Notes: generated from the sequence alone by a model not told the origin. Shown: positions 1 through 64,000, numbered from the stretch's first letter. The stretch: 64,000 nucleotides of DNA from an uncultured Chloroflexia bacterium (GCA_963704935.1 CAVPIF010000003.1:1279652-1343651), one strand, 5' to 3'. Translations and numbers: made by a program.

Positions 1-604
1 CTGGCTGGAGAACGGGGTCGTCGGCGTCTTCAACGTCCTCAAGATGCTCAAGGCGGAGGGTGACGTGGCCGGCGTCGCCGGCTCGATGACGATGAACGGG
101 CGCCCGGTCAACCTCGTTGCCAAGGCCGCCCTCGTCCCGTTCTTCGTCCTGCACTACGGCATCTTCTGGGCGGTCCACGGCGTGTTCGTCTGGACGCTGC
201 CGCTGTTCGCCTCGATGGGGACGGGAAGCGTGGATATGACCGAGGGGTTCGAGACGCTGGCGATCCCGTTCGCGGTGCTGGCGCTGGCGATCAGCCACGG
301 GCTTTCCTTCTGGTTCAACTTCATCCAGGGCGGTGAATATCGGCGCGTCTCCGCCGCGCGCCAGATGTTCACGCCCTATGGCCGGCTCGTGGTGCTCCAC
401 ATCACGATCATCATCGGCGGCATGGCGATCGCGCTGACGGGCGCGCCGGCGGCCGTCGTGGCGATCCTGGTGGCGCTCAAGACAGTCCTCGACGTGGGGT
501 TCCACCTCGCGGAGCACCGGAAGGTCGCGATGCCGGTCGTCGTCTCCGCGGGTACGACCGGTTCGGCGGCGAGTGGCGGCGGGTCGGGGATCCCCGGCGG
601 GTAG
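1..604 (+). CDS. DUF6498-like membrane protein (5' truncated by window)
   Basis: Frame is open from base 2 (WLENGVVGVFNVLKM...); motifs FFVLHYGIF, HGLSF and MFTPYGRLVVLHITII; several hydrophobic segments. Confidence 0.7.
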   Translation, partial: WLENGVVGVFNVLKMLKAEGDVAGVAGSMTMNGRPVNLVAKAALVPFFVLHYGIFWAVHGVFVWTLPLFASMGTGSVDMTEGFETLAIPFAVLALAISHGLSFWFNFIQGGEYRRVSAARQMFTPYGRLVVLHITIIIGGMAIALTGAPAAVVAILVALKTVLDVGFHLAEHRKVAMPVVVSAGTTGSAASGGGSGIPGG

Positions 605-652
605 ACGCGGCCGGCAGGCAACGCCGGGCCCGAGCGGCGCCGTCGCCCCCGG

Positions 653-1210
653 TCACATCCCGGAATTGGACGGGTCGTCCAGGACGCCCTGCGTCTGCGA
701 TGCACGCCAGGCCGCCAGGCGCGCCGCCAGCGCCTCGTCCGCGACGGCCAGGATCTGCGCCGCCAGCAACCCGGCGTTCGTGGCGTTCCCGATGGCGACC
801 GTGGCGACCGGGATGCCACGCGGCATCTGGACGATCGACAGCAGCGAATCCATCCCGCCCAGGTGCTGGGTCGGGATCGGCACGCCGATGACCGGGAGGG
901 TCGTCTTGGCGGCCAGCATCCCGGGCAGGTGGGCCGCGCCGCCCGCGCCGGCGACGATCACCCGGATGCCTCGGCCGCGCGCCTCCTCCGCATACCGGAA
1001 CAGGTGATCCGGAGTCCGGTGCGCGGAGACGACCCGGAGTTCGGCCGGTACTCCGAGCTCGGCGAGGATCGACACGGCGGCCTCGAGCACCGGGAAGTCC
1101 GACCGACTGCCTCCGACGACGCCGACGAGCGGCCGATCGCCGCCGGGGGCCGTCGAGTCGCTGCCCGCCGTGGTGCCCGGATCGTCCGTGCCGCCCGGAT
1201 CGTCCGTCAT
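653..1210 (-). CDS. purE: N5-carboxyaminoimidazole ribonucleotide mutase
   Basis: Motifs [47 protein letters not shown]. Confidence 0.97.
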
Positions 1211-2923
1211 CGATCGCCCTCCTCATCGTCGGCCCAGCGCAACTCGTCGCGCGCGGCCCGCGCCCGCCGCAGCGCATCGTCCACGCTCGCCGCCGTGGCC
1301 GTGACATGGCCCATCTTGCGGCGTTCGAAGACCCGGCGCTTGTCGTAGAGGTGGAGGTGGACGGCGTCATCCGCCAGCGCCCGCCGCACGGACAGCGGGA
1401 CCAGTCGAGCATCGCGCAGCACGCCAGTACCCCACAGGTTGACCATCGCGGTCGGCGCGTGGGCATCCGTCCTGCCCAGGTCCAGTCCGCAGATCGCCCG
1501 GATATGCTGCTCGAACTGCGACGTCGCGGAGCCGTCCAGCGTCCAGTGGCCGCTGTTGTGGACGCGTGGCGCGAGCTCGTTGACGACGAGTCGGCCGTCC
1601 GGCATGAGGAACAGCTCGGCGGTCAGCGTGCCGGTCAGGCCCATCGCGAGGGCCAGCCGCTCCCCGAGGGCGGCGGCACGCTCGGCGACCTCGGTCGGGA
1701 CGGGCGCCGGGGCGACGCTCTCCGCCAGGATCCCGCTGGTCGTGGACGTTGCGGGCGATCGGGAAGGTGCGCAGCTGGCCATCGACCCCGCGCGCGACGA
1801 TGACCGACAGCTCCGATTCGAACGCCATCTCCGTTTCCGCCAGGAGTCGATCGTCCGCCGGCCGACCCAGGCGGTCGATGGCGCCGTCGAGATCGCCGGC
1901 GGTCGTCAGTCGAAGCTGGTTGCGCCCGTCGTACCCGCCGGTGACCGACTTGAGTCGGAGCGGCAGGCCCAGGGCCGCCGCGGCGTCGCGCAACTCCGCG
2001 GTCGTCCGGACTTCGCGCCAGGGTGCCACCTCGACGCCGGTCGATCCCACGAAGCGACGCTCGGCGAGCCGATCCTGGGTGACGGTCAGCGGCAGTCGGC
2101 CGGGCCGGACCGGGACGACGGCATCGACCGCGATGACCACGTCCAGCGCGACGTGCTCCAGCTCGTACGTGACGACATCGCTGATCTCCGCCAGCCGCAG
2201 CGCGGCACCGACATCGTCGTAGCCGGCCACGATCCTGCGGTCCGCCAGCGACGCGGTCGGGCAGTCCGGATCCGGATCCAGCACGGCGATCCGGTAGCCC
2301 ATCGCGCGGGCCGCCAGCGCGAGCATCCGCCCGAGCTGGCCGCCGCCCAGCAGGCCGATCGTCGCTGGCGGGGCGATCGGCGCACGGTCCACCCCGAGCC
2401 GACGCTGGACGTCGGCGATCCAGGCCTGCTTCTGATAGGTGTACTGGTTGCCCTCCGTGATCCCACCGCGGACGATCCGGGTCTTGAGTTCCGAGTAGGT
2501 CCGGGTGAGTCCGGGATCGGCCCGCAGGGCGTCACGGAACGCGACGTCCCGGGCAAGCTCCTCGCTTCCGGGCTGGACATGGATGTGGAGGCGGAACGTG
2601 GTCTCGCCACGCACCAGCGTGCCGACCAGCATCGGCCGGGTCGGCGGCCAGGGGTCCGGGCCCGGCTGCGGCCCGAAACCGAGGTCCCGCAGGACGTCGA
2701 CCACGCCGGGGATGCTCGTCGGATCCGTCGCGATCGCGAGGTCCACGATTCCCTTGCCGGGCAGCCCCGGGACGGCGGTACTCCCGATGTGCTCGACGAC
2801 GAGGTCCGGCCGCCGCTCCCGGACCAGGGCCGCGACGGACTCGGCGACCTCCAGGGTGCGCGGGTCCCAGTCGGCGACCTCGGCGGGCAGGCGAACGTAT
2901 GGTCCGATGGGCGGCTGGCTCAC
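1207..2923 (-). CDS. purK: N5-CAIR synthase with N-terminal GrpB-like nucleotidyltransferase-fold domain; frameshift near 1738
   Basis: ORF 1367..2923: [19 protein letters not shown] (GrpB), then [13 protein letters not shown] and GGYDGRNQ; continues in ORF 1207..1782 with [31 protein letters not shown]. Confidence 0.9.
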
Positions 2924-3059
2924 AGCCGGAGTGTAGACGCGGTCGAAGGTCCCGGGCCCGACGCGCGTCCGCGCTTGATCAGGCGGCCCCGGCCGCCCGA
3001 CCGCGCTCGCCGGAGCCTGCGGTCCGATCGCCGGGGACCTGCTCGGCTAGCATCCCGGC

Positions 3060-4151
3060 ATGGCTCCGCGGACCGCGCTCATCCTGGATGTCGACACCGG
3101 CATCGACGACAGCCTCGCGCTGCTGTACGCCGCCGCATCCGCGGATGCGGAACTCGTGGCCGTCACGTGCGTGTCCGGCAACGTCGAGGCGGCGCAGGTC
3201 GGCATCAACACGCGGGCCATCCTGGAGCTCGCCGGCCGAGGGGACGTCGAGGTCGCGATGGGTCGCCAGGTCCCGCTCCTCCGGCCCCTGGAGACGACCC
3301 CGGAGACGCATGGCCCCCGCGGTCTCGGCCATGCAGAACTGCCGCCACCGCGCCGACCACTGAGCGACCGCCAGGCCGTCGACGTCATCCTCGAGGAGGC
3401 GCGCCGGCGGCCCGGCGAGATCACCCTGGTGACCCTGGGACCGCTCACCAACCTGGCGATGGCGGTCACGCGTGAACCCGACCTTCCGCGGTGGCTCGCC
3501 GGCTGCACGGTGATGGGCGGCGCGTTCGGGGTGCCGGGCAACACGACGCCGGCCGCGGAATGGAACATCCACTGCGACCCGGAGGCGGCCCAGATCGTCT
3601 TCGGGGCGTGGAGCGCGGCCATCGAGGCGGACCCCGGGGTCACCCGTCTCGTCATCCTCGGCCTGAACGTGACCGAGGGCGCGCGGATCACGGCCGATCA
3701 TGTCGTGCGCCTGGCCCGGCGGGCGGGCAGCCATCCGGACGATTCGCTCGCACTCGCTCGCGGCGAGGACCCGATGCAGCCGGCGCACTCGGTCGCCAGC
3801 GTGCCGATCGTCCGGTACGTCGCCGACGCGCTCCGTTTCTACTTCGAGTTCCACGAGCGGTACGACGGCTTCTACGGCGCGTTCATCCACGATCCGCTCG
3901 TCGTGGCGGCGGCGCTGGACCGCTCCCTGGTCATGGCCACTCCGCAGTTCGTGGACGTCGAGACCCGCGGCGAGATCACCGCCGGGATGACCATCGCCGA
4001 TCCGCGACGACTGACCGGCCGGACCCCCAACGCCGACGTGGTGGATCACGCGGACATCGCGACCTTCCTCGACCGCCTCATCGAGCGGGTCGGAGCGCTG
4101 GCCGCGGCTCGCGCCTCGAGCGCCGCTCAGGACCGGAGCGACACCTCGTAG
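3060..4151 (+). CDS. Nucleoside hydrolase (IU-NH family)
   Basis: Motifs DVDTGIDD, TLGPLTNLA, AEWNIHCDPEAA, HDP. Confidence 0.93.
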   Translation: MAPRTALILDVDTGIDDSLALLYAAASADAELVAVTCVSGNVEAAQVGINTRAILELAGRGDVEVAMGRQVPLLRPLETTPETHGPRGLGHAELPPPRRPLSDRQAVDVILEEARRRPGEITLVTLGPLTNLAMAVTREPDLPRWLAGCTVMGGAFGVPGNTTPAAEWNIHCDPEAAQIVFGAWSAAIEADPGVTRLVILGLNVTEGARITADHVVRLARRAGSHPDDSLALARGEDPMQPAHSVASVPIVRYVADALRFYFEFHERYDGFYGAFIHDPLVVAAALDRSLVMATPQFVDVETRGEITAGMTIADPRRLTGRTPNADVVDHADIATFLDRLIERVGALAAARASSAAQDRSDTS

Positions 4152-4591
4152 GTCGCGCCGTCGACGATCCGCCAGGCCCGGACGCCCGGGGTGCCGGTGG
4201 CCGGATCCGCGGCAGCTGCGTCCAGGGAGACCAGCAGGTACAGGGCGTCCGGATAGAGCGCCAGCCCGACATCCGTCGGTGAGGGCACCGCCGGGGTGTG
4301 CGTGTGGGAATGGACGATCCCCCAGATCACTTCGTCGGCGTCGTCGGCGGCGACCGAGACGCGATACAGATCCCCGGGGTCGATCTCGTAGCGGTACGGC
4401 GAGGCGGCGGCGTTGGCGGTCGGCTCGAAGCGAAGGGCCGCTCCCCCGTCCGCCGCCGCCGCGGACCCCACGATCAGCCCGCACGCCTCGTTCGGGTAGC
4501 CGACCCGCGCGTGCTCCACGACGGCGGCCCGGATCTCGTCCGGCAGCGTGGCCGACGCCGGCCCCGGATGACTCGTCGCGTCCCCGCTCAC
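4127..4591 (-). CDS. mec: JAMM/M67 metallopeptidase ([CysO]-cysteine peptidase, Mec-like)
   Basis: YPNEACG and HSHTHTPAVPSPTD JAMM motif; GTG at 4591 overlaps the cysM stop (GTGA). Confidence 0.88.
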   Translation of the reverse strand: MSGDATSHPGPASATLPDEIRAAVVEHARVGYPNEACGLIVGSAAAADGGAALRFEPTANAAASPYRYEIDPGDLYRVSVAADDADEVIWGIVHSHTHTPAVPSPTDVGLALYPDALYLLVSLDAAAADPATGTPGVRAWRIVDGATYEVSLRS

Positions 4592-5653
4592 CACCAGTTG
4601 ACGGCGCCCTCCAGCGCGTCTTCCATGTCGTCGAAGTCGGTCGTGAACGTGCCGGCGGACAGGTACTTCCAGCCGCCGTCGGGCAGCAGCGCGACGATCG
4701 TCCCCGAGGTCATCGCACTGGCCTCTCGAGCCGCCGCGACCAGGACCGCGCCGCACGACGGACCGGCGAAGATCCCCTCCCGGAAGACCAGCTCCCGCAG
4801 CGCCGCGATGGCGTCGCGGTTGGAGACCAGGTACTTCGCGTCGATGAGGGCGGGATCGAGGATCTCCGGGATGAACCCCTCGTCCAGGGAACGCAGGCCC
4901 TGGACCAGCTCACCGGGCAGCGGTTCCGCCGCCACGATCCGGACCCCCGGCTTGTGCTCGCGCAGGTAGCGCGACACGCCCATCAGGGTCCCGCTCGTCC
5001 CGAGACCGGCGACGAACACGTCGATCTCCGGGCAGTCGGCCAGGATCTCCGGCCCGGTCGTCTCGTAGTGGGCCCGCGGGTTCGCCTGGTTGCCGTACTG
5101 GTAGGGCATCACGAAGCGGTCGTCCTTGCCGACCAGGTGCTTGGCCAGGGCGATCGCGCCGTTGGAGCCCTGGGCGCCGGGCGAGTCGATGACCTCCGCG
5201 CCGAACAGGGCGGCCATCTGCCGCCGTTCGTTGGTGACGTTGTCCGGCATGACGAGGGCGACGCGATATCCCTTCCGCCGGCCGATCATCGCGAGGGCGA
5301 TCCCCGTGTTGCCCGATGTCGGCTCCAGGATGATCGAGCCCTCGTGGAGGAGGCCGCGGGCTTCCAGGTCCTCGATCAGGTACTTCGCGACGCGGTCCTT
5401 GACGGAGCCGGTCGGGTTCATCATCTCCAGCTTCGCGAAGATGCGGACGCCGGGTTGGGCGACATCAGCGGGATCTCGACGATCGGCGTGTGCCCGATCG
5501 CCTCGCAGGATGTCGCCGAAGCGCCCGCCGTGACGGGGCAGCTCATCGTGGTCGTGGAAGTGCGGGTGGTCGTCGGTCAGGTCCGGACCGTGGCCGTGCC
5601 CGTGATCGTCGGGGTTCGACCTGACCGACCGCCCGCAGCGCCGGCATCGCCAT
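4588..5653 (-). CDS. cysM: PLP-dependent cysteine synthase (CysM-like, probably CysO-thiocarboxylate dependent); indels in the 5' part, His-rich N-terminus, start uncertain
   Basis: NPTGSVKDR, EPTSGNTGIALA, GLGTSGT, C-terminal PDGGWKYLSAG...NWW; IGHTPIVEIP readable in a shifted frame at ~5465-5505; lies between cysO and mec. Confidence 0.88.
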
Positions 5654-5659
5654 CGGGCC

Positions 5660-5932
5660 TCAGCCGCCCGCCATCGCCGGGAGCAGTCGGACCTCGTCGC
5701 CCGGCGTGACCGGCGTGTCCAGACCGGCGAGGTAGCGAACGTCCTGGCCGTTGACGTAGACGTTGACGAATCGATTGATGTCGCCGTCCTCGGTCAGCAG
5801 CTGCCCGCCCAGCGACGGGTGTCGCTGGACCAGCCCGGTGACGACGGTCCGGATGGAATCGCCGTCGATGTCGAGCGACTTCACGCCGCCGACATTCGCG
5901 CGCAGCACGGGCGGGATGAACACGGTGCTCAC
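5660..5932 (-). CDS. cysO: MoaD/ThiS-family ubiquitin-like sulfur carrier (CysO-like)
   Basis: 90 aa; FVNVYVNGQDVR; C-terminal PAMAGG di-glycine; context next to cysM and mec. Confidence 0.88.
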   Translation of the reverse strand: MSTVFIPPVLRANVGGVKSLDIDGDSIRTVVTGLVQRHPSLGGQLLTEDGDINRFVNVYVNGQDVRYLAGLDTPVTPGDEVRLLPAMAGG

Positions 5933-7156
5933 GCGCGCGCCTCCGGGGAGACCGTACCGGCAAGGCCGGTCGTGGTCATGAGGAACGGGGCGTCGGCTCC
6001 CAGCGTGGTCGTCGTCAGCGGCCGACCGTCCCGGCGCGCGGCGACGGCTTCGTCGGAGCAGACCGGGCAGTTCGGGTCACGGCGGAGCTGGAGTTCGGTG
6101 AATTCCGTCTCGAGCGCGTCGAACAGCACCAGACGGCCGGCCAGGGTGTTGCCGATGCCGAGCAGGACCTTGAGCGCCTCGTTCGTCTGGAGCAGGCCCA
6201 GGATGCCGGGCACCACGCCAAGCACGCCGGCCACGGAGCAGCCAGGGGCGAGCTCCGGCGGCGGCGGGGTCGGGTAGAGGCACCGATAGCATGGGCCCTG
6301 CGAACGGCACGAAGGTGGTCAGCTGGCCCTCGAAGCGGAACACGCTGGCATGGATCACCGGGATCCCGGCCGCGACCGCCGCGTCGTTGAGGATGTAGCG
6401 CGTCTCGAACGTGTCCGTCCCGTCCAGGATCACGTCGTAGCCGGCGATCAGCTGCTCGACGTTGGCGGCGACCAGCATCTCCTCGTGACCGACGACGTTG
6501 ATCTCGGGATTGAGCGCCTTGATCGCGATCCGGGCGGATTCGACCTTGCGCTCGCCGACCCGATCGGTGGTGTGGATGATCTGGCGCTGGAGGTTGCTCA
6601 CGTCGACGACATCGAAGTCGACCAGGCCGATCGTCCCGACGCCGGCGGCGGCGAGGTAGAGCGCAGCCGGACTGCCGAGCCCGCCCGCTCCGATGAGCAG
6701 GGCCTTGCTGCCGAGCAGCTTCGCCTGACCGTCCGACCCGACTTCCGGGATCAGCAGGTGACGGCTGTAGCGAAGGCGCTGGTCGTGGCTGAGGTAGACG
6801 GGCTTGTCGAACGGGAGTCCTGCCCCCTTCCAGCCGTGGAAGCCCTGGGACATCGACGCGACATCGGTGTAGCCCATCTGCTGGAGGGTCTCGCCCGCGA
6901 ACAGCGAGCGGATCCCACCGGCGCAGTAGAGGATCACCGGCTGGTCGTGGTCCGGCACGATCGACTCGATCATCGACTCGATGTAGCTCTTGGACACGTG
7001 CTCGGCGCCGGGGATGTAGCCCTGATCCCATTCGCTGGCCTCACGGACATCGATGAGCGCGACGCTGCCCGGCGGGAGGGCGTCCACTTCCTGCGGGGAG
7101 AGTTCCTTGACCCTCGAGCGGGCCTCCTTGAGGAGGTCCGCGTATGTCTTCGGCAT
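5929..7156 (-). CDS. moeB: Sulfur-carrier adenylyltransferase/sulfurtransferase (MoeB/MoeZ-like) with N-terminal rhodanese domain; frameshift near 6293
   Basis: Rhodanese DVRE...ILYCAGGIRS; ThiF domain RYSRH, GAGGLGSP, SNLQRQ; after the shift GPCYRC...GVLGVVPG...DPNCPVC. Confidence 0.9.
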
Positions 7157-7224
7157 GGGGCTGGTCAGCTCCGGATGGTCGACGGGCTGGCTCGCGTGTT
7201 GCGGCCAGGGCGGATGAGGACGAT

Positions 7225-7269
7225 GCCCCAGGGACCGTCCTCCCGAAGGAGGTTCGGTGGGCCCTGGGC
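7225..7269 (-). other. Long stem-loop capped by a C(UUCG)G tetraloop in the sufU-moeB intergenic region
   Basis: Minus strand reads GCCCAGGG-CCC-ACCG-AA-CCTCC-TTCG-GGAGG-A-CGGT-CCCTGGGGC. Confidence 0.6.
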
Positions 7270-7318
7270 GCGCGATGTGCCGGCGGTCAGGCCGGCCCGT
7301 GACACCTGCAGCGGCCCA

Positions 7319-7747
7319 TCAGGACGGCCTCTCCGCGGGCTCGGGGGTCGGCGAGACGGCGGCGGGCTCCGCCGCGGCGACGCCGAGATCCTCCAGGACG
7401 TGCTGGAGCGAGTCGTGGCTCAACATGGCGCACTTGAGGCGGGCCGGGCTGATGTCGATGCCCAGGATGTCCAGCAGGTCGTCGGCACGGATGGCGGCAA
7501 CCTCGGCGAGCGGCTTGCCCTTGATCTCGTCCGTCAGGAGGCTCGCACTGGCCTGGCTGATGGCGCACCCACGACCGGTGAACCCGACCCGATCCACGAC
7601 GCCGTCCTTGACCCCGACCATCAGCGTGATCCGGTCGCCGCACAGCGGGTTGGCGCCCTCGAAACTCGCGTCGGCATCTTCGACGACCCCGAAGTTGTGG
7701 GGCCGCCGGTAGTGCTCCAGGATGTAGTCGCGATAGAGGTCGTCCAT
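7319..7747 (-). CDS. sufU: SUF system Fe-S/sulfur-transfer scaffold (SufU/IscU family)
   Basis: MDDLYRDYILEHYRRPHNFG, NPLCGD, GCAISQASAS, RLKCA; GAGG RBS and TATAGT -10 upstream. Confidence 0.93.
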   Translation of the reverse strand: MDDLYRDYILEHYRRPHNFGVVEDADASFEGANPLCGDRITLMVGVKDGVVDRVGFTGRGCAISQASASLLTDEIKGKPLAEVAAIRADDLLDILGIDISPARLKCAMLSHDSLQHVLEDLGVAAAEPAAVSPTPEPAERPS

Positions 7748-7774
7748 TCGACCTCGGACTATATCGCGTTCGCT

Positions 7775-7801
7775 CAATCCCGACCAGCGGGGTCGGGATT
7801 G
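7775..7801. promoter_or_regulatory. Putative Rrf2 (IscR type-1-like) operator over the sufU -35 region
   Basis: Perfect 11-bp inverted repeat CAATCCCGACC-AGCGG-GGTCGGGATTG with a CCGAC-N7-GTCGG core; -10 TATAGT on the minus strand at 7763..7758. Confidence 0.7.
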
Positions 7802-7841
7802 GAATCGGGGCGGGTGCCGCGGCGGACCGGACAGGGCCGGG

Positions 7842-7899
7842 CGCGCCGCGAGACCCGGGCGCCGCCGCGAGACCCGGGCGCCGCCGCGAGACCCGGGCG
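7842..7899. repeat. 19-bp tandem repeat, 3 copies
   Basis: Unit GCCGCCGCGAGACCCGGGC; the first copy differs slightly at its start. Confidence 0.9.
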
Positions 7900-7915
7900 C
7901 GCCGACGCCTGAGCG

Positions 7916-8158
7916 AATCCTGCATCTGATACAAGCACCCGAGCCTTGCCTGGCCGTCAACGGGCGGTCAGAGCGCCAAAGGCGGCATCCGATGCCCGAT
8001 CTGGTGCACGCCCAGCCATGGACCGTGCCCACCGATGCCGAACCGGCGGCCAATCCGGCATCTGATGCCGGGTCGATGACAGGCGGATCAGCGAGCAGGC
8101 CCGTGCTTGTATCTGGCGCAAGCCGCTGCGGCAAATCCGGCATCTGCGGCCGGATGCC
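7916..8158. repeat. Spaced palindrome array (GCATC-N-GATGC core) containing an 18-bp imperfect long-range inverted repeat
   Basis: Units near 7922, 7984, 8057 and 8138; TGCATCTGATACAAGCAC (7921-7938) pairs with GTGCTTGTATCTGGCGCA (8103-8120). Confidence 0.55.
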
Positions 8159-8231
8159 CGGCAGACCCCCGCGCGCCGGCCGCCCGACCCCACCTGTCCC
8201 GCCCGGCAGACCCCACCCGTCCCGCCCGCCC

Positions 8232-8298
8232 GACCCCACCGGCGCCACCCGGCAGACCCACCGGCGCCACCTGGCGGACCCACCGGCGCCGCCCGGCA
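8232..8298. repeat. ~22-bp C-rich tandem repeat, 3 copies
   Basis: GACCCACCGGCGCCACCCGGCA-like units at 8232, 8255 and 8277. Confidence 0.8.
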
Positions 8299-8407
8299 GG
8301 CACACCCGGATCCAGGTGGTGCGGTCCCGCACCGGACTTGTTCGTGCGGCCGGTCGGTACGATGCGACCGGCCGCCGGCGGGCCACCCGGCCCTAGAGTC
8401 GAACGCG

Positions 8408-9687
8408 GTGGCAACGATGCTCGCGGATCGGCTCGAGGCGAAGGTCGGCGGGGTCGCGCAGAAGCGCGGGCTCATCCCACGCATGCCGCCCGGCGATCGG
8501 CTGCTCGACGACGCCGCGGTCTGGTTGACCGCCCAATACGCGGACGCGGTGCGGTCCACCCGCCGCCGGACGCTGGCGAACGGCGAGGCGGAGCTGGCGA
8601 TGGACCTCCACCCGGCGGCCCCGCCGCTCGTGATCACGGCTTCGGACGCGGGGCGCGTCGCAGTCTCGGGAGAGACGGCGCTGACGGGACCCGGCTATCA
8701 CCGCTTCGTCGGACGCGTGCTGGAACGCCTCGGTGCGGAGGTCGGTATCGAATGGACCGACGGCGACGGCGCGCTCACGTTCGCGGATCGCGCCCTGGCG
8801 GAACGCGGCTACCTGGCGTGGCTCGGTCCGGAGCTGGCGCGTGCGCGGGAGGCCGTCCGGCGCGGCGGGCGTGGCATCCACCTCGGGCTGCCCGGCGAGA
8901 CCCGCTACACGACCGATGCGGCCCTGATCACCGTCCTCGGCCCGCGGGACGAGGCCTGGCTCGACGCGGCGATCGCCGACCCACGGGTCGCGCTGGACAG
9001 CACGCCGTGGTGGTCCGATGCGACCGACGGGCGGTACTACCTCAACCGCGGACTCGTGCTGATGTGGCTCCAGGTCCGCTGGCGCACCCCCGCCGTCGAA
9101 GGCGAGGCTGACCTGCTGGATGAGGTCCACCGACTCCTCAGCCGCGCCTTCCCGGACGAGCCGTCACTCGCCTATCCATGGTCCGCCTGGGCGCAGCTCT
9201 GCGCGTTGCGAGGACATCGTGACGCGATGGCCCGGCAGGCGACCAGCCGCTCCCTGAAAGAGGCCGAGCCGGAACGGGCGGTCGGGTATCGTCGCGAGCC
9301 GGTCCGCGTCCAGCATGAAGGCTGGAGCCTGGAGATCCCGGGGTCGTACGCAGAGCGCCGCACGTCGATGAATGGTGGGCCGGCGGCGCCGGCCGCGGGA
9401 TCACCCTGGCGGCGACGCGCACCGGCCTGCCGGACGGCTCCGCGATGCCGGCCGAGTCGTTCATCGCGCAATACGCGAACGTGGGGCCCGACGCCCTGCA
9501 TCACCGCGCCGGAGAGCTGATCGGGCGCGCCCGCCTGACGACCGATTCGAGCTCCGGGGTGGAAGTCGGCGTTCTCGAGGGCTACGCGGCCGTCCGCGGC
9601 TCCGGCGCCGCCATCAGGATCCAGTTCGACGACCCGGTCGACTGGCAGTGGGCGGTCGATACCTGGCGGGCGCTGACGCCGCGCTGA
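8408..9687 (+). CDS. Hypothetical protein (~425 aa); frameshift near 9368
   Basis: ORF 8408..9520 is protein-like up to ...GSYAERRTS; it continues in the frame of ORF 9445..9687 (EWWAGGAGRGITLAA...WQWAVDTWRALTPR); TAGAGT -10 lies 8 nt before the GTG. Confidence 0.7.
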
Positions 9688-9731
9688 CGCCGGCCTGAGC
9701 CCAGCGTGGGAAGAGGGCGGCCCGGGGCGGG

Positions 9732-10991
9732 TCAGCCGTTGAAGACCCGCTGGACCTCGCGGAGGCCGGCGGCGAGGGCATCGATGTCGTCCGTCGTCGT
9801 GAAGACGCTGAACGAGGCGCGGGCGGTGGCCGGGAGGTCCAGGCGCTCGTGCAGCGGCATCGTGCAGTGGTGACCGGCGCGAACGGCGATGCCGGACCGA
9901 TCCAGGACCTGGGCGACATCGTGCGGATGGATGCCCGGCAGATTGAACGGCACGACGCCACCCCGCAGGTCCGGGTCCACCGGTCCGTACAGCTCGATCC
10001 CCGGGACCTCGCGCGGGAGGACCTCCAGCGCGTAGGCGACGAGGTCGCGCTCGTGGACTCGGACCGCGTCCATCCCGATCCCGCGGAGGTAGTCGGCCGC
10101 GACGCCGAGCCCGATCGCGTCGCCGACGGCCGGCGTCCCCGCCTCGAACTTCCAGGGGATCTCGTTGAACTCGCTCCGCCGCAGGTGGACCTCGCGGATC
10201 ATCTCGCCGCCGGTCAGGAACGGCGGCATCGCCTCCAGCAGCTCGCGCCGCGCCCACAGCGCGCCGGAGCCCATCGGGGCCAGCATCTTGTGGCCGCTGA
10301 ACGCGTAGAAGTCGGCGCCGAGCGCCTGGACGTCGACCGGCAGGTGCGGCACGCGCCTGCGCGCCGTCGACGAGCACGAGCGCGCCGGCGGCGTGCGCCA
10401 TCTCGACCATCTCGCGGACCGGGTTGATCGTGCCGAGCGTGTTCGAGACGTGGGTGAACGCGACGAGCTTCGGCTTGAGCCGGAGCAGCACCTCGAACAC
10501 GTCCAGGCGCAGGATGCCGTCGTCCGTGATCGGGATGAACTCCAGGTCGCCATCCACCTCCTGGACCAGGATCTGCCACGGGACGAGGTTGGCGTGATGC
10601 TCCATCTCGGTCAGGACGATCTGGTCGCCGCGGCCGATGTTGCGGCGCCCCCAGGAGTAGGCGACCAGGTTGATCGCCTCCGTCGCGTTGCGCGTGAACA
10701 CGACCTCGCGGCTGTGCGGGGCGTTGATGAACCGCGCGACCTGGGCCCGGGCCGCCTCGTACGCCGCGGTCGCCTGCTCGCCGATCTCGTAGATGCCGCG
10801 GTGGACGTTGGCGTTGTAGCGGCGGTAGTAGTCGTCGACGGCATCGATCACGACGCGCGGCTTCTGGCTGGTCGACGCCGAGTCGAGGTAGGTCAGCCGA
10901 TGCCCATGGATCTGCCGGTCGAGGATCGGGAAGTCGGCGCGCAGCGCGACCGGGATCCAGGGCCCGGGCGACCGGTCGTCTCGATGGCCAT
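9732..10991 (-). CDS. sufS: Cysteine desulfurase SufS; frameshifts near 10358 and 10955
   Basis: LRADFPIL, YLDSASTSQKP, NVHRG, EHHAN, DGAQ, FSGHKM, KFEAGTP, RAGHHC. Confidence 0.93.
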
Positions 10992-11018
10992 CGCGCTGAT
11001 CGACTCCTGCGCCCGGGC

Positions 11019-11924
11019 TCAGCGGGCGGCTTCGACGGGCTCGAGCTCCAGCTCGGGGCCCTTGGGCACCAGCAGCGCCTCGTCGGAGACGTTGGTCTCC
11101 AGGCCGGCCTCGCGGAGGATCGGGCCGTAGCCCTCGTCCTCGAGGCGGAGGGCCAGGTCCTTGCCGCCGCTCTTGACGATGCGACCCTGGGCCAGGACGT
11201 GGACGACGTCCGGCTTGATGTAGTTGAGCAGCCGCTGGTAGTGGGTGATCAGCAGGACGCCGAGGTTCGGGTTGAGCATCGCGTTGACGCCCTCGGCGAC
11301 GATCCGCAGGGCGTCGATGTCGAGCCCCGAATCGGTCTCGTCGAGGATCGCCATCTCCGGCTCCAGGACGGCCATCTGGAGCATCTCGAGGCGCTTCTTC
11401 TCGCCGCCGGAGAAGCCCTCGTTGACGTAGCGCGACGCGAAGCCCTCGTCCATCCGGAGGAGCGACATCTTCTCGCGCATCTTGTTGCGGAAGTCGCGCA
11501 TGGAGACGCCGCCCTTGACCGGGTCGGTCGGGTCGATGTCGGGGTTCTTGTCGATGCCCTGCAGCCGGGCGTTGAGCGCGCTCCGGATGAAGGAGGCGAC
11601 GCTGAGGCCCGGGATGGCGGTGGGGTACTGGAAGGCGAGGAACATGCCCAGGCGCGAGCGCTTGTCCGGCGACAGGGCGAGGATGTCGCGGCCCTTCCAG
11701 AGGACCTCGCCGCCGGTGACGACGTAGGCCGGGTGACCCATCAGGGCGTAGGCGAGCGTCGTCTTGCCCGAGCCGTTGGGGCCCATGATCGCGTGGACCT
11801 CGCCCTGGCCGACGGTCAGGTCGATGCCCTGGAGGATCTCGTGGTCCGGGTTCGCGAGGGGCGCGACGCGAAGGCCGCGGATGACGAGGTGCTGCTCGGT
11901 GGGGGCGCGGTCGTGCTCGCTCAC
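11019..11924 (-). CDS. sufC: Fe-S cluster assembly ATPase SufC
   Basis: GPNGSGKT, FLAFQYP, NEGFSGGEKKR, LDETDSGLDIDAL, ITHYQRLL. Confidence 0.97.
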   Translation of the reverse strand: MSEHDRAPTEQHLVIRGLRVAPLANPDHEILQGIDLTVGQGEVHAIMGPNGSGKTTLAYALMGHPAYVVTGGEVLWKGRDILALSPDKRSRLGMFLAFQYPTAIPGLSVASFIRSALNARLQGIDKNPDIDPTDPVKGGVSMRDFRNKMREKMSLLRMDEGFASRYVNEGFSGGEKKRLEMLQMAVLEPEMAILDETDSGLDIDALRIVAEGVNAMLNPNLGVLLITHYQRLLNYIKPDVVHVLAQGRIVKSGGKDLALRLEDEGYGPILREAGLETNVSDEALLVPKGPELELEPVEAAR

Positions 11925-12441
11925 GGGTGGGTCAGGGCTCCTTGGCGGTCATCGAGGCCGACGAGGCGCTGCGGCACGAGGTCGGCGAGGGTCATGGAAT
12001 CGAGGGCGGACGTGATCGCGTCACGGACGCGCACCCACAGCACGTTGACCGTGCAGCGGGCGGATCGGTCGCAGGTGGTGGCGTGCTCGGGATCATCGCT
12101 GGCGCAGATCATCGGAGCGATGGGACCTTCCAGGGCCCGAAGGACTTCGCTCATCGGGATCTCCTCCGGCGGCCGTGCCAGCTCGTAGCCGCCATGAGCG
12201 CCGCGCGTGCTGACGACGAGGCCCGACGTCGCGCAGGCTGACGACGAGCTGCTCGAGATAGGCTCGCGGGAGGTCTTCCTCGGCGGCGATCCCGGCGAGG
12301 CTGGCCGGCCCGGTCCCGATAGTGGCGGGCGAGCTGGACCATGAGCCGCACGCCGTACTCGCCCTTCGTGGAGAAGGCCAGGGCGCCCGTGCCGTGGTAG
12401 GCGGGTCGCGGGAGGGTCGGCGGCGGCGTCAGGGTCGTCAG
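11921..12441 (-). CDS. Rrf2-family transcriptional regulator (IscR/CymR-like, 3 Cys); two frameshifts, probable CTG start
   Basis: FSTKGEYGVRLM, YLEQL, STRGAHGGYELA, VLRALEGPIAPMIC...C...C; no ATG/GTG/TTG in frame between the promoter and the conserved core; GAGG lies 8 nt before CTG at 12441. Confidence 0.85.
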
Positions 12442-12454
12442 GGTCGTGGCCTCG

Positions 12455-12479
12455 ATATCCGAGTGATTTCGTCGGATAT
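12455..12479. promoter_or_regulatory. Rrf2 autoregulatory operator (IscR type-1-like 25-mer)
   Basis: ATATCCGA-GTGATTTCG-TCGGATAT, a perfect 8-bp inverted repeat directly downstream of the -10 box. Confidence 0.8.
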
Positions 12480-12481
12480 GG

Positions 12482-12510
12482 AGTCTATGGCCGACCCGGC
12501 CGGCCGTCAA
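12482..12510 (-). promoter_or_regulatory. Sigma70-type promoter of rrf2-sufC-sufS
   Basis: TTGACG-N17-TAGACT on the minus strand. Confidence 0.8.
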
Positions 12511-12938
12511 CGCGCCCTCGGGCGCGCATGAAGAGACCGGGGCACCCACCGTTGCCGGCGAGCACCCCGGTCCACCGGCGCCGCTCGGGGAAACGGCGCC
12601 GAACGGTGGAGGCGAAGGAACGGGGTGGACCGGCCGCCGACCTGACCCGGTCGCACGGCCGGCCTGGGTCCCGGCGAACCTGGCGCCGGGACGATCTCGA
12701 CACGAGCGTTCGATCCCCGCTGGATCCCCGATCCCGGGCGACCTCCGCCCGCTGCGACCAGCATGCGAGCAGGTCCTCCCGCGGTCCAGTACGAATGGGG
12801 GGTGCCGGACCGTACCGGACCGCACCGTACCGCACTGGACCACACCTTCGACCTGCCGAAACCGGTGCGGAAGGGCACCGACGCGCCGGGGATGGCCCGG
12901 ATCCTTCGTGTCCGCCTCGAACGCGGTACATTCTGCGG

Positions 12939-13409
12939 ATGAGCCTGATCGATCGCGCCGCCCAGCTGGACCGTTACGCGACCGGCGCCGCGGACGTCGT
13001 CGACGCCCTGTCGGCGATCACCCCGGGCGAGCTCGACCGCCGGCCGCCGTCGGGCGCGTGGACGGCCCGCGAGATCGTCCACCACCTGGCCGACAGCGAG
13101 TCGATGGCCTACATCCGTCTCCGTCGCCTCGTTGCGGAGGATGCCCCGGTCATCGACGGCTACGACGAGCCCGAGTGGGCACGCCGGCTTCACTACGACC
13201 GGCCGACCGAGCCCTCGCTTGCGGTGTTGACTGCGGTCCGGGCCGCCAGCCACGAGCTGCTCACGGCCATGACGCCGGCGGAATGGGCGCGGGCGGGAAC
13301 GCACAGCGAGTCGGGTGCCTACTCCGTGGATCGCTGGCTGGCGATCTACGCCGAGCACAGCCACGAGCACGCCGACCAGATCCGGCGCGCCCGCCGCGGC
13401 GAGGACTGA
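12939..13409 (+). CDS. DinB/YfiT-family protein
   Basis: WTAREIVHHLADSE, YDEPEWA, HSHEHADQI; TACATT -10 lies 6 nt before the ATG. Confidence 0.88.
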   Translation: MSLIDRAAQLDRYATGAADVVDALSAITPGELDRRPPSGAWTAREIVHHLADSESMAYIRLRRLVAEDAPVIDGYDEPEWARRLHYDRPTEPSLAVLTAVRAASHELLTAMTPAEWARAGTHSESGAYSVDRWLAIYAEHSHEHADQIRRARRGED

Positions 13410-13427
13410 GCCAGGCTCCCGTCCGGG

Positions 13428-14783
13428 TCAGGCGACGATGAGGCGGTCCCGACCGGCGGCCTTGGATTCGTAGAGGGCCAGATCGGCCTGCGCGACGAGC
13501 GCATCCGGCGATTCGGTGGAGGCGTCGCGATAGACAGTGCCGCCAAGGCTGACGGTGACGCCGATCTGCTGGTCGCCCTCGACAACGCTCGTCTCGGCGA
13601 CGGCGCGACGGATCCGCTCGCCGACTTCGCGCACGTCCGCGAGCCCGGCACCCGGCAGCAGGACGAGGAACTCCTCGCCTCCGAACCGGATCAGCACGTC
13701 GCCCTCGCGGACGACCCGACGGCAGGCGCCCGCGACGGCACGCAGGACGCGGTCGCCGACGAGGTGGCCGTAGGTGTCGTTGATCACCTTGAAATGATCG
13801 AGGTCCAGCATCAGGACCCCGAGCGGGCTTTCGGCCCGGACCGCCCGCGAGTATTCCTCGCGGAGCCTCGCCAGCCCGAAGCGACGGTTGTAGGCGTCGG
13901 TCAGCGGATCCAGCGCCGCGAGACGTTCCAGGCGATCGTGCGCGAGGGCGTTGTTGACGGCCAGGGCGAGATCCGTGCGGAACCCGTCGAGCAGGTGCTC
14001 GGCGTCCGGGTGGAGCTGGTCCGCGGTGGCCAGCACCACGACCCCGAGCGGGACGCCCTTGAACGAGATCGGCGCGACGAGCACTTCGTGGGCCGGCCGC
14101 CCCAGCAGGAGCGAGTCCACGATGAACGCCGAATCGGCGATGGTCAGTCGCTCGGAAACATCCGTCCGCAGGACCCGTCGGACGTGGTCACTCGTGGCGA
14201 GACCCTCGCTGCCGCGGAGGCCGTGAGAGGCCAGGGGTTCCAGCTGGGTGTCGCGGATGATCAGCAGGGCTCCGGCCTGGGTGCCCGTGCCGGCCAGCAA
14301 CTCCTGGAGCGCCGCCTCCGCCAGTTCGTCGAGGTCGTAGCGGCTCGACAGCACCCGGCTGAACGAGCGCATCGCGGTCTCCACCTCGTGACCACGAGCC
14401 AGCGTCGTGATCAGGTTGTTGAACGACGCGGCGGCGGCCCCGACCTCATCCGAGGAGTCGACCGGCAGCGCGCAGGTCGCTGGATCGCAGCCGGACCAGT
14501 CGTGGGTGAAGACCGCGTGCGCCAGGCGGCCGTCGACGGTATCCATCCGGTCGGCGAGCAGACGCAGGCGCCGACCGACGACGAGCCGGGCGAGCCCGAA
14601 GTTCACCCCGCCGACGATGACGCCGGCGGTCAGGGTCGCGCCGAAGAACAACGGCGAGATCACCCGCTCTGCCGGCAGCCCGAGGACGAGGCAGAACGGC
14701 GGGAAGATGAGGCCGATGGCGATGCCGAACCCGGTCATCCAGATGGCGAGGTCGGTGAAGACGCGAGAAGTCAGGCGCGGCAC
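13428..14783 (-). CDS. Membrane sensor diguanylate cyclase (2 TM, HAMP-like, GAF-like, GGDEF)
   Basis: DPLTDAYNRR, DLDHFKVINDTYGHLVGD, RFGGEEF; GGAG RBS before the GTG at 14783. Confidence 0.9.
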   Translation of the reverse strand: MPRLTSRVFTDLAIWMTGFGIAIGLIFPPFCLVLGLPAERVISPLFFGATLTAGVIVGGVNFGLARLVVGRRLRLLADRMDTVDGRLAHAVFTHDWSGCDPATCALPVDSSDEVGAAAASFNNLITTLARGHEVETAMRSFSRVLSSRYDLDELAEAALQELLAGTGTQAGALLIIRDTQLEPLASHGLRGSEGLATSDHVRRVLRTDVSERLTIADSAFIVDSLLLGRPAHEVLVAPISFKGVPLGVVVLATADQLHPDAEHLLDGFRTDLALAVNNALAHDRLERLAALDPLTDAYNRRFGLARLREEYSRAVRAESPLGVLMLDLDHFKVINDTYGHLVGDRVLRAVAGACRRVVREGDVLIRFGGEEFLVLLPGAGLADVREVGERIRRAVAETSVVEGDQQIGVTVSLGGTVYRDASTESPDALVAQADLALYESKAAGRDRLIVA

Positions 14784-14911
14784 GGCGAGGCTCCATGGTG
14801 GATTGGTCGTCGGTCCAGTCGAGCACCAGCATCGACCGGATGCATCGCGCTTCCCATCGGTCGATGGTCGCGAATGGCCGGTACTATCGATCCTCCGCCT
14901 GGCAGTCGCGG

Positions 14912-15790
14912 TCAGGCTCGATCGGTCAGTCGATCCAGCGTTTCGGAACGCCACGCCTCCGTGGCCTCGACCGCGTTGAACGTGTACAGGTGGAAACCGG
15001 AAACCTTCGCGGCCGGGTCGGCCAGCAGCGGAGCGATCGCTTCGACGAATGCCGTCGGCTTGTAGAAGCCGCCGGATCGAGCGAGCCCGGTCACGAAGCG
15101 CAGGTTCTTGACGAGGAACCGCTTGGCGTCCTTGACGCCGATCCGGGCGGCGATGCTGAGCAGCTTCTGCGGGTCGGCGACGCCCGGGACGCCGACCACG
15201 ACCGGCGTCGCGAAACCTTCCGCCCGGCGAGCGCGGACCCAGCGATCGATGGCCTTCGTATCGAAATCCATCTGGGTGACGACATGGGCGACGTACGGGG
15301 CCTTGTCGAGAAGCGCGGCGGCCAGCGCCTCGTCCGGGATGTCCGGGTGGCCCTGCGGGTACGCCGGGCTGCCGATCTCGGTGAACGGGTGCCCAAGCTC
15401 CGCCATCGCCCGAAGGAGTGCCAGGCCGTCCAGGAATTCGCCCGGTTCGTCGGCGTCGCCACCCACGACGAAGGCCCGCGTCAGGCCGGCCTCGCGAGCC
15501 CGTGCCAGCACCTCGGCGAGCTTCCCGCGATCGGGGATCATCCGGGCGGAGAGGTGCGGGATGACCCGGTATCCATCCGCCTGCAGGCGGGTCGCCCAGT
15601 CGAGTGTCGCGTCGGTCCCCTTGGACGGTGAGGCCGTCACCGACACGCGCGCGCCCGCTGGCAGATGGGGCACCTGGTCGGGCAGGTTCTTGAGTGGCAG
15701 AAGCTCGAAGATCGGGTCGGCGAGGGCGGCCGCAAGGGCGGCTCGCGCGGAAGGGTCGAGCCCGCGGCGGCGGGTCAGCAGGCTCGTCAA
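14912..15790 (-). CDS. metF: Methylenetetrahydrofolate reductase family protein
   Basis: IPHLSAR, FVVGGD, YPQGHP, VTQMDFD, FHLYTFN. Confidence 0.85.
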   Translation of the reverse strand: MTSLLTRRRGLDPSARAALAAALADPIFELLPLKNLPDQVPHLPAGARVSVTASPSKGTDATLDWATRLQADGYRVIPHLSARMIPDRGKLAEVLARAREAGLTRAFVVGGDADEPGEFLDGLALLRAMAELGHPFTEIGSPAYPQGHPDIPDEALAAALLDKAPYVAHVVTQMDFDTKAIDRWVRARRAEGFATPVVVGVPGVADPQKLLSIAARIGVKDAKRFLVKNLRFVTGLARSGGFYKPTAFVEAIAPLLADPAAKVSGFHLYTFNAVEATEAWRSETLDRLTDRA

Positions 15791-17328
15791 TCAGACCTCC
15801 GAATCGGGCATGGACGCCTTGCGCCGGATGATGAACTCCATGAGCGCCTCGTCGACACCCTGGTCGAGCGGCGGCGCCTCGTACGTGGCCAGCATGCGCT
15901 TCCAGACGGAGTTGGCGCGCTGGGCCGCATCCAGCGACCCGTCCTCCTGCCACTGCTCGAAGCTGTTGTTGTCGGCGATCTCGCTGCGGTAGAACGCCGT
16001 CTCGAAGTTGGCCAGTGTGTGGGCCGTGCCCAGGAAGTGCTGGCCCGGCCCGTTCTCGCGGATCGCATCGAGCGCCTGGCCGTTTTCGCTCATGTCGACG
16101 CCGCGGACGAAGACGGCCATCATCCCGCACTGATCCGCGTCGAGGATGAACTTCTCGTATCCGACGGTCAGGCCACCCTCCAGCCAGCCGGCGGCGTGGA
16201 GGACGAAGTTCACCCCGGCGAGGACGGTCGGCTGGAGCGTCGCGGCGCTCTCATAGGCGGCCTGGGCGTCCGCGACCTTGGACGCGCACAGCGAACCGCC
16301 GGAGCGGAACGGCACGCCGAGCCGTCGGGCCAGCGCCGCCATGACGTACAGGACCAGCGCCGGCTCCGGCGTGCCGAACGTCGGCGCGCCTGACTGCATG
16401 GACATCGAACTCGCGAAGCTGCCCAGGACGACCGGTGCGCCCGGCCGGACCAGCTGCACGAAGGTCATGCCGGCGAGCGCCTCCGCCAGGGTCTGGGCGG
16501 CCACCCCGGCCGCGGTGACCGGGGCCATCGCGCCGGCCAGGATGAACGGGGTCAGGAGGGTGGCCTGGTTGGCCTCGGCGTAGGCGCGCGCCGCCCCGAG
16601 CATCACCGAGTCCCAGACCAGCGGGGAGTTGGCATTGATGAGGCTGAGGGTGACCGGGTGGGTCTCGAGGTACTCGCTGCCGAACAGGATCCGGGTCATC
16701 TCCACCGTGTCGCGCGCCCGTTCCGGCGCGGTCACGGAACCCATGAACGGCTTGTCGCTGTAGCGGATGTGGCTGTAGACCATGTCCAGGTGCCGCTTGT
16801 TGACCGGCACGTCGACGGGCTCGCAGACCGTCCCGCCGCTGTGGTGGAGGTGTGGCGAGAGGTAGGTCAGCTTCACGAAGTTGCGGAAGTCCTCGATCGT
16901 GCCGTAGCGTCGGCCGCCGTCCAGGTCGCGCACGAAGGGCGATCCGTAGTTCGGCGCGAAGACCGTGTGCATCCCGCCGATCTCGACGTTGTTGGCCGGG
17001 TTCCGCGCGTACTGGGTGAACTGACGCGGCGCCGTCGCCTGCACGATCTGGCGGCACATCCCGCGCGGGAAGCGGACCCGCTCGCCCTGGACGTCGGCGC
17101 CGGCGCCGGCCAGCAGGCGCAGGGCATCGGCATCGCCGCGGAACTCGACCCCGACTTCCTGGAGGATCGTGTCGGCGTTGTCCTCGATGGTGGCGAGACC
17201 CTCCTCGCCCAGGACCTCGAACGGCGCGAGGGTCCGGGTCAGGAACGGCAGCCGCTCCACCTGGGCACCCAGGCGGGCGGCGCGCCGGCCGTCGCGCCCA
17301 CCGGTCCGGCGCTGGCCCTGGATGTCGG

Positions 17329-17332
<4 letters not shown>
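15791..17332 (-). CDS. Trimethylamine methyltransferase (MttB) family, non-pyrrolysine; probable glycine-betaine:corrinoid methyltransferase
   Basis: ILQEVGVEF, TPFILAGAMAPVT, SMQSGAPTFGTPE, HAAGWLEGGL, GPGQHFLG; no in-frame amber codon. Confidence 0.9.
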
Positions 17333-19441
<2,109 letters not shown>

Positions 19442-19448
19442 CGCACGG

Positions 19449-20375
19449 TCACAGCCCCGTCGCGGTCGCGAGCCCGCCCCTGCGCCGGTTGACCCGGCGG
19501 CCACCGGCCTCGCCGTCCGGCGGCGCGACGCGGAACCCGCGGATCCAGCGGGTCGCATCCTGGTCGTTGCCCATCAGGACGTCGCTCGCCATCACCGCGT
19601 GGCGAACACCCTCGGCGATCGGGTTGGTGATGGCGGAGGTCAGCCCGGAGGCGATCGCCATGTTGAGGAATGCCGCGTTGATCCCCTCACGGTTCGGCAG
19701 CCCGAAGCTCACGTTCGAGGCGCCGCAGGTGGAGTTGACCTGGAGCTCGTCACGCAGCCGACCCAGGATGCGGAAGACCTGACGGCCGGCGCCGCTGAGC
19801 GCCCCGATCGGCATGAGCAGCGGGTCGACGACGATGTCCCCGCGCGGGATCCCGTGGTCGGCGGCGCGCTCCACGATCCGCTTCGCGACGGCGAAGCGGA
19901 CGTCCGGGTCCATGGAGATGCCGGTCTCGTCGTTGCTGATCGCGACGACCGCGCAGCCGTACTTCTTCACGAGCGGCAGGACGCGCTCCAGCCGCTCCTC
20001 CTCGCCGGTGACGCTGTTGAGCAGCGCCTTGCCCTGGTAGACGGCCAGCCCGGCTTCGAGCGCCTCGACGATCGACGAATCGATGGACAACGGCAGGTCG
20101 GTCAGGGACTGCACGAGCTGGATGGTCTTCGCGAGGATCGCGGGCTCGTCGGCCAGCGGGATGCCGGCGTTGACGTCCAGCATGTGGGCGCCGGCCTCCA
20201 CCTGGGCGATGGTGTCGCGCTCGACCCGGGAGAAATCACCGGCCTGCATCTCCGCGGCGAGGAGCTTGCGGCCGGTCGGGTTGATCCGCTCGCCGATGAC
20301 GACGAACGGCCGGTCGTCACCGATGACGACCTCGCGAGTCGCGGAACTGACGACGGTTCGGGTCGCCCGTGTCAT
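19449..20375 (-). CDS. Methyltetrahydrofolate:corrinoid methyltransferase (pterin-binding TIM barrel; AcsE/MetH folate-domain-like)
   Basis: VIGERINPTGRK, LDVNAG, PLSIDSS, LLNSVTGE, CGASNVSFGLP. Confidence 0.9.
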   Translation of the reverse strand: MTRATRTVVSSATREVVIGDDRPFVVIGERINPTGRKLLAAEMQAGDFSRVERDTIAQVEAGAHMLDVNAGIPLADEPAILAKTIQLVQSLTDLPLSIDSSIVEALEAGLAVYQGKALLNSVTGEEERLERVLPLVKKYGCAVVAISNDETGISMDPDVRFAVAKRIVERAADHGIPRGDIVVDPLLMPIGALSGAGRQVFRILGRLRDELQVNSTCGASNVSFGLPNREGINAAFLNMAIASGLTSAITNPIAEGVRHAVMASDVLMGNDQDATRWIRGFRVAPPDGEAGGRRVNRRRGGLATATGL

Positions 20376-20737
20376 GCCGGATCCTTGGCCCTGTCCGCGG
20401 GCCTGCCGGGCGTCTCGTCGTGGGCCGGGGCGAAGGCGGGTCCGCCCTCCACGCCACCGGACGTGATGAGCAGGGCGAGCCGATGCTTGGCGTACTCGGT
20501 CTCCAGGCGCTCGACTTCAGCCGCGACCTCCGCGTCGACGTCCTCACCGCAGTCCCGGGCGACCTTGCGCCATTCCTCGATGTAGTCGTCATAGGAGCGC
20601 TTGCCGGCCCGGCTGGCCGCCTTGTCGATGGCGACCTGGAACCGGGGGTGGAGCACGATCTTGCTGGACCGGCGTCCGTCCCGGGCGGTCACCTGGGCGG
20701 GGATGTCTCGCCACCAGATCGTCGTCAGTGTGGCCAT
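20372..20737 (-). CDS. 'Virulence factor' domain small protein, commonly found in corrinoid methyltransferase clusters
   Basis: WWRDIPAQV, RFQVAIDKAA, DYIEEWR. Confidence 0.8.
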   Translation of the reverse strand: MATLTTIWWRDIPAQVTARDGRRSSKIVLHPRFQVAIDKAASRAGKRSYDDYIEEWRKVARDCGEDVDAEVAAEVERLETEYAKHRLALLITSGGVEGGPAFAPAHDETPGRPADRAKDPA

Positions 20738-20741
20738 GGGC

Positions 20742-21419
20742 TCAGGAACCTCCAGCGATCGCGTGGTGGATGGTCGGGGCCAGCCCGGCGTAGCCGGTCG
20801 GCCTGCGCTCGAACGCGAGGCCCAGCCGATCGGCGGCGGCCTGCGCCCGGGCGGTGAGATCCGGGTCGTCCGTCTGGGCCAGGTAGACGACCCGGCGATA
20901 GCTCCCGAAGTAGTCCGAGATCAGCTCCGGATGGCGATCAAGCCCGAGACCGACAAGAACCAGGCTTTCGAACTGGCGGGCCAGGAAGTCGGTCAGGTAG
21001 AACGTCCCGAGCTCCTCGTCCTGCATCGCGGCATAGGCCGCCGAGCCGGCATAGAACTCGTAGCAGTGGGCGCCCGCGATGCGCGCGACGCCCTCACGCT
21101 CCAGGACGGCGTCCAGGGCGCCGCCCGTGCCGCAGTCGGCATACGCGACGAAGATCCGGACGTCGTCGCCGTAGGCGGCGCGGGTCTTGGCGATCCTGGT
21201 TTCCACCGCGGCCGCGATCTTGCTCGGCCGCATGTGGAGCCGGGCGTCCACGCAATGGACCTTGACACCGGGGATGCCCCTGGTCAGGGCCAGCAGCTCG
21301 CGCGCGAGGGCCCCGCAGCCGATGATGACGAGGCGGGGCGGGGCGGAGCTGTCGGACGGGACGGGGCTGTCGGCCGTGGCGGTCCGCTCGACCATCGCCT
21401 CAGGCGTGGACGCGGGCAC
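20742..21419 (-). CDS. DUF1638 family protein
   Basis: IIGCGALARE, LHMRP, YADCGTGGALD, HCYEFY, GTFYLTDFL. Confidence 0.85.
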   Translation of the reverse strand: MPASTPEAMVERTATADSPVPSDSSAPPRLVIIGCGALARELLALTRGIPGVKVHCVDARLHMRPSKIAAAVETRIAKTRAAYGDDVRIFVAYADCGTGGALDAVLEREGVARIAGAHCYEFYAGSAAYAAMQDEELGTFYLTDFLARQFESLVLVGLGLDRHPELISDYFGSYRRVVYLAQTDDPDLTARAQAAADRLGLAFERRPTGYAGLAPTIHHAIAGGS

Positions 21420-22101
21420 GGCGCTCGTCGATCAGGCGGCGGGCCGTCTCGGCGGCGACGCCCGCGTCGCGACAGTAGGCGTCCGCCCCGACCGCCCTGC
21501 CGAACTCCTCGTTCAGCGGAGCGCCGCCCACCAGGACGATGTAGTCGTCACGGATCCCGCGATCGCGCAGGGTCTGGATCACGACCTTCATGTACGGCAT
21601 CGTCGTGGTCAGCAGGGCGGACATGCCCAGGATGTCCGGCTTGTGCGTATCCAGGGCGTTGATGAACTTGTCGGCGTCGGTGTTGATGCCGAGGTCCACG
21701 ACCTCGAAGCCAGCGCCTTCGAGCATCATCCCGACGAGGTTCTTGCCGATGTCGTGGATATCGCCCTTGACCGTGCCGATGACGACCTTGCCGACGGGCT
21801 CCGCGCCGGTCTCGGCGAGCAGCGGGCGCAGGATCGCCATGCCGGCCTTCATCGCGTTGGCGGCGAGCAGGACCTCCGGCACGAACAGGATGCCGTCGCG
21901 GAAGTCGATCCCGACGATCTTCATCCCGGCCACGAGCGCGTCGTCCAGCACCCTGGTGGCGGTGAAGCCGCGCCCGAGCAGGATGTTGGTCCCCTGTACG
22001 ATCTCGTCGCGCATGCCGTCGTACAGGTCGTTATGCATCTGCTCGACGAGCTCGTCGTCGGAAAGGGCGTCGAGGTCGATGTCCTGGAGGTCGTCGGTCA
22101 T
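21400..22101 (-). CDS. Cobalamin-binding corrinoid protein (cap plus B12-binding domains)
   Basis: GMKIVGIDFRDGILFVPEVL; GTVKGDIHDIGKNLV (DxHxxG); SALLTTTM; GGAP. Confidence 0.95.
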   Translation of the reverse strand: MTDDLQDIDLDALSDDELVEQMHNDLYDGMRDEIVQGTNILLGRGFTATRVLDDALVAGMKIVGIDFRDGILFVPEVLLAANAMKAGMAILRPLLAETGAEPVGKVVIGTVKGDIHDIGKNLVGMMLEGAGFEVVDLGINTDADKFINALDTHKPDILGMSALLTTTMPYMKVVIQTLRDRGIRDDYIVLVGGAPLNEEFGRAVGADAYCRDAGVAAETARRLIDERRARVHA

Positions 22102-22158
22102 CGAGGATCAGCTCCGGATCTGGCGACCGCACCGCGGCGGTGATCGGCGGCCGCGGGG

Positions 22159-22194
22159 GGTTCCACGATGTGGAACCGTGCCGTATGATGGAAC
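22159..22194. promoter_or_regulatory. Putative IclR operator(s) between the corrinoid operon and the divergent IclR gene
   Basis: Perfect palindrome GGTTCCAC-GAT-GTGGAACC (22159-22177) followed by a degenerate copy GTGCCGTATGATGGAAC that overlaps a TATGAT -10. Confidence 0.65.
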
Positions 22195-22227
22195 CCGCGG
22201 CCGCGAATCTAGCCGACGAAGGGGTCC

Positions 22228-22979
22228 ATGTCCAGCGTCCAGTCCATCCGGCGAGCCTTCGGCGTCCTCGGCGCGCTCGTCGACGGCCCGCTCGGCGTGA
22301 CCGATGTGGCCGAACGATCCGGCCTGCCGAAGTCGACGGCGGCGCGTCTCCTCGCGACGCTCGCCGGCCTGGGCGCCGTGGAGCAGATCCCCGGGCGAGA
22401 CGTTCTACCGACTCGGCCCGCAGCTGGTCACGCTCGCCGCCGGGTTGACCCCGATCCGCTCGATCGCGGCCGTCGCGCGGCCGACCCTGGAGGAGCTGGC
22501 CGCGGCGTCCGGCGAGGCCGCCGGTCTCGCGGTGCCCGACGGAGACCTCGTCCACTACATCGACCAGGTCGCGACGCCGAACCCGGTCTCCGTGCGCGAC
22601 TGGACGGGGGCGCGCGCACCGCTCCATGCCGTCTCATCCGGGCAGGTGCTGCTCGCATTCCGGATGCCGACGGCCGTGAACCACTACCTGGCCCGACCAC
22701 TCGAGGGGTTCACGCCGCGGACGCTGACCGATCCGCGACGCCGTCCGCGAGCGACTGCACGCCATCCGGCGCGTCGGCTACGCCTGGGCGATCGAGGAGT
22801 TCGACGAAGGCATCTCGTCGGTGGCCGCGCCGATCGCCGACGCCTCGGGCGAGGTCGTGGCCGCGGTCCACGTGCACGGACCGTCGTACCGCTTCCCCGC
22901 CGCGGACCGGGTCGACACGCTGTCGCAGCTGGTCGTCGCCGGAGCCGCGCGGATCGCGGCAGGCCTGCGCGAGGCCTGA
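22228..22979 (+). CDS. IclR-family transcriptional regulator; frameshifts near 22395 and 22740
   Basis: VQSIRRAFGVL, LPKSTAARLL, PLHAVSSGQVLLA, GYAWAIEEFDEGISSVAAPI read across three frames. Confidence 0.88.
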
Positions 22980-23068
22980 ACCCGCCCCGGAGGGCGACGG
23001 CTGACGACGGGTCGGATTGCGATCGGATTCCCTGGGGGAGCCCGCCTGACGTCTGAGCAGGCGGATCC

Positions 23069-23422
23069 CTAGTCGGCCGCCACAGGCGACGCGGGGGGGA
23101 GCGGTCCAGGCGCCGCGGCGGACACCGGCTCGAGGTCGATCGTGCGGACCTGGCGGGTCTTGCCGGCCTCGGTGCGGACGACGGCCTGCGGGATCACCCC
23201 GGTGACGAGCTTCTCGATGATGGCGATCTCACCGGCGTAGAGGCCGGTGCCGGCGATCCGGACGCGTCCACCGACGGTGAGACCTGCGCGGCCCTTGCCG
23301 GCATTGAGGTCGATCGTCGCGACGGTGGGGCGGACATACGGGGTGTCCGTGGGGAGGCCCGACGCGGGGGCGGGCCGATTGGCGGTCTTGGGCGGTGGGT
23401 ACGTGACTTTGCGTTTTCGCAC
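23069..23422 (-). CDS. Small basic protein with KOW/SH3-like domain
   Basis: AGGAG RBS before the GTG; LTVGGRVRIAGTGLYAGEIAIIE resembles a KOW motif. Confidence 0.65.
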   Translation of the reverse strand: MRKRKVTYPPPKTANRPAPASGLPTDTPYVRPTVATIDLNAGKGRAGLTVGGRVRIAGTGLYAGEIAIIEKLVTGVIPQAVVRTEAGKTRQVRTIDLEPVSAAAPGPLPPASPVAAD

Positions 23423-23551
23423 TGGCTCTCCTGGAGCGGTCGATCCGAGCCGGGTGGGCAGCGGAGGTCGAACCGTGCGAACCATCGCACATCCGCGCAA
23501 GACCGTTCTCGGCGCGATGGAGCTGGAGCACGCCAGCCGAGACATCGCCCG

Positions 23552-23600
23552 GCATCGATCGCGAACCTCCAGCATCGATCGCGAAACCTCCAGCATCGCG
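23552..23600. repeat. Short direct repeat (~20-21 bp, about 2.3 copies)
   Basis: GCATCGATCGCGAA(A)CCTCCA twice, then GCATCGCG. Confidence 0.7.
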
Positions 23601-23722
23601 AATCGCACGAACGAGCCTGATCCGGAGCCCAGGAAGCGCACCGGGCGACGGTCCGCTCAGGTTCGTGGCCATCGCGACAACCAGGGTTGCGCGCAGGCCG
23701 CGCAGCCGCGGGTCAGAGAGCG

Positions 23723-24112
23723 TCAGCCAGCGGCGCCCTTGGCGGAACCCCTGGGCTTGCGGACCTTGACCGTCGGCGCGTCGACCGCGGGTTCCTCAAC
23801 CGCGACGGCGGTCTCGGCCTGCGCGGCAGCCTGGGACGCTGCTTCGGCGGCGCTCGCGGCGGCGGTGTCGAGGGTGGTCGCGGAACCGTGGCCGTTCGTG
23901 TGGCCGTCGCCGTTGGCTCGCATCTCCGTGAGCTGTGCGTTCACGGTCGACTGGATGTCGCGAGTTCGTGCCTCAACCTGGTCGCCCAGCTCACCGAGCC
24001 GTTGCTCGACGTGGTACTGGTCGCGGAATCGCTCGCCGGCGCGGGACATGTACCAGGCGGCAGCCCCGGCCGCGAGGGCGATACCCGTGATCACTCCGGT
24101 CAGAAAGCCCAT
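23723..24112 (-). CDS. Small protein with N-terminal membrane anchor (YtxH-like)
   Basis: MGFLTGVITGIALAAGAAAWY followed by a coiled, Ala-rich tail; GAGGAGGAG RBS. Confidence 0.65.
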   Translation of the reverse strand: MGFLTGVITGIALAAGAAAWYMSRAGERFRDQYHVEQRLGELGDQVEARTRDIQSTVNAQLTEMRANGDGHTNGHGSATTLDTAAASAAEAASQAAAQAETAVAVEEPAVDAPTVKVRKPRGSAKGAAG

Positions 24113-24173
24113 CGTGCTCCTCCTCTCTGGATCCGTTGGGCCCCTGAGTGTACGCCGACCCTCGAGCCGGCTC

Positions 24174-24227
24174 TTGACAACGGCGTCCAGGCGCCTAGCA
24201 TTCGGCTGTACATCGCATAGCGAGGTA
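24174..24227 (+). promoter_or_regulatory. Sigma70 promoter and putative PadR operator
   Basis: TTGACA-N16-TAGCAT; imperfect palindrome TACATCGC-ATA-GCGAGGTA (24209-24227) overlapping the RBS. Confidence 0.65.
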
Positions 24228-24233
24228 GTGGTC

Positions 24234-24572
24234 TTGAGGCTCGACTCTCAACTGCTGAAGGGCACGACACCGCTCCTCGTGCTGACGGTCATCGGCGACG
24301 GCGAGTTCTACGGGTACGAGATCGCGCAGCAGATCCGGGATCGCAGCGGCGGGGCATTCGCTCCATCGGAGGGGTCGCTCTATCCTGCGTTGCATCGGCT
24401 GGAGGCGGACGGCGCGCTGGTCGGCTCGTGGCGCACCAGCGACCGGGGCCCACGGCGGCGGTACTACCGGCTGACCGACAAGGGTCGGGGATTGCTCACG
24501 GAGAACCACGATCAATTCGCGGCGTTCGTCGCCGGGGTCCGGGGCGTGACGGCGGGCATCGGCGATGGCTGA
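24234..24572 (+). CDS. PadR-family transcriptional regulator
   Basis: LLKGT, YGYEIAQ, EGSLYPALHRLE, RRYYRLTDKG. Confidence 0.93.
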   Translation: MRLDSQLLKGTTPLLVLTVIGDGEFYGYEIAQQIRDRSGGAFAPSEGSLYPALHRLEADGALVGSWRTSDRGPRRRYYRLTDKGRGLLTENHDQFAAFVAGVRGVTAGIGDG

Positions 24573-25788
24573 CCCACGCTCAAACCGTCACGCCTACCTC
24601 GAACGCGTCGCGGGCACACTCCAACTGCCCGATCCGGTCGCCGGTGACATCCTCGATGAGCTCGGTGCCCATATCGCCGATACGACGAATGGACTCATCG
24701 AGGAAGGGCTGACGCCAGAGCAGGCGGAGCGCGAGGCCCTGGCCCGGCTCGGCGATCCGATACACCTGGGGGACGGGATCCGGCGAGCGAAGCAGACGCG
24801 CCGTCGACTGATGGTCGCCGCCGGGTTCGGCGTCGTCGCGGCGGTCCGCGGGTTCTTCTGGGGCTGGCTGTTCGCGGCCGCAGTCGCGGTCCTCGCAGGG
24901 GTCCTGGCAACCCTGCTCATCTCGCTGGTTGTCCAGGCGCTCGGGATCACCTCGTCCGGGTCGAGTTGGGATAGCTCCTGGCTGACGGCCCCGTACCTCC
25001 TCTTCGCGCTCGGGTATGCGGGGCATCAGGTGCCGACGGCGATTGCCGCGCGGTCGCTCCGACCGGTCCGCGTGTTCCGCGGTCCCGTCGCGGTCGTAGG
25101 GGGCGGGCTGATCGGCATGATCGCCATCTTCGGACTGCGGCTGCCGATGGACGCCGGCACGGTGGCGATCCTGGCCCTCGCCGGGCCGGCGTTTGCGATC
25201 GGGTCGGTCGCCGTCACGGGTGCCGAGGATCGATGGGCGGGCCGGATCATGCTCGGCGTCCGAAGCGTGACGATCGCGGTGCTCGTCCTGACAGCCGGGT
25301 ACGCCGCAGTCGGGTTCGCCACGATGCAGGTCAACCCGGGCGACGGTCTTCGCTATATGGACACGACGGAGACGATCGGACCAGTCGCCTACGACGTCCT
25401 GCCGGAGGCCACGGGGATCATGGGCGGCGGCACGTCCTCCGGTGGTGTGGTCTCCCGCGAATTCGGCTTCGATCCCCCGGTGGTCCCGGCTGGCTGGACC
25501 GGCTTCCGGATGGAGGCGTGGCGCGAGGGACCCTGGGTCAACGGCTCCGGACCGATCCTGCCGGGTGAGACCGCCCCCGTCGCGACGGCTCCGATGTCGG
25601 CCGCGACGGATCCAGGGAGCTACTCCGGCGAGCTCGTGCTCCCCGTCACGAAGTCCCGGATGAGCTACACCATCGCCATCACCGGGCTCGGTCCCGATGG
25701 CCGGCGCTACGTCCTGTCGGGTCCAGACACCGGAATGCCCGGGCCGGCCTGGGTCGGCACGGCCTGGGGGTGGCTGACGACGCTCTAG
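24565..25788 (+). CDS. HAAS (permease-prefix) domain membrane protein, likely PadR partner
   Basis: N-terminal YL..V...L...DILDELGAHI...GLTPEQAEREALARLGDP motif; about 6 TM segments; extracytoplasmic C-terminus. Confidence 0.8.
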   Translation: MADPRSNRHAYLERVAGTLQLPDPVAGDILDELGAHIADTTNGLIEEGLTPEQAEREALARLGDPIHLGDGIRRAKQTRRRLMVAAGFGVVAAVRGFFWGWLFAAAVAVLAGVLATLLISLVVQALGITSSGSSWDSSWLTAPYLLFALGYAGHQVPTAIAARSLRPVRVFRGPVAVVGGGLIGMIAIFGLRLPMDAGTVAILALAGPAFAIGSVAVTGAEDRWAGRIMLGVRSVTIAVLVLTAGYAAVGFATMQVNPGDGLRYMDTTETIGPVAYDVLPEATGIMGGGTSSGGVVSREFGFDPPVVPAGWTGFRMEAWREGPWVNGSGPILPGETAPVATAPMSAATDPGSYSGELVLPVTKSRMSYTIAITGLGPDGRRYVLSGPDTGMPGPAWVGTAWGWLTTL

Positions 25789-25828
25789 GCCCGACGCCCC
25801 GCGGATCCCCGCCGGGCGAGCGCCGCCG

Positions 25829-26819
25829 CTAGCCGGACGCCGCGGTGCGCCGGATCTCGTCGATGATCGCCGGCACCACGGCATGGACGTCCCCGACCAC
25901 CGCGTAGGCCGCTCGCCCGAAGATCGGGGCGTCGCGGTCCGTGTTGATGACGAGGATCCGCTTGGCCGCCTTGCAGCCGACGATGTGCTGGATCGCGCCG
26001 CTGATGCCGCACGCGATGTACAGGTCCGGGGCGATCCGCATCCCGGTCTGGCCAACCTGTTGGGCGTGCGGCCGCCAGCCGAGGCTGGTCGCCACCCGCG
26101 ACACACCCACGGCGCCGCCGAGCAGTCCGGCGAGCTCGTCAAGCATCGCGAACGCTTCCGCACTCCCGAGGCCGCGACCACCACCGACGACGACCCGGGC
26201 GTCCGCGAGCGAGACCTGGTCCGACGCCGACGGCAGCTGGCCGGTCATCCGGGCCCGCAGGTCCGCATCGGCCACGACGACCTCCAACCGCGACGACGGT
26301 GGCCGGTGGCGCCGCCGGGATCGGCTCCATCGCTGGGACCGCGTGCGCGGCCACGGTCAGCAGGTGCGGATCGCCATCGAGCCACGCTTCCTCGAGCAGG
26401 CTGCCGGCCCAGCGCTGGCGGGTGACCTTCCAGCGATCGCCGGGCGCGACGGCCGTGACATTGGCGGCCATCGGCGCCTCCGTGCGCGCGGCGACGTGGG
26501 CGAGGATCTCCGTCGCGCGCTCGCTTCCGGGGGCGATCACCGCCGCGTAGCCGCCGGTGGCCATGACCGCCTGGACGGCCCCGGCCCATGCCGACGGCGC
26601 ATAGGCGTCCAGACCGTCGGAGACGACGAGGTGGGCGGTCGCGACGCCATAGGCACCCAGTCCGGCGGCGAGTGCAACTGCCGACTCCCCCACCAGGACG
26701 GCATGGACGTCCGCGCCGATGGACGCGGCCAGCTCGCCGGCCAGGCCCAGGGCCTCCAGGCTGAGGCGGTCCGGCCCGTCACCCTCGCCAGGCTCGACGA
26801 GGACCAGCACGGCGCTCAC
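25829..26819 (-). CDS. etfA: Electron transfer flavoprotein alpha subunit; frameshift near 26286
   Basis: ARVVVGGGRG, QVGQTG, YIACGISGAIQH, INTDRDAPIF. Confidence 0.92.
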
Positions 26820-27586
26820 AGCAGGCCCATCCCGCGCAGGACCTCGACGACCCGTGGCGCGGCCTCCGGGCCGGTCCCCAGGATCTCCGCCGTCTGCTCG
26901 TGCTCGACGGGCAGTGCCAGCCGGATCAGTTCCGGGCCACCGCCCGGACGACGCGCCGGTTCGATCCGCTCGATCTCCTTCTTGCGAGCCCGCAGCCGGC
27001 CCGGGACGGACGGGTAACGCGGCAGGTTGATGCCCTCGCGCACGCCGACGACCGCCGGGAGCGGGACCTGGTAGACGTCCCAACCGTCGGCCGCCTGGCG
27101 GCGGACCGTCGCGACGCCATCGCCGACCTCGAGCGCCTTCGCGCCGGTGACGCACGGGCGATCGAGGGCGACGGCGATCCGGATACCGACCTGGTAGCCG
27201 CCCGAATCGGCCAATTCGTTGCCGACGAGGATGAGGTCGAACGGCCCGTCGGCCGCCTCGAGCGTCCGGATCGCGTCCACCAGCGCCGCGGCCGTGGCGA
27301 CCGGATCCCAGTCGCTCCCGTCGGTCTCGAGATGGACGGCCCGGTCCACCCCGATCGCGAGCGCGTCGCGCAGCTGGTCGGCCGCCTCGGCCGGTCCGAG
27401 GGTCATGACGACCGTCTCTCCGCCGCCGGCCGCTTCGGCGACCCGGACCGCCTCCTCCACCGCGCATTCCTCGTGCGGACTGACGACGAACCCGAGGTAG
27501 CTCGTGTCGATGGACCGGCCATCGGCGGCCAGGGTGATCCGACCTCCGGTGGCGGGGACGCGCTTGACGCAGACGAGGACGCGCAT
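26816..27586 (-). CDS. etfB: Electron transfer flavoprotein beta subunit
   Basis: MRVLVCVKRVP, AVEEA, ALAIGVDRAVHL, INLPRYP. Confidence 0.93.
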   Translation of the reverse strand: MRVLVCVKRVPATGGRITLAADGRSIDTSYLGFVVSPHEECAVEEAVRVAEAAGGGETVVMTLGPAEAADQLRDALAIGVDRAVHLETDGSDWDPVATAAALVDAIRTLEAADGPFDLILVGNELADSGGYQVGIRIAVALDRPCVTGAKALEVGDGVATVRRQAADGWDVYQVPLPAVVGVREGINLPRYPSVPGRLRARKKEIERIEPARRPGGGPELIRLALPVEHEQTAEILGTGPEAAPRVVEVLRGMGLL

Positions 27587-27593
27587 CGCGGGC

Positions 27594-30115
<2,522 letters not shown>

Positions 30116-30149
30116 GTCTCCCGCCCTTTCCGTCGATCCAGGCTTGCTG

Positions 30150-30189
30150 TTGTTGCAGGGATTGCAATCGTGTTGCTACATCTGCGACA
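30150..30189. promoter_or_regulatory. Tandem imperfect palindromes, putative IclR operators
   Basis: TGTTGCAGGGATTGCAA and TGTTGCTACATCTGCGACA in the AT-richer divergent intergenic region. Confidence 0.5.
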
Positions 30190-30209
30190 CTTGGCGGATG
30201 GTACACCAC

Positions 30210-31022
30210 GTGTCGACCCCGTCGCCGCCCCCGTCGACGAGCCAGGACGGCGCCCGAACGAGCGTCGAGCGGATCGCCGCGGCGCTCGACATCGTCGCTG
30301 CTCGCGGCTGGATCAGCGCGGCCGACATCGCTGCCGCGATGGGAGTCGACCGGAGCACCGGCTGGCGCCTGGCGCGCTCGCTGCAGCGCGTCGGCTGGCT
30401 CCATCACGACCCGGTCACGCGCCGGTACCGGCTGGGCATGCCGCTGTTCGAGCTGGGCACCCGCGTCCTCGACACGATCGATGTCCGCGACGAGGCGCGC
30501 CGGGTGATGACCGAACTCGTGGCGTCCACCGGAGAGAGCGTCGACCTCGCCATCCGTGACGGCGACAGTGTCGTGTTCATCGACAAGATCGACGGGACTA
30601 ACGAGGTCCGGGCCTTCACCCGCAGCGGACAGCGCGCCCGGCTGCACGCGACGGCCGCCGGCAAGGTCTTCCTGGCGCAGATGCGCGAGGATGAACTGGC
30701 GATCTACCTCGCCGGACCGCTGCCGGCCCACACCGCCGCCACGATCACCGACCCGGCCGAGCTCGCGATCGTGATCGAGCAGACGCGGCAGCAGGGCTGG
30801 GCCGTCAATCGCGGGGAGCTGCACGTGGAGGCGGGGGCGCTGGCCGTGCCGGTCCTTGACGGCAGCGGCACCTGCGTCGCGGTGCTCGGGCTGAATGTGC
30901 CGCTGTCGCGGCTGGACGACGACCGCATCCGCGTGCTCGTGGGGGAGCTCCAGGCGGCCACGAGCCGGCTCAGTCCGGCGTTCGGTCTGGCGCTCGGCCC
31001 GCGCGTCGCGACGTCGCGTTGA
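30210..31022 (+). CDS. IclR-family transcriptional regulator
   Basis: SVERIAAALD, STGWRLARSL, LHATAAGKVFLA, GWAVNRGE. Confidence 0.92.
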   Translation: MSTPSPPPSTSQDGARTSVERIAAALDIVAARGWISAADIAAAMGVDRSTGWRLARSLQRVGWLHHDPVTRRYRLGMPLFELGTRVLDTIDVRDEARRVMTELVASTGESVDLAIRDGDSVVFIDKIDGTNEVRAFTRSGQRARLHATAAGKVFLAQMREDELAIYLAGPLPAHTAATITDPAELAIVIEQTRQQGWAVNRGELHVEAGALAVPVLDGSGTCVAVLGLNVPLSRLDDDRIRVLVGELQAATSRLSPAFGLALGPRVATSR

Positions 31023-31099
31023 CCGACGCCACTCGGGCGCGCATCCTCCCCGTCCCGGCACGGAGGATCGCCGGTGAGGGGTGCAGTCGAGGTCTCAGC

Positions 31100-32569
31100 G
31101 TGCCAAACCTGTTCATCGATGGCGAGTGGGTCGCGTCCGGCGACGGGACATCCAGCCAGGTCATCAACCCGTCCGACGGGTCGGTCGTGACCGAGGTCGA
31201 CGTCGCGACGGATGAGCAGGTCCAGGCAGCCATCGCCGCCGCCCGGCGTGCCTTCGATACGACCGACTGGCCGCGGACGCCGACCGGCGAGCGGGCCGCG
31301 CTCCTGGATCGCGTTGCCGATCTGATCGACCGCGACCTCGAGGAGATGGCCCGCCTCGAGACGCTGAACACCGGCAAGGCCATGCGCGAATCGCGCTGGG
31401 ACATGGCCGACGTCGCGCGCGTCTTCCGCTACTACGCAGACCTCGCCGACAAGGAGGCAGGCCGCCTCGTCGATACCGGCAACGCGGATGCCATCTCGCG
31501 GATCGCGTACGAGCCGGTCGGCGTGTGCGGCCTGATCGGGCCGTGGAACTACCCGCTCCTCCAGATGTCGTGGAAGATCGCGCCGGCCCTCGCCGCGGGC
31601 TGCACGGCGGTCATGAAGCCATCCCAGCTGACCCCGCTGACCGCCATCCACCTCACGAAGCTCCTGGCCGAGGCAGGCGCGCCGGCGGGGGTCGTCAACC
31701 TCGTCCTGGGCCCCGGCGGCCGGGTGGGACAGGCCCTTGGCGACAGCCCGGACGTGGACCTGATCTCGCTGACCGGCGGCCTGGAGGCCGGCCGCTCCCT
31801 GCTGCACGGCGCCGCGGTCAACGTCAAGCGGGTCGCCCTGGAGCTCGGCGGAAAGAGCCCGAACGTCGTCTTTGCCGACGCCGATTTCGAAACCGCGGTC
31901 GACAACGCGCTCACCGCGGCGTTCACGCACAGCGGTCAGGTCTGTTCGGCGGGCTGCCGGGCGATCGTGGAGGACGTCATCTACGACCGCTTCGTCGCAG
32001 AGGTCGGACGACGGGCGGATGCCATCCGCCTGGGCCACGGGACGGACGACCGCACGGAGGCGGGGGCACTCATCTCCGCCGACCATCGGGCCAAGGTGGA
32101 GGGCTATGTCCAGGGCGCCATCGCCGAGGGCGCACGCCTGGTTGCCGGCGGCCGTCGCCCCAGCGAACCCGAGCTGCGATCGGGCTTCTACTACCGGCCT
32201 ACCGTCTTCGCCGACGTGCGTCGAGACATGCGGATCGTCCGCGAGGAGGTCTTCGGCCCGGTCCTCACCGTGGAGCGATTTACGACCGAGGCGGAGGCGA
32301 TCGAGCTCGCCAACGACACGACCTACGGCCTGGCCGGCGCGGTCTGGACCGCGGATGCCTCACGGGCCCAGCGCGTCGCCGGGCGGCTCCGTCATGGCAC
32401 CGTCTGGATCAACGACTACAACACGTACCTGCCGCAGGCCGAATGGGGCGGCTTCAAGCAGTCCGGCATCGGGAGGGAGCTTGGCCCGACCGGCCTGGAC
32501 GAGTACCGTGAGGCCAAGCACATCTGGCAGAACACGGCACCGGGGCCCACGGGCTGGTTCGGAGGGTAG
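31100..32569 (+). CDS. betB: Aldehyde dehydrogenase, probably betaine aldehyde dehydrogenase
   Basis: PWNYPLLQMSWKIAPALAAG, LELGGKSP, GQVCSAG, EEVFGPV, WGGFKQSG; directly upstream of a betaine ABC transporter. Confidence 0.82.
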   Translation: MPNLFIDGEWVASGDGTSSQVINPSDGSVVTEVDVATDEQVQAAIAAARRAFDTTDWPRTPTGERAALLDRVADLIDRDLEEMARLETLNTGKAMRESRWDMADVARVFRYYADLADKEAGRLVDTGNADAISRIAYEPVGVCGLIGPWNYPLLQMSWKIAPALAAGCTAVMKPSQLTPLTAIHLTKLLAEAGAPAGVVNLVLGPGGRVGQALGDSPDVDLISLTGGLEAGRSLLHGAAVNVKRVALELGGKSPNVVFADADFETAVDNALTAAFTHSGQVCSAGCRAIVEDVIYDRFVAEVGRRADAIRLGHGTDDRTEAGALISADHRAKVEGYVQGAIAEGARLVAGGRRPSEPELRSGFYYRPTVFADVRRDMRIVREEVFGPVLTVERFTTEAEAIELANDTTYGLAGAVWTADASRAQRVAGRLRHGTVWINDYNTYLPQAEWGGFKQSGIGRELGPTGLDEYREAKHIWQNTAPGPTGWFGG

Positions 32570-32578
32570 GGACCAAGG

Positions 32579-33655
32579 GTGACGGCGACGATGGACCGAT
32601 CCGCACGCGACAGTGGCATGGGCGTGCCGACGCTCGCGGTCAAGCATCTGTGGAAGGTCTTCGGACCCGCCGAGCACCGGATCATCGGGACCCCCGACGC
32701 AGACCTCCCGCGCCAGGAGCTCCGGGACAAGACCGGATCGATGATCGCCATCCGCGACGTCAGTTTCGACGTCTGGCCGGGCGAAGTGTTCGTGGTCATG
32801 GGCCTGTCCGGCAGCGGGAAGTCCACGCTCGTCCGCTGCATGACCCGGCTGATCGAACCGACCGAGGGCGAGGTACTCCTGGACGGCGAAGACGTCCGGA
32901 AGGCGGACGCAGCCGCTCTCCGCGAGCTCCGACGCCACCGTTTCAGCATGGTGTTCCAGCACTTCGGCCTGCTACCCCATCGGAAGGTCATCGACAACGT
33001 CGCGTTCGGCCTGGAGATCCGCGGTGAACCGCGGGTCGCCCGGGAGGAACGGGCCCGCCAGATGATCGAGCTCGTCGGCCTGACCGGTCATGGAGAGAGC
33101 TACCCGGACCAGCTCTCGGGCGGGATGCAGCAGCGGGTCGGCCTGGCTCGCGCGCTTGCCGTCGACCCCGAGGTGATGTTCTTCGATGAACCGTTCAGTG
33201 CCCTCGATCCGCTGATTCGGCGCGACATGCAGAACGAAGTCCTGCGACTGCACAACGAAGTCGGCAAGACGATGGTGTTCATCACGCACGACCTGGCCGA
33301 AGCGCTCAAGCTGGGTGACCGGATCGTCATCATGCGGGACGGACAGGTCGTCCAGACCGGTCGACCGGAAGAGGTGGTGGGCGCCCCGGCGGACGAGTAC
33401 GTCGCCGACTTCGTGCGCGACGTTCCCAAGTCACACGTCCTGACCCTGCGCTGGATCATGCGGCCTCCGGACGACCGGGACGTGCTCGACGGTCCTGAGT
33501 TCCCGGCCAGCGCGATCATCCGGACCTGCCTGCACGCGGCCACGGAGACGGAGAAGCCTCTTCGTGTGGTCGAGGAAGGCCGGCTGATCGGGGTGGTGGA
33601 CCGGGCGCACATCCTCGGGGCGATGGCCGGCACGATCGCCGGTCACGAGGCGTGA
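32579..33655 (+). CDS. Glycine betaine/proline ABC transporter ATP-binding protein (ProV/OpuAA)
   Basis: [56 protein letters not shown]. Confidence 0.93.
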
Positions 33656-33701
33656 CCCGGTACGGTGCCGGGTCGCGGCACCAGGCCGGGACCCAGCGGA
33701 C

Positions 33702-35636
33702 GTGACGGCTGTCGCCGCTCCCTCCGTGCGGTCGCGCGCCGGCGTGCCAGCCTGGGCATGGCTGCTGGGCCTCGTCGCCGGTTCGGCCGTGCTGTTCGTG
33801 GCCTTTTCGGACGGGATCGTCCAGCCGCGTTCGACGGACCAGCCGGTCTTCCAGGCTCTCAACGACCTTCGGGACCTGGTCAGGGACAACCGGGACAATC
33901 CGGTCTTCCTCGTGCTGTTCGGCGCGCCACGCGCGGTCATCGACGGACTCGTCGACCTGCTCACGTCCACGCTGCACCTCGTCGGCTGGCCAGCCCTGGT
34001 CGTCATCGCCGGCACGGTCGGTCTGCTGACGGGCGGCCGGCGTCTGGCCGTCGGTGCCGCCGTCGGCACAGCTTCCCTGGGCGTGCTCGGGCTGTGGGAC
34101 TCGAGCATCGACACGCTCGGTGCCATCATCGCGGCCGTCGCCATCTCCTTCGCCATCGGCGTGCCGCTCGGGATCGCCAGCGCCCGGAGCCCTCGCCTCG
34201 GGCACGTCATCACGCCGATCCTGGACGTGATGCAGATCATGCCGACGTTCGCCTACCTCGCCCCGTTCGTGCTGTTCTTCGGCATCGGGCCCGCCGCGGC
34301 GGCGATCGTCACGCTCATCTATGCCATGCCGGCCGCCATCCGGATCACGGCCTATGGGATTCGGAGCGTTCCCGCTGCGGCCGTAGAGGCGGGCCGTTCT
34401 CTCGGGGCCACTGGTCGCCAGCTGCTGACCGGCGTCCGGCTACCGCTGGCCCGCCGCGAGATCGGGCTGGCACTCAACCAGACCCTGATGCTGGCCGTGT
34501 CGATGATCGTCATCACGGCCCTGATCGACGCACCAGGTCTTGGCCAGAACGTCCTGCGGGCACTGATCCGGAACGACGTCGGCGCCATGTTCGATGCCGG
34601 GATCGCCATCGTCATCCTCGCCATCGTGCTGGATCGGCTGACCGAACAGCTGAGTGCCCGGGTCGATCCACACCGTCGTGCCCGACCGAACGCCTGGGGC
34701 CCGTCGCGTCGCGTGGTGCGCGGGGCGATCGTGGTATGCGTGGCGCTGGCCGTCGTGGGCGTGGCACTGCCCGCCGCCCGCGACTTTCCCGATGTCATCT
34801 CCCTTTCGTTCCGGGAACCGATCAACGTCGGCGTGGACTGGCTCCGTTCTGACGTGGCCTGGCTGACGGGCGGTTTCAAGGACGCGATCAGCTACGCCGT
34901 CATCAACCCGATGCAGCAGGTGTTCGTGACGGCACCGGTCTGGCTCGTGATCGCGTTCGCTGCGGGTCTCACCGCGCTGGCCAGCGGCCTTCGTCCGGCG
35001 GTCGTCGGCGCCGTCTGCCTCGCCCTGATCTACGCCGTCGGCCTGTGGCAGGACGCCATGGAGACGCTCGTGCAGGTCCTCATCGCCACGGCGATCACCC
35101 TGATCATCGGGATCGTGTTGGGAATCGCCTCCGCTCGAAGTGACCCGTTCCAGCGGGCGATGCGCCCGATCCTGGACATCGCCCAGACCATGCCGTCGTT
35201 CGTCTACCTCCTGCCGGCGTTCGTGCTCTTCGATGCGAGCCGGTTCACGGCCATCTTCGCGGCCGTGATCTTCGCGCTCCCGCCGGTCATCCGCCTTGTC
35301 GACGTCGGCATCCGCGGCATCCCGACTTCCATCGTCGAGGCGGCGACCTCGTCGGGCGTCGACGGCCGTCAGTTGCTCCTGAAGGTCCAGCTACCGATGG
35401 CACGTCCCGCCCTCCAGCTGGCGACCAACCAGGCCGTCATCCTCGTGCTGTCCATGGTCGTGGTCGGCGGGCTCGTGGGCGGCCAGGCGCTGGGCTACGA
35501 CGTCGTCGCCGGCTTCTCGCAGAACCGGCTGTTCGGGATGGGCCTGGCAGCCGGAGTCGCGCTCGTCCTGCTGGGCATCATGCTGGACCGCCTCACGGCG
35601 CGGGCCGGTGGACGTCCGGCCCTGGCTCCCGGATGA
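33702..35636 (+). CDS. Glycine betaine/proline ABC transporter permease, two fused ProW domains
   Basis: Two copies of the PILD..Q.MP.F.YL and EAA loops; many TM segments. Confidence 0.92.
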   Translation: MTAVAAPSVRSRAGVPAWAWLLGLVAGSAVLFVAFSDGIVQPRSTDQPVFQALNDLRDLVRDNRDNPVFLVLFGAPRAVIDGLVDLLTSTLHLVGWPALVVIAGTVGLLTGGRRLAVGAAVGTASLGVLGLWDSSIDTLGAIIAAVAISFAIGVPLGIASARSPRLGHVITPILDVMQIMPTFAYLAPFVLFFGIGPAAAAIVTLIYAMPAAIRITAYGIRSVPAAAVEAGRSLGATGRQLLTGVRLPLARREIGLALNQTLMLAVSMIVITALIDAPGLGQNVLRALIRNDVGAMFDAGIAIVILAIVLDRLTEQLSARVDPHRRARPNAWGPSRRVVRGAIVVCVALAVVGVALPAARDFPDVISLSFREPINVGVDWLRSDVAWLTGGFKDAISYAVINPMQQVFVTAPVWLVIAFAAGLTALASGLRPAVVGAVCLALIYAVGLWQDAMETLVQVLIATAITLIIGIVLGIASARSDPFQRAMRPILDIAQTMPSFVYLLPAFVLFDASRFTAIFAAVIFALPPVIRLVDVGIRGIPTSIVEAATSSGVDGRQLLLKVQLPMARPALQLATNQAVILVLSMVVVGGLVGGQALGYDVVAGFSQNRLFGMGLAAGVALVLLGIMLDRLTARAGGRPALAPG

Positions 35637-35745
35637 GGACGCGCGACCCGGTGAACTGGCGGGCAGGGTTCCCAGGACCGCCTCAGTCGAGGATAATCCG
35701 CGGACTTGCCGTAGAGACGGATGCTCGGAGGAGGAAGTGAACACG

Positions 35746-36699
35746 ATGAGGGTACGGACTCGCCTACGCACGCTGGTCGCCGCGACCACGCTTGCCGTCG
35801 TGGTGGCCGCCTGCAGCAGCGGCGGCGGGACCGACGAGGTCGTTGATATCGCGGTCAATCCCTGGGTCGGCTACGAGGCCAACGCGGGCGTCGTCGGCTA
35901 CCTGCTGGAGCACGAGCTCGGGTTCACGGTCGAGTACAAGGAGCTGACCGAACAGGTCAGCTGGGAGGGCTTCGAGTCCGGCGAGGTGGACGCCATCGTC
36001 GAGAACTGGGGCCATGAGGATCTTGCCCAGACATACATCACCGACAAGGGCGTGGCCGTCGATGCCGGAAGCACAGGCGTGGACGGCATCATCGGCTGGT
36101 TCGTCCCGCCGTGGATGGCGACCGAATATCCGGACATCATGGACTGGAACAACCTGAACAAGTACGCCGACCTGTTCAAGACCTCGGAATCGGGCGATCT
36201 GGGCCAACTCCTCGACGGTGATCCGTCCTTCGTGACGGAGGACGAGGGGATCATCAAGGGCCTGAAGCTCAACTACAAGGTCGTGTACGCGGGCAGCGAA
36301 GCCGCCCTCATCGAGGCCTTCCGCAAGGCGGAGCAGAACAAGACGGCCGCGATCGGTTACTTCTACTCGCCGCAGTGGTTCCTCAACGAGGTCCCACTCG
36401 TGAAGATCGACCTTCCGCCATGGACCGCCGGCTGCGATTACGACGCAGAGGGCAACCTCCTGCCGGAGATCACCTGCGACTACGCGCCGTACAACGACCT
36501 GAACAAGATCATCAGCAAGAACCTGGAGGACAAGGCGCCCAAGGCCGCCGAGTTCATCAAGAACTTCAAATGGTCGGCCGCCGACCAGAACACAGTCAGC
36601 AACTACATCTCGAACGACAACATGACCCGCGAGGACGCCGCCAAGAAGTGGGTGGACGAGAACGAGGCCGTCTGGAAGGCCTGGATCCCGGCCTCCTGA
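35746..36699 (+). CDS. Glycine betaine ABC transporter substrate-binding lipoprotein (ProX/OpuAC)
   Basis: Lipobox VAAC; NPWVGYEA, ENW, GDPSF, YFYSPQW. Confidence 0.9.
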   Translation: MRVRTRLRTLVAATTLAVVVAACSSGGGTDEVVDIAVNPWVGYEANAGVVGYLLEHELGFTVEYKELTEQVSWEGFESGEVDAIVENWGHEDLAQTYITDKGVAVDAGSTGVDGIIGWFVPPWMATEYPDIMDWNNLNKYADLFKTSESGDLGQLLDGDPSFVTEDEGIIKGLKLNYKVVYAGSEAALIEAFRKAEQNKTAAIGYFYSPQWFLNEVPLVKIDLPPWTAGCDYDAEGNLLPEITCDYAPYNDLNKIISKNLEDKAPKAAEFIKNFKWSAADQNTVSNYISNDNMTREDAAKKWVDENEAVWKAWIPAS

Positions 36700-36777
36700 C
36701 GCGGGGCCGCCTCACGGGGGACCGTTCGGCCCGATATCGTGGCGCCCACACGGTGTCGACGGAGCCATCACATGGTC

Positions 36778-36806
36778 TTGACGCCCGGCCATGCGGGTTG
36801 TCCAAT
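36778..36806 (+). promoter_or_regulatory. Sigma70-type promoter of the second ABC operon
   Basis: TTGACG-N17-TCCAAT. Confidence 0.5.
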
Positions 36807-36943
36807 GCAACGAACCGTCAACCCACTCGCCGAACCGGCACCCGCGATCATGATCGCGGTGGGAGGTCCGGGACGACCATCGGGCTGAGGAGGGCCCGGA
36901 TCGAGAACGCCGCGATTCCGACACGGATCATCACTCTGGAGGA

Positions 36944-38086
36944 ATGGAATTGACCGACAAGCGCAACTTGACCCGCTGGGCGGGTCTCCTGGCCGCGACG
37001 GCCATCGTCTTCGCCGCATGCACGTCAGACGGCGGCACATCGGCCGCACCGTCCGCGGACGGCGGCGGGTCGATGGACGCGCTCATCGCGGCCGCCAAGG
37101 CTGAAGGCACGCTGACGACCATCGCGTTGCCCGATGACTGGTGCAACTACCGCGAGATGATCGACACCTTCAAGACCAAGTACGGCATGGAGGTCAACGA
37201 GCTCGATCCGAACGCCGGATCGAACGATGAGCTCGAAGCCATCAAGGCCAACAAGGACAACACAGGCCCGCAGGCACCGGACGTCGTCGACGTCGGCCTG
37301 TCGTTCGGCCCGCAGGCCAAGACCGAAGGGCTGCTCGAGCCGTACAAGGTCGAGACGTGGGACAGCATCCCCGACGAGGCCAAGGACGCAGAGGGCTACT
37401 GGTGGGGCGACTACTACGGCGTGCTGACCTTCGAGGTCAACAAGGCCGTCGTGGCGAACTCGCCGAAGGACTGGGCGGACCTGCTCAAGCCCGAGTACAA
37501 GAACATGGTCGCCCTGGCCGGCGATCCGCGTTCGTCCAACCAGGCCATCCAGACGGTGTACGCCGCGGCGCTCGCCAACGGCGGATCGCTGGACGACGCG
37601 CAGCCGGGCCTGGACTTCTTCAAGGACCTCGTGGCCAAGGGCAACTTCGTCCCGACGATCGCCAAGCCGGGCACCATCGCCCAGGGCGAGACACCCATCA
37701 CCATCCGCTGGAACTACAACGCGCTCTCGAACAAGGACGCGCTGGCCGGCAACCCGGACATCGACGTCGTCGTCCCGACCCAGGGCCGCTTCGCCGGCGT
37801 CTACGTCCAGGGCATCAGCAAGTTCGCGCCGCACCCGAACGCGGCCAAGCTGTGGCAGGAATTCCTGTACTCCGATGAAGGCCAGCTCATCTGGATGAAG
37901 GGCTACTGCTACCCGATCCGCTACGAGGATCTGAAGGCCAACGGCAAGATCCCCGCCGAGATCGGCGACAAGCTGCCGGACGTTGCCGGCGCCGTCTTCC
38001 CATCGCTCGATCAGCTGAATGCCGCGAAGGAACTGATCACCGGACAGTGGGATGCCGTCGTCGGAGTGGATGTCATCGAGCAGTAG
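36944..38086 (+). CDS. ABC transporter substrate-binding lipoprotein (PotD/AfuA-like family)
   Basis: Lipobox FAAC; AAAKAEG, PKDWADLLKPEYK, APHPNAAKLW; start may instead be TTG at 36950. Confidence 0.88.
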   Translation: MELTDKRNLTRWAGLLAATAIVFAACTSDGGTSAAPSADGGGSMDALIAAAKAEGTLTTIALPDDWCNYREMIDTFKTKYGMEVNELDPNAGSNDELEAIKANKDNTGPQAPDVVDVGLSFGPQAKTEGLLEPYKVETWDSIPDEAKDAEGYWWGDYYGVLTFEVNKAVVANSPKDWADLLKPEYKNMVALAGDPRSSNQAIQTVYAAALANGGSLDDAQPGLDFFKDLVAKGNFVPTIAKPGTIAQGETPITIRWNYNALSNKDALAGNPDIDVVVPTQGRFAGVYVQGISKFAPHPNAAKLWQEFLYSDEGQLIWMKGYCYPIRYEDLKANGKIPAEIGDKLPDVAGAVFPSLDQLNAAKELITGQWDAVVGVDVIEQ

Positions 38087-38115
38087 GTCGACACTGACGT
38101 CGTGAACGAGACGAC

Positions 38116-39015
38116 GTGACCGAGACGGCCACGGCCGCCGGAGCGCCGGGCGATCGCCCGGCGCTCCGGCGCGTGTCCTTCGCCTGGCTCGGTGTCGTCC
38201 CGTTCTTCCTCGTCGCCATCGCCTTCCTGTTCCTGCCGATCACCTTCCTGGTGGTCGGCAGCTTCCAGGCCAAGGACGGCGGCCTGACCGTCCAGAACTA
38301 CATCGACCTCCAGGACCCTCGCGTGGCGGTCGCCTACGGCAACAGCCTGGAGATCAGCGCGGCGACCGCCATCGGCGGCGCCTTCTTCGGATTCCTGCTC
38401 GCCTACGCCGTGATCCGCGGCGGCCTACCGGGGATCCTGCGGACGGCCCTGATGACCTTCTCCGGCGTGGCGTCGAACTTCGCAGGCGTCCCGCTCGCCC
38501 TGGCGTTCGTGTTCACCCTCGGCAACGCCGGGCTGGTGACCGGTCTGCTCATGGAGGCGTTCGGGCTGAACCTCGCCCAGGCCGGGTTCACGATCTACTC
38601 GAAGCTCGGCATCGCGCTCGTCTACATGTACTTCCAGTTCCCGCTCATGGTCCTGATCATCGCGCCGGCCATCGACGGCCTGCGCAAGGACTGGCGCGAG
38701 GCCGCGGAGAACATGGGGGCGAGCCCGTCCCAGTACTGGCGCCACGTGGCCCTGCCGATCCTCATGCCGTCCCTGCTCGGGACGACGATCCTGCTGTTCG
38801 GGAACGCGTTCGGTGCGCAGGCGACCGTCTTCCAGCTGACCGGCGGTTCGATCCCGATCGCCCCGGTGCTGATCGGTGCCCAGATCCGCGGCGACGTCCT
38901 GCGAAACCCGGAGCTCGGCTACGCGATGGCGATGGGGATGGTCGTGATCATGGGCGTCTCGATCACGATCTACACGCTGCTGCAGCGGCGCTCCGAACGG
39001 TGGCTCCGCTCGTGA
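38116..39015 (+). CDS. ABC transporter permease (PotB-like)
   Basis: Multiple TM segments; EAAENMGAS loop. Confidence 0.9.
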   Translation: MTETATAAGAPGDRPALRRVSFAWLGVVPFFLVAIAFLFLPITFLVVGSFQAKDGGLTVQNYIDLQDPRVAVAYGNSLEISAATAIGGAFFGFLLAYAVIRGGLPGILRTALMTFSGVASNFAGVPLALAFVFTLGNAGLVTGLLMEAFGLNLAQAGFTIYSKLGIALVYMYFQFPLMVLIIAPAIDGLRKDWREAAENMGASPSQYWRHVALPILMPSLLGTTILLFGNAFGAQATVFQLTGGSIPIAPVLIGAQIRGDVLRNPELGYAMAMGMVVIMGVSITIYTLLQRRSERWLRS

Positions 39016-39914
39016 CCGGCGGCGGACCGGCGATCGGGCCGCGCGCCCCGGGCGCGCTCGAGAGCATCATGAAACCGCCTGCGGAGCGCACCCGGCGCCG
39101 CGGCGCGATCTGGGCGTGGGTCGTGTTCATCATCGCCTTCCTGTACTTCTTCGTGCCCCTGCTTTCCACGCTGGAGTTCTCCCTTCGGGCGGCCGAGCGC
39201 GACGCCGTGACCGGCGACATGATCCGGCCGTCGCTGGCCGCCTACCGCCTGGCCCTGGCCGACCCGAAGTTCGCGGCGTCGTTGACCTACTCGCTGGTCG
39301 TCGGCCTGATCACCATCGTGGTCAGCCTCGTCCTCATCGTCCCGACCGCCTACTGGGTCCGCCTGAAGCTGCCGCGGCTCCGGCCGATCGTCGAATTCGT
39401 GACCCTGATGCCGTTCGTCGTCCCGCCGGTCATCCTCGTGTTCGGCCTGATCCGGACCTACAGCCGGGAGCCGTTCGCCCTGACGAGCACCCCGTTCGGG
39501 CCGGACTTCCTGCTCGTCGGCGCGTACGTCATCCTGTCGTTCCCGTACATGTATCGGGCCGTGGACACCGGCCTTGCCTCGATCGATGTCCGGACCCTGA
39601 CCGAGGCCGCCCAGAGCATGGGCGCCGGCTGGCCGCGCATCCTGTGGCAGGTCATCTTCCCGAACCTGCGGACCGCGATCCTGAGCGGTGCCTTCCTGAC
39701 GCTCGCGATCGTCATCGGCGAGTACACCATCGCCACCTTCCTCGTCGGGACCAAGCCGTTCGGTCCGTACCTGTCCCTGCTCGGGCAGAACAAGGCCTAC
39801 GAGCCGGCCGCCGTCTCGCTCATCAGCTTCGGCATCACGTGGGCAGCGATGCTCATGCTCGCATTCGTCGGTCGCGGCGCCCGGAGTGGCGTCCAGGTCG
39901 CCGGCGCACGGTAG
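39012..39914 (+). CDS. ABC transporter permease (PotC-like)
   Basis: EAAQSMGA loop; GTGA overlap with the upstream gene. Confidence 0.9.
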   Translation: MTGGGPAIGPRAPGALESIMKPPAERTRRRGAIWAWVVFIIAFLYFFVPLLSTLEFSLRAAERDAVTGDMIRPSLAAYRLALADPKFAASLTYSLVVGLITIVVSLVLIVPTAYWVRLKLPRLRPIVEFVTLMPFVVPPVILVFGLIRTYSREPFALTSTPFGPDFLLVGAYVILSFPYMYRAVDTGLASIDVRTLTEAAQSMGAGWPRILWQVIFPNLRTAILSGAFLTLAIVIGEYTIATFLVGTKPFGPYLSLLGQNKAYEPAAVSLISFGITWAAMLMLAFVGRGARSGVQVAGAR

Positions 39915-39928
39915 GAGCACGCGACGAC

Positions 39929-41053
39929 ATGACATTCCTGGCGCTCACCGACGTCCAGAAGCACTTCGGCCCGGTGGTCGCGGTCGAGGACTTCAACCTC
40001 GTCGTGGAACGTGGCGAGTTCATCTCGTTCCTGGGCCCCAGCGGCTGCGGCAAGACGACCACGCTCCGGATGATCGCCGGCTTCGAACAGCCCACCGCCG
40101 GGCAGATCGAGGTGGATGGGGAGGACATCACCTTCCGGCCGCCGAACAAGCGCAACGTCGGCATGGTCTTCCAGTCCTACGCCCTGTTCCCGAACATGTC
40201 GGTCGCGGGCAACATCGGGTTCGGCCTCAAGGTGCGCCGCCAGCCGGCCGAGGCGATCCGGAAGCGGGTGGATGAGCTGCTCAAGCTCATCCACCTCGAG
40301 GGCCGGGCGGATCGATACCCGTTCCAGCTGTCCGGCGGCCAGCAGCAGCGCGTTGCGCTCGCCCGCGCCCTGGCCATCGAGCCGCAGGTGCTCCTCCTCG
40401 ACGAGCCGCTGTCCGCGCTCGACGCGAAGATCCGGGTCGCTCTCCGACACGAGATCCGGGAGATCCAGCGGCAGCTCGGCATCACGACCGTCTACGTGAC
40501 CCACGACCAGGAAGAAGCGCTGGAGCTGTCGGATCGGGTGGTGGTCATGAGCGAGGGTCGGATCGAGCAGGTCGGCACGCCGTTCGAGGTGTACAACTTC
40601 CCGACGACGGCGTTCGTGGCCTCGTTCGTCGGGACGCTGAACCGCGTGACGGCGAAGGTCGCGGACGCGGCCAACGGGAGCCTCACCCTGGCCGGTTCAG
40701 CGATCCGCACCACGTCCGCGCTGGACGGCCGCCCCGGCGACGACGTTGCTGTGGCCATCCGGCCGGAGATGATCACCCTCGACGGGATCGACGGGGCACC
40801 GGTCGAGGGCGCGAACGAGGTGCCGGCGACCGTGACCGATGTCGCCTTCCTGGGTTCGGTCGTGCGCGTGAGCACGCGGCTCGAGGACGGCACGAAGCTG
40901 CACGTCGATACGTTCAACAACCCGAACCTGGCGGTCCCGCCGGCAGGGTCGCCGGTCATGCTCTCCTTCCCGCCAGGCGCGTGCCTCGTCCTGACCAGCG
41001 CCGGGGCCGTCGACGACTCGGACGCCCTCGCCGCCGCGGAGCGGATGCTGTAG
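39929..41053 (+). CDS. ABC transporter ATP-binding protein (PotA-like, with TOBE domain)
   Basis: GPSGCGKTT, VFQSYALFP, LSGGQQQRVALARAL, VTHDQEEA. Confidence 0.93.
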   Translation: MTFLALTDVQKHFGPVVAVEDFNLVVERGEFISFLGPSGCGKTTTLRMIAGFEQPTAGQIEVDGEDITFRPPNKRNVGMVFQSYALFPNMSVAGNIGFGLKVRRQPAEAIRKRVDELLKLIHLEGRADRYPFQLSGGQQQRVALARALAIEPQVLLLDEPLSALDAKIRVALRHEIREIQRQLGITTVYVTHDQEEALELSDRVVVMSEGRIEQVGTPFEVYNFPTTAFVASFVGTLNRVTAKVADAANGSLTLAGSAIRTTSALDGRPGDDVAVAIRPEMITLDGIDGAPVEGANEVPATVTDVAFLGSVVRVSTRLEDGTKLHVDTFNNPNLAVPPAGSPVMLSFPPGACLVLTSAGAVDDSDALAAAERML

Positions 41054-41775
41054 GCGCGCCCCGGCCGCCCGTCGACCTCGACGGGATCGATCTCGTCGTC
41101 TTCGACAAGGACGGCACGCTGATCGACTTCCACGCGATGTGGAGCGACTGGGCGCTCGAACTCGGGCTTCGACTGGACGCCGTCGTCCGGAAACCCGTCT
41201 CGCCGGACGTCTTCGCGGCGATCGGCTTCGACCCCAGCACCGGGCGCATCCCGGCCGGAGCGCTGTTGGCCTCCACGCCGATGGCCACGATCCGGGAGAC
41301 CGTCGCCACCGTGCTGCGTCGCTGGTGCCCCAGCATCGCGGCGGCACGCCGGGCGACGGAGGAGGCCTGGTTCGCGCCGGACGCGGTCGCCGCCGCTGTG
41401 CCGCTCGCGGACCTGCCGGCCCTGTTCGGGCGCCTCCGAGCCGCGGGACGTCAGCTCGCCGTCGCGACGACCGACGACCGCGAGCCCACCGACGCGACGC
41501 TGCGGGCGTTCGGCGTCCGCGAACAGGTCGGCGCGATGGTCTGCGGCGATGACGGATTCGCGGCGAAACCGGCGCCCGACGCCGTCCTGGCGATCTGCCA
41601 GGCGCTCGGATCGGAGCCGCGCTGCTGCGCCGTCATCGGCGATTCCCCGGCCGACATCGCGATGGGCCGGGCGGCCGGCGCCGCCCTGGTGGTCGGGGTC
41701 CTCAGCGGACTCGGGAGTCGAGCCGACCTGGCGGATGCCGACGTGATCGTCGAGTCGATCGCCGACGTCGGGTAG
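41044..41775 (+). CDS. HAD-family hydrolase (phosphatase); start codon not evident
   Basis: VFDKDGTL, VATTD, KPAPD, IGDSPAD. Confidence 0.82.
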   Translation, partial: DAVGAPRPPVDLDGIDLVVFDKDGTLIDFHAMWSDWALELGLRLDAVVRKPVSPDVFAAIGFDPSTGRIPAGALLASTPMATIRETVATVLRRWCPSIAAARRATEEAWFAPDAVAAAVPLADLPALFGRLRAAGRQLAVATTDDREPTDATLRAFGVREQVGAMVCGDDGFAAKPAPDAVLAICQALGSEPRCCAVIGDSPADIAMGRAAGAALVVGVLSGLGSRADLADADVIVESIADVG

Positions 41776-41792
41776 GGCGGGGGCGACGCAGG

Positions 41793-42560
41793 CTAGTTCC
41801 GGCTGCCGCCGAACAGCCGCAGCAGGAACAGGAACAGGTTGATGAAGTCGAGATACAGGCGAAGCGCGCCGAGGACCGCAGCCTTCTCCATGGAACCGGT
41901 GCGGGCCGCCAGGTCGCCGCTCTGGATGCGCTGGACGTCGTAGGCAGTCAGGGCGGTGAAGATCACGACCCCGACGATCGAGATCACGTACCCGAGCACC
42001 GTGCTGCCCAGGAACATGTTCAGGATCATCGCGACGACCAGGCCGATGAGACCCATGAACAGGATCCCGCCGATGCCGGCCAGCGAGCGCTTGGTCGTGG
42101 CGCCGTAGATCGCCGCCGCGCCGAACATCGCGGACGCGCTCAGGAACGCGGTCGCCACCGACTCGCCCGTGTAGGCGGTCACGATCAGCCCGATGGTGAG
42201 CCCGAGCGTCGCGGCATAGCCGAAGAACAGTCCGAGGGCGACCGTGGCGTTGATCCGGTTGATCCCCCAGCTGATGACCACGACCAGGGCGAGCTGGCCG
42301 ATGAACAGCAGGAAGATGTTGTCCGCCGCGAATCCGAGCAGGCGGTCGTTCGCCTGGACGACGAACGCGACCCCCGCCGTGACCAGCAGGCCGACGAACA
42401 TCCACAAGAACGCCTGGGTCAGGAATGCCGTCTGCAGGCGAGCGTCCGGGCGGACCCCGAGGGTCGACGGCGAACCGAGTCGCTCCGCACCGGTGCCGAG
42501 CACGGACGATGTGTTGGGTCGTGGGGTGGCATACGGGTTGGTGGAACGCGGGTCATTCAT
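41793..42560 (-). CDS. Bax inhibitor-1/YccA family membrane protein
   Basis: About 7 TM segments; AYDVQRI, ALRLYLDFINLFLFLL. Confidence 0.93.
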   Translation of the reverse strand: MNDPRSTNPYATPRPNTSSVLGTGAERLGSPSTLGVRPDARLQTAFLTQAFLWMFVGLLVTAGVAFVVQANDRLLGFAADNIFLLFIGQLALVVVISWGINRINATVALGLFFGYAATLGLTIGLIVTAYTGESVATAFLSASAMFGAAAIYGATTKRSLAGIGGILFMGLIGLVVAMILNMFLGSTVLGYVISIVGVVIFTALTAYDVQRIQSGDLAARTGSMEKAAVLGALRLYLDFINLFLFLLRLFGGSRN

Positions 42561-42588
42561 GATTCGCCTACTCCTGCGATGGTCGATC

Positions 42589-42951
42589 TCACCACATCAG
42601 TCCCGCGTCGCGCGGGTCCCACCGCTCGGCCAGCAGGGTGACCTTGACGTCGTGCTCCACGACGGTCTCCGCCTGTTCCTTGACCTGGGCGATCATCGAC
42701 CCGGCGTACGGGCAGAACGGCGTCGTGAGGATCATCTTGACCTCGGTCGAGTCGGGGCCGAGGACGATCTGCTTGATGAGCGCCAGCTCCACGACGTTCA
42801 TCCCGATCTCCGGGTCGACCACGGCGCGCAGGGCGTCGAGGATCGCGAGCTCGGTCGCGCGGCGCTCCGGATCGAACGCGGCGGCGTCGGCGGCGGGCGC
42901 CGCGGTCGTCGGCGGCGCGTCGGTGGTCGTCTCGGTGGTGGCGTCGGTCAT
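42589..42951 (-). CDS. Metal-sulfur cluster assembly factor (SufT/DUF59)
   Basis: VVDPEIGMNVVELAL, LTTPFCP. Confidence 0.88.
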   Translation of the reverse strand: MTDATTETTTDAPPTTAAPAADAAAFDPERRATELAILDALRAVVDPEIGMNVVELALIKQIVLGPDSTEVKMILTTPFCPYAGSMIAQVKEQAETVVEHDVKVTLLAERWDPRDAGLMW

Positions 42952-43049
42952 TCGGGTCCTTCTCCGGAGGCTGGCGGACGGAGAGCGTACCACCGAGTCG
43001 GAGTCATGCCATCCGGTCGCCTCGGAGGGCACAGGGCATCGGTCGGGGC

Positions 43050-43367
43050 TCAGCCAGCCTTGACGACCACGCCGGGGCGACGGTACGGGTCGGGCAAGCC
43101 GGCCGCCTCCGCTTCGGAGTATCCGGGCCCGACCAGCGATCCGTCGGGCTCGAAGAAATCGGCGTACCGCTCGCGGTGCTCGGCAGCATAGGTGAACGCG
43201 GCGGCCACCCCAAGGGTTCGCAGCTCCGGGTGGTCGGTCAGGATCCGGGTCAGGTCGTAGCCGTTGGCCCGCAGCTCGAGCAGCTGCCGGACGGTCAGCC
43301 GCGAGCCGTAGCAGAACGGCTCGCCGTTCATGACGAGCGGATCCTGCTGGACCCATTTGATCGTCAC
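43050..43367 (-). CDS. DUF433 domain protein
   Basis: DPLVMNGEPFCYGSRLTV...G.DLTRILTDHPEL...V.AA..YA. Confidence 0.8.
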   Translation of the reverse strand: MTIKWVQQDPLVMNGEPFCYGSRLTVRQLLELRANGYDLTRILTDHPELRTLGVAAAFTYAAEHRERYADFFEPDGSLVGPGYSEAEAAGLPDPYRRPGVVVKAG

Positions 43368-43369
43368 GG

Positions 43370-43852
43370 TCAGGCGCCCTTGTAGATGAACTGCAGGAAG
43401 GCGTTTCGCTTGCGAGCATCGCCGGCCAGGCGGCGGTGCCAGCGGAACTGTTCGATGGCGGCGTCGATGGCGGCGTTCGCCGGCTCCAGCTCGCCCGGCG
43501 CAAGGACCTGCGGCAGCGCGACTCGGATCCCCTCGCACAGGCCGATCAGGTCGTCCAGCGGCACCTGCTTGCGCCGGTAGACCGGGGACGTCCAGTCCGC
43601 GTACTCGCGGGCCGGGGTGGTGTCGCCGGCAGCCACGCAGAGCGCGACCCGTTCCACGAGCAACTCCGCGTCCCGGAGCCGGCCGCGCAGGCCGATCTCA
43701 TCCGCGCGATCTCGGAGCGTCGGATCGGCGTCCAGCGCGACCGAGAGCGCGCGGGCGGCGATCTCCGGCAGGCGGTCGCGGACCCGTCGAGCGGCGTCCG
43801 GCAGGCCCGCCGACAGGTCGAGCGGCGGAAGGCCGAGGCTTGGGTGGCTCAC
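43370..43852 (-). CDS. Hypothetical protein with phycobiliprotein/globin-like pattern
   Basis: RLRDAELLVERVALCVAAGDTTP...VYRRKQVPLDDL resembles allophycocyanin helices; TAGACT -10 lies 8 nt before the GTG. Confidence 0.6.
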   Translation of the reverse strand: MSHPSLGLPPLDLSAGLPDAARRVRDRLPEIAARALSVALDADPTLRDRADEIGLRGRLRDAELLVERVALCVAAGDTTPAREYADWTSPVYRRKQVPLDDLIGLCEGIRVALPQVLAPGELEPANAAIDAAIEQFRWHRRLAGDARKRNAFLQFIYKGA

Positions 43853-43913
43853 GATCGGAGAGTCTACCGTCCGGCTGCCGCCCGTGCCACGCCCCGGGCG
43901 CTAGGATGGCCCG

Positions 43914-44393
43914 GTGAGCGACCTCCCGCGTCCCCCGGAGCCCGGCGAACGTCGGCTGGACCGTCCGCCGTCCGACCGATTCCGCGATCCCCGGCCCGAC
44001 CTCGAGCCCGTCCCCGGTCCGACCGGCTCGGCGGCCCGGGCGGTCGGCGCGGGTGTCCTGGCCGGCATCGCCGGAGCCATCGCGACGGTCGTCCTGGGCG
44101 GCGTCATCGGGCTGTCGGCGGGGCTGCTCGTGGTGGCCGCCGCCACCGGCTGGGGGATCGGCACCGGGACCAGGATCGGAGCCCGGGAGGCGGCCGCCGG
44201 CCCATCGCGACACTGGCCGGCGGTCGCCATCGCCGCGGCGGCCGTGGTCGTCGGGCAGCTGGGCCTGTGGCTGTACGCGCGGTCCGAGGGTGGGGTGCTG
44301 CCGCTGCCCGACTATCTCGGGGCGACGTTCGGTGTCCTGGTCCCGGCCCAGGCCGCGATCGCACTGGGCGTGGCGTGGTGGACGGCCCGGTGA
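43914..44393 (+). CDS. Hypothetical membrane protein (~4 TM)
   Basis: Hydrophobic segments; TAGGAT -10 lies 6 nt before the GTG; stop overlaps the next start. Confidence 0.7.
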   Translation: MSDLPRPPEPGERRLDRPPSDRFRDPRPDLEPVPGPTGSAARAVGAGVLAGIAGAIATVVLGGVIGLSAGLLVVAAATGWGIGTGTRIGAREAAAGPSRHWPAVAIAAAAVVVGQLGLWLYARSEGGVLPLPDYLGATFGVLVPAQAAIALGVAWWTAR

Positions 44394-44905
44394 GGGGGCC
44401 GCCCCCTGGGGACGCGGCGGCGACCGTCGTCTTCCGTCGTCCGTCCGAGGCCGATCACCCGCGACTGGTCGAGGTCATGGATGAGTGGTGGGGCGGCCGA
44501 CGGATCCGGGCGCTGCTCCCACGCCTGTGGCTCGAGCATTTCGCCGGCACGTCGTGGATCGCCGAGGACGGAGATGGTCGGCTGCGTGGCTTCGTCGTCG
44601 CGTTCATCAGCCAGGACGACCCGGCGACGGGGTACGTCCACCTGATCGCCAGCGACCCGAACCGGCGGCGCGCCGGGATCGGCCGAGCGCTGTACGAGCG
44701 GGCCTTCACCGACCTCGCCGCCCATGGCGCCCGGCGCGTCACTGCGGTCACGTGGCCGGGAAACCGGACCTCCGTGGCCTTCCATCGGTCCATGGGCTTC
44801 CGCGTGGATGACGGACCCGGGACCCAGCCGATCTACGGGACGGCGGCCCACCCGGACCACGATGGGCCGGGCGAGGACCGCGTGGTCTTCAGCCTCGATC
44901 TGTGA
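44390..44905 (+). CDS. GNAT-family N-acetyltransferase
   Basis: EWWGGR, YVHLIASDPNRRRAGIGRALY, N..SVAFHRSMGF. Confidence 0.88.
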   Translation: MRGPPPGDAAATVVFRRPSEADHPRLVEVMDEWWGGRRIRALLPRLWLEHFAGTSWIAEDGDGRLRGFVVAFISQDDPATGYVHLIASDPNRRRAGIGRALYERAFTDLAAHGARRVTAVTWPGNRTSVAFHRSMGFRVDDGPGTQPIYGTAAHPDHDGPGEDRVVFSLDL

Positions 44906-46157
44906 CGGCCGTCTCGGCGAGGATCGTGGCCGGGGTCAGCTGCTCGTGCAGCGATCGGCCGAAACGTTCGGCCCGCTGGCCCGGTGCCACCGACGCGAGC
45001 CATCGCCCCAGGAGCGCCTCCCCCTCCGCGTAGACGAAGACGTATGTCCGCCACAGCGGGTGCTCGATGAAGTCGAGACGCTTCTCGGCGACGTCACGGG
45101 GGTGGCCACCGACCTCGCGAAGGTAGTCGACCACCTCGTCATGCGGACGCTCGTCGACGTGACGCAGGTAGGCGGCGTTGCCGCCGATGGCCCCCAATGC
45201 CTGCCGTGCCGGGGCGATCTCCACGGCCAGCTCGGCCGCGGCACGGGCGCGCGCAGGGTCGGACGCGACGGCGCAGCCGCCAAGCTCGATCACCTCCAGC
45301 AGCAGGTCCACGGCCGCATCCAGCGGCACCGCGAACCCGATGGCCAGCTCGGCCAGGCCCTCGCTGATCGGGCACTCCGGGGTATTGATGAGCAGCGCGG
45401 ACGCTTCCAGCCGAGCGAGCCGGTCGACCAGGTCGGCCTCCTTCCAGGCGTGTTCCAGGTGGTGCCCGGGATACGTCTCGTGGGCGACCGTCGAGATGAG
45501 GGTCGGTGCCCGGACCGGCAGGTCCGTATTGATGTCGACCCGCGATCGGCGGCCGCCGTCGAACCAGTTGTAGCCGGCCCATGGCTGGTCCCGGACCAGC
45601 GACACGCGCAGGTCCTCGCCGGCCGGCAGGCCGAACGCCGCCTCGGCGCGCGACCGGAACCGTGCGACGAGCAGGTCGATCACCGCCGGCAACCGATCCA
45701 GCCCGATCACGAGATCACCCTCCCACGCCTCCAGGCGCTCGTGGAGGGGCGCCGCACCGGGCAGCAGCGCATCGACGGACGCCCGCGCGGCCGTGAACTC
45801 CGCCTCATCGCGACGCAGCGGCACGAACCCCAGGCACCGGGCGACGTGGTCCATGTAGGGCAGCGGCTCACCGGCCAGCGAGCCGGCATGCGCCTCGAGG
45901 GCCACGAGCTGGGCGTCCAGCCACGCGCGACGGTCGGGATCGGCGACATCGCGGGCCACGCGTTCTCGCAGCGCGATCGCGTCGCCGCGCAGTCGCGACG
46001 GCGATCGGAGCTGCTCCATGTCCACCTCGGCCTTCAGCGCCGCGGGCCCGAAGTAGCCGTCGACGAGGCCGGGGAGGCGCTGGTCCAGCCGGAGCGCGAG
46101 ACGGAGGTAGTCCGCCGCGACCGGGTCTGGGGCGGGCACCTGTCGCGTGCCGCCCAT
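44889..46157 (-). CDS. DUF885-like putative zinc metallopeptidase
   Basis: VDGYFGP, HETYPGHH, ISEGLA, YVFVYAEG. Confidence 0.7.
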   Translation of the reverse strand: MGGTRQVPAPDPVAADYLRLALRLDQRLPGLVDGYFGPAALKAEVDMEQLRSPSRLRGDAIALRERVARDVADPDRRAWLDAQLVALEAHAGSLAGEPLPYMDHVARCLGFVPLRRDEAEFTAARASVDALLPGAAPLHERLEAWEGDLVIGLDRLPAVIDLLVARFRSRAEAAFGLPAGEDLRVSLVRDQPWAGYNWFDGGRRSRVDINTDLPVRAPTLISTVAHETYPGHHLEHAWKEADLVDRLARLEASALLINTPECPISEGLAELAIGFAVPLDAAVDLLLEVIELGGCAVASDPARARAAAELAVEIAPARQALGAIGGNAAYLRHVDERPHDEVVDYLREVGGHPRDVAEKRLDFIEHPLWRTYVFVYAEGEALLGRWLASVAPGQRAERFGRSLHEQLTPATILAETAVTDRG

Positions 46158-46213
46158 CGCCGGAACGTGGACGCGAGCGCGGTCCCTGGGAGCCCTGCCG
46201 TTCGGGTTCGAGC

Positions 46214-46741
46214 TCACCGCTGCATGCGGTCGGGTCGGGGCGCTCGTCGCTCCCCGTGGTCCCGATGGGCGTCGGCCTCCCGACGCGCCGCCTCGAGCCG
46301 ATCGGCCAGGGACGGGTCGGCCGGCAGGCCGCTCCGGTCGGGCGCCCGGTCGGGCGCTCGGTCGACGCCACGCGCCCTGCGGCGCTCGGTCTCCGGGCTG
46401 GCACCGACACCCATGCCGCCGGTCTCGCCGACGAACGGCATCGACTGGCGCTCCACCGCGTCCAGGCTCATCCGGAGCGCGGCCGTCTTCTGGGCGGCGA
46501 CCTCGCGGACATAGGTGGCCGCCTCGTCCGGGGTCATCGGCCGGCCGCGGACGATCCCCTTGGGCTTGCCGACCATGAGCCAGGCCAGGTGGTACCGATC
46601 CATGCTGCCCCACGCCGTCGACAGCAGATCGTCGGACAGCTGGAGCCAGATCTGCAGCGCCCCGAGCGACGGATCCGCGCCGAGCCGCTCGCCCTCGTCG
46701 ATGAGCTGGCGGGTGCGACTGATCAGCTCGTCTCGGGTCAT
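46214..46741 (-). CDS. Hypothetical protein
   Basis: ATGA overlap with the pabC-like stop; protein-like N-terminal ~110 aa (WLQLSDDLLSTAWGSMDRYHLAWL). Confidence 0.65.
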   Translation of the reverse strand: MTRDELISRTRQLIDEGERLGADPSLGALQIWLQLSDDLLSTAWGSMDRYHLAWLMVGKPKGIVRGRPMTPDEAATYVREVAAQKTAALRMSLDAVERQSMPFVGETGGMGVGASPETERRRARGVDRAPDRAPDRSGLPADPSLADRLEAARREADAHRDHGERRAPRPDRMQR

Positions 46742-47661
46742 CCCTCGATCCCGTCCCCGGCGAGACCCTGGATCATCGCCTCGCGGTCCGCCCGGGCGCG
46801 CAGCGTCCAGGCGCCGGGCAGGCCATCGCCGATCGAAGCACCGTCGAGGGCCGTCACCGGCAGGATCCCGGCCACGCTGGAGCACAGGAACGCCTCGTCG
46901 GCCGTCGCCAGGTCCGCCACGGTCAGGAAGGCCTCCAGCGGCCGGAGGCCGACCCGGGTCCCCCAGGCCAGCAGCCACGAACGGGTCGTGCCGGGCAGGA
47001 TCGCGCAGTCGAGCGACGGCGTGGCGAGCTCCATGACCTCGCCGCCCGCCCTCCTCACCAGGAAGATGTTGGCGCTGGTCGATTCGGACAGGTGGTCGTC
47101 GATGGTCAGGAACAGCGCGTCATCGGCGCCGGACCGCCGGGCCTCGAGTCGGGCGAACACGTACTCGGCGCGGGACGTCGTCTTGAGCGCCGCGAGCGGG
47201 TTGCGCGGATCGCGGCGGACGCGACTCGACGCGAGGTGGAGGCCACGTTCCAGGTGGCTCGCGGGGGCCGGGACCACCGGCCAGGCCTGGATCACCAGGG
47301 TCGCCGTCGCGCCCTCGTCCGGCGGCAGCACGCCCCGGGCGCGGAAGACACCACGCGAGGCCGTGATCCGGATCGAAGCGTCGCCGTCGGGGCCACCCAG
47401 GCCCTCTGCGTCGAGCAGGCTGGCGATCCCGGTCGCCAGCCTTTCGTCCACGTCGACCGGGAGCGGCAGCTCCAGTCCGTCGGCCGAGCGGTGCAGCCGG
47501 GCCAGGTGCTGCGCGAGTTCCGCGACTTCGCCGCCGCGGGCCCGGAGCGTCTCGAATACGCCGTCGCCGAGCTGGAATCCGCGATCGAACGCGGACAGAT
47601 GCGGGATGTCGGCGGCCACGATCTCACCGTTCAGCCAGACGTGGCCGGGTGCGTCGGCCAT
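46738..47661 (-). CDS. pabC: Class IV aminotransferase (4-amino-4-deoxychorismate lyase / IlvE-like)
   Basis: DRGFQLGDGVFETLR, LKTTSR, ESTSANIF, LPGTTR, DEAFLCSS; directly downstream of pabB. Confidence 0.75.
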   Translation of the reverse strand: MADAPGHVWLNGEIVAADIPHLSAFDRGFQLGDGVFETLRARGGEVAELAQHLARLHRSADGLELPLPVDVDERLATGIASLLDAEGLGGPDGDASIRITASRGVFRARGVLPPDEGATATLVIQAWPVVPAPASHLERGLHLASSRVRRDPRNPLAALKTTSRAEYVFARLEARRSGADDALFLTIDDHLSESTSANIFLVRRAGGEVMELATPSLDCAILPGTTRSWLLAWGTRVGLRPLEAFLTVADLATADEAFLCSSVAGILPVTALDGASIGDGLPGAWTLRARADREAMIQGLAGDGIEG

Positions 47662-49119
47662 TCAGGCCTCCCGGCCGCCGATGGCGTCGAGCGGGCCACG
47701 GGCCTTGACGACCGTCTCGTCCCATTCGGCGGAGGGATCGCTGCGCCAGGTGATGCCGCCCCCGACGTGCATGGTCAGCCGGCGGCCGTCGGCGACGAGG
47801 GTCCGGATCAGGATGCTGGTCTGCATCGCGCCGTCCGGACCGATCCAGCCGAGCGCCCCGGTGTACGGGCCCCGGCGGACCGTTTCGAGCTCCTCGAGGA
47901 TCTGCATCGCCCGGATCTTGGGCGCGCCAGTGATGGAGCCGCCGGGGAAGGAGGCGGCGAGCAGGTCGAACGCGTCGCGGCCACCGGCCAGGCGACCGGT
48001 CACCGTCGAAACGAGGTGCTGCACCGCCGCCGTCCGTTCCAGACGGCACAGGCGCGGGACGCGCACCGTCCCGGGCTCGCAGACCCGCCCCAGGTCGTTG
48101 CGCAGGACGTCGACGATCATCACGTTCTCCGCGCGGTCCTTGGCGCTTGCGAGCAGCTCGCGGGCGAGGGCGCGGTCCTCTGCCCGGTCGCGCCCGCGCG
48201 GCCGCGTCCCCTTGATCGGGTCGCTCGCGACCGCCCCGTCGGCGGTCACGGACAGGAACGGCTCCGGCGAGGCGGACAGGAGCGCGCGCGGACGACCGGT
48301 CTCCGGCGACGCCCCGAGGTCGAGATACGCCGAGAAGAGGGACGGATCGCCGGTGCGCAGGCGCCGATAGCGCGACCAGGGATCGGCGTCGAACGGCGAC
48401 TCCAGCCGCCGAGTCAGGTTGGCCTGGTAGATGTCGCCACGGGCGATGTGGTCGCGGACCGCCTCGACGCCCGCCTGGTACGCCGAACGCGACAGCGACG
48501 AGGTGAACGTGAGCGGCAGATCGACGTCGGTCATGGTGACGCCCGCGTCGGATGGGGCAGTGAGCACGGCCCGCTGGACCCGTGTCGTCGAGAGCCGGGC
48601 ATGGACGTCGTCGAGCCGGCGCGCGAGGCGTCGGCCATCGCCGTCCAGCGCCCGACCGCCCAGCCACGCATGCCCGGTCCGCCGATCCCAGGCGACGACC
48701 CAGTCGTGCAGCGCGAGGCGCATCGGCGGCAGTCCCTGGTCGTCGGCCGCGACCGACGGCAGGCGCTCCAGGACGTGGGCGAGGTCGTACCCGAGGAACC
48801 CGACGAGTCCCCCGAGGAAGGGCGGAGCGTCGGCCGGCACGAGCGGCGCCCGGTCCAGCCGCGAGACCAGCCGCCGGGCGACGGCGAAGGGATCCGGGCC
48901 GGCCGCCGGTGCTTCCAGGACGGCGACCGGATCCGCCGCGAGGTACGTCCAGCGGGCGTTGCGGCCGGGCCGCGCGCTCTCCAGCAGAGCGAGGCCGGGC
49001 AGGTCGCGGAAGGCCTCGGCGACGTCGATCGCGCGCTGGCTCGCGACGCGTTCCGACAGCCGACGCAAGCGCAGGCTGGCGGCCGGGGTTCCGGGCGGGG
49101 TGGGACCGACGGGGATCAC
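47662..49119 (-). CDS. pabB: Aminodeoxychorismate synthase component I (chorismate-binding)
   Basis: LLESA, GDIYQANL, SPEPFL, PIKGTRPR, KDRAENVMIVDVLRNDLGRV, FPGGSITGAPK. Confidence 0.85.
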   Translation of the reverse strand: MIPVGPTPPGTPAASLRLRRLSERVASQRAIDVAEAFRDLPGLALLESARPGRNARWTYLAADPVAVLEAPAAGPDPFAVARRLVSRLDRAPLVPADAPPFLGGLVGFLGYDLAHVLERLPSVAADDQGLPPMRLALHDWVVAWDRRTGHAWLGGRALDGDGRRLARRLDDVHARLSTTRVQRAVLTAPSDAGVTMTDVDLPLTFTSSLSRSAYQAGVEAVRDHIARGDIYQANLTRRLESPFDADPWSRYRRLRTGDPSLFSAYLDLGASPETGRPRALLSASPEPFLSVTADGAVASDPIKGTRPRGRDRAEDRALARELLASAKDRAENVMIVDVLRNDLGRVCEPGTVRVPRLCRLERTAAVQHLVSTVTGRLAGGRDAFDLLAASFPGGSITGAPKIRAMQILEELETVRRGPYTGALGWIGPDGAMQTSILIRTLVADGRRLTMHVGGGITWRSDPSAEWDETVVKARGPLDAIGGREA

Positions 49120-49259
49120 GCCCGAGATGATACGGCCGGTCGACGGCGCGGGCGGCCGCGCGGGCGGCCGCCGACCTTCCTTGCGCGTCGGTTGGTCGCG
49201 GGAGCCGATGTCGGCCTGCCGACGGCACGTGAGCGCGGCGGGGCCGCTAGATTGTGCAG

Positions 49260-50387
49260 ATGCGCGCACGAGACCTCGGGATCACCATCGGACGCGGGAC
49301 GCCCGGACCGCGCAACGCCATCACCGACGTCCGCGGCGTGACGGTCGGCCACACGACGCTGGTCCGTGGGGACGGGCCACTGGTCCGCGGCCAGGGACCG
49401 GTCCGGACCGGCGTGACGGTCATCTGCCCGCGCGGGGCGGACGGCTGGAGGGAGCCGGTCTTCGCGGGCTGCCACCGGCTGAACGGCAACGGGGAGTTGA
49501 CCGGCCTGGAGTGGGTCCGCGAATCGGGCTTCCTCACGACCCCCGTGGCGATCACCAACACGCACAGCGTCGGCGTGGTGCGCGACGCGCTGGTGGCCGC
49601 CTCCCTGGAGCGCGACTCGCTCGAGGCGAGCTGGTCGCTGCCGGTGGTCGGGGAGACCTACGACGGCGTCCTCAACGACATCAACGGGTTCCACGTCGAG
49701 ACGACCCACCTCCACGAGGCCCTCGCGGCAGCGTCCGATGGCCCGGTGGCGGAGGGTGCCGTCGGTGGCGGCACGGGGATGATCTGCCACGAGTTCAAGG
49801 GTGGGATCGGCACCGCATCGCGAGTCCTCGACGCCGATGTCGGCGGATTCACGGTCGGGGTCCTGGTCCAGGCGAACCACGGTCGTCGCGAATGGCTGCG
49901 GGTCGATGGCGTGCGCGTGGGCGAGGCGATCGGGACGGCCGAGGTCCCCAGTCCGTGGGACCATCCGGCGGCGCGCCCCGGTCCGGTTCCGGGGTCGGGC
50001 TCCATCATCGTGGTCGTCGCCACGGACGCCCCGTTGCTCCCCCATCAGTGCGAACGGCTCGCCCAGCGGGCCGGACTGGGGATCGCGCGCGTCGGCGGGA
50101 CCGGCGGCCACACCAGCGGGGACCTGTTCATCGCCTTCGCGACGGGGAATCGGCTGCCGATCGGGACCGGGGTCGACGACGATCCGTCGGGTCACGGCAC
50201 GTACGGGGTCCGGGCGGTCGGCGACATCGTCATCGACCGGCTGTTCGACGCCGTCATCGAGTCGACCGAAGAGGCGATCGTCAACGCGCTCGTAGCCGCC
50301 GAGACGACCGTCGGCCGCGACGGGATCACCGCATTCGCGCTGCCGCATGACCGGCTCCGGGAGGTCCTGGCGGCGCACGGGCGATGA
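49260..50387 (+). CDS. DmpA-family (P1/S58) aminopeptidase
   Basis: RARDLG, NAITDV, TGVT, LNGNGELTG, PVVGETYDG.LND, GSIIVVVATDAPL, SGD. Confidence 0.92.
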   Translation: MRARDLGITIGRGTPGPRNAITDVRGVTVGHTTLVRGDGPLVRGQGPVRTGVTVICPRGADGWREPVFAGCHRLNGNGELTGLEWVRESGFLTTPVAITNTHSVGVVRDALVAASLERDSLEASWSLPVVGETYDGVLNDINGFHVETTHLHEALAAASDGPVAEGAVGGGTGMICHEFKGGIGTASRVLDADVGGFTVGVLVQANHGRREWLRVDGVRVGEAIGTAEVPSPWDHPAARPGPVPGSGSIIVVVATDAPLLPHQCERLAQRAGLGIARVGGTGGHTSGDLFIAFATGNRLPIGTGVDDDPSGHGTYGVRAVGDIVIDRLFDAVIESTEEAIVNALVAAETTVGRDGITAFALPHDRLREVLAAHGR

Positions 50388-51229
50388 TCGTCCGCCTGGC
50401 GACGAGCGGCGACGTCCCGGCGGTGGCGGACGTGTTCGAAGCGTCCGGAGAGTCCCTGACCTGGCCCGGCCTGCCCGGTTGGCCGTACGTCGAGCACCTC
50501 GTGGCTCGGGCGCGGGTCCCGATCGCGATCGTGGACGGCGTCGTCGTCGGGATGGCGGGCTCGCTGGAGGTCGGCCGGACGGATGTGCGCTTCCTGTCCG
50601 ACCTGTTCGTGCGTCCGGATCGGCAGGACGGTGGCGTCGGGCGGGCGCTCCTGGCCGCCGCGTTCGCGGGGGCGTCGCAGCGGTTCACCTTCTCGTCCGC
50701 CGATCCGCGGGCCCTGGGCCTGTACATCAGGACCGGGCTGCGGCCCTGGTGGCCGGTGCTCTACCTCGAGGCGTCGCCGAGCAGCCTGGGCGAGCCGGAC
50801 CGCGCGTTCCAGGTCGAGCCGGCGGAGGTGGCGACCACGGCCGGCTGGTCCCGCGCGTGGACCGGCATGGACCGGACCGTCGACTTCCGCCATTACGCGT
50901 CGCTCCCGGACGGGACCGGATGGCTGGCCCGGGAGGCCGGCCAGGTCGCGGCGGTGGCCTGGTCCAACCGCGGTCGGACGCGCCCGGTCCAGGTCCTCGA
51001 TCACGTCTCCGTCGCGCCGGGGGCGGATCCCGTCCGGGTCGTGCTCGCCCTCATGCGCGCCGCCGTCGCCACCTCGGAGGCGCTGATCCTGACGATCCCG
51101 GGCCCGCACCCCGCCGTCGCCGGCCTACTGGAGCGAGGCGCCCGGATCGTGGACCGCGACGAGTTCTGCGCGACGGATCCGTCGCTCCTGGACCCTGCCC
51201 GGATCCTCCCGAACCCGGGCTTCCTCTGA
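50384..51229 (+). CDS. GNAT-family N-acetyltransferase (two-domain)
   Basis: LSDLFVRPDRQDGGVGRALL, ALGLYIRTG. Confidence 0.82.
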   Translation: MIVRLATSGDVPAVADVFEASGESLTWPGLPGWPYVEHLVARARVPIAIVDGVVVGMAGSLEVGRTDVRFLSDLFVRPDRQDGGVGRALLAAAFAGASQRFTFSSADPRALGLYIRTGLRPWWPVLYLEASPSSLGEPDRAFQVEPAEVATTAGWSRAWTGMDRTVDFRHYASLPDGTGWLAREAGQVAAVAWSNRGRTRPVQVLDHVSVAPGADPVRVVLALMRAAVATSEALILTIPGPHPAVAGLLERGARIVDRDEFCATDPSLLDPARILPNPGFL

Positions 51230-51245
51230 CCGACCGGCCCGCGGG

Positions 51246-52112
51246 CTAGTCGATGACCACCGGCGCGGGCTTCTCGATCGGCACCCCGATCAGGCTGCCG
51301 TACTCGGTCCAGGAACCGTCGTAGTTGCGAACGCGCTCGTACCCCAGCAGCTCGTGGAGCACGAACCAGCTGTGGCTGGAGCGCTCCCCGATGCGGCAGT
51401 AGGCGATGACGTCCTTGTCCGGCGTGATGCCCTTGGCCGCATACAGCGCGGCCAGTTCCTCCGCGGGCTTGAAGCGACCGTCCTCGCGGACGGCCTGGGC
51501 CCACGGGATGGACGCCGCGCCGGGGATGTGCCCGGCCCGCTGGGCCGTCTCGCTCATGCCTGGGGGCGCGATGATCTCGCCGTTGTACTCGGCCGGCGAG
51601 CGGACATCGACGAGCGCCAGTCCCGGGTCGCCGAGGCGGGGGAGGATGTCGTCGCGGAAGGCCCGCAGCGCGAAGTCGGCTTCCGGCAGCCGGTAGTCCG
51701 TCTCCTGGTACGTCGGGACATCGATCGTCACGGGCAGGCCGTGATCCAGCCAGAACTTGCGACCGCCGTCCAGGATGCGGACGTCGACGTGCCCGTAGAG
51801 CTTGAGCTGCCAGTAGGCCCAGGCGGCGAACCAGTTGTTGTTGTCGCCGTACAGGACGATGGTCGTGTCCGCGCCGATCCCGGATGTCCGGAGCAGGCTG
51901 GTGAAGTCGTCTCGCGACGCGATGTCGCGACGGACGCCGTCAGACAACTGGCTGGTCCAGTCCCAGGCGACGGCACCCGGGAGGTGGCTCTGCTCGTAGG
52001 CCGTCGTATCGACGTCGACCTCGACGAAGCGGACGCCGGGGTCCTCGATGTGGGCTTGGGCCCAGGCGGCGTCGACGAGGGCGGAGTCGGTGGCGTATCC
52101 GTGGTGGCTCAT
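51246..52112 (-). CDS. Thiosulfate sulfurtransferase (tandem rhodanese, CysA/SseA-like)
   Basis: VEVDVD, HLPGA, YGDNNNWFAAW, GHIPGA, YCRIGERS, YDGSWTEY. Confidence 0.95.
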   Translation of the reverse strand: MSHHGYATDSALVDAAWAQAHIEDPGVRFVEVDVDTTAYEQSHLPGAVAWDWTSQLSDGVRRDIASRDDFTSLLRTSGIGADTTIVLYGDNNNWFAAWAYWQLKLYGHVDVRILDGGRKFWLDHGLPVTIDVPTYQETDYRLPEADFALRAFRDDILPRLGDPGLALVDVRSPAEYNGEIIAPPGMSETAQRAGHIPGAASIPWAQAVREDGRFKPAEELAALYAAKGITPDKDVIAYCRIGERSSHSWFVLHELLGYERVRNYDGSWTEYGSLIGVPIEKPAPVVID

Positions 52113-52164
52113 GCGGTGGTTCCTCGCGTGCGTGTGGTGGTGCGGATCGGGGATCCGGTCGTCG

Positions 52165-52283
52165 GTCGGGGGTCGGCCCGGCCCGGGTCGGGTGTCGGCC
52201 CGGGTGTCGGCCCGGCTCGGGTGTCGGCCCGGCGCGGGTGTCGGTCGGGGGTCTGCCCGCCCGGCTCGGGTGTCGGCCCGGCT
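52165..52283. repeat. G-rich degenerate short repeats (GGGTGTCGGCCCGG, about 5 copies)
   Basis: Copies near 52190, 52202, 52219, 52236 and 52268. Confidence 0.7.
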
Positions 52284-52324
52284 CCAGCCGGATGACGAGG
52301 ATGGGGGCGGCTGCTCCGAGTCCC

Positions 52325-52807
52325 TCAGCCGCCGGCAGGTCGGTCGCGGCGACTGAACTCGGCGAGCCGCTCCGTACACTCGGCGGCTGCCCGCTGCGCC
52401 TGCCGAACGATCCACGGATCGACCCGCGACGACGCCTCGATGGTCAGCGTGGGGCCGGACGGACCGTCCGCCACGACGATCCCGGCGCTGTTGCGGTAGT
52501 CGGCCATCCAGTTCGCCTGGAGCTGCAGCGCGACGTCGGCGATGACGGGGACCGGGAACAGCCAGTCCAGGTACGTCGCGTCGAGGCGGCCGGCGAGGTC
52601 CTCGAGGCGGACCGGACGACCTCGCTCGATCCGCGCGACGAGGTCGATCACCCGGCCGGTGGTGAATGGGTCGCCCGCCTCCGCGACGGTCGGCGGGGTG
52701 ATGCGCGGATCCGGCATCCCGGCCGGGGCCGGACGGAGCGGCCCGAGACCCACGGACACGGACCGGCCCGCTGTCGAGGGCGGTGTGGCGGTCGTCGCGT
52801 CGCTCAC
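52325..52807 (-). CDS. Hypothetical protein, co-oriented upstream of the sulfurtransferase
   Basis: 160-aa ORF with GGAG RBS, promoter and operator upstream; no recognisable motif. Confidence 0.7.
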   Translation of the reverse strand: MSDATTATPPSTAGRSVSVGLGPLRPAPAGMPDPRITPPTVAEAGDPFTTGRVIDLVARIERGRPVRLEDLAGRLDATYLDWLFPVPVIADVALQLQANWMADYRNSAGIVVADGPSGPTLTIEASSRVDPWIVRQAQRAAAECTERLAEFSRRDRPAGG

Positions 52808-52818
52808 TGGTCGGGTGA

Positions 52819-52875
52819 ATCTCCGAGTGGATCAGTCGGGAGCGGCAGTCTAGCGCAGGGACATGAGGGGGTCTA
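52819..52875 (-). promoter_or_regulatory. Promoter with putative Rrf2 operator
   Basis: TAGACC-N17-TAGACT on the minus strand; operator ATCTCCGAGTGGATCAGTCGGGAGC (52819-52843) lies 3 nt downstream of the -10. Confidence 0.7.
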
Positions 52876-52940
52876 CCAGGGGTCAGGACGCGGCGAGCGC
52901 TCCGGCGACGCGGCGGGCGTCCCTGCCCCGGACACGCCGG

Positions 52941-53220
52941 GCGTTCGCTGCGCGTTCGCTGCGCGCGAACGATTCCGCGGTCGAACTGGTCGAACAGGCG
53001 CCTCCCAGCGTCACGCGCGCGGCGCGGGGCCCGCGTGTTCGCTCACAGCGATCGGCGATGCCCGGTGACGGGGCCAAGGATGCCCGGCAAGACCTTCGGC
53101 GCCGAATTGATCGCTCGCGGCGAACGCCGGGTTCGCGCCAGGTTGGCGCCGGGTTCGCGCCAGGTTGGCGCCGGGTTCGCGGCTCGCGGCGAACGCCGGG
53201 TTCGCGTCGCGGCTCGCGAT
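52941..53220. repeat. REP-like spaced palindrome array A plus 22-bp tandem repeat
   Basis: CGTTCGC-N5-GCGAACG-like units at 52953, 53036 and 53108; CGCCGGGTTCGCGCCAGGTTGG in about 2.6 copies from 53125. Confidence 0.7.
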
Positions 53221-53351
53221 CATCGCCGAACCTTTACCAGGCTCGTAGCGCGGCCTGAACCCGACTCGGGCATCCTTGGCAGTGCCGGACGATCGTCCGG
53301 CGTCGACCGCACGGCTTCCGTGCGGCCGTTCGTCGCCACCACACGAGCGCG

Positions 53352-54746
53352 ATGCCCCCGATGGACCCCGACCGGATCCCGACCGAACCGACCACCGACG
53401 ACGAGCCGCCGGACGCGACCTCCCTCGCGACCGGTCCCTCCCAGGCTTCGACGTCACCGGCGGCCGGTCGTGGACGCCTGACGGGGATCAGCGGAGCCGT
53501 CGTCGCGTTCGCGTTGGTCGCGACGTTCAGCGCCGGGATCGGGGTGGGCGGAGCCGTTGCGACCGCGATCGGTGGCACGTCCACCACCCCGAGCCCAGCG
53601 TCCTCACCCGGACCGTCGGCGCCGACCGGATTCGGTCTCATCCGGGAGGCGTGGGACACGCTCCACGAGAAGTACGTCGGCCGCGACGACCTCGACGATC
53701 GTGCCCTGATCTACGGTGCGGTCGATGGCCTGACCCAGGCCGTCGGCGACACCGGCCACACGGACTTCATGACGCCGCAGGAGCGCGCGGCCCGCAACGA
53801 CGCGCTGGCCGGATCATATGTGGGCATCGGCGTTCGGATCGACCTGTCGAACGACGGCCGACCCACCATCATCGACGTCTTCGCCGATGGCCCGGGCGCG
53901 ACCGCCGGCCTGCTCGCGGGCGACGTGATCGTGGAGGTCGACGGTCTCCCGACGAACGACCTCACCGTCGACGCCGTGGCCGACCGGATCCGCGGGGAGG
54001 CCGGGACGACCGTGACGATCACGGTCATGGCCGGCGGCGTCGGTCCCGAGCGCACGTACGAGCTCACCCGCGCCGACGTCCCGATCCATCCGGTGTCGTG
54101 GGCGCTGGTGCCCGGCACGGCGACCGCCCTGATCCGCCTCGACCAGTTCTCGAACGGCGCGGCGGACGACATCGTGGAGGCACTGCGCGACGCGCGTGCG
54201 CAGGGGGCGGAACGGGTGGTCCTGGACCTGCGCGGCAATCCCGGCGGCTACGTCAATGAGGCGATCGGCGTGGCGAGCCAGTTCCTGGAGGACGGGGTCG
54301 TCTACATCGAGCGCGATGCGCAAGGCAAGGAGACGCCGTCCGAGGTGACACCCGGCGGCGTCGCGACCGATCTCCCCCTCGTGGTGCTGGTGGACGGGTC
54401 GACCGCCAGCGCGGCCGAGATCGTGTCCGGCGCCCTCCAGGATGCCGGACGCGCCCAGGTCATCGGCGAGACGACGTACGGGACCGGCACGGTCCTGGGC
54501 GAATTCGTGCTGTCCGACGGCTCGGCCCTGCGAATCGGGACAGTGGAGTGGCTGACCCCCGACGGCCGTCGGATCTGGCACGAGGGGATCGCCCCGGACG
54601 TGCCCCTCACCCAGCCGGATGGGGCGACGGCGCTTGGACCGGACGAGATCGCGGCACTGTCTCCGGCGGAGGTCGGGGCGATCGGCGATGCGCAGCTGGT
54701 GCGTGCCCTGGAGCTGGTCTCGACGGAGGCGATCGCCTCGAGCTGA
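53352..54746 (+). CDS. S41-family C-terminal processing protease (CtpA-like, with PDZ domain)
   Basis: YVGIG, LDLRGNPGG, TASAAEIVSGALQD, GETTYGTG, W.TPDG. Confidence 0.92.
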   Translation: MPPMDPDRIPTEPTTDDEPPDATSLATGPSQASTSPAAGRGRLTGISGAVVAFALVATFSAGIGVGGAVATAIGGTSTTPSPASSPGPSAPTGFGLIREAWDTLHEKYVGRDDLDDRALIYGAVDGLTQAVGDTGHTDFMTPQERAARNDALAGSYVGIGVRIDLSNDGRPTIIDVFADGPGATAGLLAGDVIVEVDGLPTNDLTVDAVADRIRGEAGTTVTITVMAGGVGPERTYELTRADVPIHPVSWALVPGTATALIRLDQFSNGAADDIVEALRDARAQGAERVVLDLRGNPGGYVNEAIGVASQFLEDGVVYIERDAQGKETPSEVTPGGVATDLPLVVLVDGSTASAAEIVSGALQDAGRAQVIGETTYGTGTVLGEFVLSDGSALRIGTVEWLTPDGRRIWHEGIAPDVPLTQPDGATALGPDEIAALSPAEVGAIGDAQLVRALELVSTEAIASS

Positions 54747-54763
54747 GGGCGGACGCGGGGGGC

Positions 54764-55480
54764 TCAGCCCCGATCGACCGACCGCGTCACGATGATCCCG
54801 TCCGCGTCGGCGACGAGGATCGCAGCGGGCCGGAAGGTGGCTTCACCGAACCGGACGTCCACGTCCACCTCGCCGAGACCGACCTTCGCGCTGCGTCGCG
54901 GATGGGCGCCCAGCGCCCGGATCCCGATGGGCAGCCGCGCCAGGGCGTCCACGTCTCGAACGCACCCGTGGATGACGATGCCGGCCCAGCCGTGCTCCAC
55001 GGCCAGCGTCGCGACGAGCGCTCCGAGCAGGGCCGTCCGACGGGACCCGCCCCCGTCCACGACCACCACCTGCCCCTCGCCCGGGGTCCCGAGCATGCGC
55101 CGCAGCAGCACGTTGTCCTCGTGGCAGCGCACCGTCCGGACGCGCCCGGAGAACCGGGTGACGCCCCCGAAGTCGGCGAGGACGAGCTCGCACGCTTCGT
55201 AGCCGTCCGGGTCGGCGTCGAACAGGTCCGCGGTCGACGGGGAGTCCTCCGGTCGGTCGGGGCGCTGCGCGGGATCGGCGTCGGCCGCCGGCAGCACGAT
55301 CGCCAGGTCGCCCGGGTCCTCACCGCTCAGGCCGCGGACCGGGGCTCCCTTGCGGACCAGCTCGTGCGGCGGCGGGAGGTTGCGCATGATCTGCTGGTCG
55401 AACCCGGCCAGCATCCCGCCGAGGGTCTCTCCCGCGGGCGTCCGCCGACGAGACCGCTTGATCCGGTCGGCGTCCGACAT
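54764..55480 (-). CDS. rraA: RraA/HMG-aldolase family protein with ~80-aa N-terminal extension
   Basis: TADLFD, FSGRVRTVRCHEDN, VVDGGGS..ALLG, GCVRD, ADADG. Confidence 0.8.
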   Translation of the reverse strand: MSDADRIKRSRRRTPAGETLGGMLAGFDQQIMRNLPPPHELVRKGAPVRGLSGEDPGDLAIVLPAADADPAQRPDRPEDSPSTADLFDADPDGYEACELVLADFGGVTRFSGRVRTVRCHEDNVLLRRMLGTPGEGQVVVVDGGGSRRTALLGALVATLAVEHGWAGIVIHGCVRDVDALARLPIGIRALGAHPRRSAKVGLGEVDVDVRFGEATFRPAAILVADADGIIVTRSVDRG

Positions 55481-55574
55481 CGTTTCGTCCTCTCCGCATA
55501 GAGTGGCTGAAGCGCACGGTCGGCGACGGCACGGAGCTCGGCGGCGGCGCGGGCGTCACCGACTGTACCCGGTG

Positions 55575-55810
55575 GACGTGTTCGTGCGCAGCGCGTGCGA
55601 GCCCTGCCCCGTTCGCTGGGAGCGAACGAATCCGAGCGCTGCGCGGTCAGGTGGCTCGTCACGAGGCGAGTCGCGGCACGGAGCGACCTCCGCGCTCGCT
55701 CGTCGCGAACACGCGGCGTCCGCCGAGGTCGGGACCGAGGCGGGCAGGTTCCGATCTTGAGTCTCGCCGGCCCTGGGCCCGCGATCGTTCGCGGCGAGCG
55801 AACACGGGGC
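55575..55810. repeat. REP-like spaced palindrome array B (related to array A, inverted)
   Basis: Units at 55610, 55693 and 55786. Confidence 0.65.
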
Positions 55811-55861
55811 GAACCGCGCCTCACCCGAGGCGGTCGCCCGGCACGGTCGGCCCCACCGCGG

Positions 55862-57457
55862 CTAGAGCAGCTCCCCGTGCGCGGAGCCGGTGGGTTCGCC
55901 GTCGCGCGGACGGGGCTCCTCGCCGGGCGGGTAGTCCGGGACCGCGGTCGTTCCGGCGGCGACGGCCGGCGCGTCGGGTTCACCGCCCGCCTCCAGTACC
56001 CTGCGCGGTGCCCCTGCCTGACCCTGGATCGCCCCGACCCCGAACGGCACCCACTTGGATGGATCCTGGAGCCGATGTGCCTCCGTGTTGCCGCGCGCAT
56101 GGACCTCCTCGAAGCCCTTCGGCTCGATCCACATCGCCTCGCCCTCGAGCAGTCCGAGGACGCCGGATTGGCCGGGCTCCGGGCGCTCGTGCTGGCAGTA
56201 CGTGCAGGCCGCCTGGTCGTGCTTGCGGTAGGTCTCGGGCTCCTCGTAGGTCGTGATGTAGCCCTCGTAGTTGCGGAGCACGACCTTGTGGTCTGAGTAC
56301 GAGATGAGGTAGTTCGGCATGACCGGGATCTTGCCGCCGCCGCCGGGCGCGTCGATGACGTAGGTCGGGACCGCGTAGCCGGAGGTGTGCCCGCGCAGGC
56401 CCTCCATGATCTCCAGGCCCTTGCCGACCGGCGTCCGGAAATGACCCGAACCCTCCACCAGGTCGCACTGGTAGAGGTAATACGGGCGGATCCGGTTCGC
56501 CACGAGCTTGTGGACCAGCGCGCGCTGGATGTGGACGCAGTCGTTCACCCCGGCCAGCAGCACGCTCTGGTTGCCGACGGGGAGTCCGGCCTTCGAGAGC
56601 TTGTCGACCGCGCGAGAGACCTCCGGCGTGATCTCGTTCGGGTGGTTGAAGTGCAGGTTGATCCACAGCGGGTGGTACTTCTCGAGCACCTCGCACAACT
56701 CGTCGTCGATCCGCTGCGGCAGGAAGACCGGCACCCGCGACCCGATCCGGATGATCTCGATATGGGGGATCTCGCGCAGCCCCTTGAGGATCGCCTCGAA
56801 CAGCTTGGGCGCGAGCGTCAGGCCGTCGCCGCCGGAGATGAGGACGTCGCGGACCTGCGGTGTCCGGCGCAGGTACTCCAGCTGGGCCTCGTGGTCCTTG
56901 CGGTTGAAGTTCTGGGTCGCGTCACCAACGATCCGCGATCGCGTGCAGTACCGGCAGTACGACGCGCACTGGGTCGTGACCAGCATCAGGACACGGTCCG
57001 GGTAGCGGTGGACCAGTCCAGGGACCGGGGAATGCCGGTCCTCGGCGAGCGAGTCCTCCATCATCGCCGTGAAGGCTTCCTGTTCGCGGCCCAGCGGGAT
57101 GACCTGGCGCCGGATCGGGTCGCCGGGGTCGTCCGGGTCGATCAACGAGATGAAGTACGGCGTGACGTCCACCCGGAACTTGTCCGGCGCGGACAAGCCT
57201 TCGCGCTCCTCCGGCGTCAGGTTCAGGATCTTCTCGATCTCGTCGAGGTCGTTGACCCGGTTGGAGAGCTGCCAGCGCCAGTCGTTCCACTGCGCGTCGG
57301 GAACGTCCTCGTAGATCCGAGCCCGTCGGCTCGCGGCGGGGCGGCCGTCCGGACCGAGCGCCAGGGCCGGGTCCGCGAGGTTCACGAACGGAGCCTCGGC
57401 GAGAGCGCGGGTCGCGTCCTGGTGAGCGACGGCGGTCTTGATCTCCTGGCTATCCAC
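55862..57457 (-). CDS. kamA: Lysine 2,3-aminomutase (radical SAM/PLP)
   Basis: WNDWRWQ, HRYPDR, CASYCRYCTR, HFNHP, PYYLYQCD, DAPGGGGKIP, LRNYEG; alternative ATG at 57508. Confidence 0.92.
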   Translation of the reverse strand: MDSQEIKTAVAHQDATRALAEAPFVNLADPALALGPDGRPAASRRARIYEDVPDAQWNDWRWQLSNRVNDLDEIEKILNLTPEEREGLSAPDKFRVDVTPYFISLIDPDDPGDPIRRQVIPLGREQEAFTAMMEDSLAEDRHSPVPGLVHRYPDRVLMLVTTQCASYCRYCTRSRIVGDATQNFNRKDHEAQLEYLRRTPQVRDVLISGGDGLTLAPKLFEAILKGLREIPHIEIIRIGSRVPVFLPQRIDDELCEVLEKYHPLWINLHFNHPNEITPEVSRAVDKLSKAGLPVGNQSVLLAGVNDCVHIQRALVHKLVANRIRPYYLYQCDLVEGSGHFRTPVGKGLEIMEGLRGHTSGYAVPTYVIDAPGGGGKIPVMPNYLISYSDHKVVLRNYEGYITTYEEPETYRKHDQAACTYCQHERPEPGQSGVLGLLEGEAMWIEPKGFEEVHARGNTEAHRLQDPSKWVPFGVGAIQGQAGAPRRVLEAGGEPDAPAVAAGTTAVPDYPPGEEPRPRDGEPTGSAHGELL

Positions 57458-57637
57458 GCGTTCGATCTCCCGTCTCGGCGGCCGCGGTCGGAGGTCAGTG
57501 GGTTGCATAGAAAGTATGCACCCTGCAAGTCCGCGCATGATAGCGCCGGGTCGCGCCCGGGTCCAGCGCCGCGGCGCCGGAATCAGACGGCCCCGGCGGA
57601 TGCCGGGGCCGATGGGCAACGGGGGATCCTTGGCCGC

Positions 57638-57970
57638 CTACTCCCCGATGACCGCCCAGAGCAGGCCCATCATGATGAAGAAACCGGAGAACAGCGCGAT
57701 CAGCCCCAGGGCACCGTACGGGGAACTGGCGCCCACGTGCGGGACCAACTGGAGCACGACTCCGAAGAAGACGGCCCAGCCGATGAACAGGAACGTGAAC
57801 AGGAACTTGGCGTTCACGTTCGTCACGAGGCGGACCCAACGGCGGCCGCCCTCGGTCGCCAGGGCGGACTTCAGGACGACCCCGAGCATCACGATCACGA
57901 CCCCGGCGGAGATCGCGAATGCGACGAGCGACTCCGGCATGCTGCTGAAGGGCGCGAGAAGCAGGTTCAC
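57638..57970 (-). CDS. Small hypothetical membrane protein (3 TM)
   Basis: AGGAG RBS, TAGCAT -10 further upstream, hydrophobic helices. Confidence 0.7.
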   Translation of the reverse strand: MNLLLAPFSSMPESLVAFAISAGVVIVMLGVVLKSALATEGGRRWVRLVTNVNAKFLFTFLFIGWAVFFGVVLQLVPHVGASSPYGALGLIALFSGFFIMMGLLWAVIGE

Positions 57971-58143
57971 GGTCGAGCGTCTCCTGGGTCGCCGATGGCC
58001 GAACGCCGAGATGCTAGCACGCGACGAGGTCCGTCCACCCGGTGTCTCCGGCCGAATCGGTGGCACGACCGCTACGATGACCGCGCGGCCGCGCAGCCGC
58101 CCGGCCGACCAGCCGCGTGACGCTCGGACCCGAACCTCCTGAC

Positions 58144-60421
58144 GTGAACCCCTTCGATCGACTCGGCCGTCTCGCCGTGCACCATGCCCGACTCGTCGTC
58201 GGCGGCTGGGCGCTCCTCCTCGCCCTCGCGGTACCCCTCGCGCCCCAGGTCCCCGGAGCGCTGTCGCGCCGGTGGGTTCATCCTCGACGACCTCGAATCC
58301 GCCCGGGCGAAGGCCGTTCTCGAGGACGGCCTCGGGGCGCCGCCGTCCGCGCTCGTGGTGGTGTTCTCCAGCGATGACCTCGTCGCGGGAACCCCGGGTT
58401 TCGAACTGGCCGCAGCGGCGGCGATGCGGGACGTCGCGAGTGCCCCGCACGTCGCCGGCGTCGTCTCGCATCTCCTCCAGCCGCGCCAGGTCTCGGCCGA
58501 CGGCCACACCGCCTACGACATCGTGCTGTTGGACCTTGCGCCCGATGCCTCCCCGGAGGCGGTACCGATCCTGCGCGAGCGGTTGCGCGAAGCGCCAGGG
58601 CTGCGCGTGGAGCTTGCCGGTGGCCCGGCGTTCTACGGCGACGTGCAGGCCGTCAGCGAACGGGACCTGCAACGCAGCGAGCTCATCTCCCTGCCGCTCG
58701 CCGCGCTGGCGCTGCTCCTGGTCTTCGGATCGGTCGTCGCCGCCGGGCTGCCGTTGGTGGTCGGCGGCACCTCCGTCGTGGTCGCCCTCGCGGCCATCTT
58801 CGTCGTCGCCTCGCTGACCCCGATGAGCATCTTCGTGCTGAACCTGGCGACCCTCCTGGGCCTCGGCCTGGGCGTCGACTACTCCCTGTTGATGACGAGC
58901 CGGTTCCGCGAGGAGCTGGCGAAGCGACCGACGGACGCCCCCGACCGGGTCGAGGATGCGGTCCGGATCACCGTCGCGACTGCGGGACGGGCCGTGTTCT
59001 TCAGTGGACTGACGGTCCTGCTGGGTCTGCTCGGTCTCGTGCTGTTCGAGTTCATGATCCTGCGCTCGGTCGGGATCGCGGGCGCGATCGTCGTCGGCCT
59101 CGCGGTCGCCGCCGCCCTCACGCTCCTGCCGGCACTGCTGACGCTCATCGGACCACGGCTGGACCGGTTCGCCGTCCGACGCGTCGCGGTCGCGCCCGGC
59201 AACGACGGGCCGTGGGCCAGGCTCGCCCGCCGGGTCATGCGACGACCGTTCGCCGTGCTGGTGCCGACCCTGGCGGTGCTCGTCGTGCTCGGTTCGCCGT
59301 TCGCCCACGTCCGGTTCAACGCCCCGGACTCCAGCATCCTCCCCGCGCACGTGCCGTCACGCCAGGCGTTCGACCGACTGCGCACGGAATTCGGTGAGGG
59401 CGAGTTCGCCCCGATCACGCTCGCCATCCGGACGGATGGTGACGCGACCACCCCCGAGAACGTCGCCCGGCTCTACGACTACTCGCGTCGTCTTGGGACC
59501 GACCCGCGGGTCGGCCGGGTCGAGAGCCTGGTGGACGTCGATCCGCGGATGACCCTCGCCCAGTACCAGCTCCTGTACGGCGACCCGAACGGGCCGAGGG
59601 ACCGGTTCGTGGCCACCGGGCTGGCGGCGACCACCCGGCGTGACCTGACGGCGTTCACGATCTTCACGCCGTTCGGTCCGAACCGCGAGGAGGGACGGTC
59701 GCTCGTCGCGGACCTGCGCGCGATGGCCGGGCCACTGTCCCCGCCGGCCGGGGTCACGGTCCTGGTGGGCGGTGGGGCAGCCGACGTCACGGACGTCGTC
59801 GACCGGGTCGCCGCCGACTTCCCGCGGACGGCGGCATTCATCGTCGTGACCACCTACCTGGTCCTGTTCGTGCTGCTCCGCTCCGTCGTGCTGCCGGCCA
59901 AGGCGCTGATCATGAACAGCCTGTCGCTGACCGCCAGCTTCGGCGCCCTCGTCTGGATCTTCCAGGACGGCAACCTGTCGGCCCTGCTCGGCTTCCAGCC
60001 GCTCGGGTTCGTGGAGACGACCCTGCCGGTCATCCTCTTCTGCGTCCTGTTCGGCCTGTCGATGGACTACGAGGTCTTCCTGCTGTCGCGCATGAAGGAG
60101 GCGTGGGACCGGACCGGCGACAACGCCGAGGCCGTGGCCCGCGGCCTGGAGCGGAGTGGCCGGATCGTCACGAGCGCCGCCCTGATCGTCGTGGTCGTCG
60201 CCGGGTCGTTCGCATTCGCCGACATCGTCCTGATCAAGGCGCTGGGGCTCGGCGTCGCCATCGCGGTCGCCCTCGATGCGACCGTCGTCCGAGCGCTGCT
60301 CGTGCCGGCGACGATGCGCCTGCTCGGCCGATGGAACTGGTGGATGCCGGCCACCCTGGAGCGGTTCGTCGGCAACCGCCTGCCGGCGTCCGAGGCCGAC
60401 GTGGAGGCGTCACTCCGATGA
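58144..60421 (+). CDS. MMPL/RND-family transporter; frameshift near 58268
   Basis: N-terminal FDRLGRL...LVVGGW in ORF 58117..58377; GLGLGVDYSLL..SRFREE, TAGRAVFFSG, FGLSMDYEVFLLSR, DATVVR. Confidence 0.92.
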
Positions 60422-61662
60422 CGACCATGTCCCACCGCCGAACGATCGCGCTCCGCCCGGTCCGAACGGCCGTCGTCACGTCGCTCACGGCCGCCCTCCT
60501 CCTCGGCGCGTGCACCACGGCTGGCGCGCCGATCCTCGCCAACCCGACCGCACCCCGGTCGTCCGCCCGCCCGGCGACGGCTCCGCCGGTCGCCATCGCC
60601 GATCCACTCCCCGTGGTCCTGCCACGGGACGACGGGCCGCACGACCGCCTGACCGAATGGTGGTACTACACCGGCCACCTGTCCGGCACGGATGACGCAG
60701 GTGTGACCCGGGATCTCGGGTTCGAGTACGTCATCTTCCGGGCGGAGCGTGGCGCCTTCCCGACCACGTGGGCTTCGCATCTCGCTGTCACGGACGAGAC
60801 CGGAGGTCGGTTCCTGTACGCGCAGCGACTCGGGGTCGGCGACGACGTCGATCGTTCGCCACGCGACGCCGACGGGGTCCCGACCGGTTTCGATCTCGCG
60901 CTGACGGGCATCGACCCGACAGACCCCGCCACGTTCGGTCGCCCCGCATGGTCGATGCGCGGATCCGCCGGCCGCGACCGGCTCGAGGCGGACCTCGCAC
61001 CCGGCGAAGCCGCCGCGGCGGGCACCCCGGCCGGGCTCGGGCTGACTCTCGACCTCCGGGCCCGCAAGGCGCCGGTGCTCCACGATCTGGATGGCTGGAT
61101 CGACTTCGGACCTGCCGGTGGTTCCTATTACTACTCGCGCACGGCCATGGACGCGACCGGCGACGTCCGGCTGGACGGGATGACGCTGGACGTGACCGGG
61201 ACGGCCTGGTTCGACCACCAGTGGGGCGACTTCATCAGCGTGGGCGGCGGCGGCTGGGACTGGTTCGCGGTCAACCTGGACGACGGGACGGACCTGACCG
61301 TCTCCCTGGTCCGCGACGCCGACGGCAGCTACCCGCTCGTGTATGGGACGATCGTGGCCGCCGACGGCTCGGCCCGGCACCTGGAGCGCGACGCCTTCTC
61401 GGTGGAGGTCACCGATCGTTGGGTCAGCCCGGCCACAGGGGCCGACTACCCGGCCGGCTGGACGATCGGCATCCCGTCGGACGACCTCGTCGTCGACCTT
61501 CGGCCCACGGTCGCCGCACAGGAGCTCGACACGCGGGCGACGACCGGGGTCGTGTACTGGGAGGGGTCGCAGCAGGTCCGCGCGACCCGCGGAACCGCCG
61601 CGTTCGGTGGCCAGGCCTACGTGGAACTGACCGGCTACGCGCCGTCGATGGCGCGCCCGTGA
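60418..61662 (+). CDS. CrtC/AttH-type lipocalin-like lipoprotein
   Basis: Lipobox LGAC; EWWYYTGHL, SYYYS, WFDHQWG, GWDWF, YWEG, YVELTGY. Confidence 0.88.
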   Translation: MTTMSHRRTIALRPVRTAVVTSLTAALLLGACTTAGAPILANPTAPRSSARPATAPPVAIADPLPVVLPRDDGPHDRLTEWWYYTGHLSGTDDAGVTRDLGFEYVIFRAERGAFPTTWASHLAVTDETGGRFLYAQRLGVGDDVDRSPRDADGVPTGFDLALTGIDPTDPATFGRPAWSMRGSAGRDRLEADLAPGEAAAAGTPAGLGLTLDLRARKAPVLHDLDGWIDFGPAGGSYYYSRTAMDATGDVRLDGMTLDVTGTAWFDHQWGDFISVGGGGWDWFAVNLDDGTDLTVSLVRDADGSYPLVYGTIVAADGSARHLERDAFSVEVTDRWVSPATGADYPAGWTIGIPSDDLVVDLRPTVAAQELDTRATTGVVYWEGSQQVRATRGTAAFGGQAYVELTGYAPSMARP

Positions 61663-61669
61663 CGCCCGA

Positions 61670-62467
61670 TCAGGGCGCCTCCGAGGCGGGCGCGGCCGGC
61701 GGCCCCGGCAACTCGACGTCGACCGTGGCGGCCAGCGCGCGTGCCGACGAATCGGCCACCTCAAGGCCGTCCAGGACGACCAGCATCGCGCGAGCCGCCT
61801 TGACGTAGGCCTTCGTGTTGTTGAGCGAGGCTGCGAGACCGGCGCGAGCCGTGTCGCCGACCCGGGCGTACAGGTTGATCAGGATGCTGGAGACGGCCGT
61901 GCCGTCAGGCCACGCGGCGACGCTCGGCGCGATCCGGTCGCCGAACGCGGCGTTCGATGCCATCGCGCGAAGGATCCTCGCGATCTCCGCGGTGGACGGC
62001 TTGGACGGCTTGATCGCGGCCCGCAGCCTCGCGGCATCGTCAGTGAGACGCTGGTTGAGCAGGGTGGACTGACTGAGGGCCGTCAGTGCGGCAGCCGGCA
62101 CGGCCTGACCAGCGGCCGGCACCAGGCCGCTGGCCACCGGTGCATCGCTCGGCGTCACCGCGGCAGCCGGCTCCATCGCCACATACAGCGACGGCCAGGC
62201 CACGAGCGAAATGGCCGCCATGACCCCACCGCCCAGGACCATGCCGGCGATCAGGCCGGACGCGATGAAGAAGGCGGCCATCGTGGCCTTGACGCCGATC
62301 AGGAGCCGCGTGGAGCAACCTGGGCACCTCCGCGTGCCGGCCACGATGGGCCGGGCGCAGACCGGGCAGTCCAGGATGTTGTCATCGGTTTCACCGATCG
62401 GGAACGAATCGTGCTGCCCACGCCGGTTGGCCCGGGCCGGCCTGCCGTGCACCGCGTCGATCGTCAT
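61670..62467 (-). CDS. Hypothetical zinc-ribbon membrane protein
   Basis: CPVC...CPGC followed by one TM segment and a helical tail; GAGGAG RBS. Confidence 0.7.
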   Translation of the reverse strand: MTIDAVHGRPARANRRGQHDSFPIGETDDNILDCPVCARPIVAGTRRCPGCSTRLLIGVKATMAAFFIASGLIAGMVLGGGVMAAISLVAWPSLYVAMEPAAAVTPSDAPVASGLVPAAGQAVPAAALTALSQSTLLNQRLTDDAARLRAAIKPSKPSTAEIARILRAMASNAAFGDRIAPSVAAWPDGTAVSSILINLYARVGDTARAGLAASLNNTKAYVKAARAMLVVLDGLEVADSSARALAATVDVELPGPPAAPASEAP

Positions 62468-62607
62468 CGTGCTCCTCGTGGCCGGATCACCCGGTCTCGT
62501 ATCGAGGAGTCTGATGCCGCACGGGGCGGCGGCGTAGCCGGACGATGGTCCCGCGGGCGACCGTACCGTCGGCGCGCCGAACCGCCGGGTGGCGGGATAC
62601 TGTGAGC

Positions 62608-63036
62608 ATGCGTCTGGAACTCACGCGTCGCGGCGACTATGCCGTGCGCGCCATGCTGTCCTTGTCCTTCGACGACACCAAGCCGTGGCAGAGCGCGACG
62701 CGGATCGCGTCAGACATGTCGATCCCGGCGCGCTTCCTCCCGCGCGTGCTGCGCGAGCTGGCGCGCGCCGGTCTCGTCGAGGCACGAACAGGTCGGACCG
62801 GTGGGTATCGCCTGGCCCGCCCCGCCAACACGATCACCCTGTACGACGTGATCGCCGCGGTCGAGCCGGAGGACGATGCCCGAAGGTGCGTGTTGCGCGG
62901 GATCCCGTGCGGCGCGGACGGGCGATGCGCCGTTCATGAGACATTCGAGCAGGCGCGCACCGCGTTGCAGGACCGCCTGGCCGGGGCGACGCTCGCCGAC
63001 GTCGGGCCACCACGGCGCCGGTCGTCCGGAGGGTAA
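62608..63036 (+). CDS. Rrf2-family transcriptional regulator (3 Cys)
   Basis: LTRRGDYAVRAM, G.TGGYRLAR, C.LRGIPC....RCAVH. Confidence 0.92.
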   Translation: MRLELTRRGDYAVRAMLSLSFDDTKPWQSATRIASDMSIPARFLPRVLRELARAGLVEARTGRTGGYRLARPANTITLYDVIAAVEPEDDARRCVLRGIPCGADGRCAVHETFEQARTALQDRLAGATLADVGPPRRRSSGG

Positions 63037-63184
63037 GCTGGGACCCACTCGGGACCCCGTTGCACTCCTGCCGACCGGCCCGCCCACGACGGGCCATCCG
63101 GCCCGTGGCGCCCGACCCGGTGACGGGCGAGCATTCACGTACCATCGCGGTACCTGTTTACACCGACCCTCCGGAGGCGACTCG

Positions 63185-64000
63185 ATGCGCGGCAGAATCC
63201 TTCCTCTCCTGGCCACCGTCCTGCTCGTGGTCGCGGCCTGCGCCAACAGCGCGGCGACCACCTGGACCTATGCCCCGGAATCCTCACCGGGCGCCGCGGC
63301 GCCCTCCGCGCCGGCGAGCGCCGCGCCCGTCTCGACCGAGGTCCTCGGCACGCTGGAGGTCGAGGCGTTCGATCTCGGGTTCACGCCCGCGGAACTGTCG
63401 GTGGCCGAACCCGGTCGCTACGCGGTGACGCTCAAGAACACCGGGCAGATCCCGCACGACATCGCGTTCGCGGGCGGCCAGCCGACCGTCGCCGCGGCAG
63501 GCGAGTCGGTCACGGTGGAAGTCGACATCCCGGCCGAGGGCATCGCGTTCATCTGCTCGATCCCCGGCCACGAAGCGGCCGGCATGACTGGCAAGGTGGC
63601 CGTCACCGGCGGCACCGCGGCGGCCAGCCCGGATCCGAACGATCATGGCGGCCCGGCCCCCACGACCGACGTCCAGCCCGACCCGAACGCGCCTGCGCCG
63701 GTCACCTATGACGCGAAGGCGCCGGCCCGGCTCCCCGGCGAGGTCCACGACATCGACCTCGTCATGACCGAGCAGGAGATGACGGTCGGTGAGGGCTTCG
63801 TCCAGAAGGTCTGGACCTTCGGCGGGACGGTGCCGGGGCCGGTCATCCGGGTCAAGGTCGGCGACACGATCCGTGTCCACCTCAAGAACCCCATCGAGAA
63901 CCAGCTGTCCCACTCCATCGACTTCCACGCCAGCCAGGTCGCCTGGAATGACGAGATGCGGTCCATCGCTCCCGGTGAAGAGCTGCTGTACGAGTGGACG
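63185..64000 (+). CDS. nirK: Copper nitrite reductase-like multicopper protein with extra N-terminal cupredoxin domain (lipoprotein; 3' truncated)
   Basis: My translation from ATG 63185 (absent from the ORF track because it runs off the window): lipobox VAAC; cupredoxin PHD...CSIPGHEAAGM; then WTFGGTVPGPVIRVKVGD and HSIDFHA. Confidence 0.75.
   Translation, partial: MRGRILPLLATVLLVVAACANSAATTWTYAPESSPGAAAPSAPASAAPVSTEVLGTLEVEAFDLGFTPAELSVAEPGRYAVTLKNTGQIPHDIAFAGGQPTVAAAGESVTVEVDIPAEGIAFICSIPGHEAAGMTGKVAVTGGTAAASPDPNDHGGPAPTTDVQPDPNAPAPVTYDAKAPARLPGEVHDIDLVMTEQEMTVGEGFVQKVWTFGGTVPGPVIRVKVGDTIRVHLKNPIENQLSHSIDFHASQVAWNDEMRSIAPGEELLYEWT

Follow-up and report, generated by a model that had tools for sequence, protein, structure and literature searches.

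An IscR-like Rrf2 regulator and one 25-base palindrome at four promoters appear to switch scattered Fe–S assembly genes in an uncultured soil lineage of Chloroflexota

Among the regulators with which the present system can be compared, Escherichia coli IscR activates the suf genes through type-2 sites, and CymR acts with CysK on the promoters of cysteine-metabolism genes. Closer still is the IscR of Thermincola potens, an Rrf2 regulator encoded beside suf genes in a non-proteobacterial organism, whose structure (PDB 4CIC) was reportedly described by Santos et al. in PNAS in 2014. Excerpts of a review (PMC8593673) state that all type-1 promoters of E. coli IscR are repressed and that type-1 sites are bound by its holo form, that SufR of the cyanobacterial and actinobacterial type (a DeoR/ArsR-type regulator) binds CAAC-N6-GTTG before suf genes, and that suf regulation outside SufR-bearing groups is largely unknown. 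In Myxococcus xanthus, according to an extract of PMC9973013, suf is preceded by the Rrf2 gene risR, whose product in its holo form represses Fe–S biogenesis operons.

Here we describe a window (that is, the whole analysed stretch of 64,000 nucleotides; GCA_963704935.1, CAVPIF010000003.1:1279652-1343651) from a member of the Limnocylindria (Chloroflexota), an uncultured soil lineage, with a G+C content of 71% and a genome of 3.08 Mb. An actinobacterial origin, which such a G+C content might suggest, was considered and rejected. In this host, one IscR-like repressor, working through one 25-base palindrome at four promoters, appears to switch scattered Fe–S assembly genes, and we consider it probable that the IscR-like Rrf2 protein encoded at 11921-12441 is an Fe–S-responsive repressor of these four operator-bearing promoters. 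The regulon is a well supported yet ordinary case of a known type of control; Rrf2 regulators next to suf genes are already known, and there is no new principle here. It provides a testable regulon for an abundant uncultured soil lineage (one protein, one 25-bp site and four promoters), which would tie Fe–S assembly genes, physically and transcriptionally, to carrier-protein cysteine synthesis and a rhodanese, and its value lies in annotation and in leads (that is, a leader ORF, a conserved CTG start and a winged-helix-like protein of no known family).

The regulator belongs to the Rrf2 superfamily, with 131.3 bits against PF02082 (cut-off 30) and 120.5 against TIGR00738 (cut-off 73.3). At the level of equivalogs, it falls below the cut-offs of the IscR models (TIGR02010, 96.9 versus 207.55; NF008110, 77.7 versus 275) and also below that of the CymR model NF047409 (129.3 versus 195), though the latter is the top scorer among NCBIfam models. 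Of the solved chains, 4CIC is the nearest in sequence (E 7.8e-36, residues 10-146), followed by CymR 2Y75 (E 1.6e-30), and sequence similarity to E. coli IscR reaches only E 1.7e-13. Three IscR-like traits are found: three conserved cysteines after the wing, a type-1-like operator of its own and the same operator at other Fe–S genes. The cysteines (C102, C113 and C119) are invariant in all eight aligned orthologues, drawn from two families, as is Glu18. The protein and E. coli IscR, which autorepresses, are alike in the Rrf2 fold, the three cysteines and the 25-bp inverted repeat, but the suf genes here appear to be repressed rather than activated. The cysteines are spaced C-X10-C-X5-C with no histidine three residues past the last one, unlike the C92/C98/C104 and His107 of the E. 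coli protein (numbering as in the excerpts of PMC8593673).

With T. potens IscR, the protein has in common a DDPEH stretch before the cysteine region. The differences are that the host is of another phylum, that a Glu takes the place equivalent to residue 8, where the 4CIC chain has His, that the suf genes here lie at three loci with one operator each, that the regulon extends to the CysO cysteine pathway and a rhodanese, and that the present protein is known from sequence alone. RisR is described in the extract of PMC9973013 as nearer to NsrR, whereas our protein is nearest to the group of T. potens IscR and CymR. The inclusion of cysteine-synthesis genes in the regulon recalls CymR of Bacillus and Staphylococcus; however, the aligned CymR chains carry no cysteines in the cluster region, where the Rrf2 protein here has three invariant ones. 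The suf loci do not follow the SufR type as given in the PMC8593673 excerpts, the regulator being an Rrf2 protein and the operator different. Two further Rrf2 paralogues are present, one in the window (62608-63003) and one on contig C3 (1086104-1086478), and no similar palindrome was found in the upstream region of either.

A first-pass annotation of the window had proposed a dispersed regulon from three 25-mers, which lie exactly where it quoted them (12455-12479, 7776-7800 and 52819-52843). The core on which that proposal was built, CCGAS-N7-GTCGG, is too common to serve as a probe on its own, with 100 strand-hits in the 3.08-Mb genome. A fuller pattern, AWWYCCGAS-N7-STCGGRWWT, scored out of 18, was derived from the sites and their orthologues, and the perfect scores of the rrf2 and sufU operators are therefore so by construction. 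With at most one mismatch, the window holds two matches (rrf2 and sufU) against 0.00 expected from 100 shuffles; with at most three, the 52819 site is the sole addition, giving three matches against 1.18 expected, a number that 13 of 100 shuffles reach. On contigs C1 and C3, just three sites with a spacer of 7 score at least 17 (rrf2, sufU and sufB), all of them before suf genes, and the eight control spacers (3-6 and 8-11) give zero such sites genome-wide; at scores of at least 15, there are 36 positions at spacer 7 and 15-36 at the control spacers. On the basis of these chance tests, the rrf2 and sufU operators are significant alone, and that at 52819 is carried by its conservation in relatives only.

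The top match added by the genome scan, which scores at least 17 of 18, sits outside the window, 590 kb away in the same contig, and covers the -10 element upstream of sufB-sufD; a site before these genes was support that the first-pass annotation had named beforehand. Each genome holds four operator copies, each at a promoter, and every operator overlaps a promoter element or lies right next to one, which would be expected for repression. All four are conserved in position in orthologous promoters, in relatives that are close kin, so that the counts given below overstate independence. The proposal of a dispersed regulon with one type of operator is thus borne out by phylogenetic footprinting, with the reservation that the 52819 copy is weak in the host genome. 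Similarity to the type-1 motif of IscR holds for the rrf2 operator: in a scan with the published E. coli consensus, it is the unique best site of the genome at 21 of 25 positions (next best 19 of 25, at two loci), whereas the other three operators remain at background. Searching for all members of the regulon with this consensus was also tried and rejected, as these three operators score 14-20 of 25.

Table 1 Features of the operator-bearing loci in the window
Feature	Position	Strand	Remarks
mec (JAMM/Prok-JAB)	4127..4590	-	PF14464 at 4166-4537; start approximate
cysM (PLP-dependent cysteine synthase)	4588..5546	-	PALP match; frameshift near 5450; start approximate
cysO (ThiS-family carrier, GG end)	5660..5932	-	ThiS match
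moeZ/moeB-like (rhodanese + ThiF E1)	5929..7156	-	Rhodanese and ThiF matches in two frames; frameshift near 6300
Structured leader, sufU to moeZ	7157..7318	-	Conserved alignment blocks
Leader short ORF MGRCRCHGPA	7287..7319	-	ATG overlaps sufU stop codon
sufU	7319..7747	-	NifU_N match; TIGR01994 SufU above cut-off
-10 TATAGT, sufU promoter	7758..7763	-	TACACT, TATAGT or TAGACT at same place in relatives
Operator 2 AATCCCGACCAGCGGGGTCGGGATT	7776..7800	.	Over -35 region of sufU promoter; 18/18
sufS (class-V aminotransferase, cysteine desulfurase)	9732..10991	-	Two Aminotran_5 halves, different frames
sufC	11019..11924	-	ABC_tran match; GTG start overlaps rrf2 stop codon
rrf2 (IscR-like, three invariant Cys)	11921..12441	-	CTG start; PF02082 3.1e-38
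Operator 1 ATATCCGAGTGATTTCGTCGGATAT	12455..12479	.	Covers predicted rrf2 transcription start; 18/18
-10 TAGACT, rrf2 promoter	12482..12487	-	TAGACT, TACACT or TACAAT directly before operator in relatives
-35 TTGACG, rrf2-sufC-sufS promoter	12505..12510	-	Only sigma-70-like match in 4400-12700; kept in orthologous loci
Two-domain rhodanese sulfurtransferase	51246..52112	-	Rhodanese match
Conserved protein of no known family	52325..52807	-	Winged-helix-like predicted fold, invariant Cys144
Operator 4 (third site of the first-pass annotation)	52819..52843	.	Degenerate in host genome, 15/18
-10 TAGACT, hypothetical-rhodanese promoter	52847..52852	-	Conserved in relatives

The promoter geometry and gene assignments of the first-pass annotation proved accurate (Table 1). 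TAGACT lies 2 nt upstream of the operator at rrf2 (minus strand, 12482-12487) and 3 nt upstream of it at 52819 (52847-52852), the sufU operator covers the -35 position, its end being 12 nt before a TATAGT -10 (7758-7763), all gene names, mec included, agree with the domain matches, and the three-cysteine rrf2 gene has the coordinates assigned to it, with CTG as its first codon. At the rrf2 promoter, TTGACG is found 17 nt further upstream of TAGACT. The operator pattern is present in 26 of 28 rrf2 loci of the genus, with variants in the remaining two, and in a wider contig collection an operator accompanies rrf2 at all 78 usable loci; the genomes with no rrf2 match are incomplete (59-87%). At sufU, a site scoring at least 17 of 18 is located 27-29 nt before the ATG in 28 of 30 loci, and its arms are kept among relatives while the 5 nt at the centre are variable and show no sign of compensatory change, which fits recognition by a protein. 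The operator before sufB keeps its position in 23 of 23 loci of the genus, and a AATCCTGAT..ATCAGGATT variant occupies the same place in the seven loci of a second family. In 29 of 30 loci, moeZ comes after sufU, and the cysteine genes are presumably co-transcribed with sufU. Of 24 public sequencing runs, none contains half of the sequence words, and the six RNA runs among them, stored as contigs, cover small shares only.

Of 26 orthologues, 25 keep the CTG start of rrf2 in frame. Relative to an intact copy on contig C2, the window copy has gained a single base at each of two places, near 12322 and near 12221, and these insertions split the ORF over three frames; these are probably assembly errors, and if they were real, the strain would be without the repressor, a point against our main reading. 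The neighbouring sufS has frameshifts near 10960 and 10340.

The fourth locus is carried by its relatives. The 52819 site is no better than background in the host genome, and the orthologous promoters of the hypothetical gene have AATCCCTAGTGAACCAGTCGGAGAT-type sites, 26 of 30 of which score at least 15; under a matrix built from the suf operators only, 22 of 23 distinct orthologous sites reach 14-27 bits, above all host background (best 13.8). In the second family, no operator-like site was found before the orthologue of the hypothetical gene. Membership of the rhodanese locus in the regulon, as initially proposed, is therefore supported by strong conserved sites in relatives and weakened by the chance-level host copy, and either Rrf2 or the winged-helix-like protein may be the binder. 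Operators of the Rrf2 paralogues were considered as the origin of the 52819 site and rejected, as nothing alike lies upstream of either paralogue. The hypothetical protein has no Pfam or NCBIfam match, yields a model of pLDDT 76 and has orthologues in 54 of 60 relatives; Foldseek returns weak PadR-/MarR-like matches (E 0.004-0.09, TM 0.3-0.56), and the Atlas gives unnamed Chloroflexota clusters and a single lead, HTH_11, in 26% of members. The rhodanese gene follows it in 27 of 29 loci.

Taken together, we suggest a scheme in which the Rrf2 repressor presumably carries an Fe–S cluster and, as a dimer, would recognise the 25-bp palindrome (A)ATCCCGAC / ATATCCGAC - N7 - GTCGGGATT / ACTCGGATAT. 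When Fe–S clusters are plentiful, the holo-repressor would shut the four promoters, its site covering the rrf2 start, the sufU -35, the sufB -10 and, at the promoter of the winged-helix-like protein and rhodanese, the stretch just past the -10; under cluster shortage or damage, it would let go of them. The most serious competitor grants the suf operators to Rrf2 and treats the 52819 element as an autoregulatory operator of the winged-helix-like protein that is merely similar. Such a role would suit a protein that is predicted to fold as a winged helix, with a long helix at its C terminus, and whose best matches are of the PadR/MarR type, as well as the asymmetry of the conserved element (one side reading AATCCCTAG, the other ATCTCCGAC), its score of just 15 of 18 in the host and its absence from the second family. 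However, those Foldseek matches are weak enough that DNA binding by the hypothetical protein is itself a candidate function, the element is placed directly after TAGACT exactly as at rrf2, and 22 of its 23 distinct orthologous sites outscore all of the host background when judged by the suf operators only; we regard this explanation as unlikely.

A less probable alternative still, to which we give little weight, is that the palindromes are all bound by another factor, be it one of the Rrf2 paralogues or some unrelated protein, and that rrf2 is a mere first gene of a regulated operon. The genome does have two additional Rrf2 genes, but these have no similar upstream sites, the operator and the rrf2 of 11921-12441 occur together in every one of the 78 loci, and the rrf2 operator is the genome's top match to the IscR type-1 consensus. 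To our knowledge, IscR-type operons are as a rule autoregulated by their first gene, which also counts against another factor. That the palindromes act instead as hairpins in RNA or DNA (be they leader structures, terminators or mobile repeats) might be supposed from arms that form 8-10 bp inverted repeats and from two sites that lie downstream of a -10 and would be transcribed, yet the sufU and sufB sites overlap -35 and -10 elements and hence lie upstream of the transcript, no T-tract follows the palindromes, the genome has only four copies, all at promoters, and at the sufU and hypothetical-gene loci it is the arm sequence itself that is kept, with no compensatory changes; we find this scarcely credible. 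Binding of all four promoters by the Rrf2 repressor thus remains our preferred reading.

The first-pass annotation had further assigned a CymR-like role to the regulator. This is doubtful and not needed, given that the cysteine genes stand behind a conserved leader ORF with Cys codons and a structured leader, so that cysteine sensing is probably cis-acting and, in contrast to CymR, more likely achieved by the leader ORF. An equivalent short ORF ending in RCRCxxPA-stop is present at 25 of 25 loci, with the stop, TGA or TAG, in frame in either case. For the run of Cys codons, base-pairing with the start of translation of the following gene is predicted; this pairing, between UGC-AGG-UGU and AUGCC, persists in 96-100% of cells and shows no variation. 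The RCRC..PA ORF looks like a candidate cysteine-sensing attenuator, similar to the mycobacterial polycysteine short ORFs in lying, with its Cys codons, upstream of cysteine-metabolism genes. It differs from these, as far as the excerpted text of Canestrari et al. (bioRxiv 10.1101/834739) describes them, in having two Cys codons (RCRC) rather than a longer tract, in being coupled to the sufU stop inside an operon rather than leaderless, and in its Chloroflexota host, where the candidate is read from DNA only.

More speculatively, and with more doubt than confidence on our part, two controls may be stacked: the Fe–S-sensing Rrf2 at four promoters, and a sufU-coupled leader peptide that would sense charged Cys-tRNA and open the duplex over the moeZ start, such that the CysO thiocarboxylate pathway would be translated only at cysteine shortage, with the winged-helix-like protein and its invariant Cys as a new sulfur-responsive partner of the rhodanese. 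If true, a suf operon would here contain a cysteine attenuator, and one from outside the mycobacteria. As a single sequence, the leader folds no better than its shuffles (z -1.0), and one of its hairpins shows compensatory changes. Rfam gave no match at E<=1 in 4000-13500, and two rows elsewhere were both below the gathering score. Neither motif searches nor a covariance model found extra copies of the leader, which occurs once per genome, and the covariance model has one match per genome in 34 of 36 genomes of the genus.

The three 25-nt palindromes that the first-pass annotation had read as one Rrf2 operator shared by three promoters are all present at the coordinates in the table, and all genes concerned are coded on the minus strand. 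The promoter geometry described for them was also borne out: the rrf2 site lies 2 nt downstream of the -10 element of a TTGACG-17-TAGACT promoter (minus strand), the site upstream of the hypothetical gene lies 3 nt downstream of another TAGACT, and the sufU site covers the -35 position and ends 12 nt upstream of TATAGT. The core by which the three had been grouped (CCGAS-N7-GTCGG) is indeed there, but is uninformative alone, with 100 strand-hits in the genome. Sites were scored out of 18 against a fuller pattern composed from the sites themselves (AWWYCCGAS-N7-STCGGRWWT), which in the window gave two matches at up to one mismatch (none in 100 shuffles) and three matches at up to three mismatches, against 1.18 expected and with 13 of 100 shuffles attaining three.

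Operators and genes of the putative Rrf2 regulon (window coordinates unless a contig is named; C3 is contig CAVPIF010000003.1)
Feature	Position	Strand	Context
rrf2	11921-12441	minus	followed by sufC, sufS
rrf2 operator	12455-12479		
sufU	7319-7747	minus	followed by rhodanese-ThiF E1 (moeZ-like), cysO, cysM, mec
sufU operator	7776-7800		
Hypothetical protein without known family	52325-52807	minus	upstream of rhodanese
Fourth operator	52819-52843		
Two-domain rhodanese	51246-52112	minus	after hypothetical gene
sufB operator AATTCCGAGTCAGATTATCGGGATT	C3 690879-690903, outside window		64 nt before sufB ATG; sufD after sufB

Across contigs C1 and C3 of the assembly, a score of at least 17/18 is reached at only three positions, all with spacer 7, and at no position with any of eight control spacers. 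The third of these genome-wide matches sits upstream of sufB-sufD, where the first-pass annotation had said that enrichment would support its reading, and overlaps a GATAAT -10 element that itself lies 17 nt downstream of TTGACG. The fourth operator scores 15/18, and on the same two contigs 36 positions reach at least 15 at spacer 7 versus 15-36 at the control spacers. Under a matrix built from all four classes, the four best positions in the genome score 33.3, 32.0, 26.7 and 16.7 bits, ahead of a fifth at 12.0; this separation is partly circular, as the matrix includes these sites.

Among relatives, the strict pattern stands immediately 3' of the -10 element of rrf2 in 26 of 28 genus loci, and the remaining two (L006 and L012) have variants at the same position; in a wider set (78 loci with enough upstream sequence, of the 80 closest), 73 loci score 18/18, three 17 and two 16. 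Both half-site forms, ATATCCGAC and AATCCCGAC, are found among these rrf2 operators, a link between the sites at rrf2 and at sufU. The sufU operator scores at least 17/18 in 28 of 30 loci, 27-29 nt upstream of the ATG, and its arms are constant around five variable central bases; of the exceptions, one locus has a decayed copy (13/18) and the other has no site, sufU there directly following the preceding gene. For sufB, the score is 17/18 in 22 of 23 genus loci and 16/18 in one. A second family of relatives, with genomes of about 1.1 Mb, has AATCCTGAT…ATCAGGATT at the same sufB position (seven loci), and its rrf2 operator has a CYGAC half-site that matches its sufB site.

The fourth operator is likewise recurrent: 26 of 30 hypothetical-gene loci score at least 15/18 with a site of the AATCCCTAGTGAACCAGTCGGAGAT type, located 3-5 nt downstream of a conserved TAGACT; of the other four, three carry variants with indels and one has no site. 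When the matrix was built from the rrf2, sufU and sufB classes only, 22 of 23 distinct fourth-class sites scored above every background position of this genome, and the copy in the window itself ranked about 9th to 11th. In the second family, the hypothetical gene lies about 5 kb from rrf2 and no such site was found before it. The conserved protein encoded by the hypothetical gene has no Pfam or NCBIfam family; it is predicted to fold as a winged helix whose C-terminal helix is long, Cys144 is invariant, and the rhodanese follows in 27 of 29 loci. The intervening gap is widened to 212 nt in the window by a 17-bp tandem repeat (about seven copies, 52157-52284) and measures some tens of nucleotides in the relatives whose coordinates were compared (for example, 85 nt in locus L066).

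The regulator is an Rrf2-domain protein in which C102, C113, C119 and E18 are invariant in all eight aligned orthologues. Its closest solved chain is 4CIC (IscR of T. potens, reportedly a studied example of an Rrf2 regulator beside Fe-S biogenesis genes; E 7.8e-36), followed by B. subtilis CymR at 1.6e-30 and by E. coli IscR at 1.7e-13. As it scores under the NCBIfam equivalog cut-offs for both IscR and CymR, we file it as an Rrf2 protein working like IscR and not as an IscR orthologue. Translation appears to start at a CTG (12439-12441, minus strand), 7-9 nt downstream of GAGG; 25 of 26 orthologues keep this CTG in frame, although the Thr/Pro/Ala-rich N-terminal linker varies in length, and in the second family its place is taken by TTG or GTG. 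Two further Rrf2 paralogues are encoded at 62608-63003 (plus strand, with Cys residues) and at C3 1086104-1086478, and no similar palindrome was found upstream of either.

The proposed likeness to the IscR type-1 motif holds for the rrf2 operator. In a genome scan with the published E. coli type-1 consensus, a string printed in four papers, the rrf2 operator stands alone at the top (21/25; next best, two loci at 19/25). This consensus does not single out any of the remaining three operators, which indicates that the local motif has drifted. Every operator overlaps a -35 element, a -10 element or a start point, so the placement of these predicted sites fits repression by occlusion. According to a review (PMC8593673), holo-IscR is the form that binds type-1 sites, and all of these sites mediate repression; by analogy, the holo form of this regulator would be expected to act as the repressor, with derepression when clusters run short.

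The additional CymR-like role proposed for the regulator has to be weighed against a possible sensor in cis. In 29 of 30 loci moeZ is next after sufU, at a gap of about 110-210 nt; because the alignments show no conserved -10-like element in this gap, and the window sequence gives no sigma-70-like match there, co-transcription of sufU with the cysteine genes is plausible. Conservation across the gap is strong (leader at 7157-7319, minus strand), and a short open reading frame (ORF; MGRCRCHGPA in the window) lies within it. The start codon of this ORF overlaps the stop codon of sufU, and in 25 of 25 loci the ORF ends in …RCRCxxPA-stop, the stop being TGA or TAG and always in frame. RNAalifold predicts that the stretch of Cys codons pairs with the start codon of moeZ, although these pairs are invariant and hence no proof; another hairpin shows compensatory changes at three of its pairs, and folding of a single sequence does no better than shuffles. 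Searching with a covariance model located the leader in 34 of 36 genus genomes, one copy in each, in none of 24 second-family genomes and nowhere else, and Rfam gave no match. The leader is a candidate cysteine attenuator, resembling the cysteine-responsive short-ORF attenuators of mycobacteria described in bioRxiv 10.1101/834739. If it acts as those do, cysteine sensing would be cis-acting and Rrf2 need not be CymR-like.

Rrf2 regulators next to Fe-S biogenesis genes are common (PMC9973013). Our literature searches, which did not extend to supplementary tables that might list one, found no publication on such an Rrf2-suf regulon in Chloroflexota. The three palindromes are confirmed as an observation, and their interpretation is largely right, if of an ordinary kind. 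New in detail are the operator specific to sufU, the fourth operator, the CTG start with its conservation, and the ORF in the leader.

The assembly is 3.08 Mb long, has 71% G+C and is 88.6% complete. Many single-base frameshifts split rrf2, sufS, moeZ and cysM (window 4500-12500), and because so many housekeeping genes are broken, assembly error is likelier than real disruption. Contig C2, an 11-kb second version of part of the window, is 95% identical to 4873-13416 over 8.6 kb with 47 gap openings and has some of the same genes intact; among them is rrf2, and by comparison with it the copy in the window carries an extra base near 12322 and another near 12221. Together, the frameshifts and C2 suggest a strain mixture or an indel-prone assembly.

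The divergent region upstream of sufU has GC-rich tandem repeats (7837-7904 and 8156-8299; a 19-bp unit in 3.7 copies and 22/46-bp units), and beyond these repeats a frameshifted ORF on the plus strand (8408-9687), which belongs to no known family, separates sufS from sufU. In the second family (locus L207, G038:C15), rrf2-sufC-sufS-sufU-moeZ-mec are contiguous, sufU and moeZ abut without a leader, and the hypothetical gene lies about 5 kb upstream beside lysine 2,3-aminomutase, without an operator. In another relative (G016), the gene coordinates suggest an uninterrupted run of rrf2, sufC, sufS and sufU.
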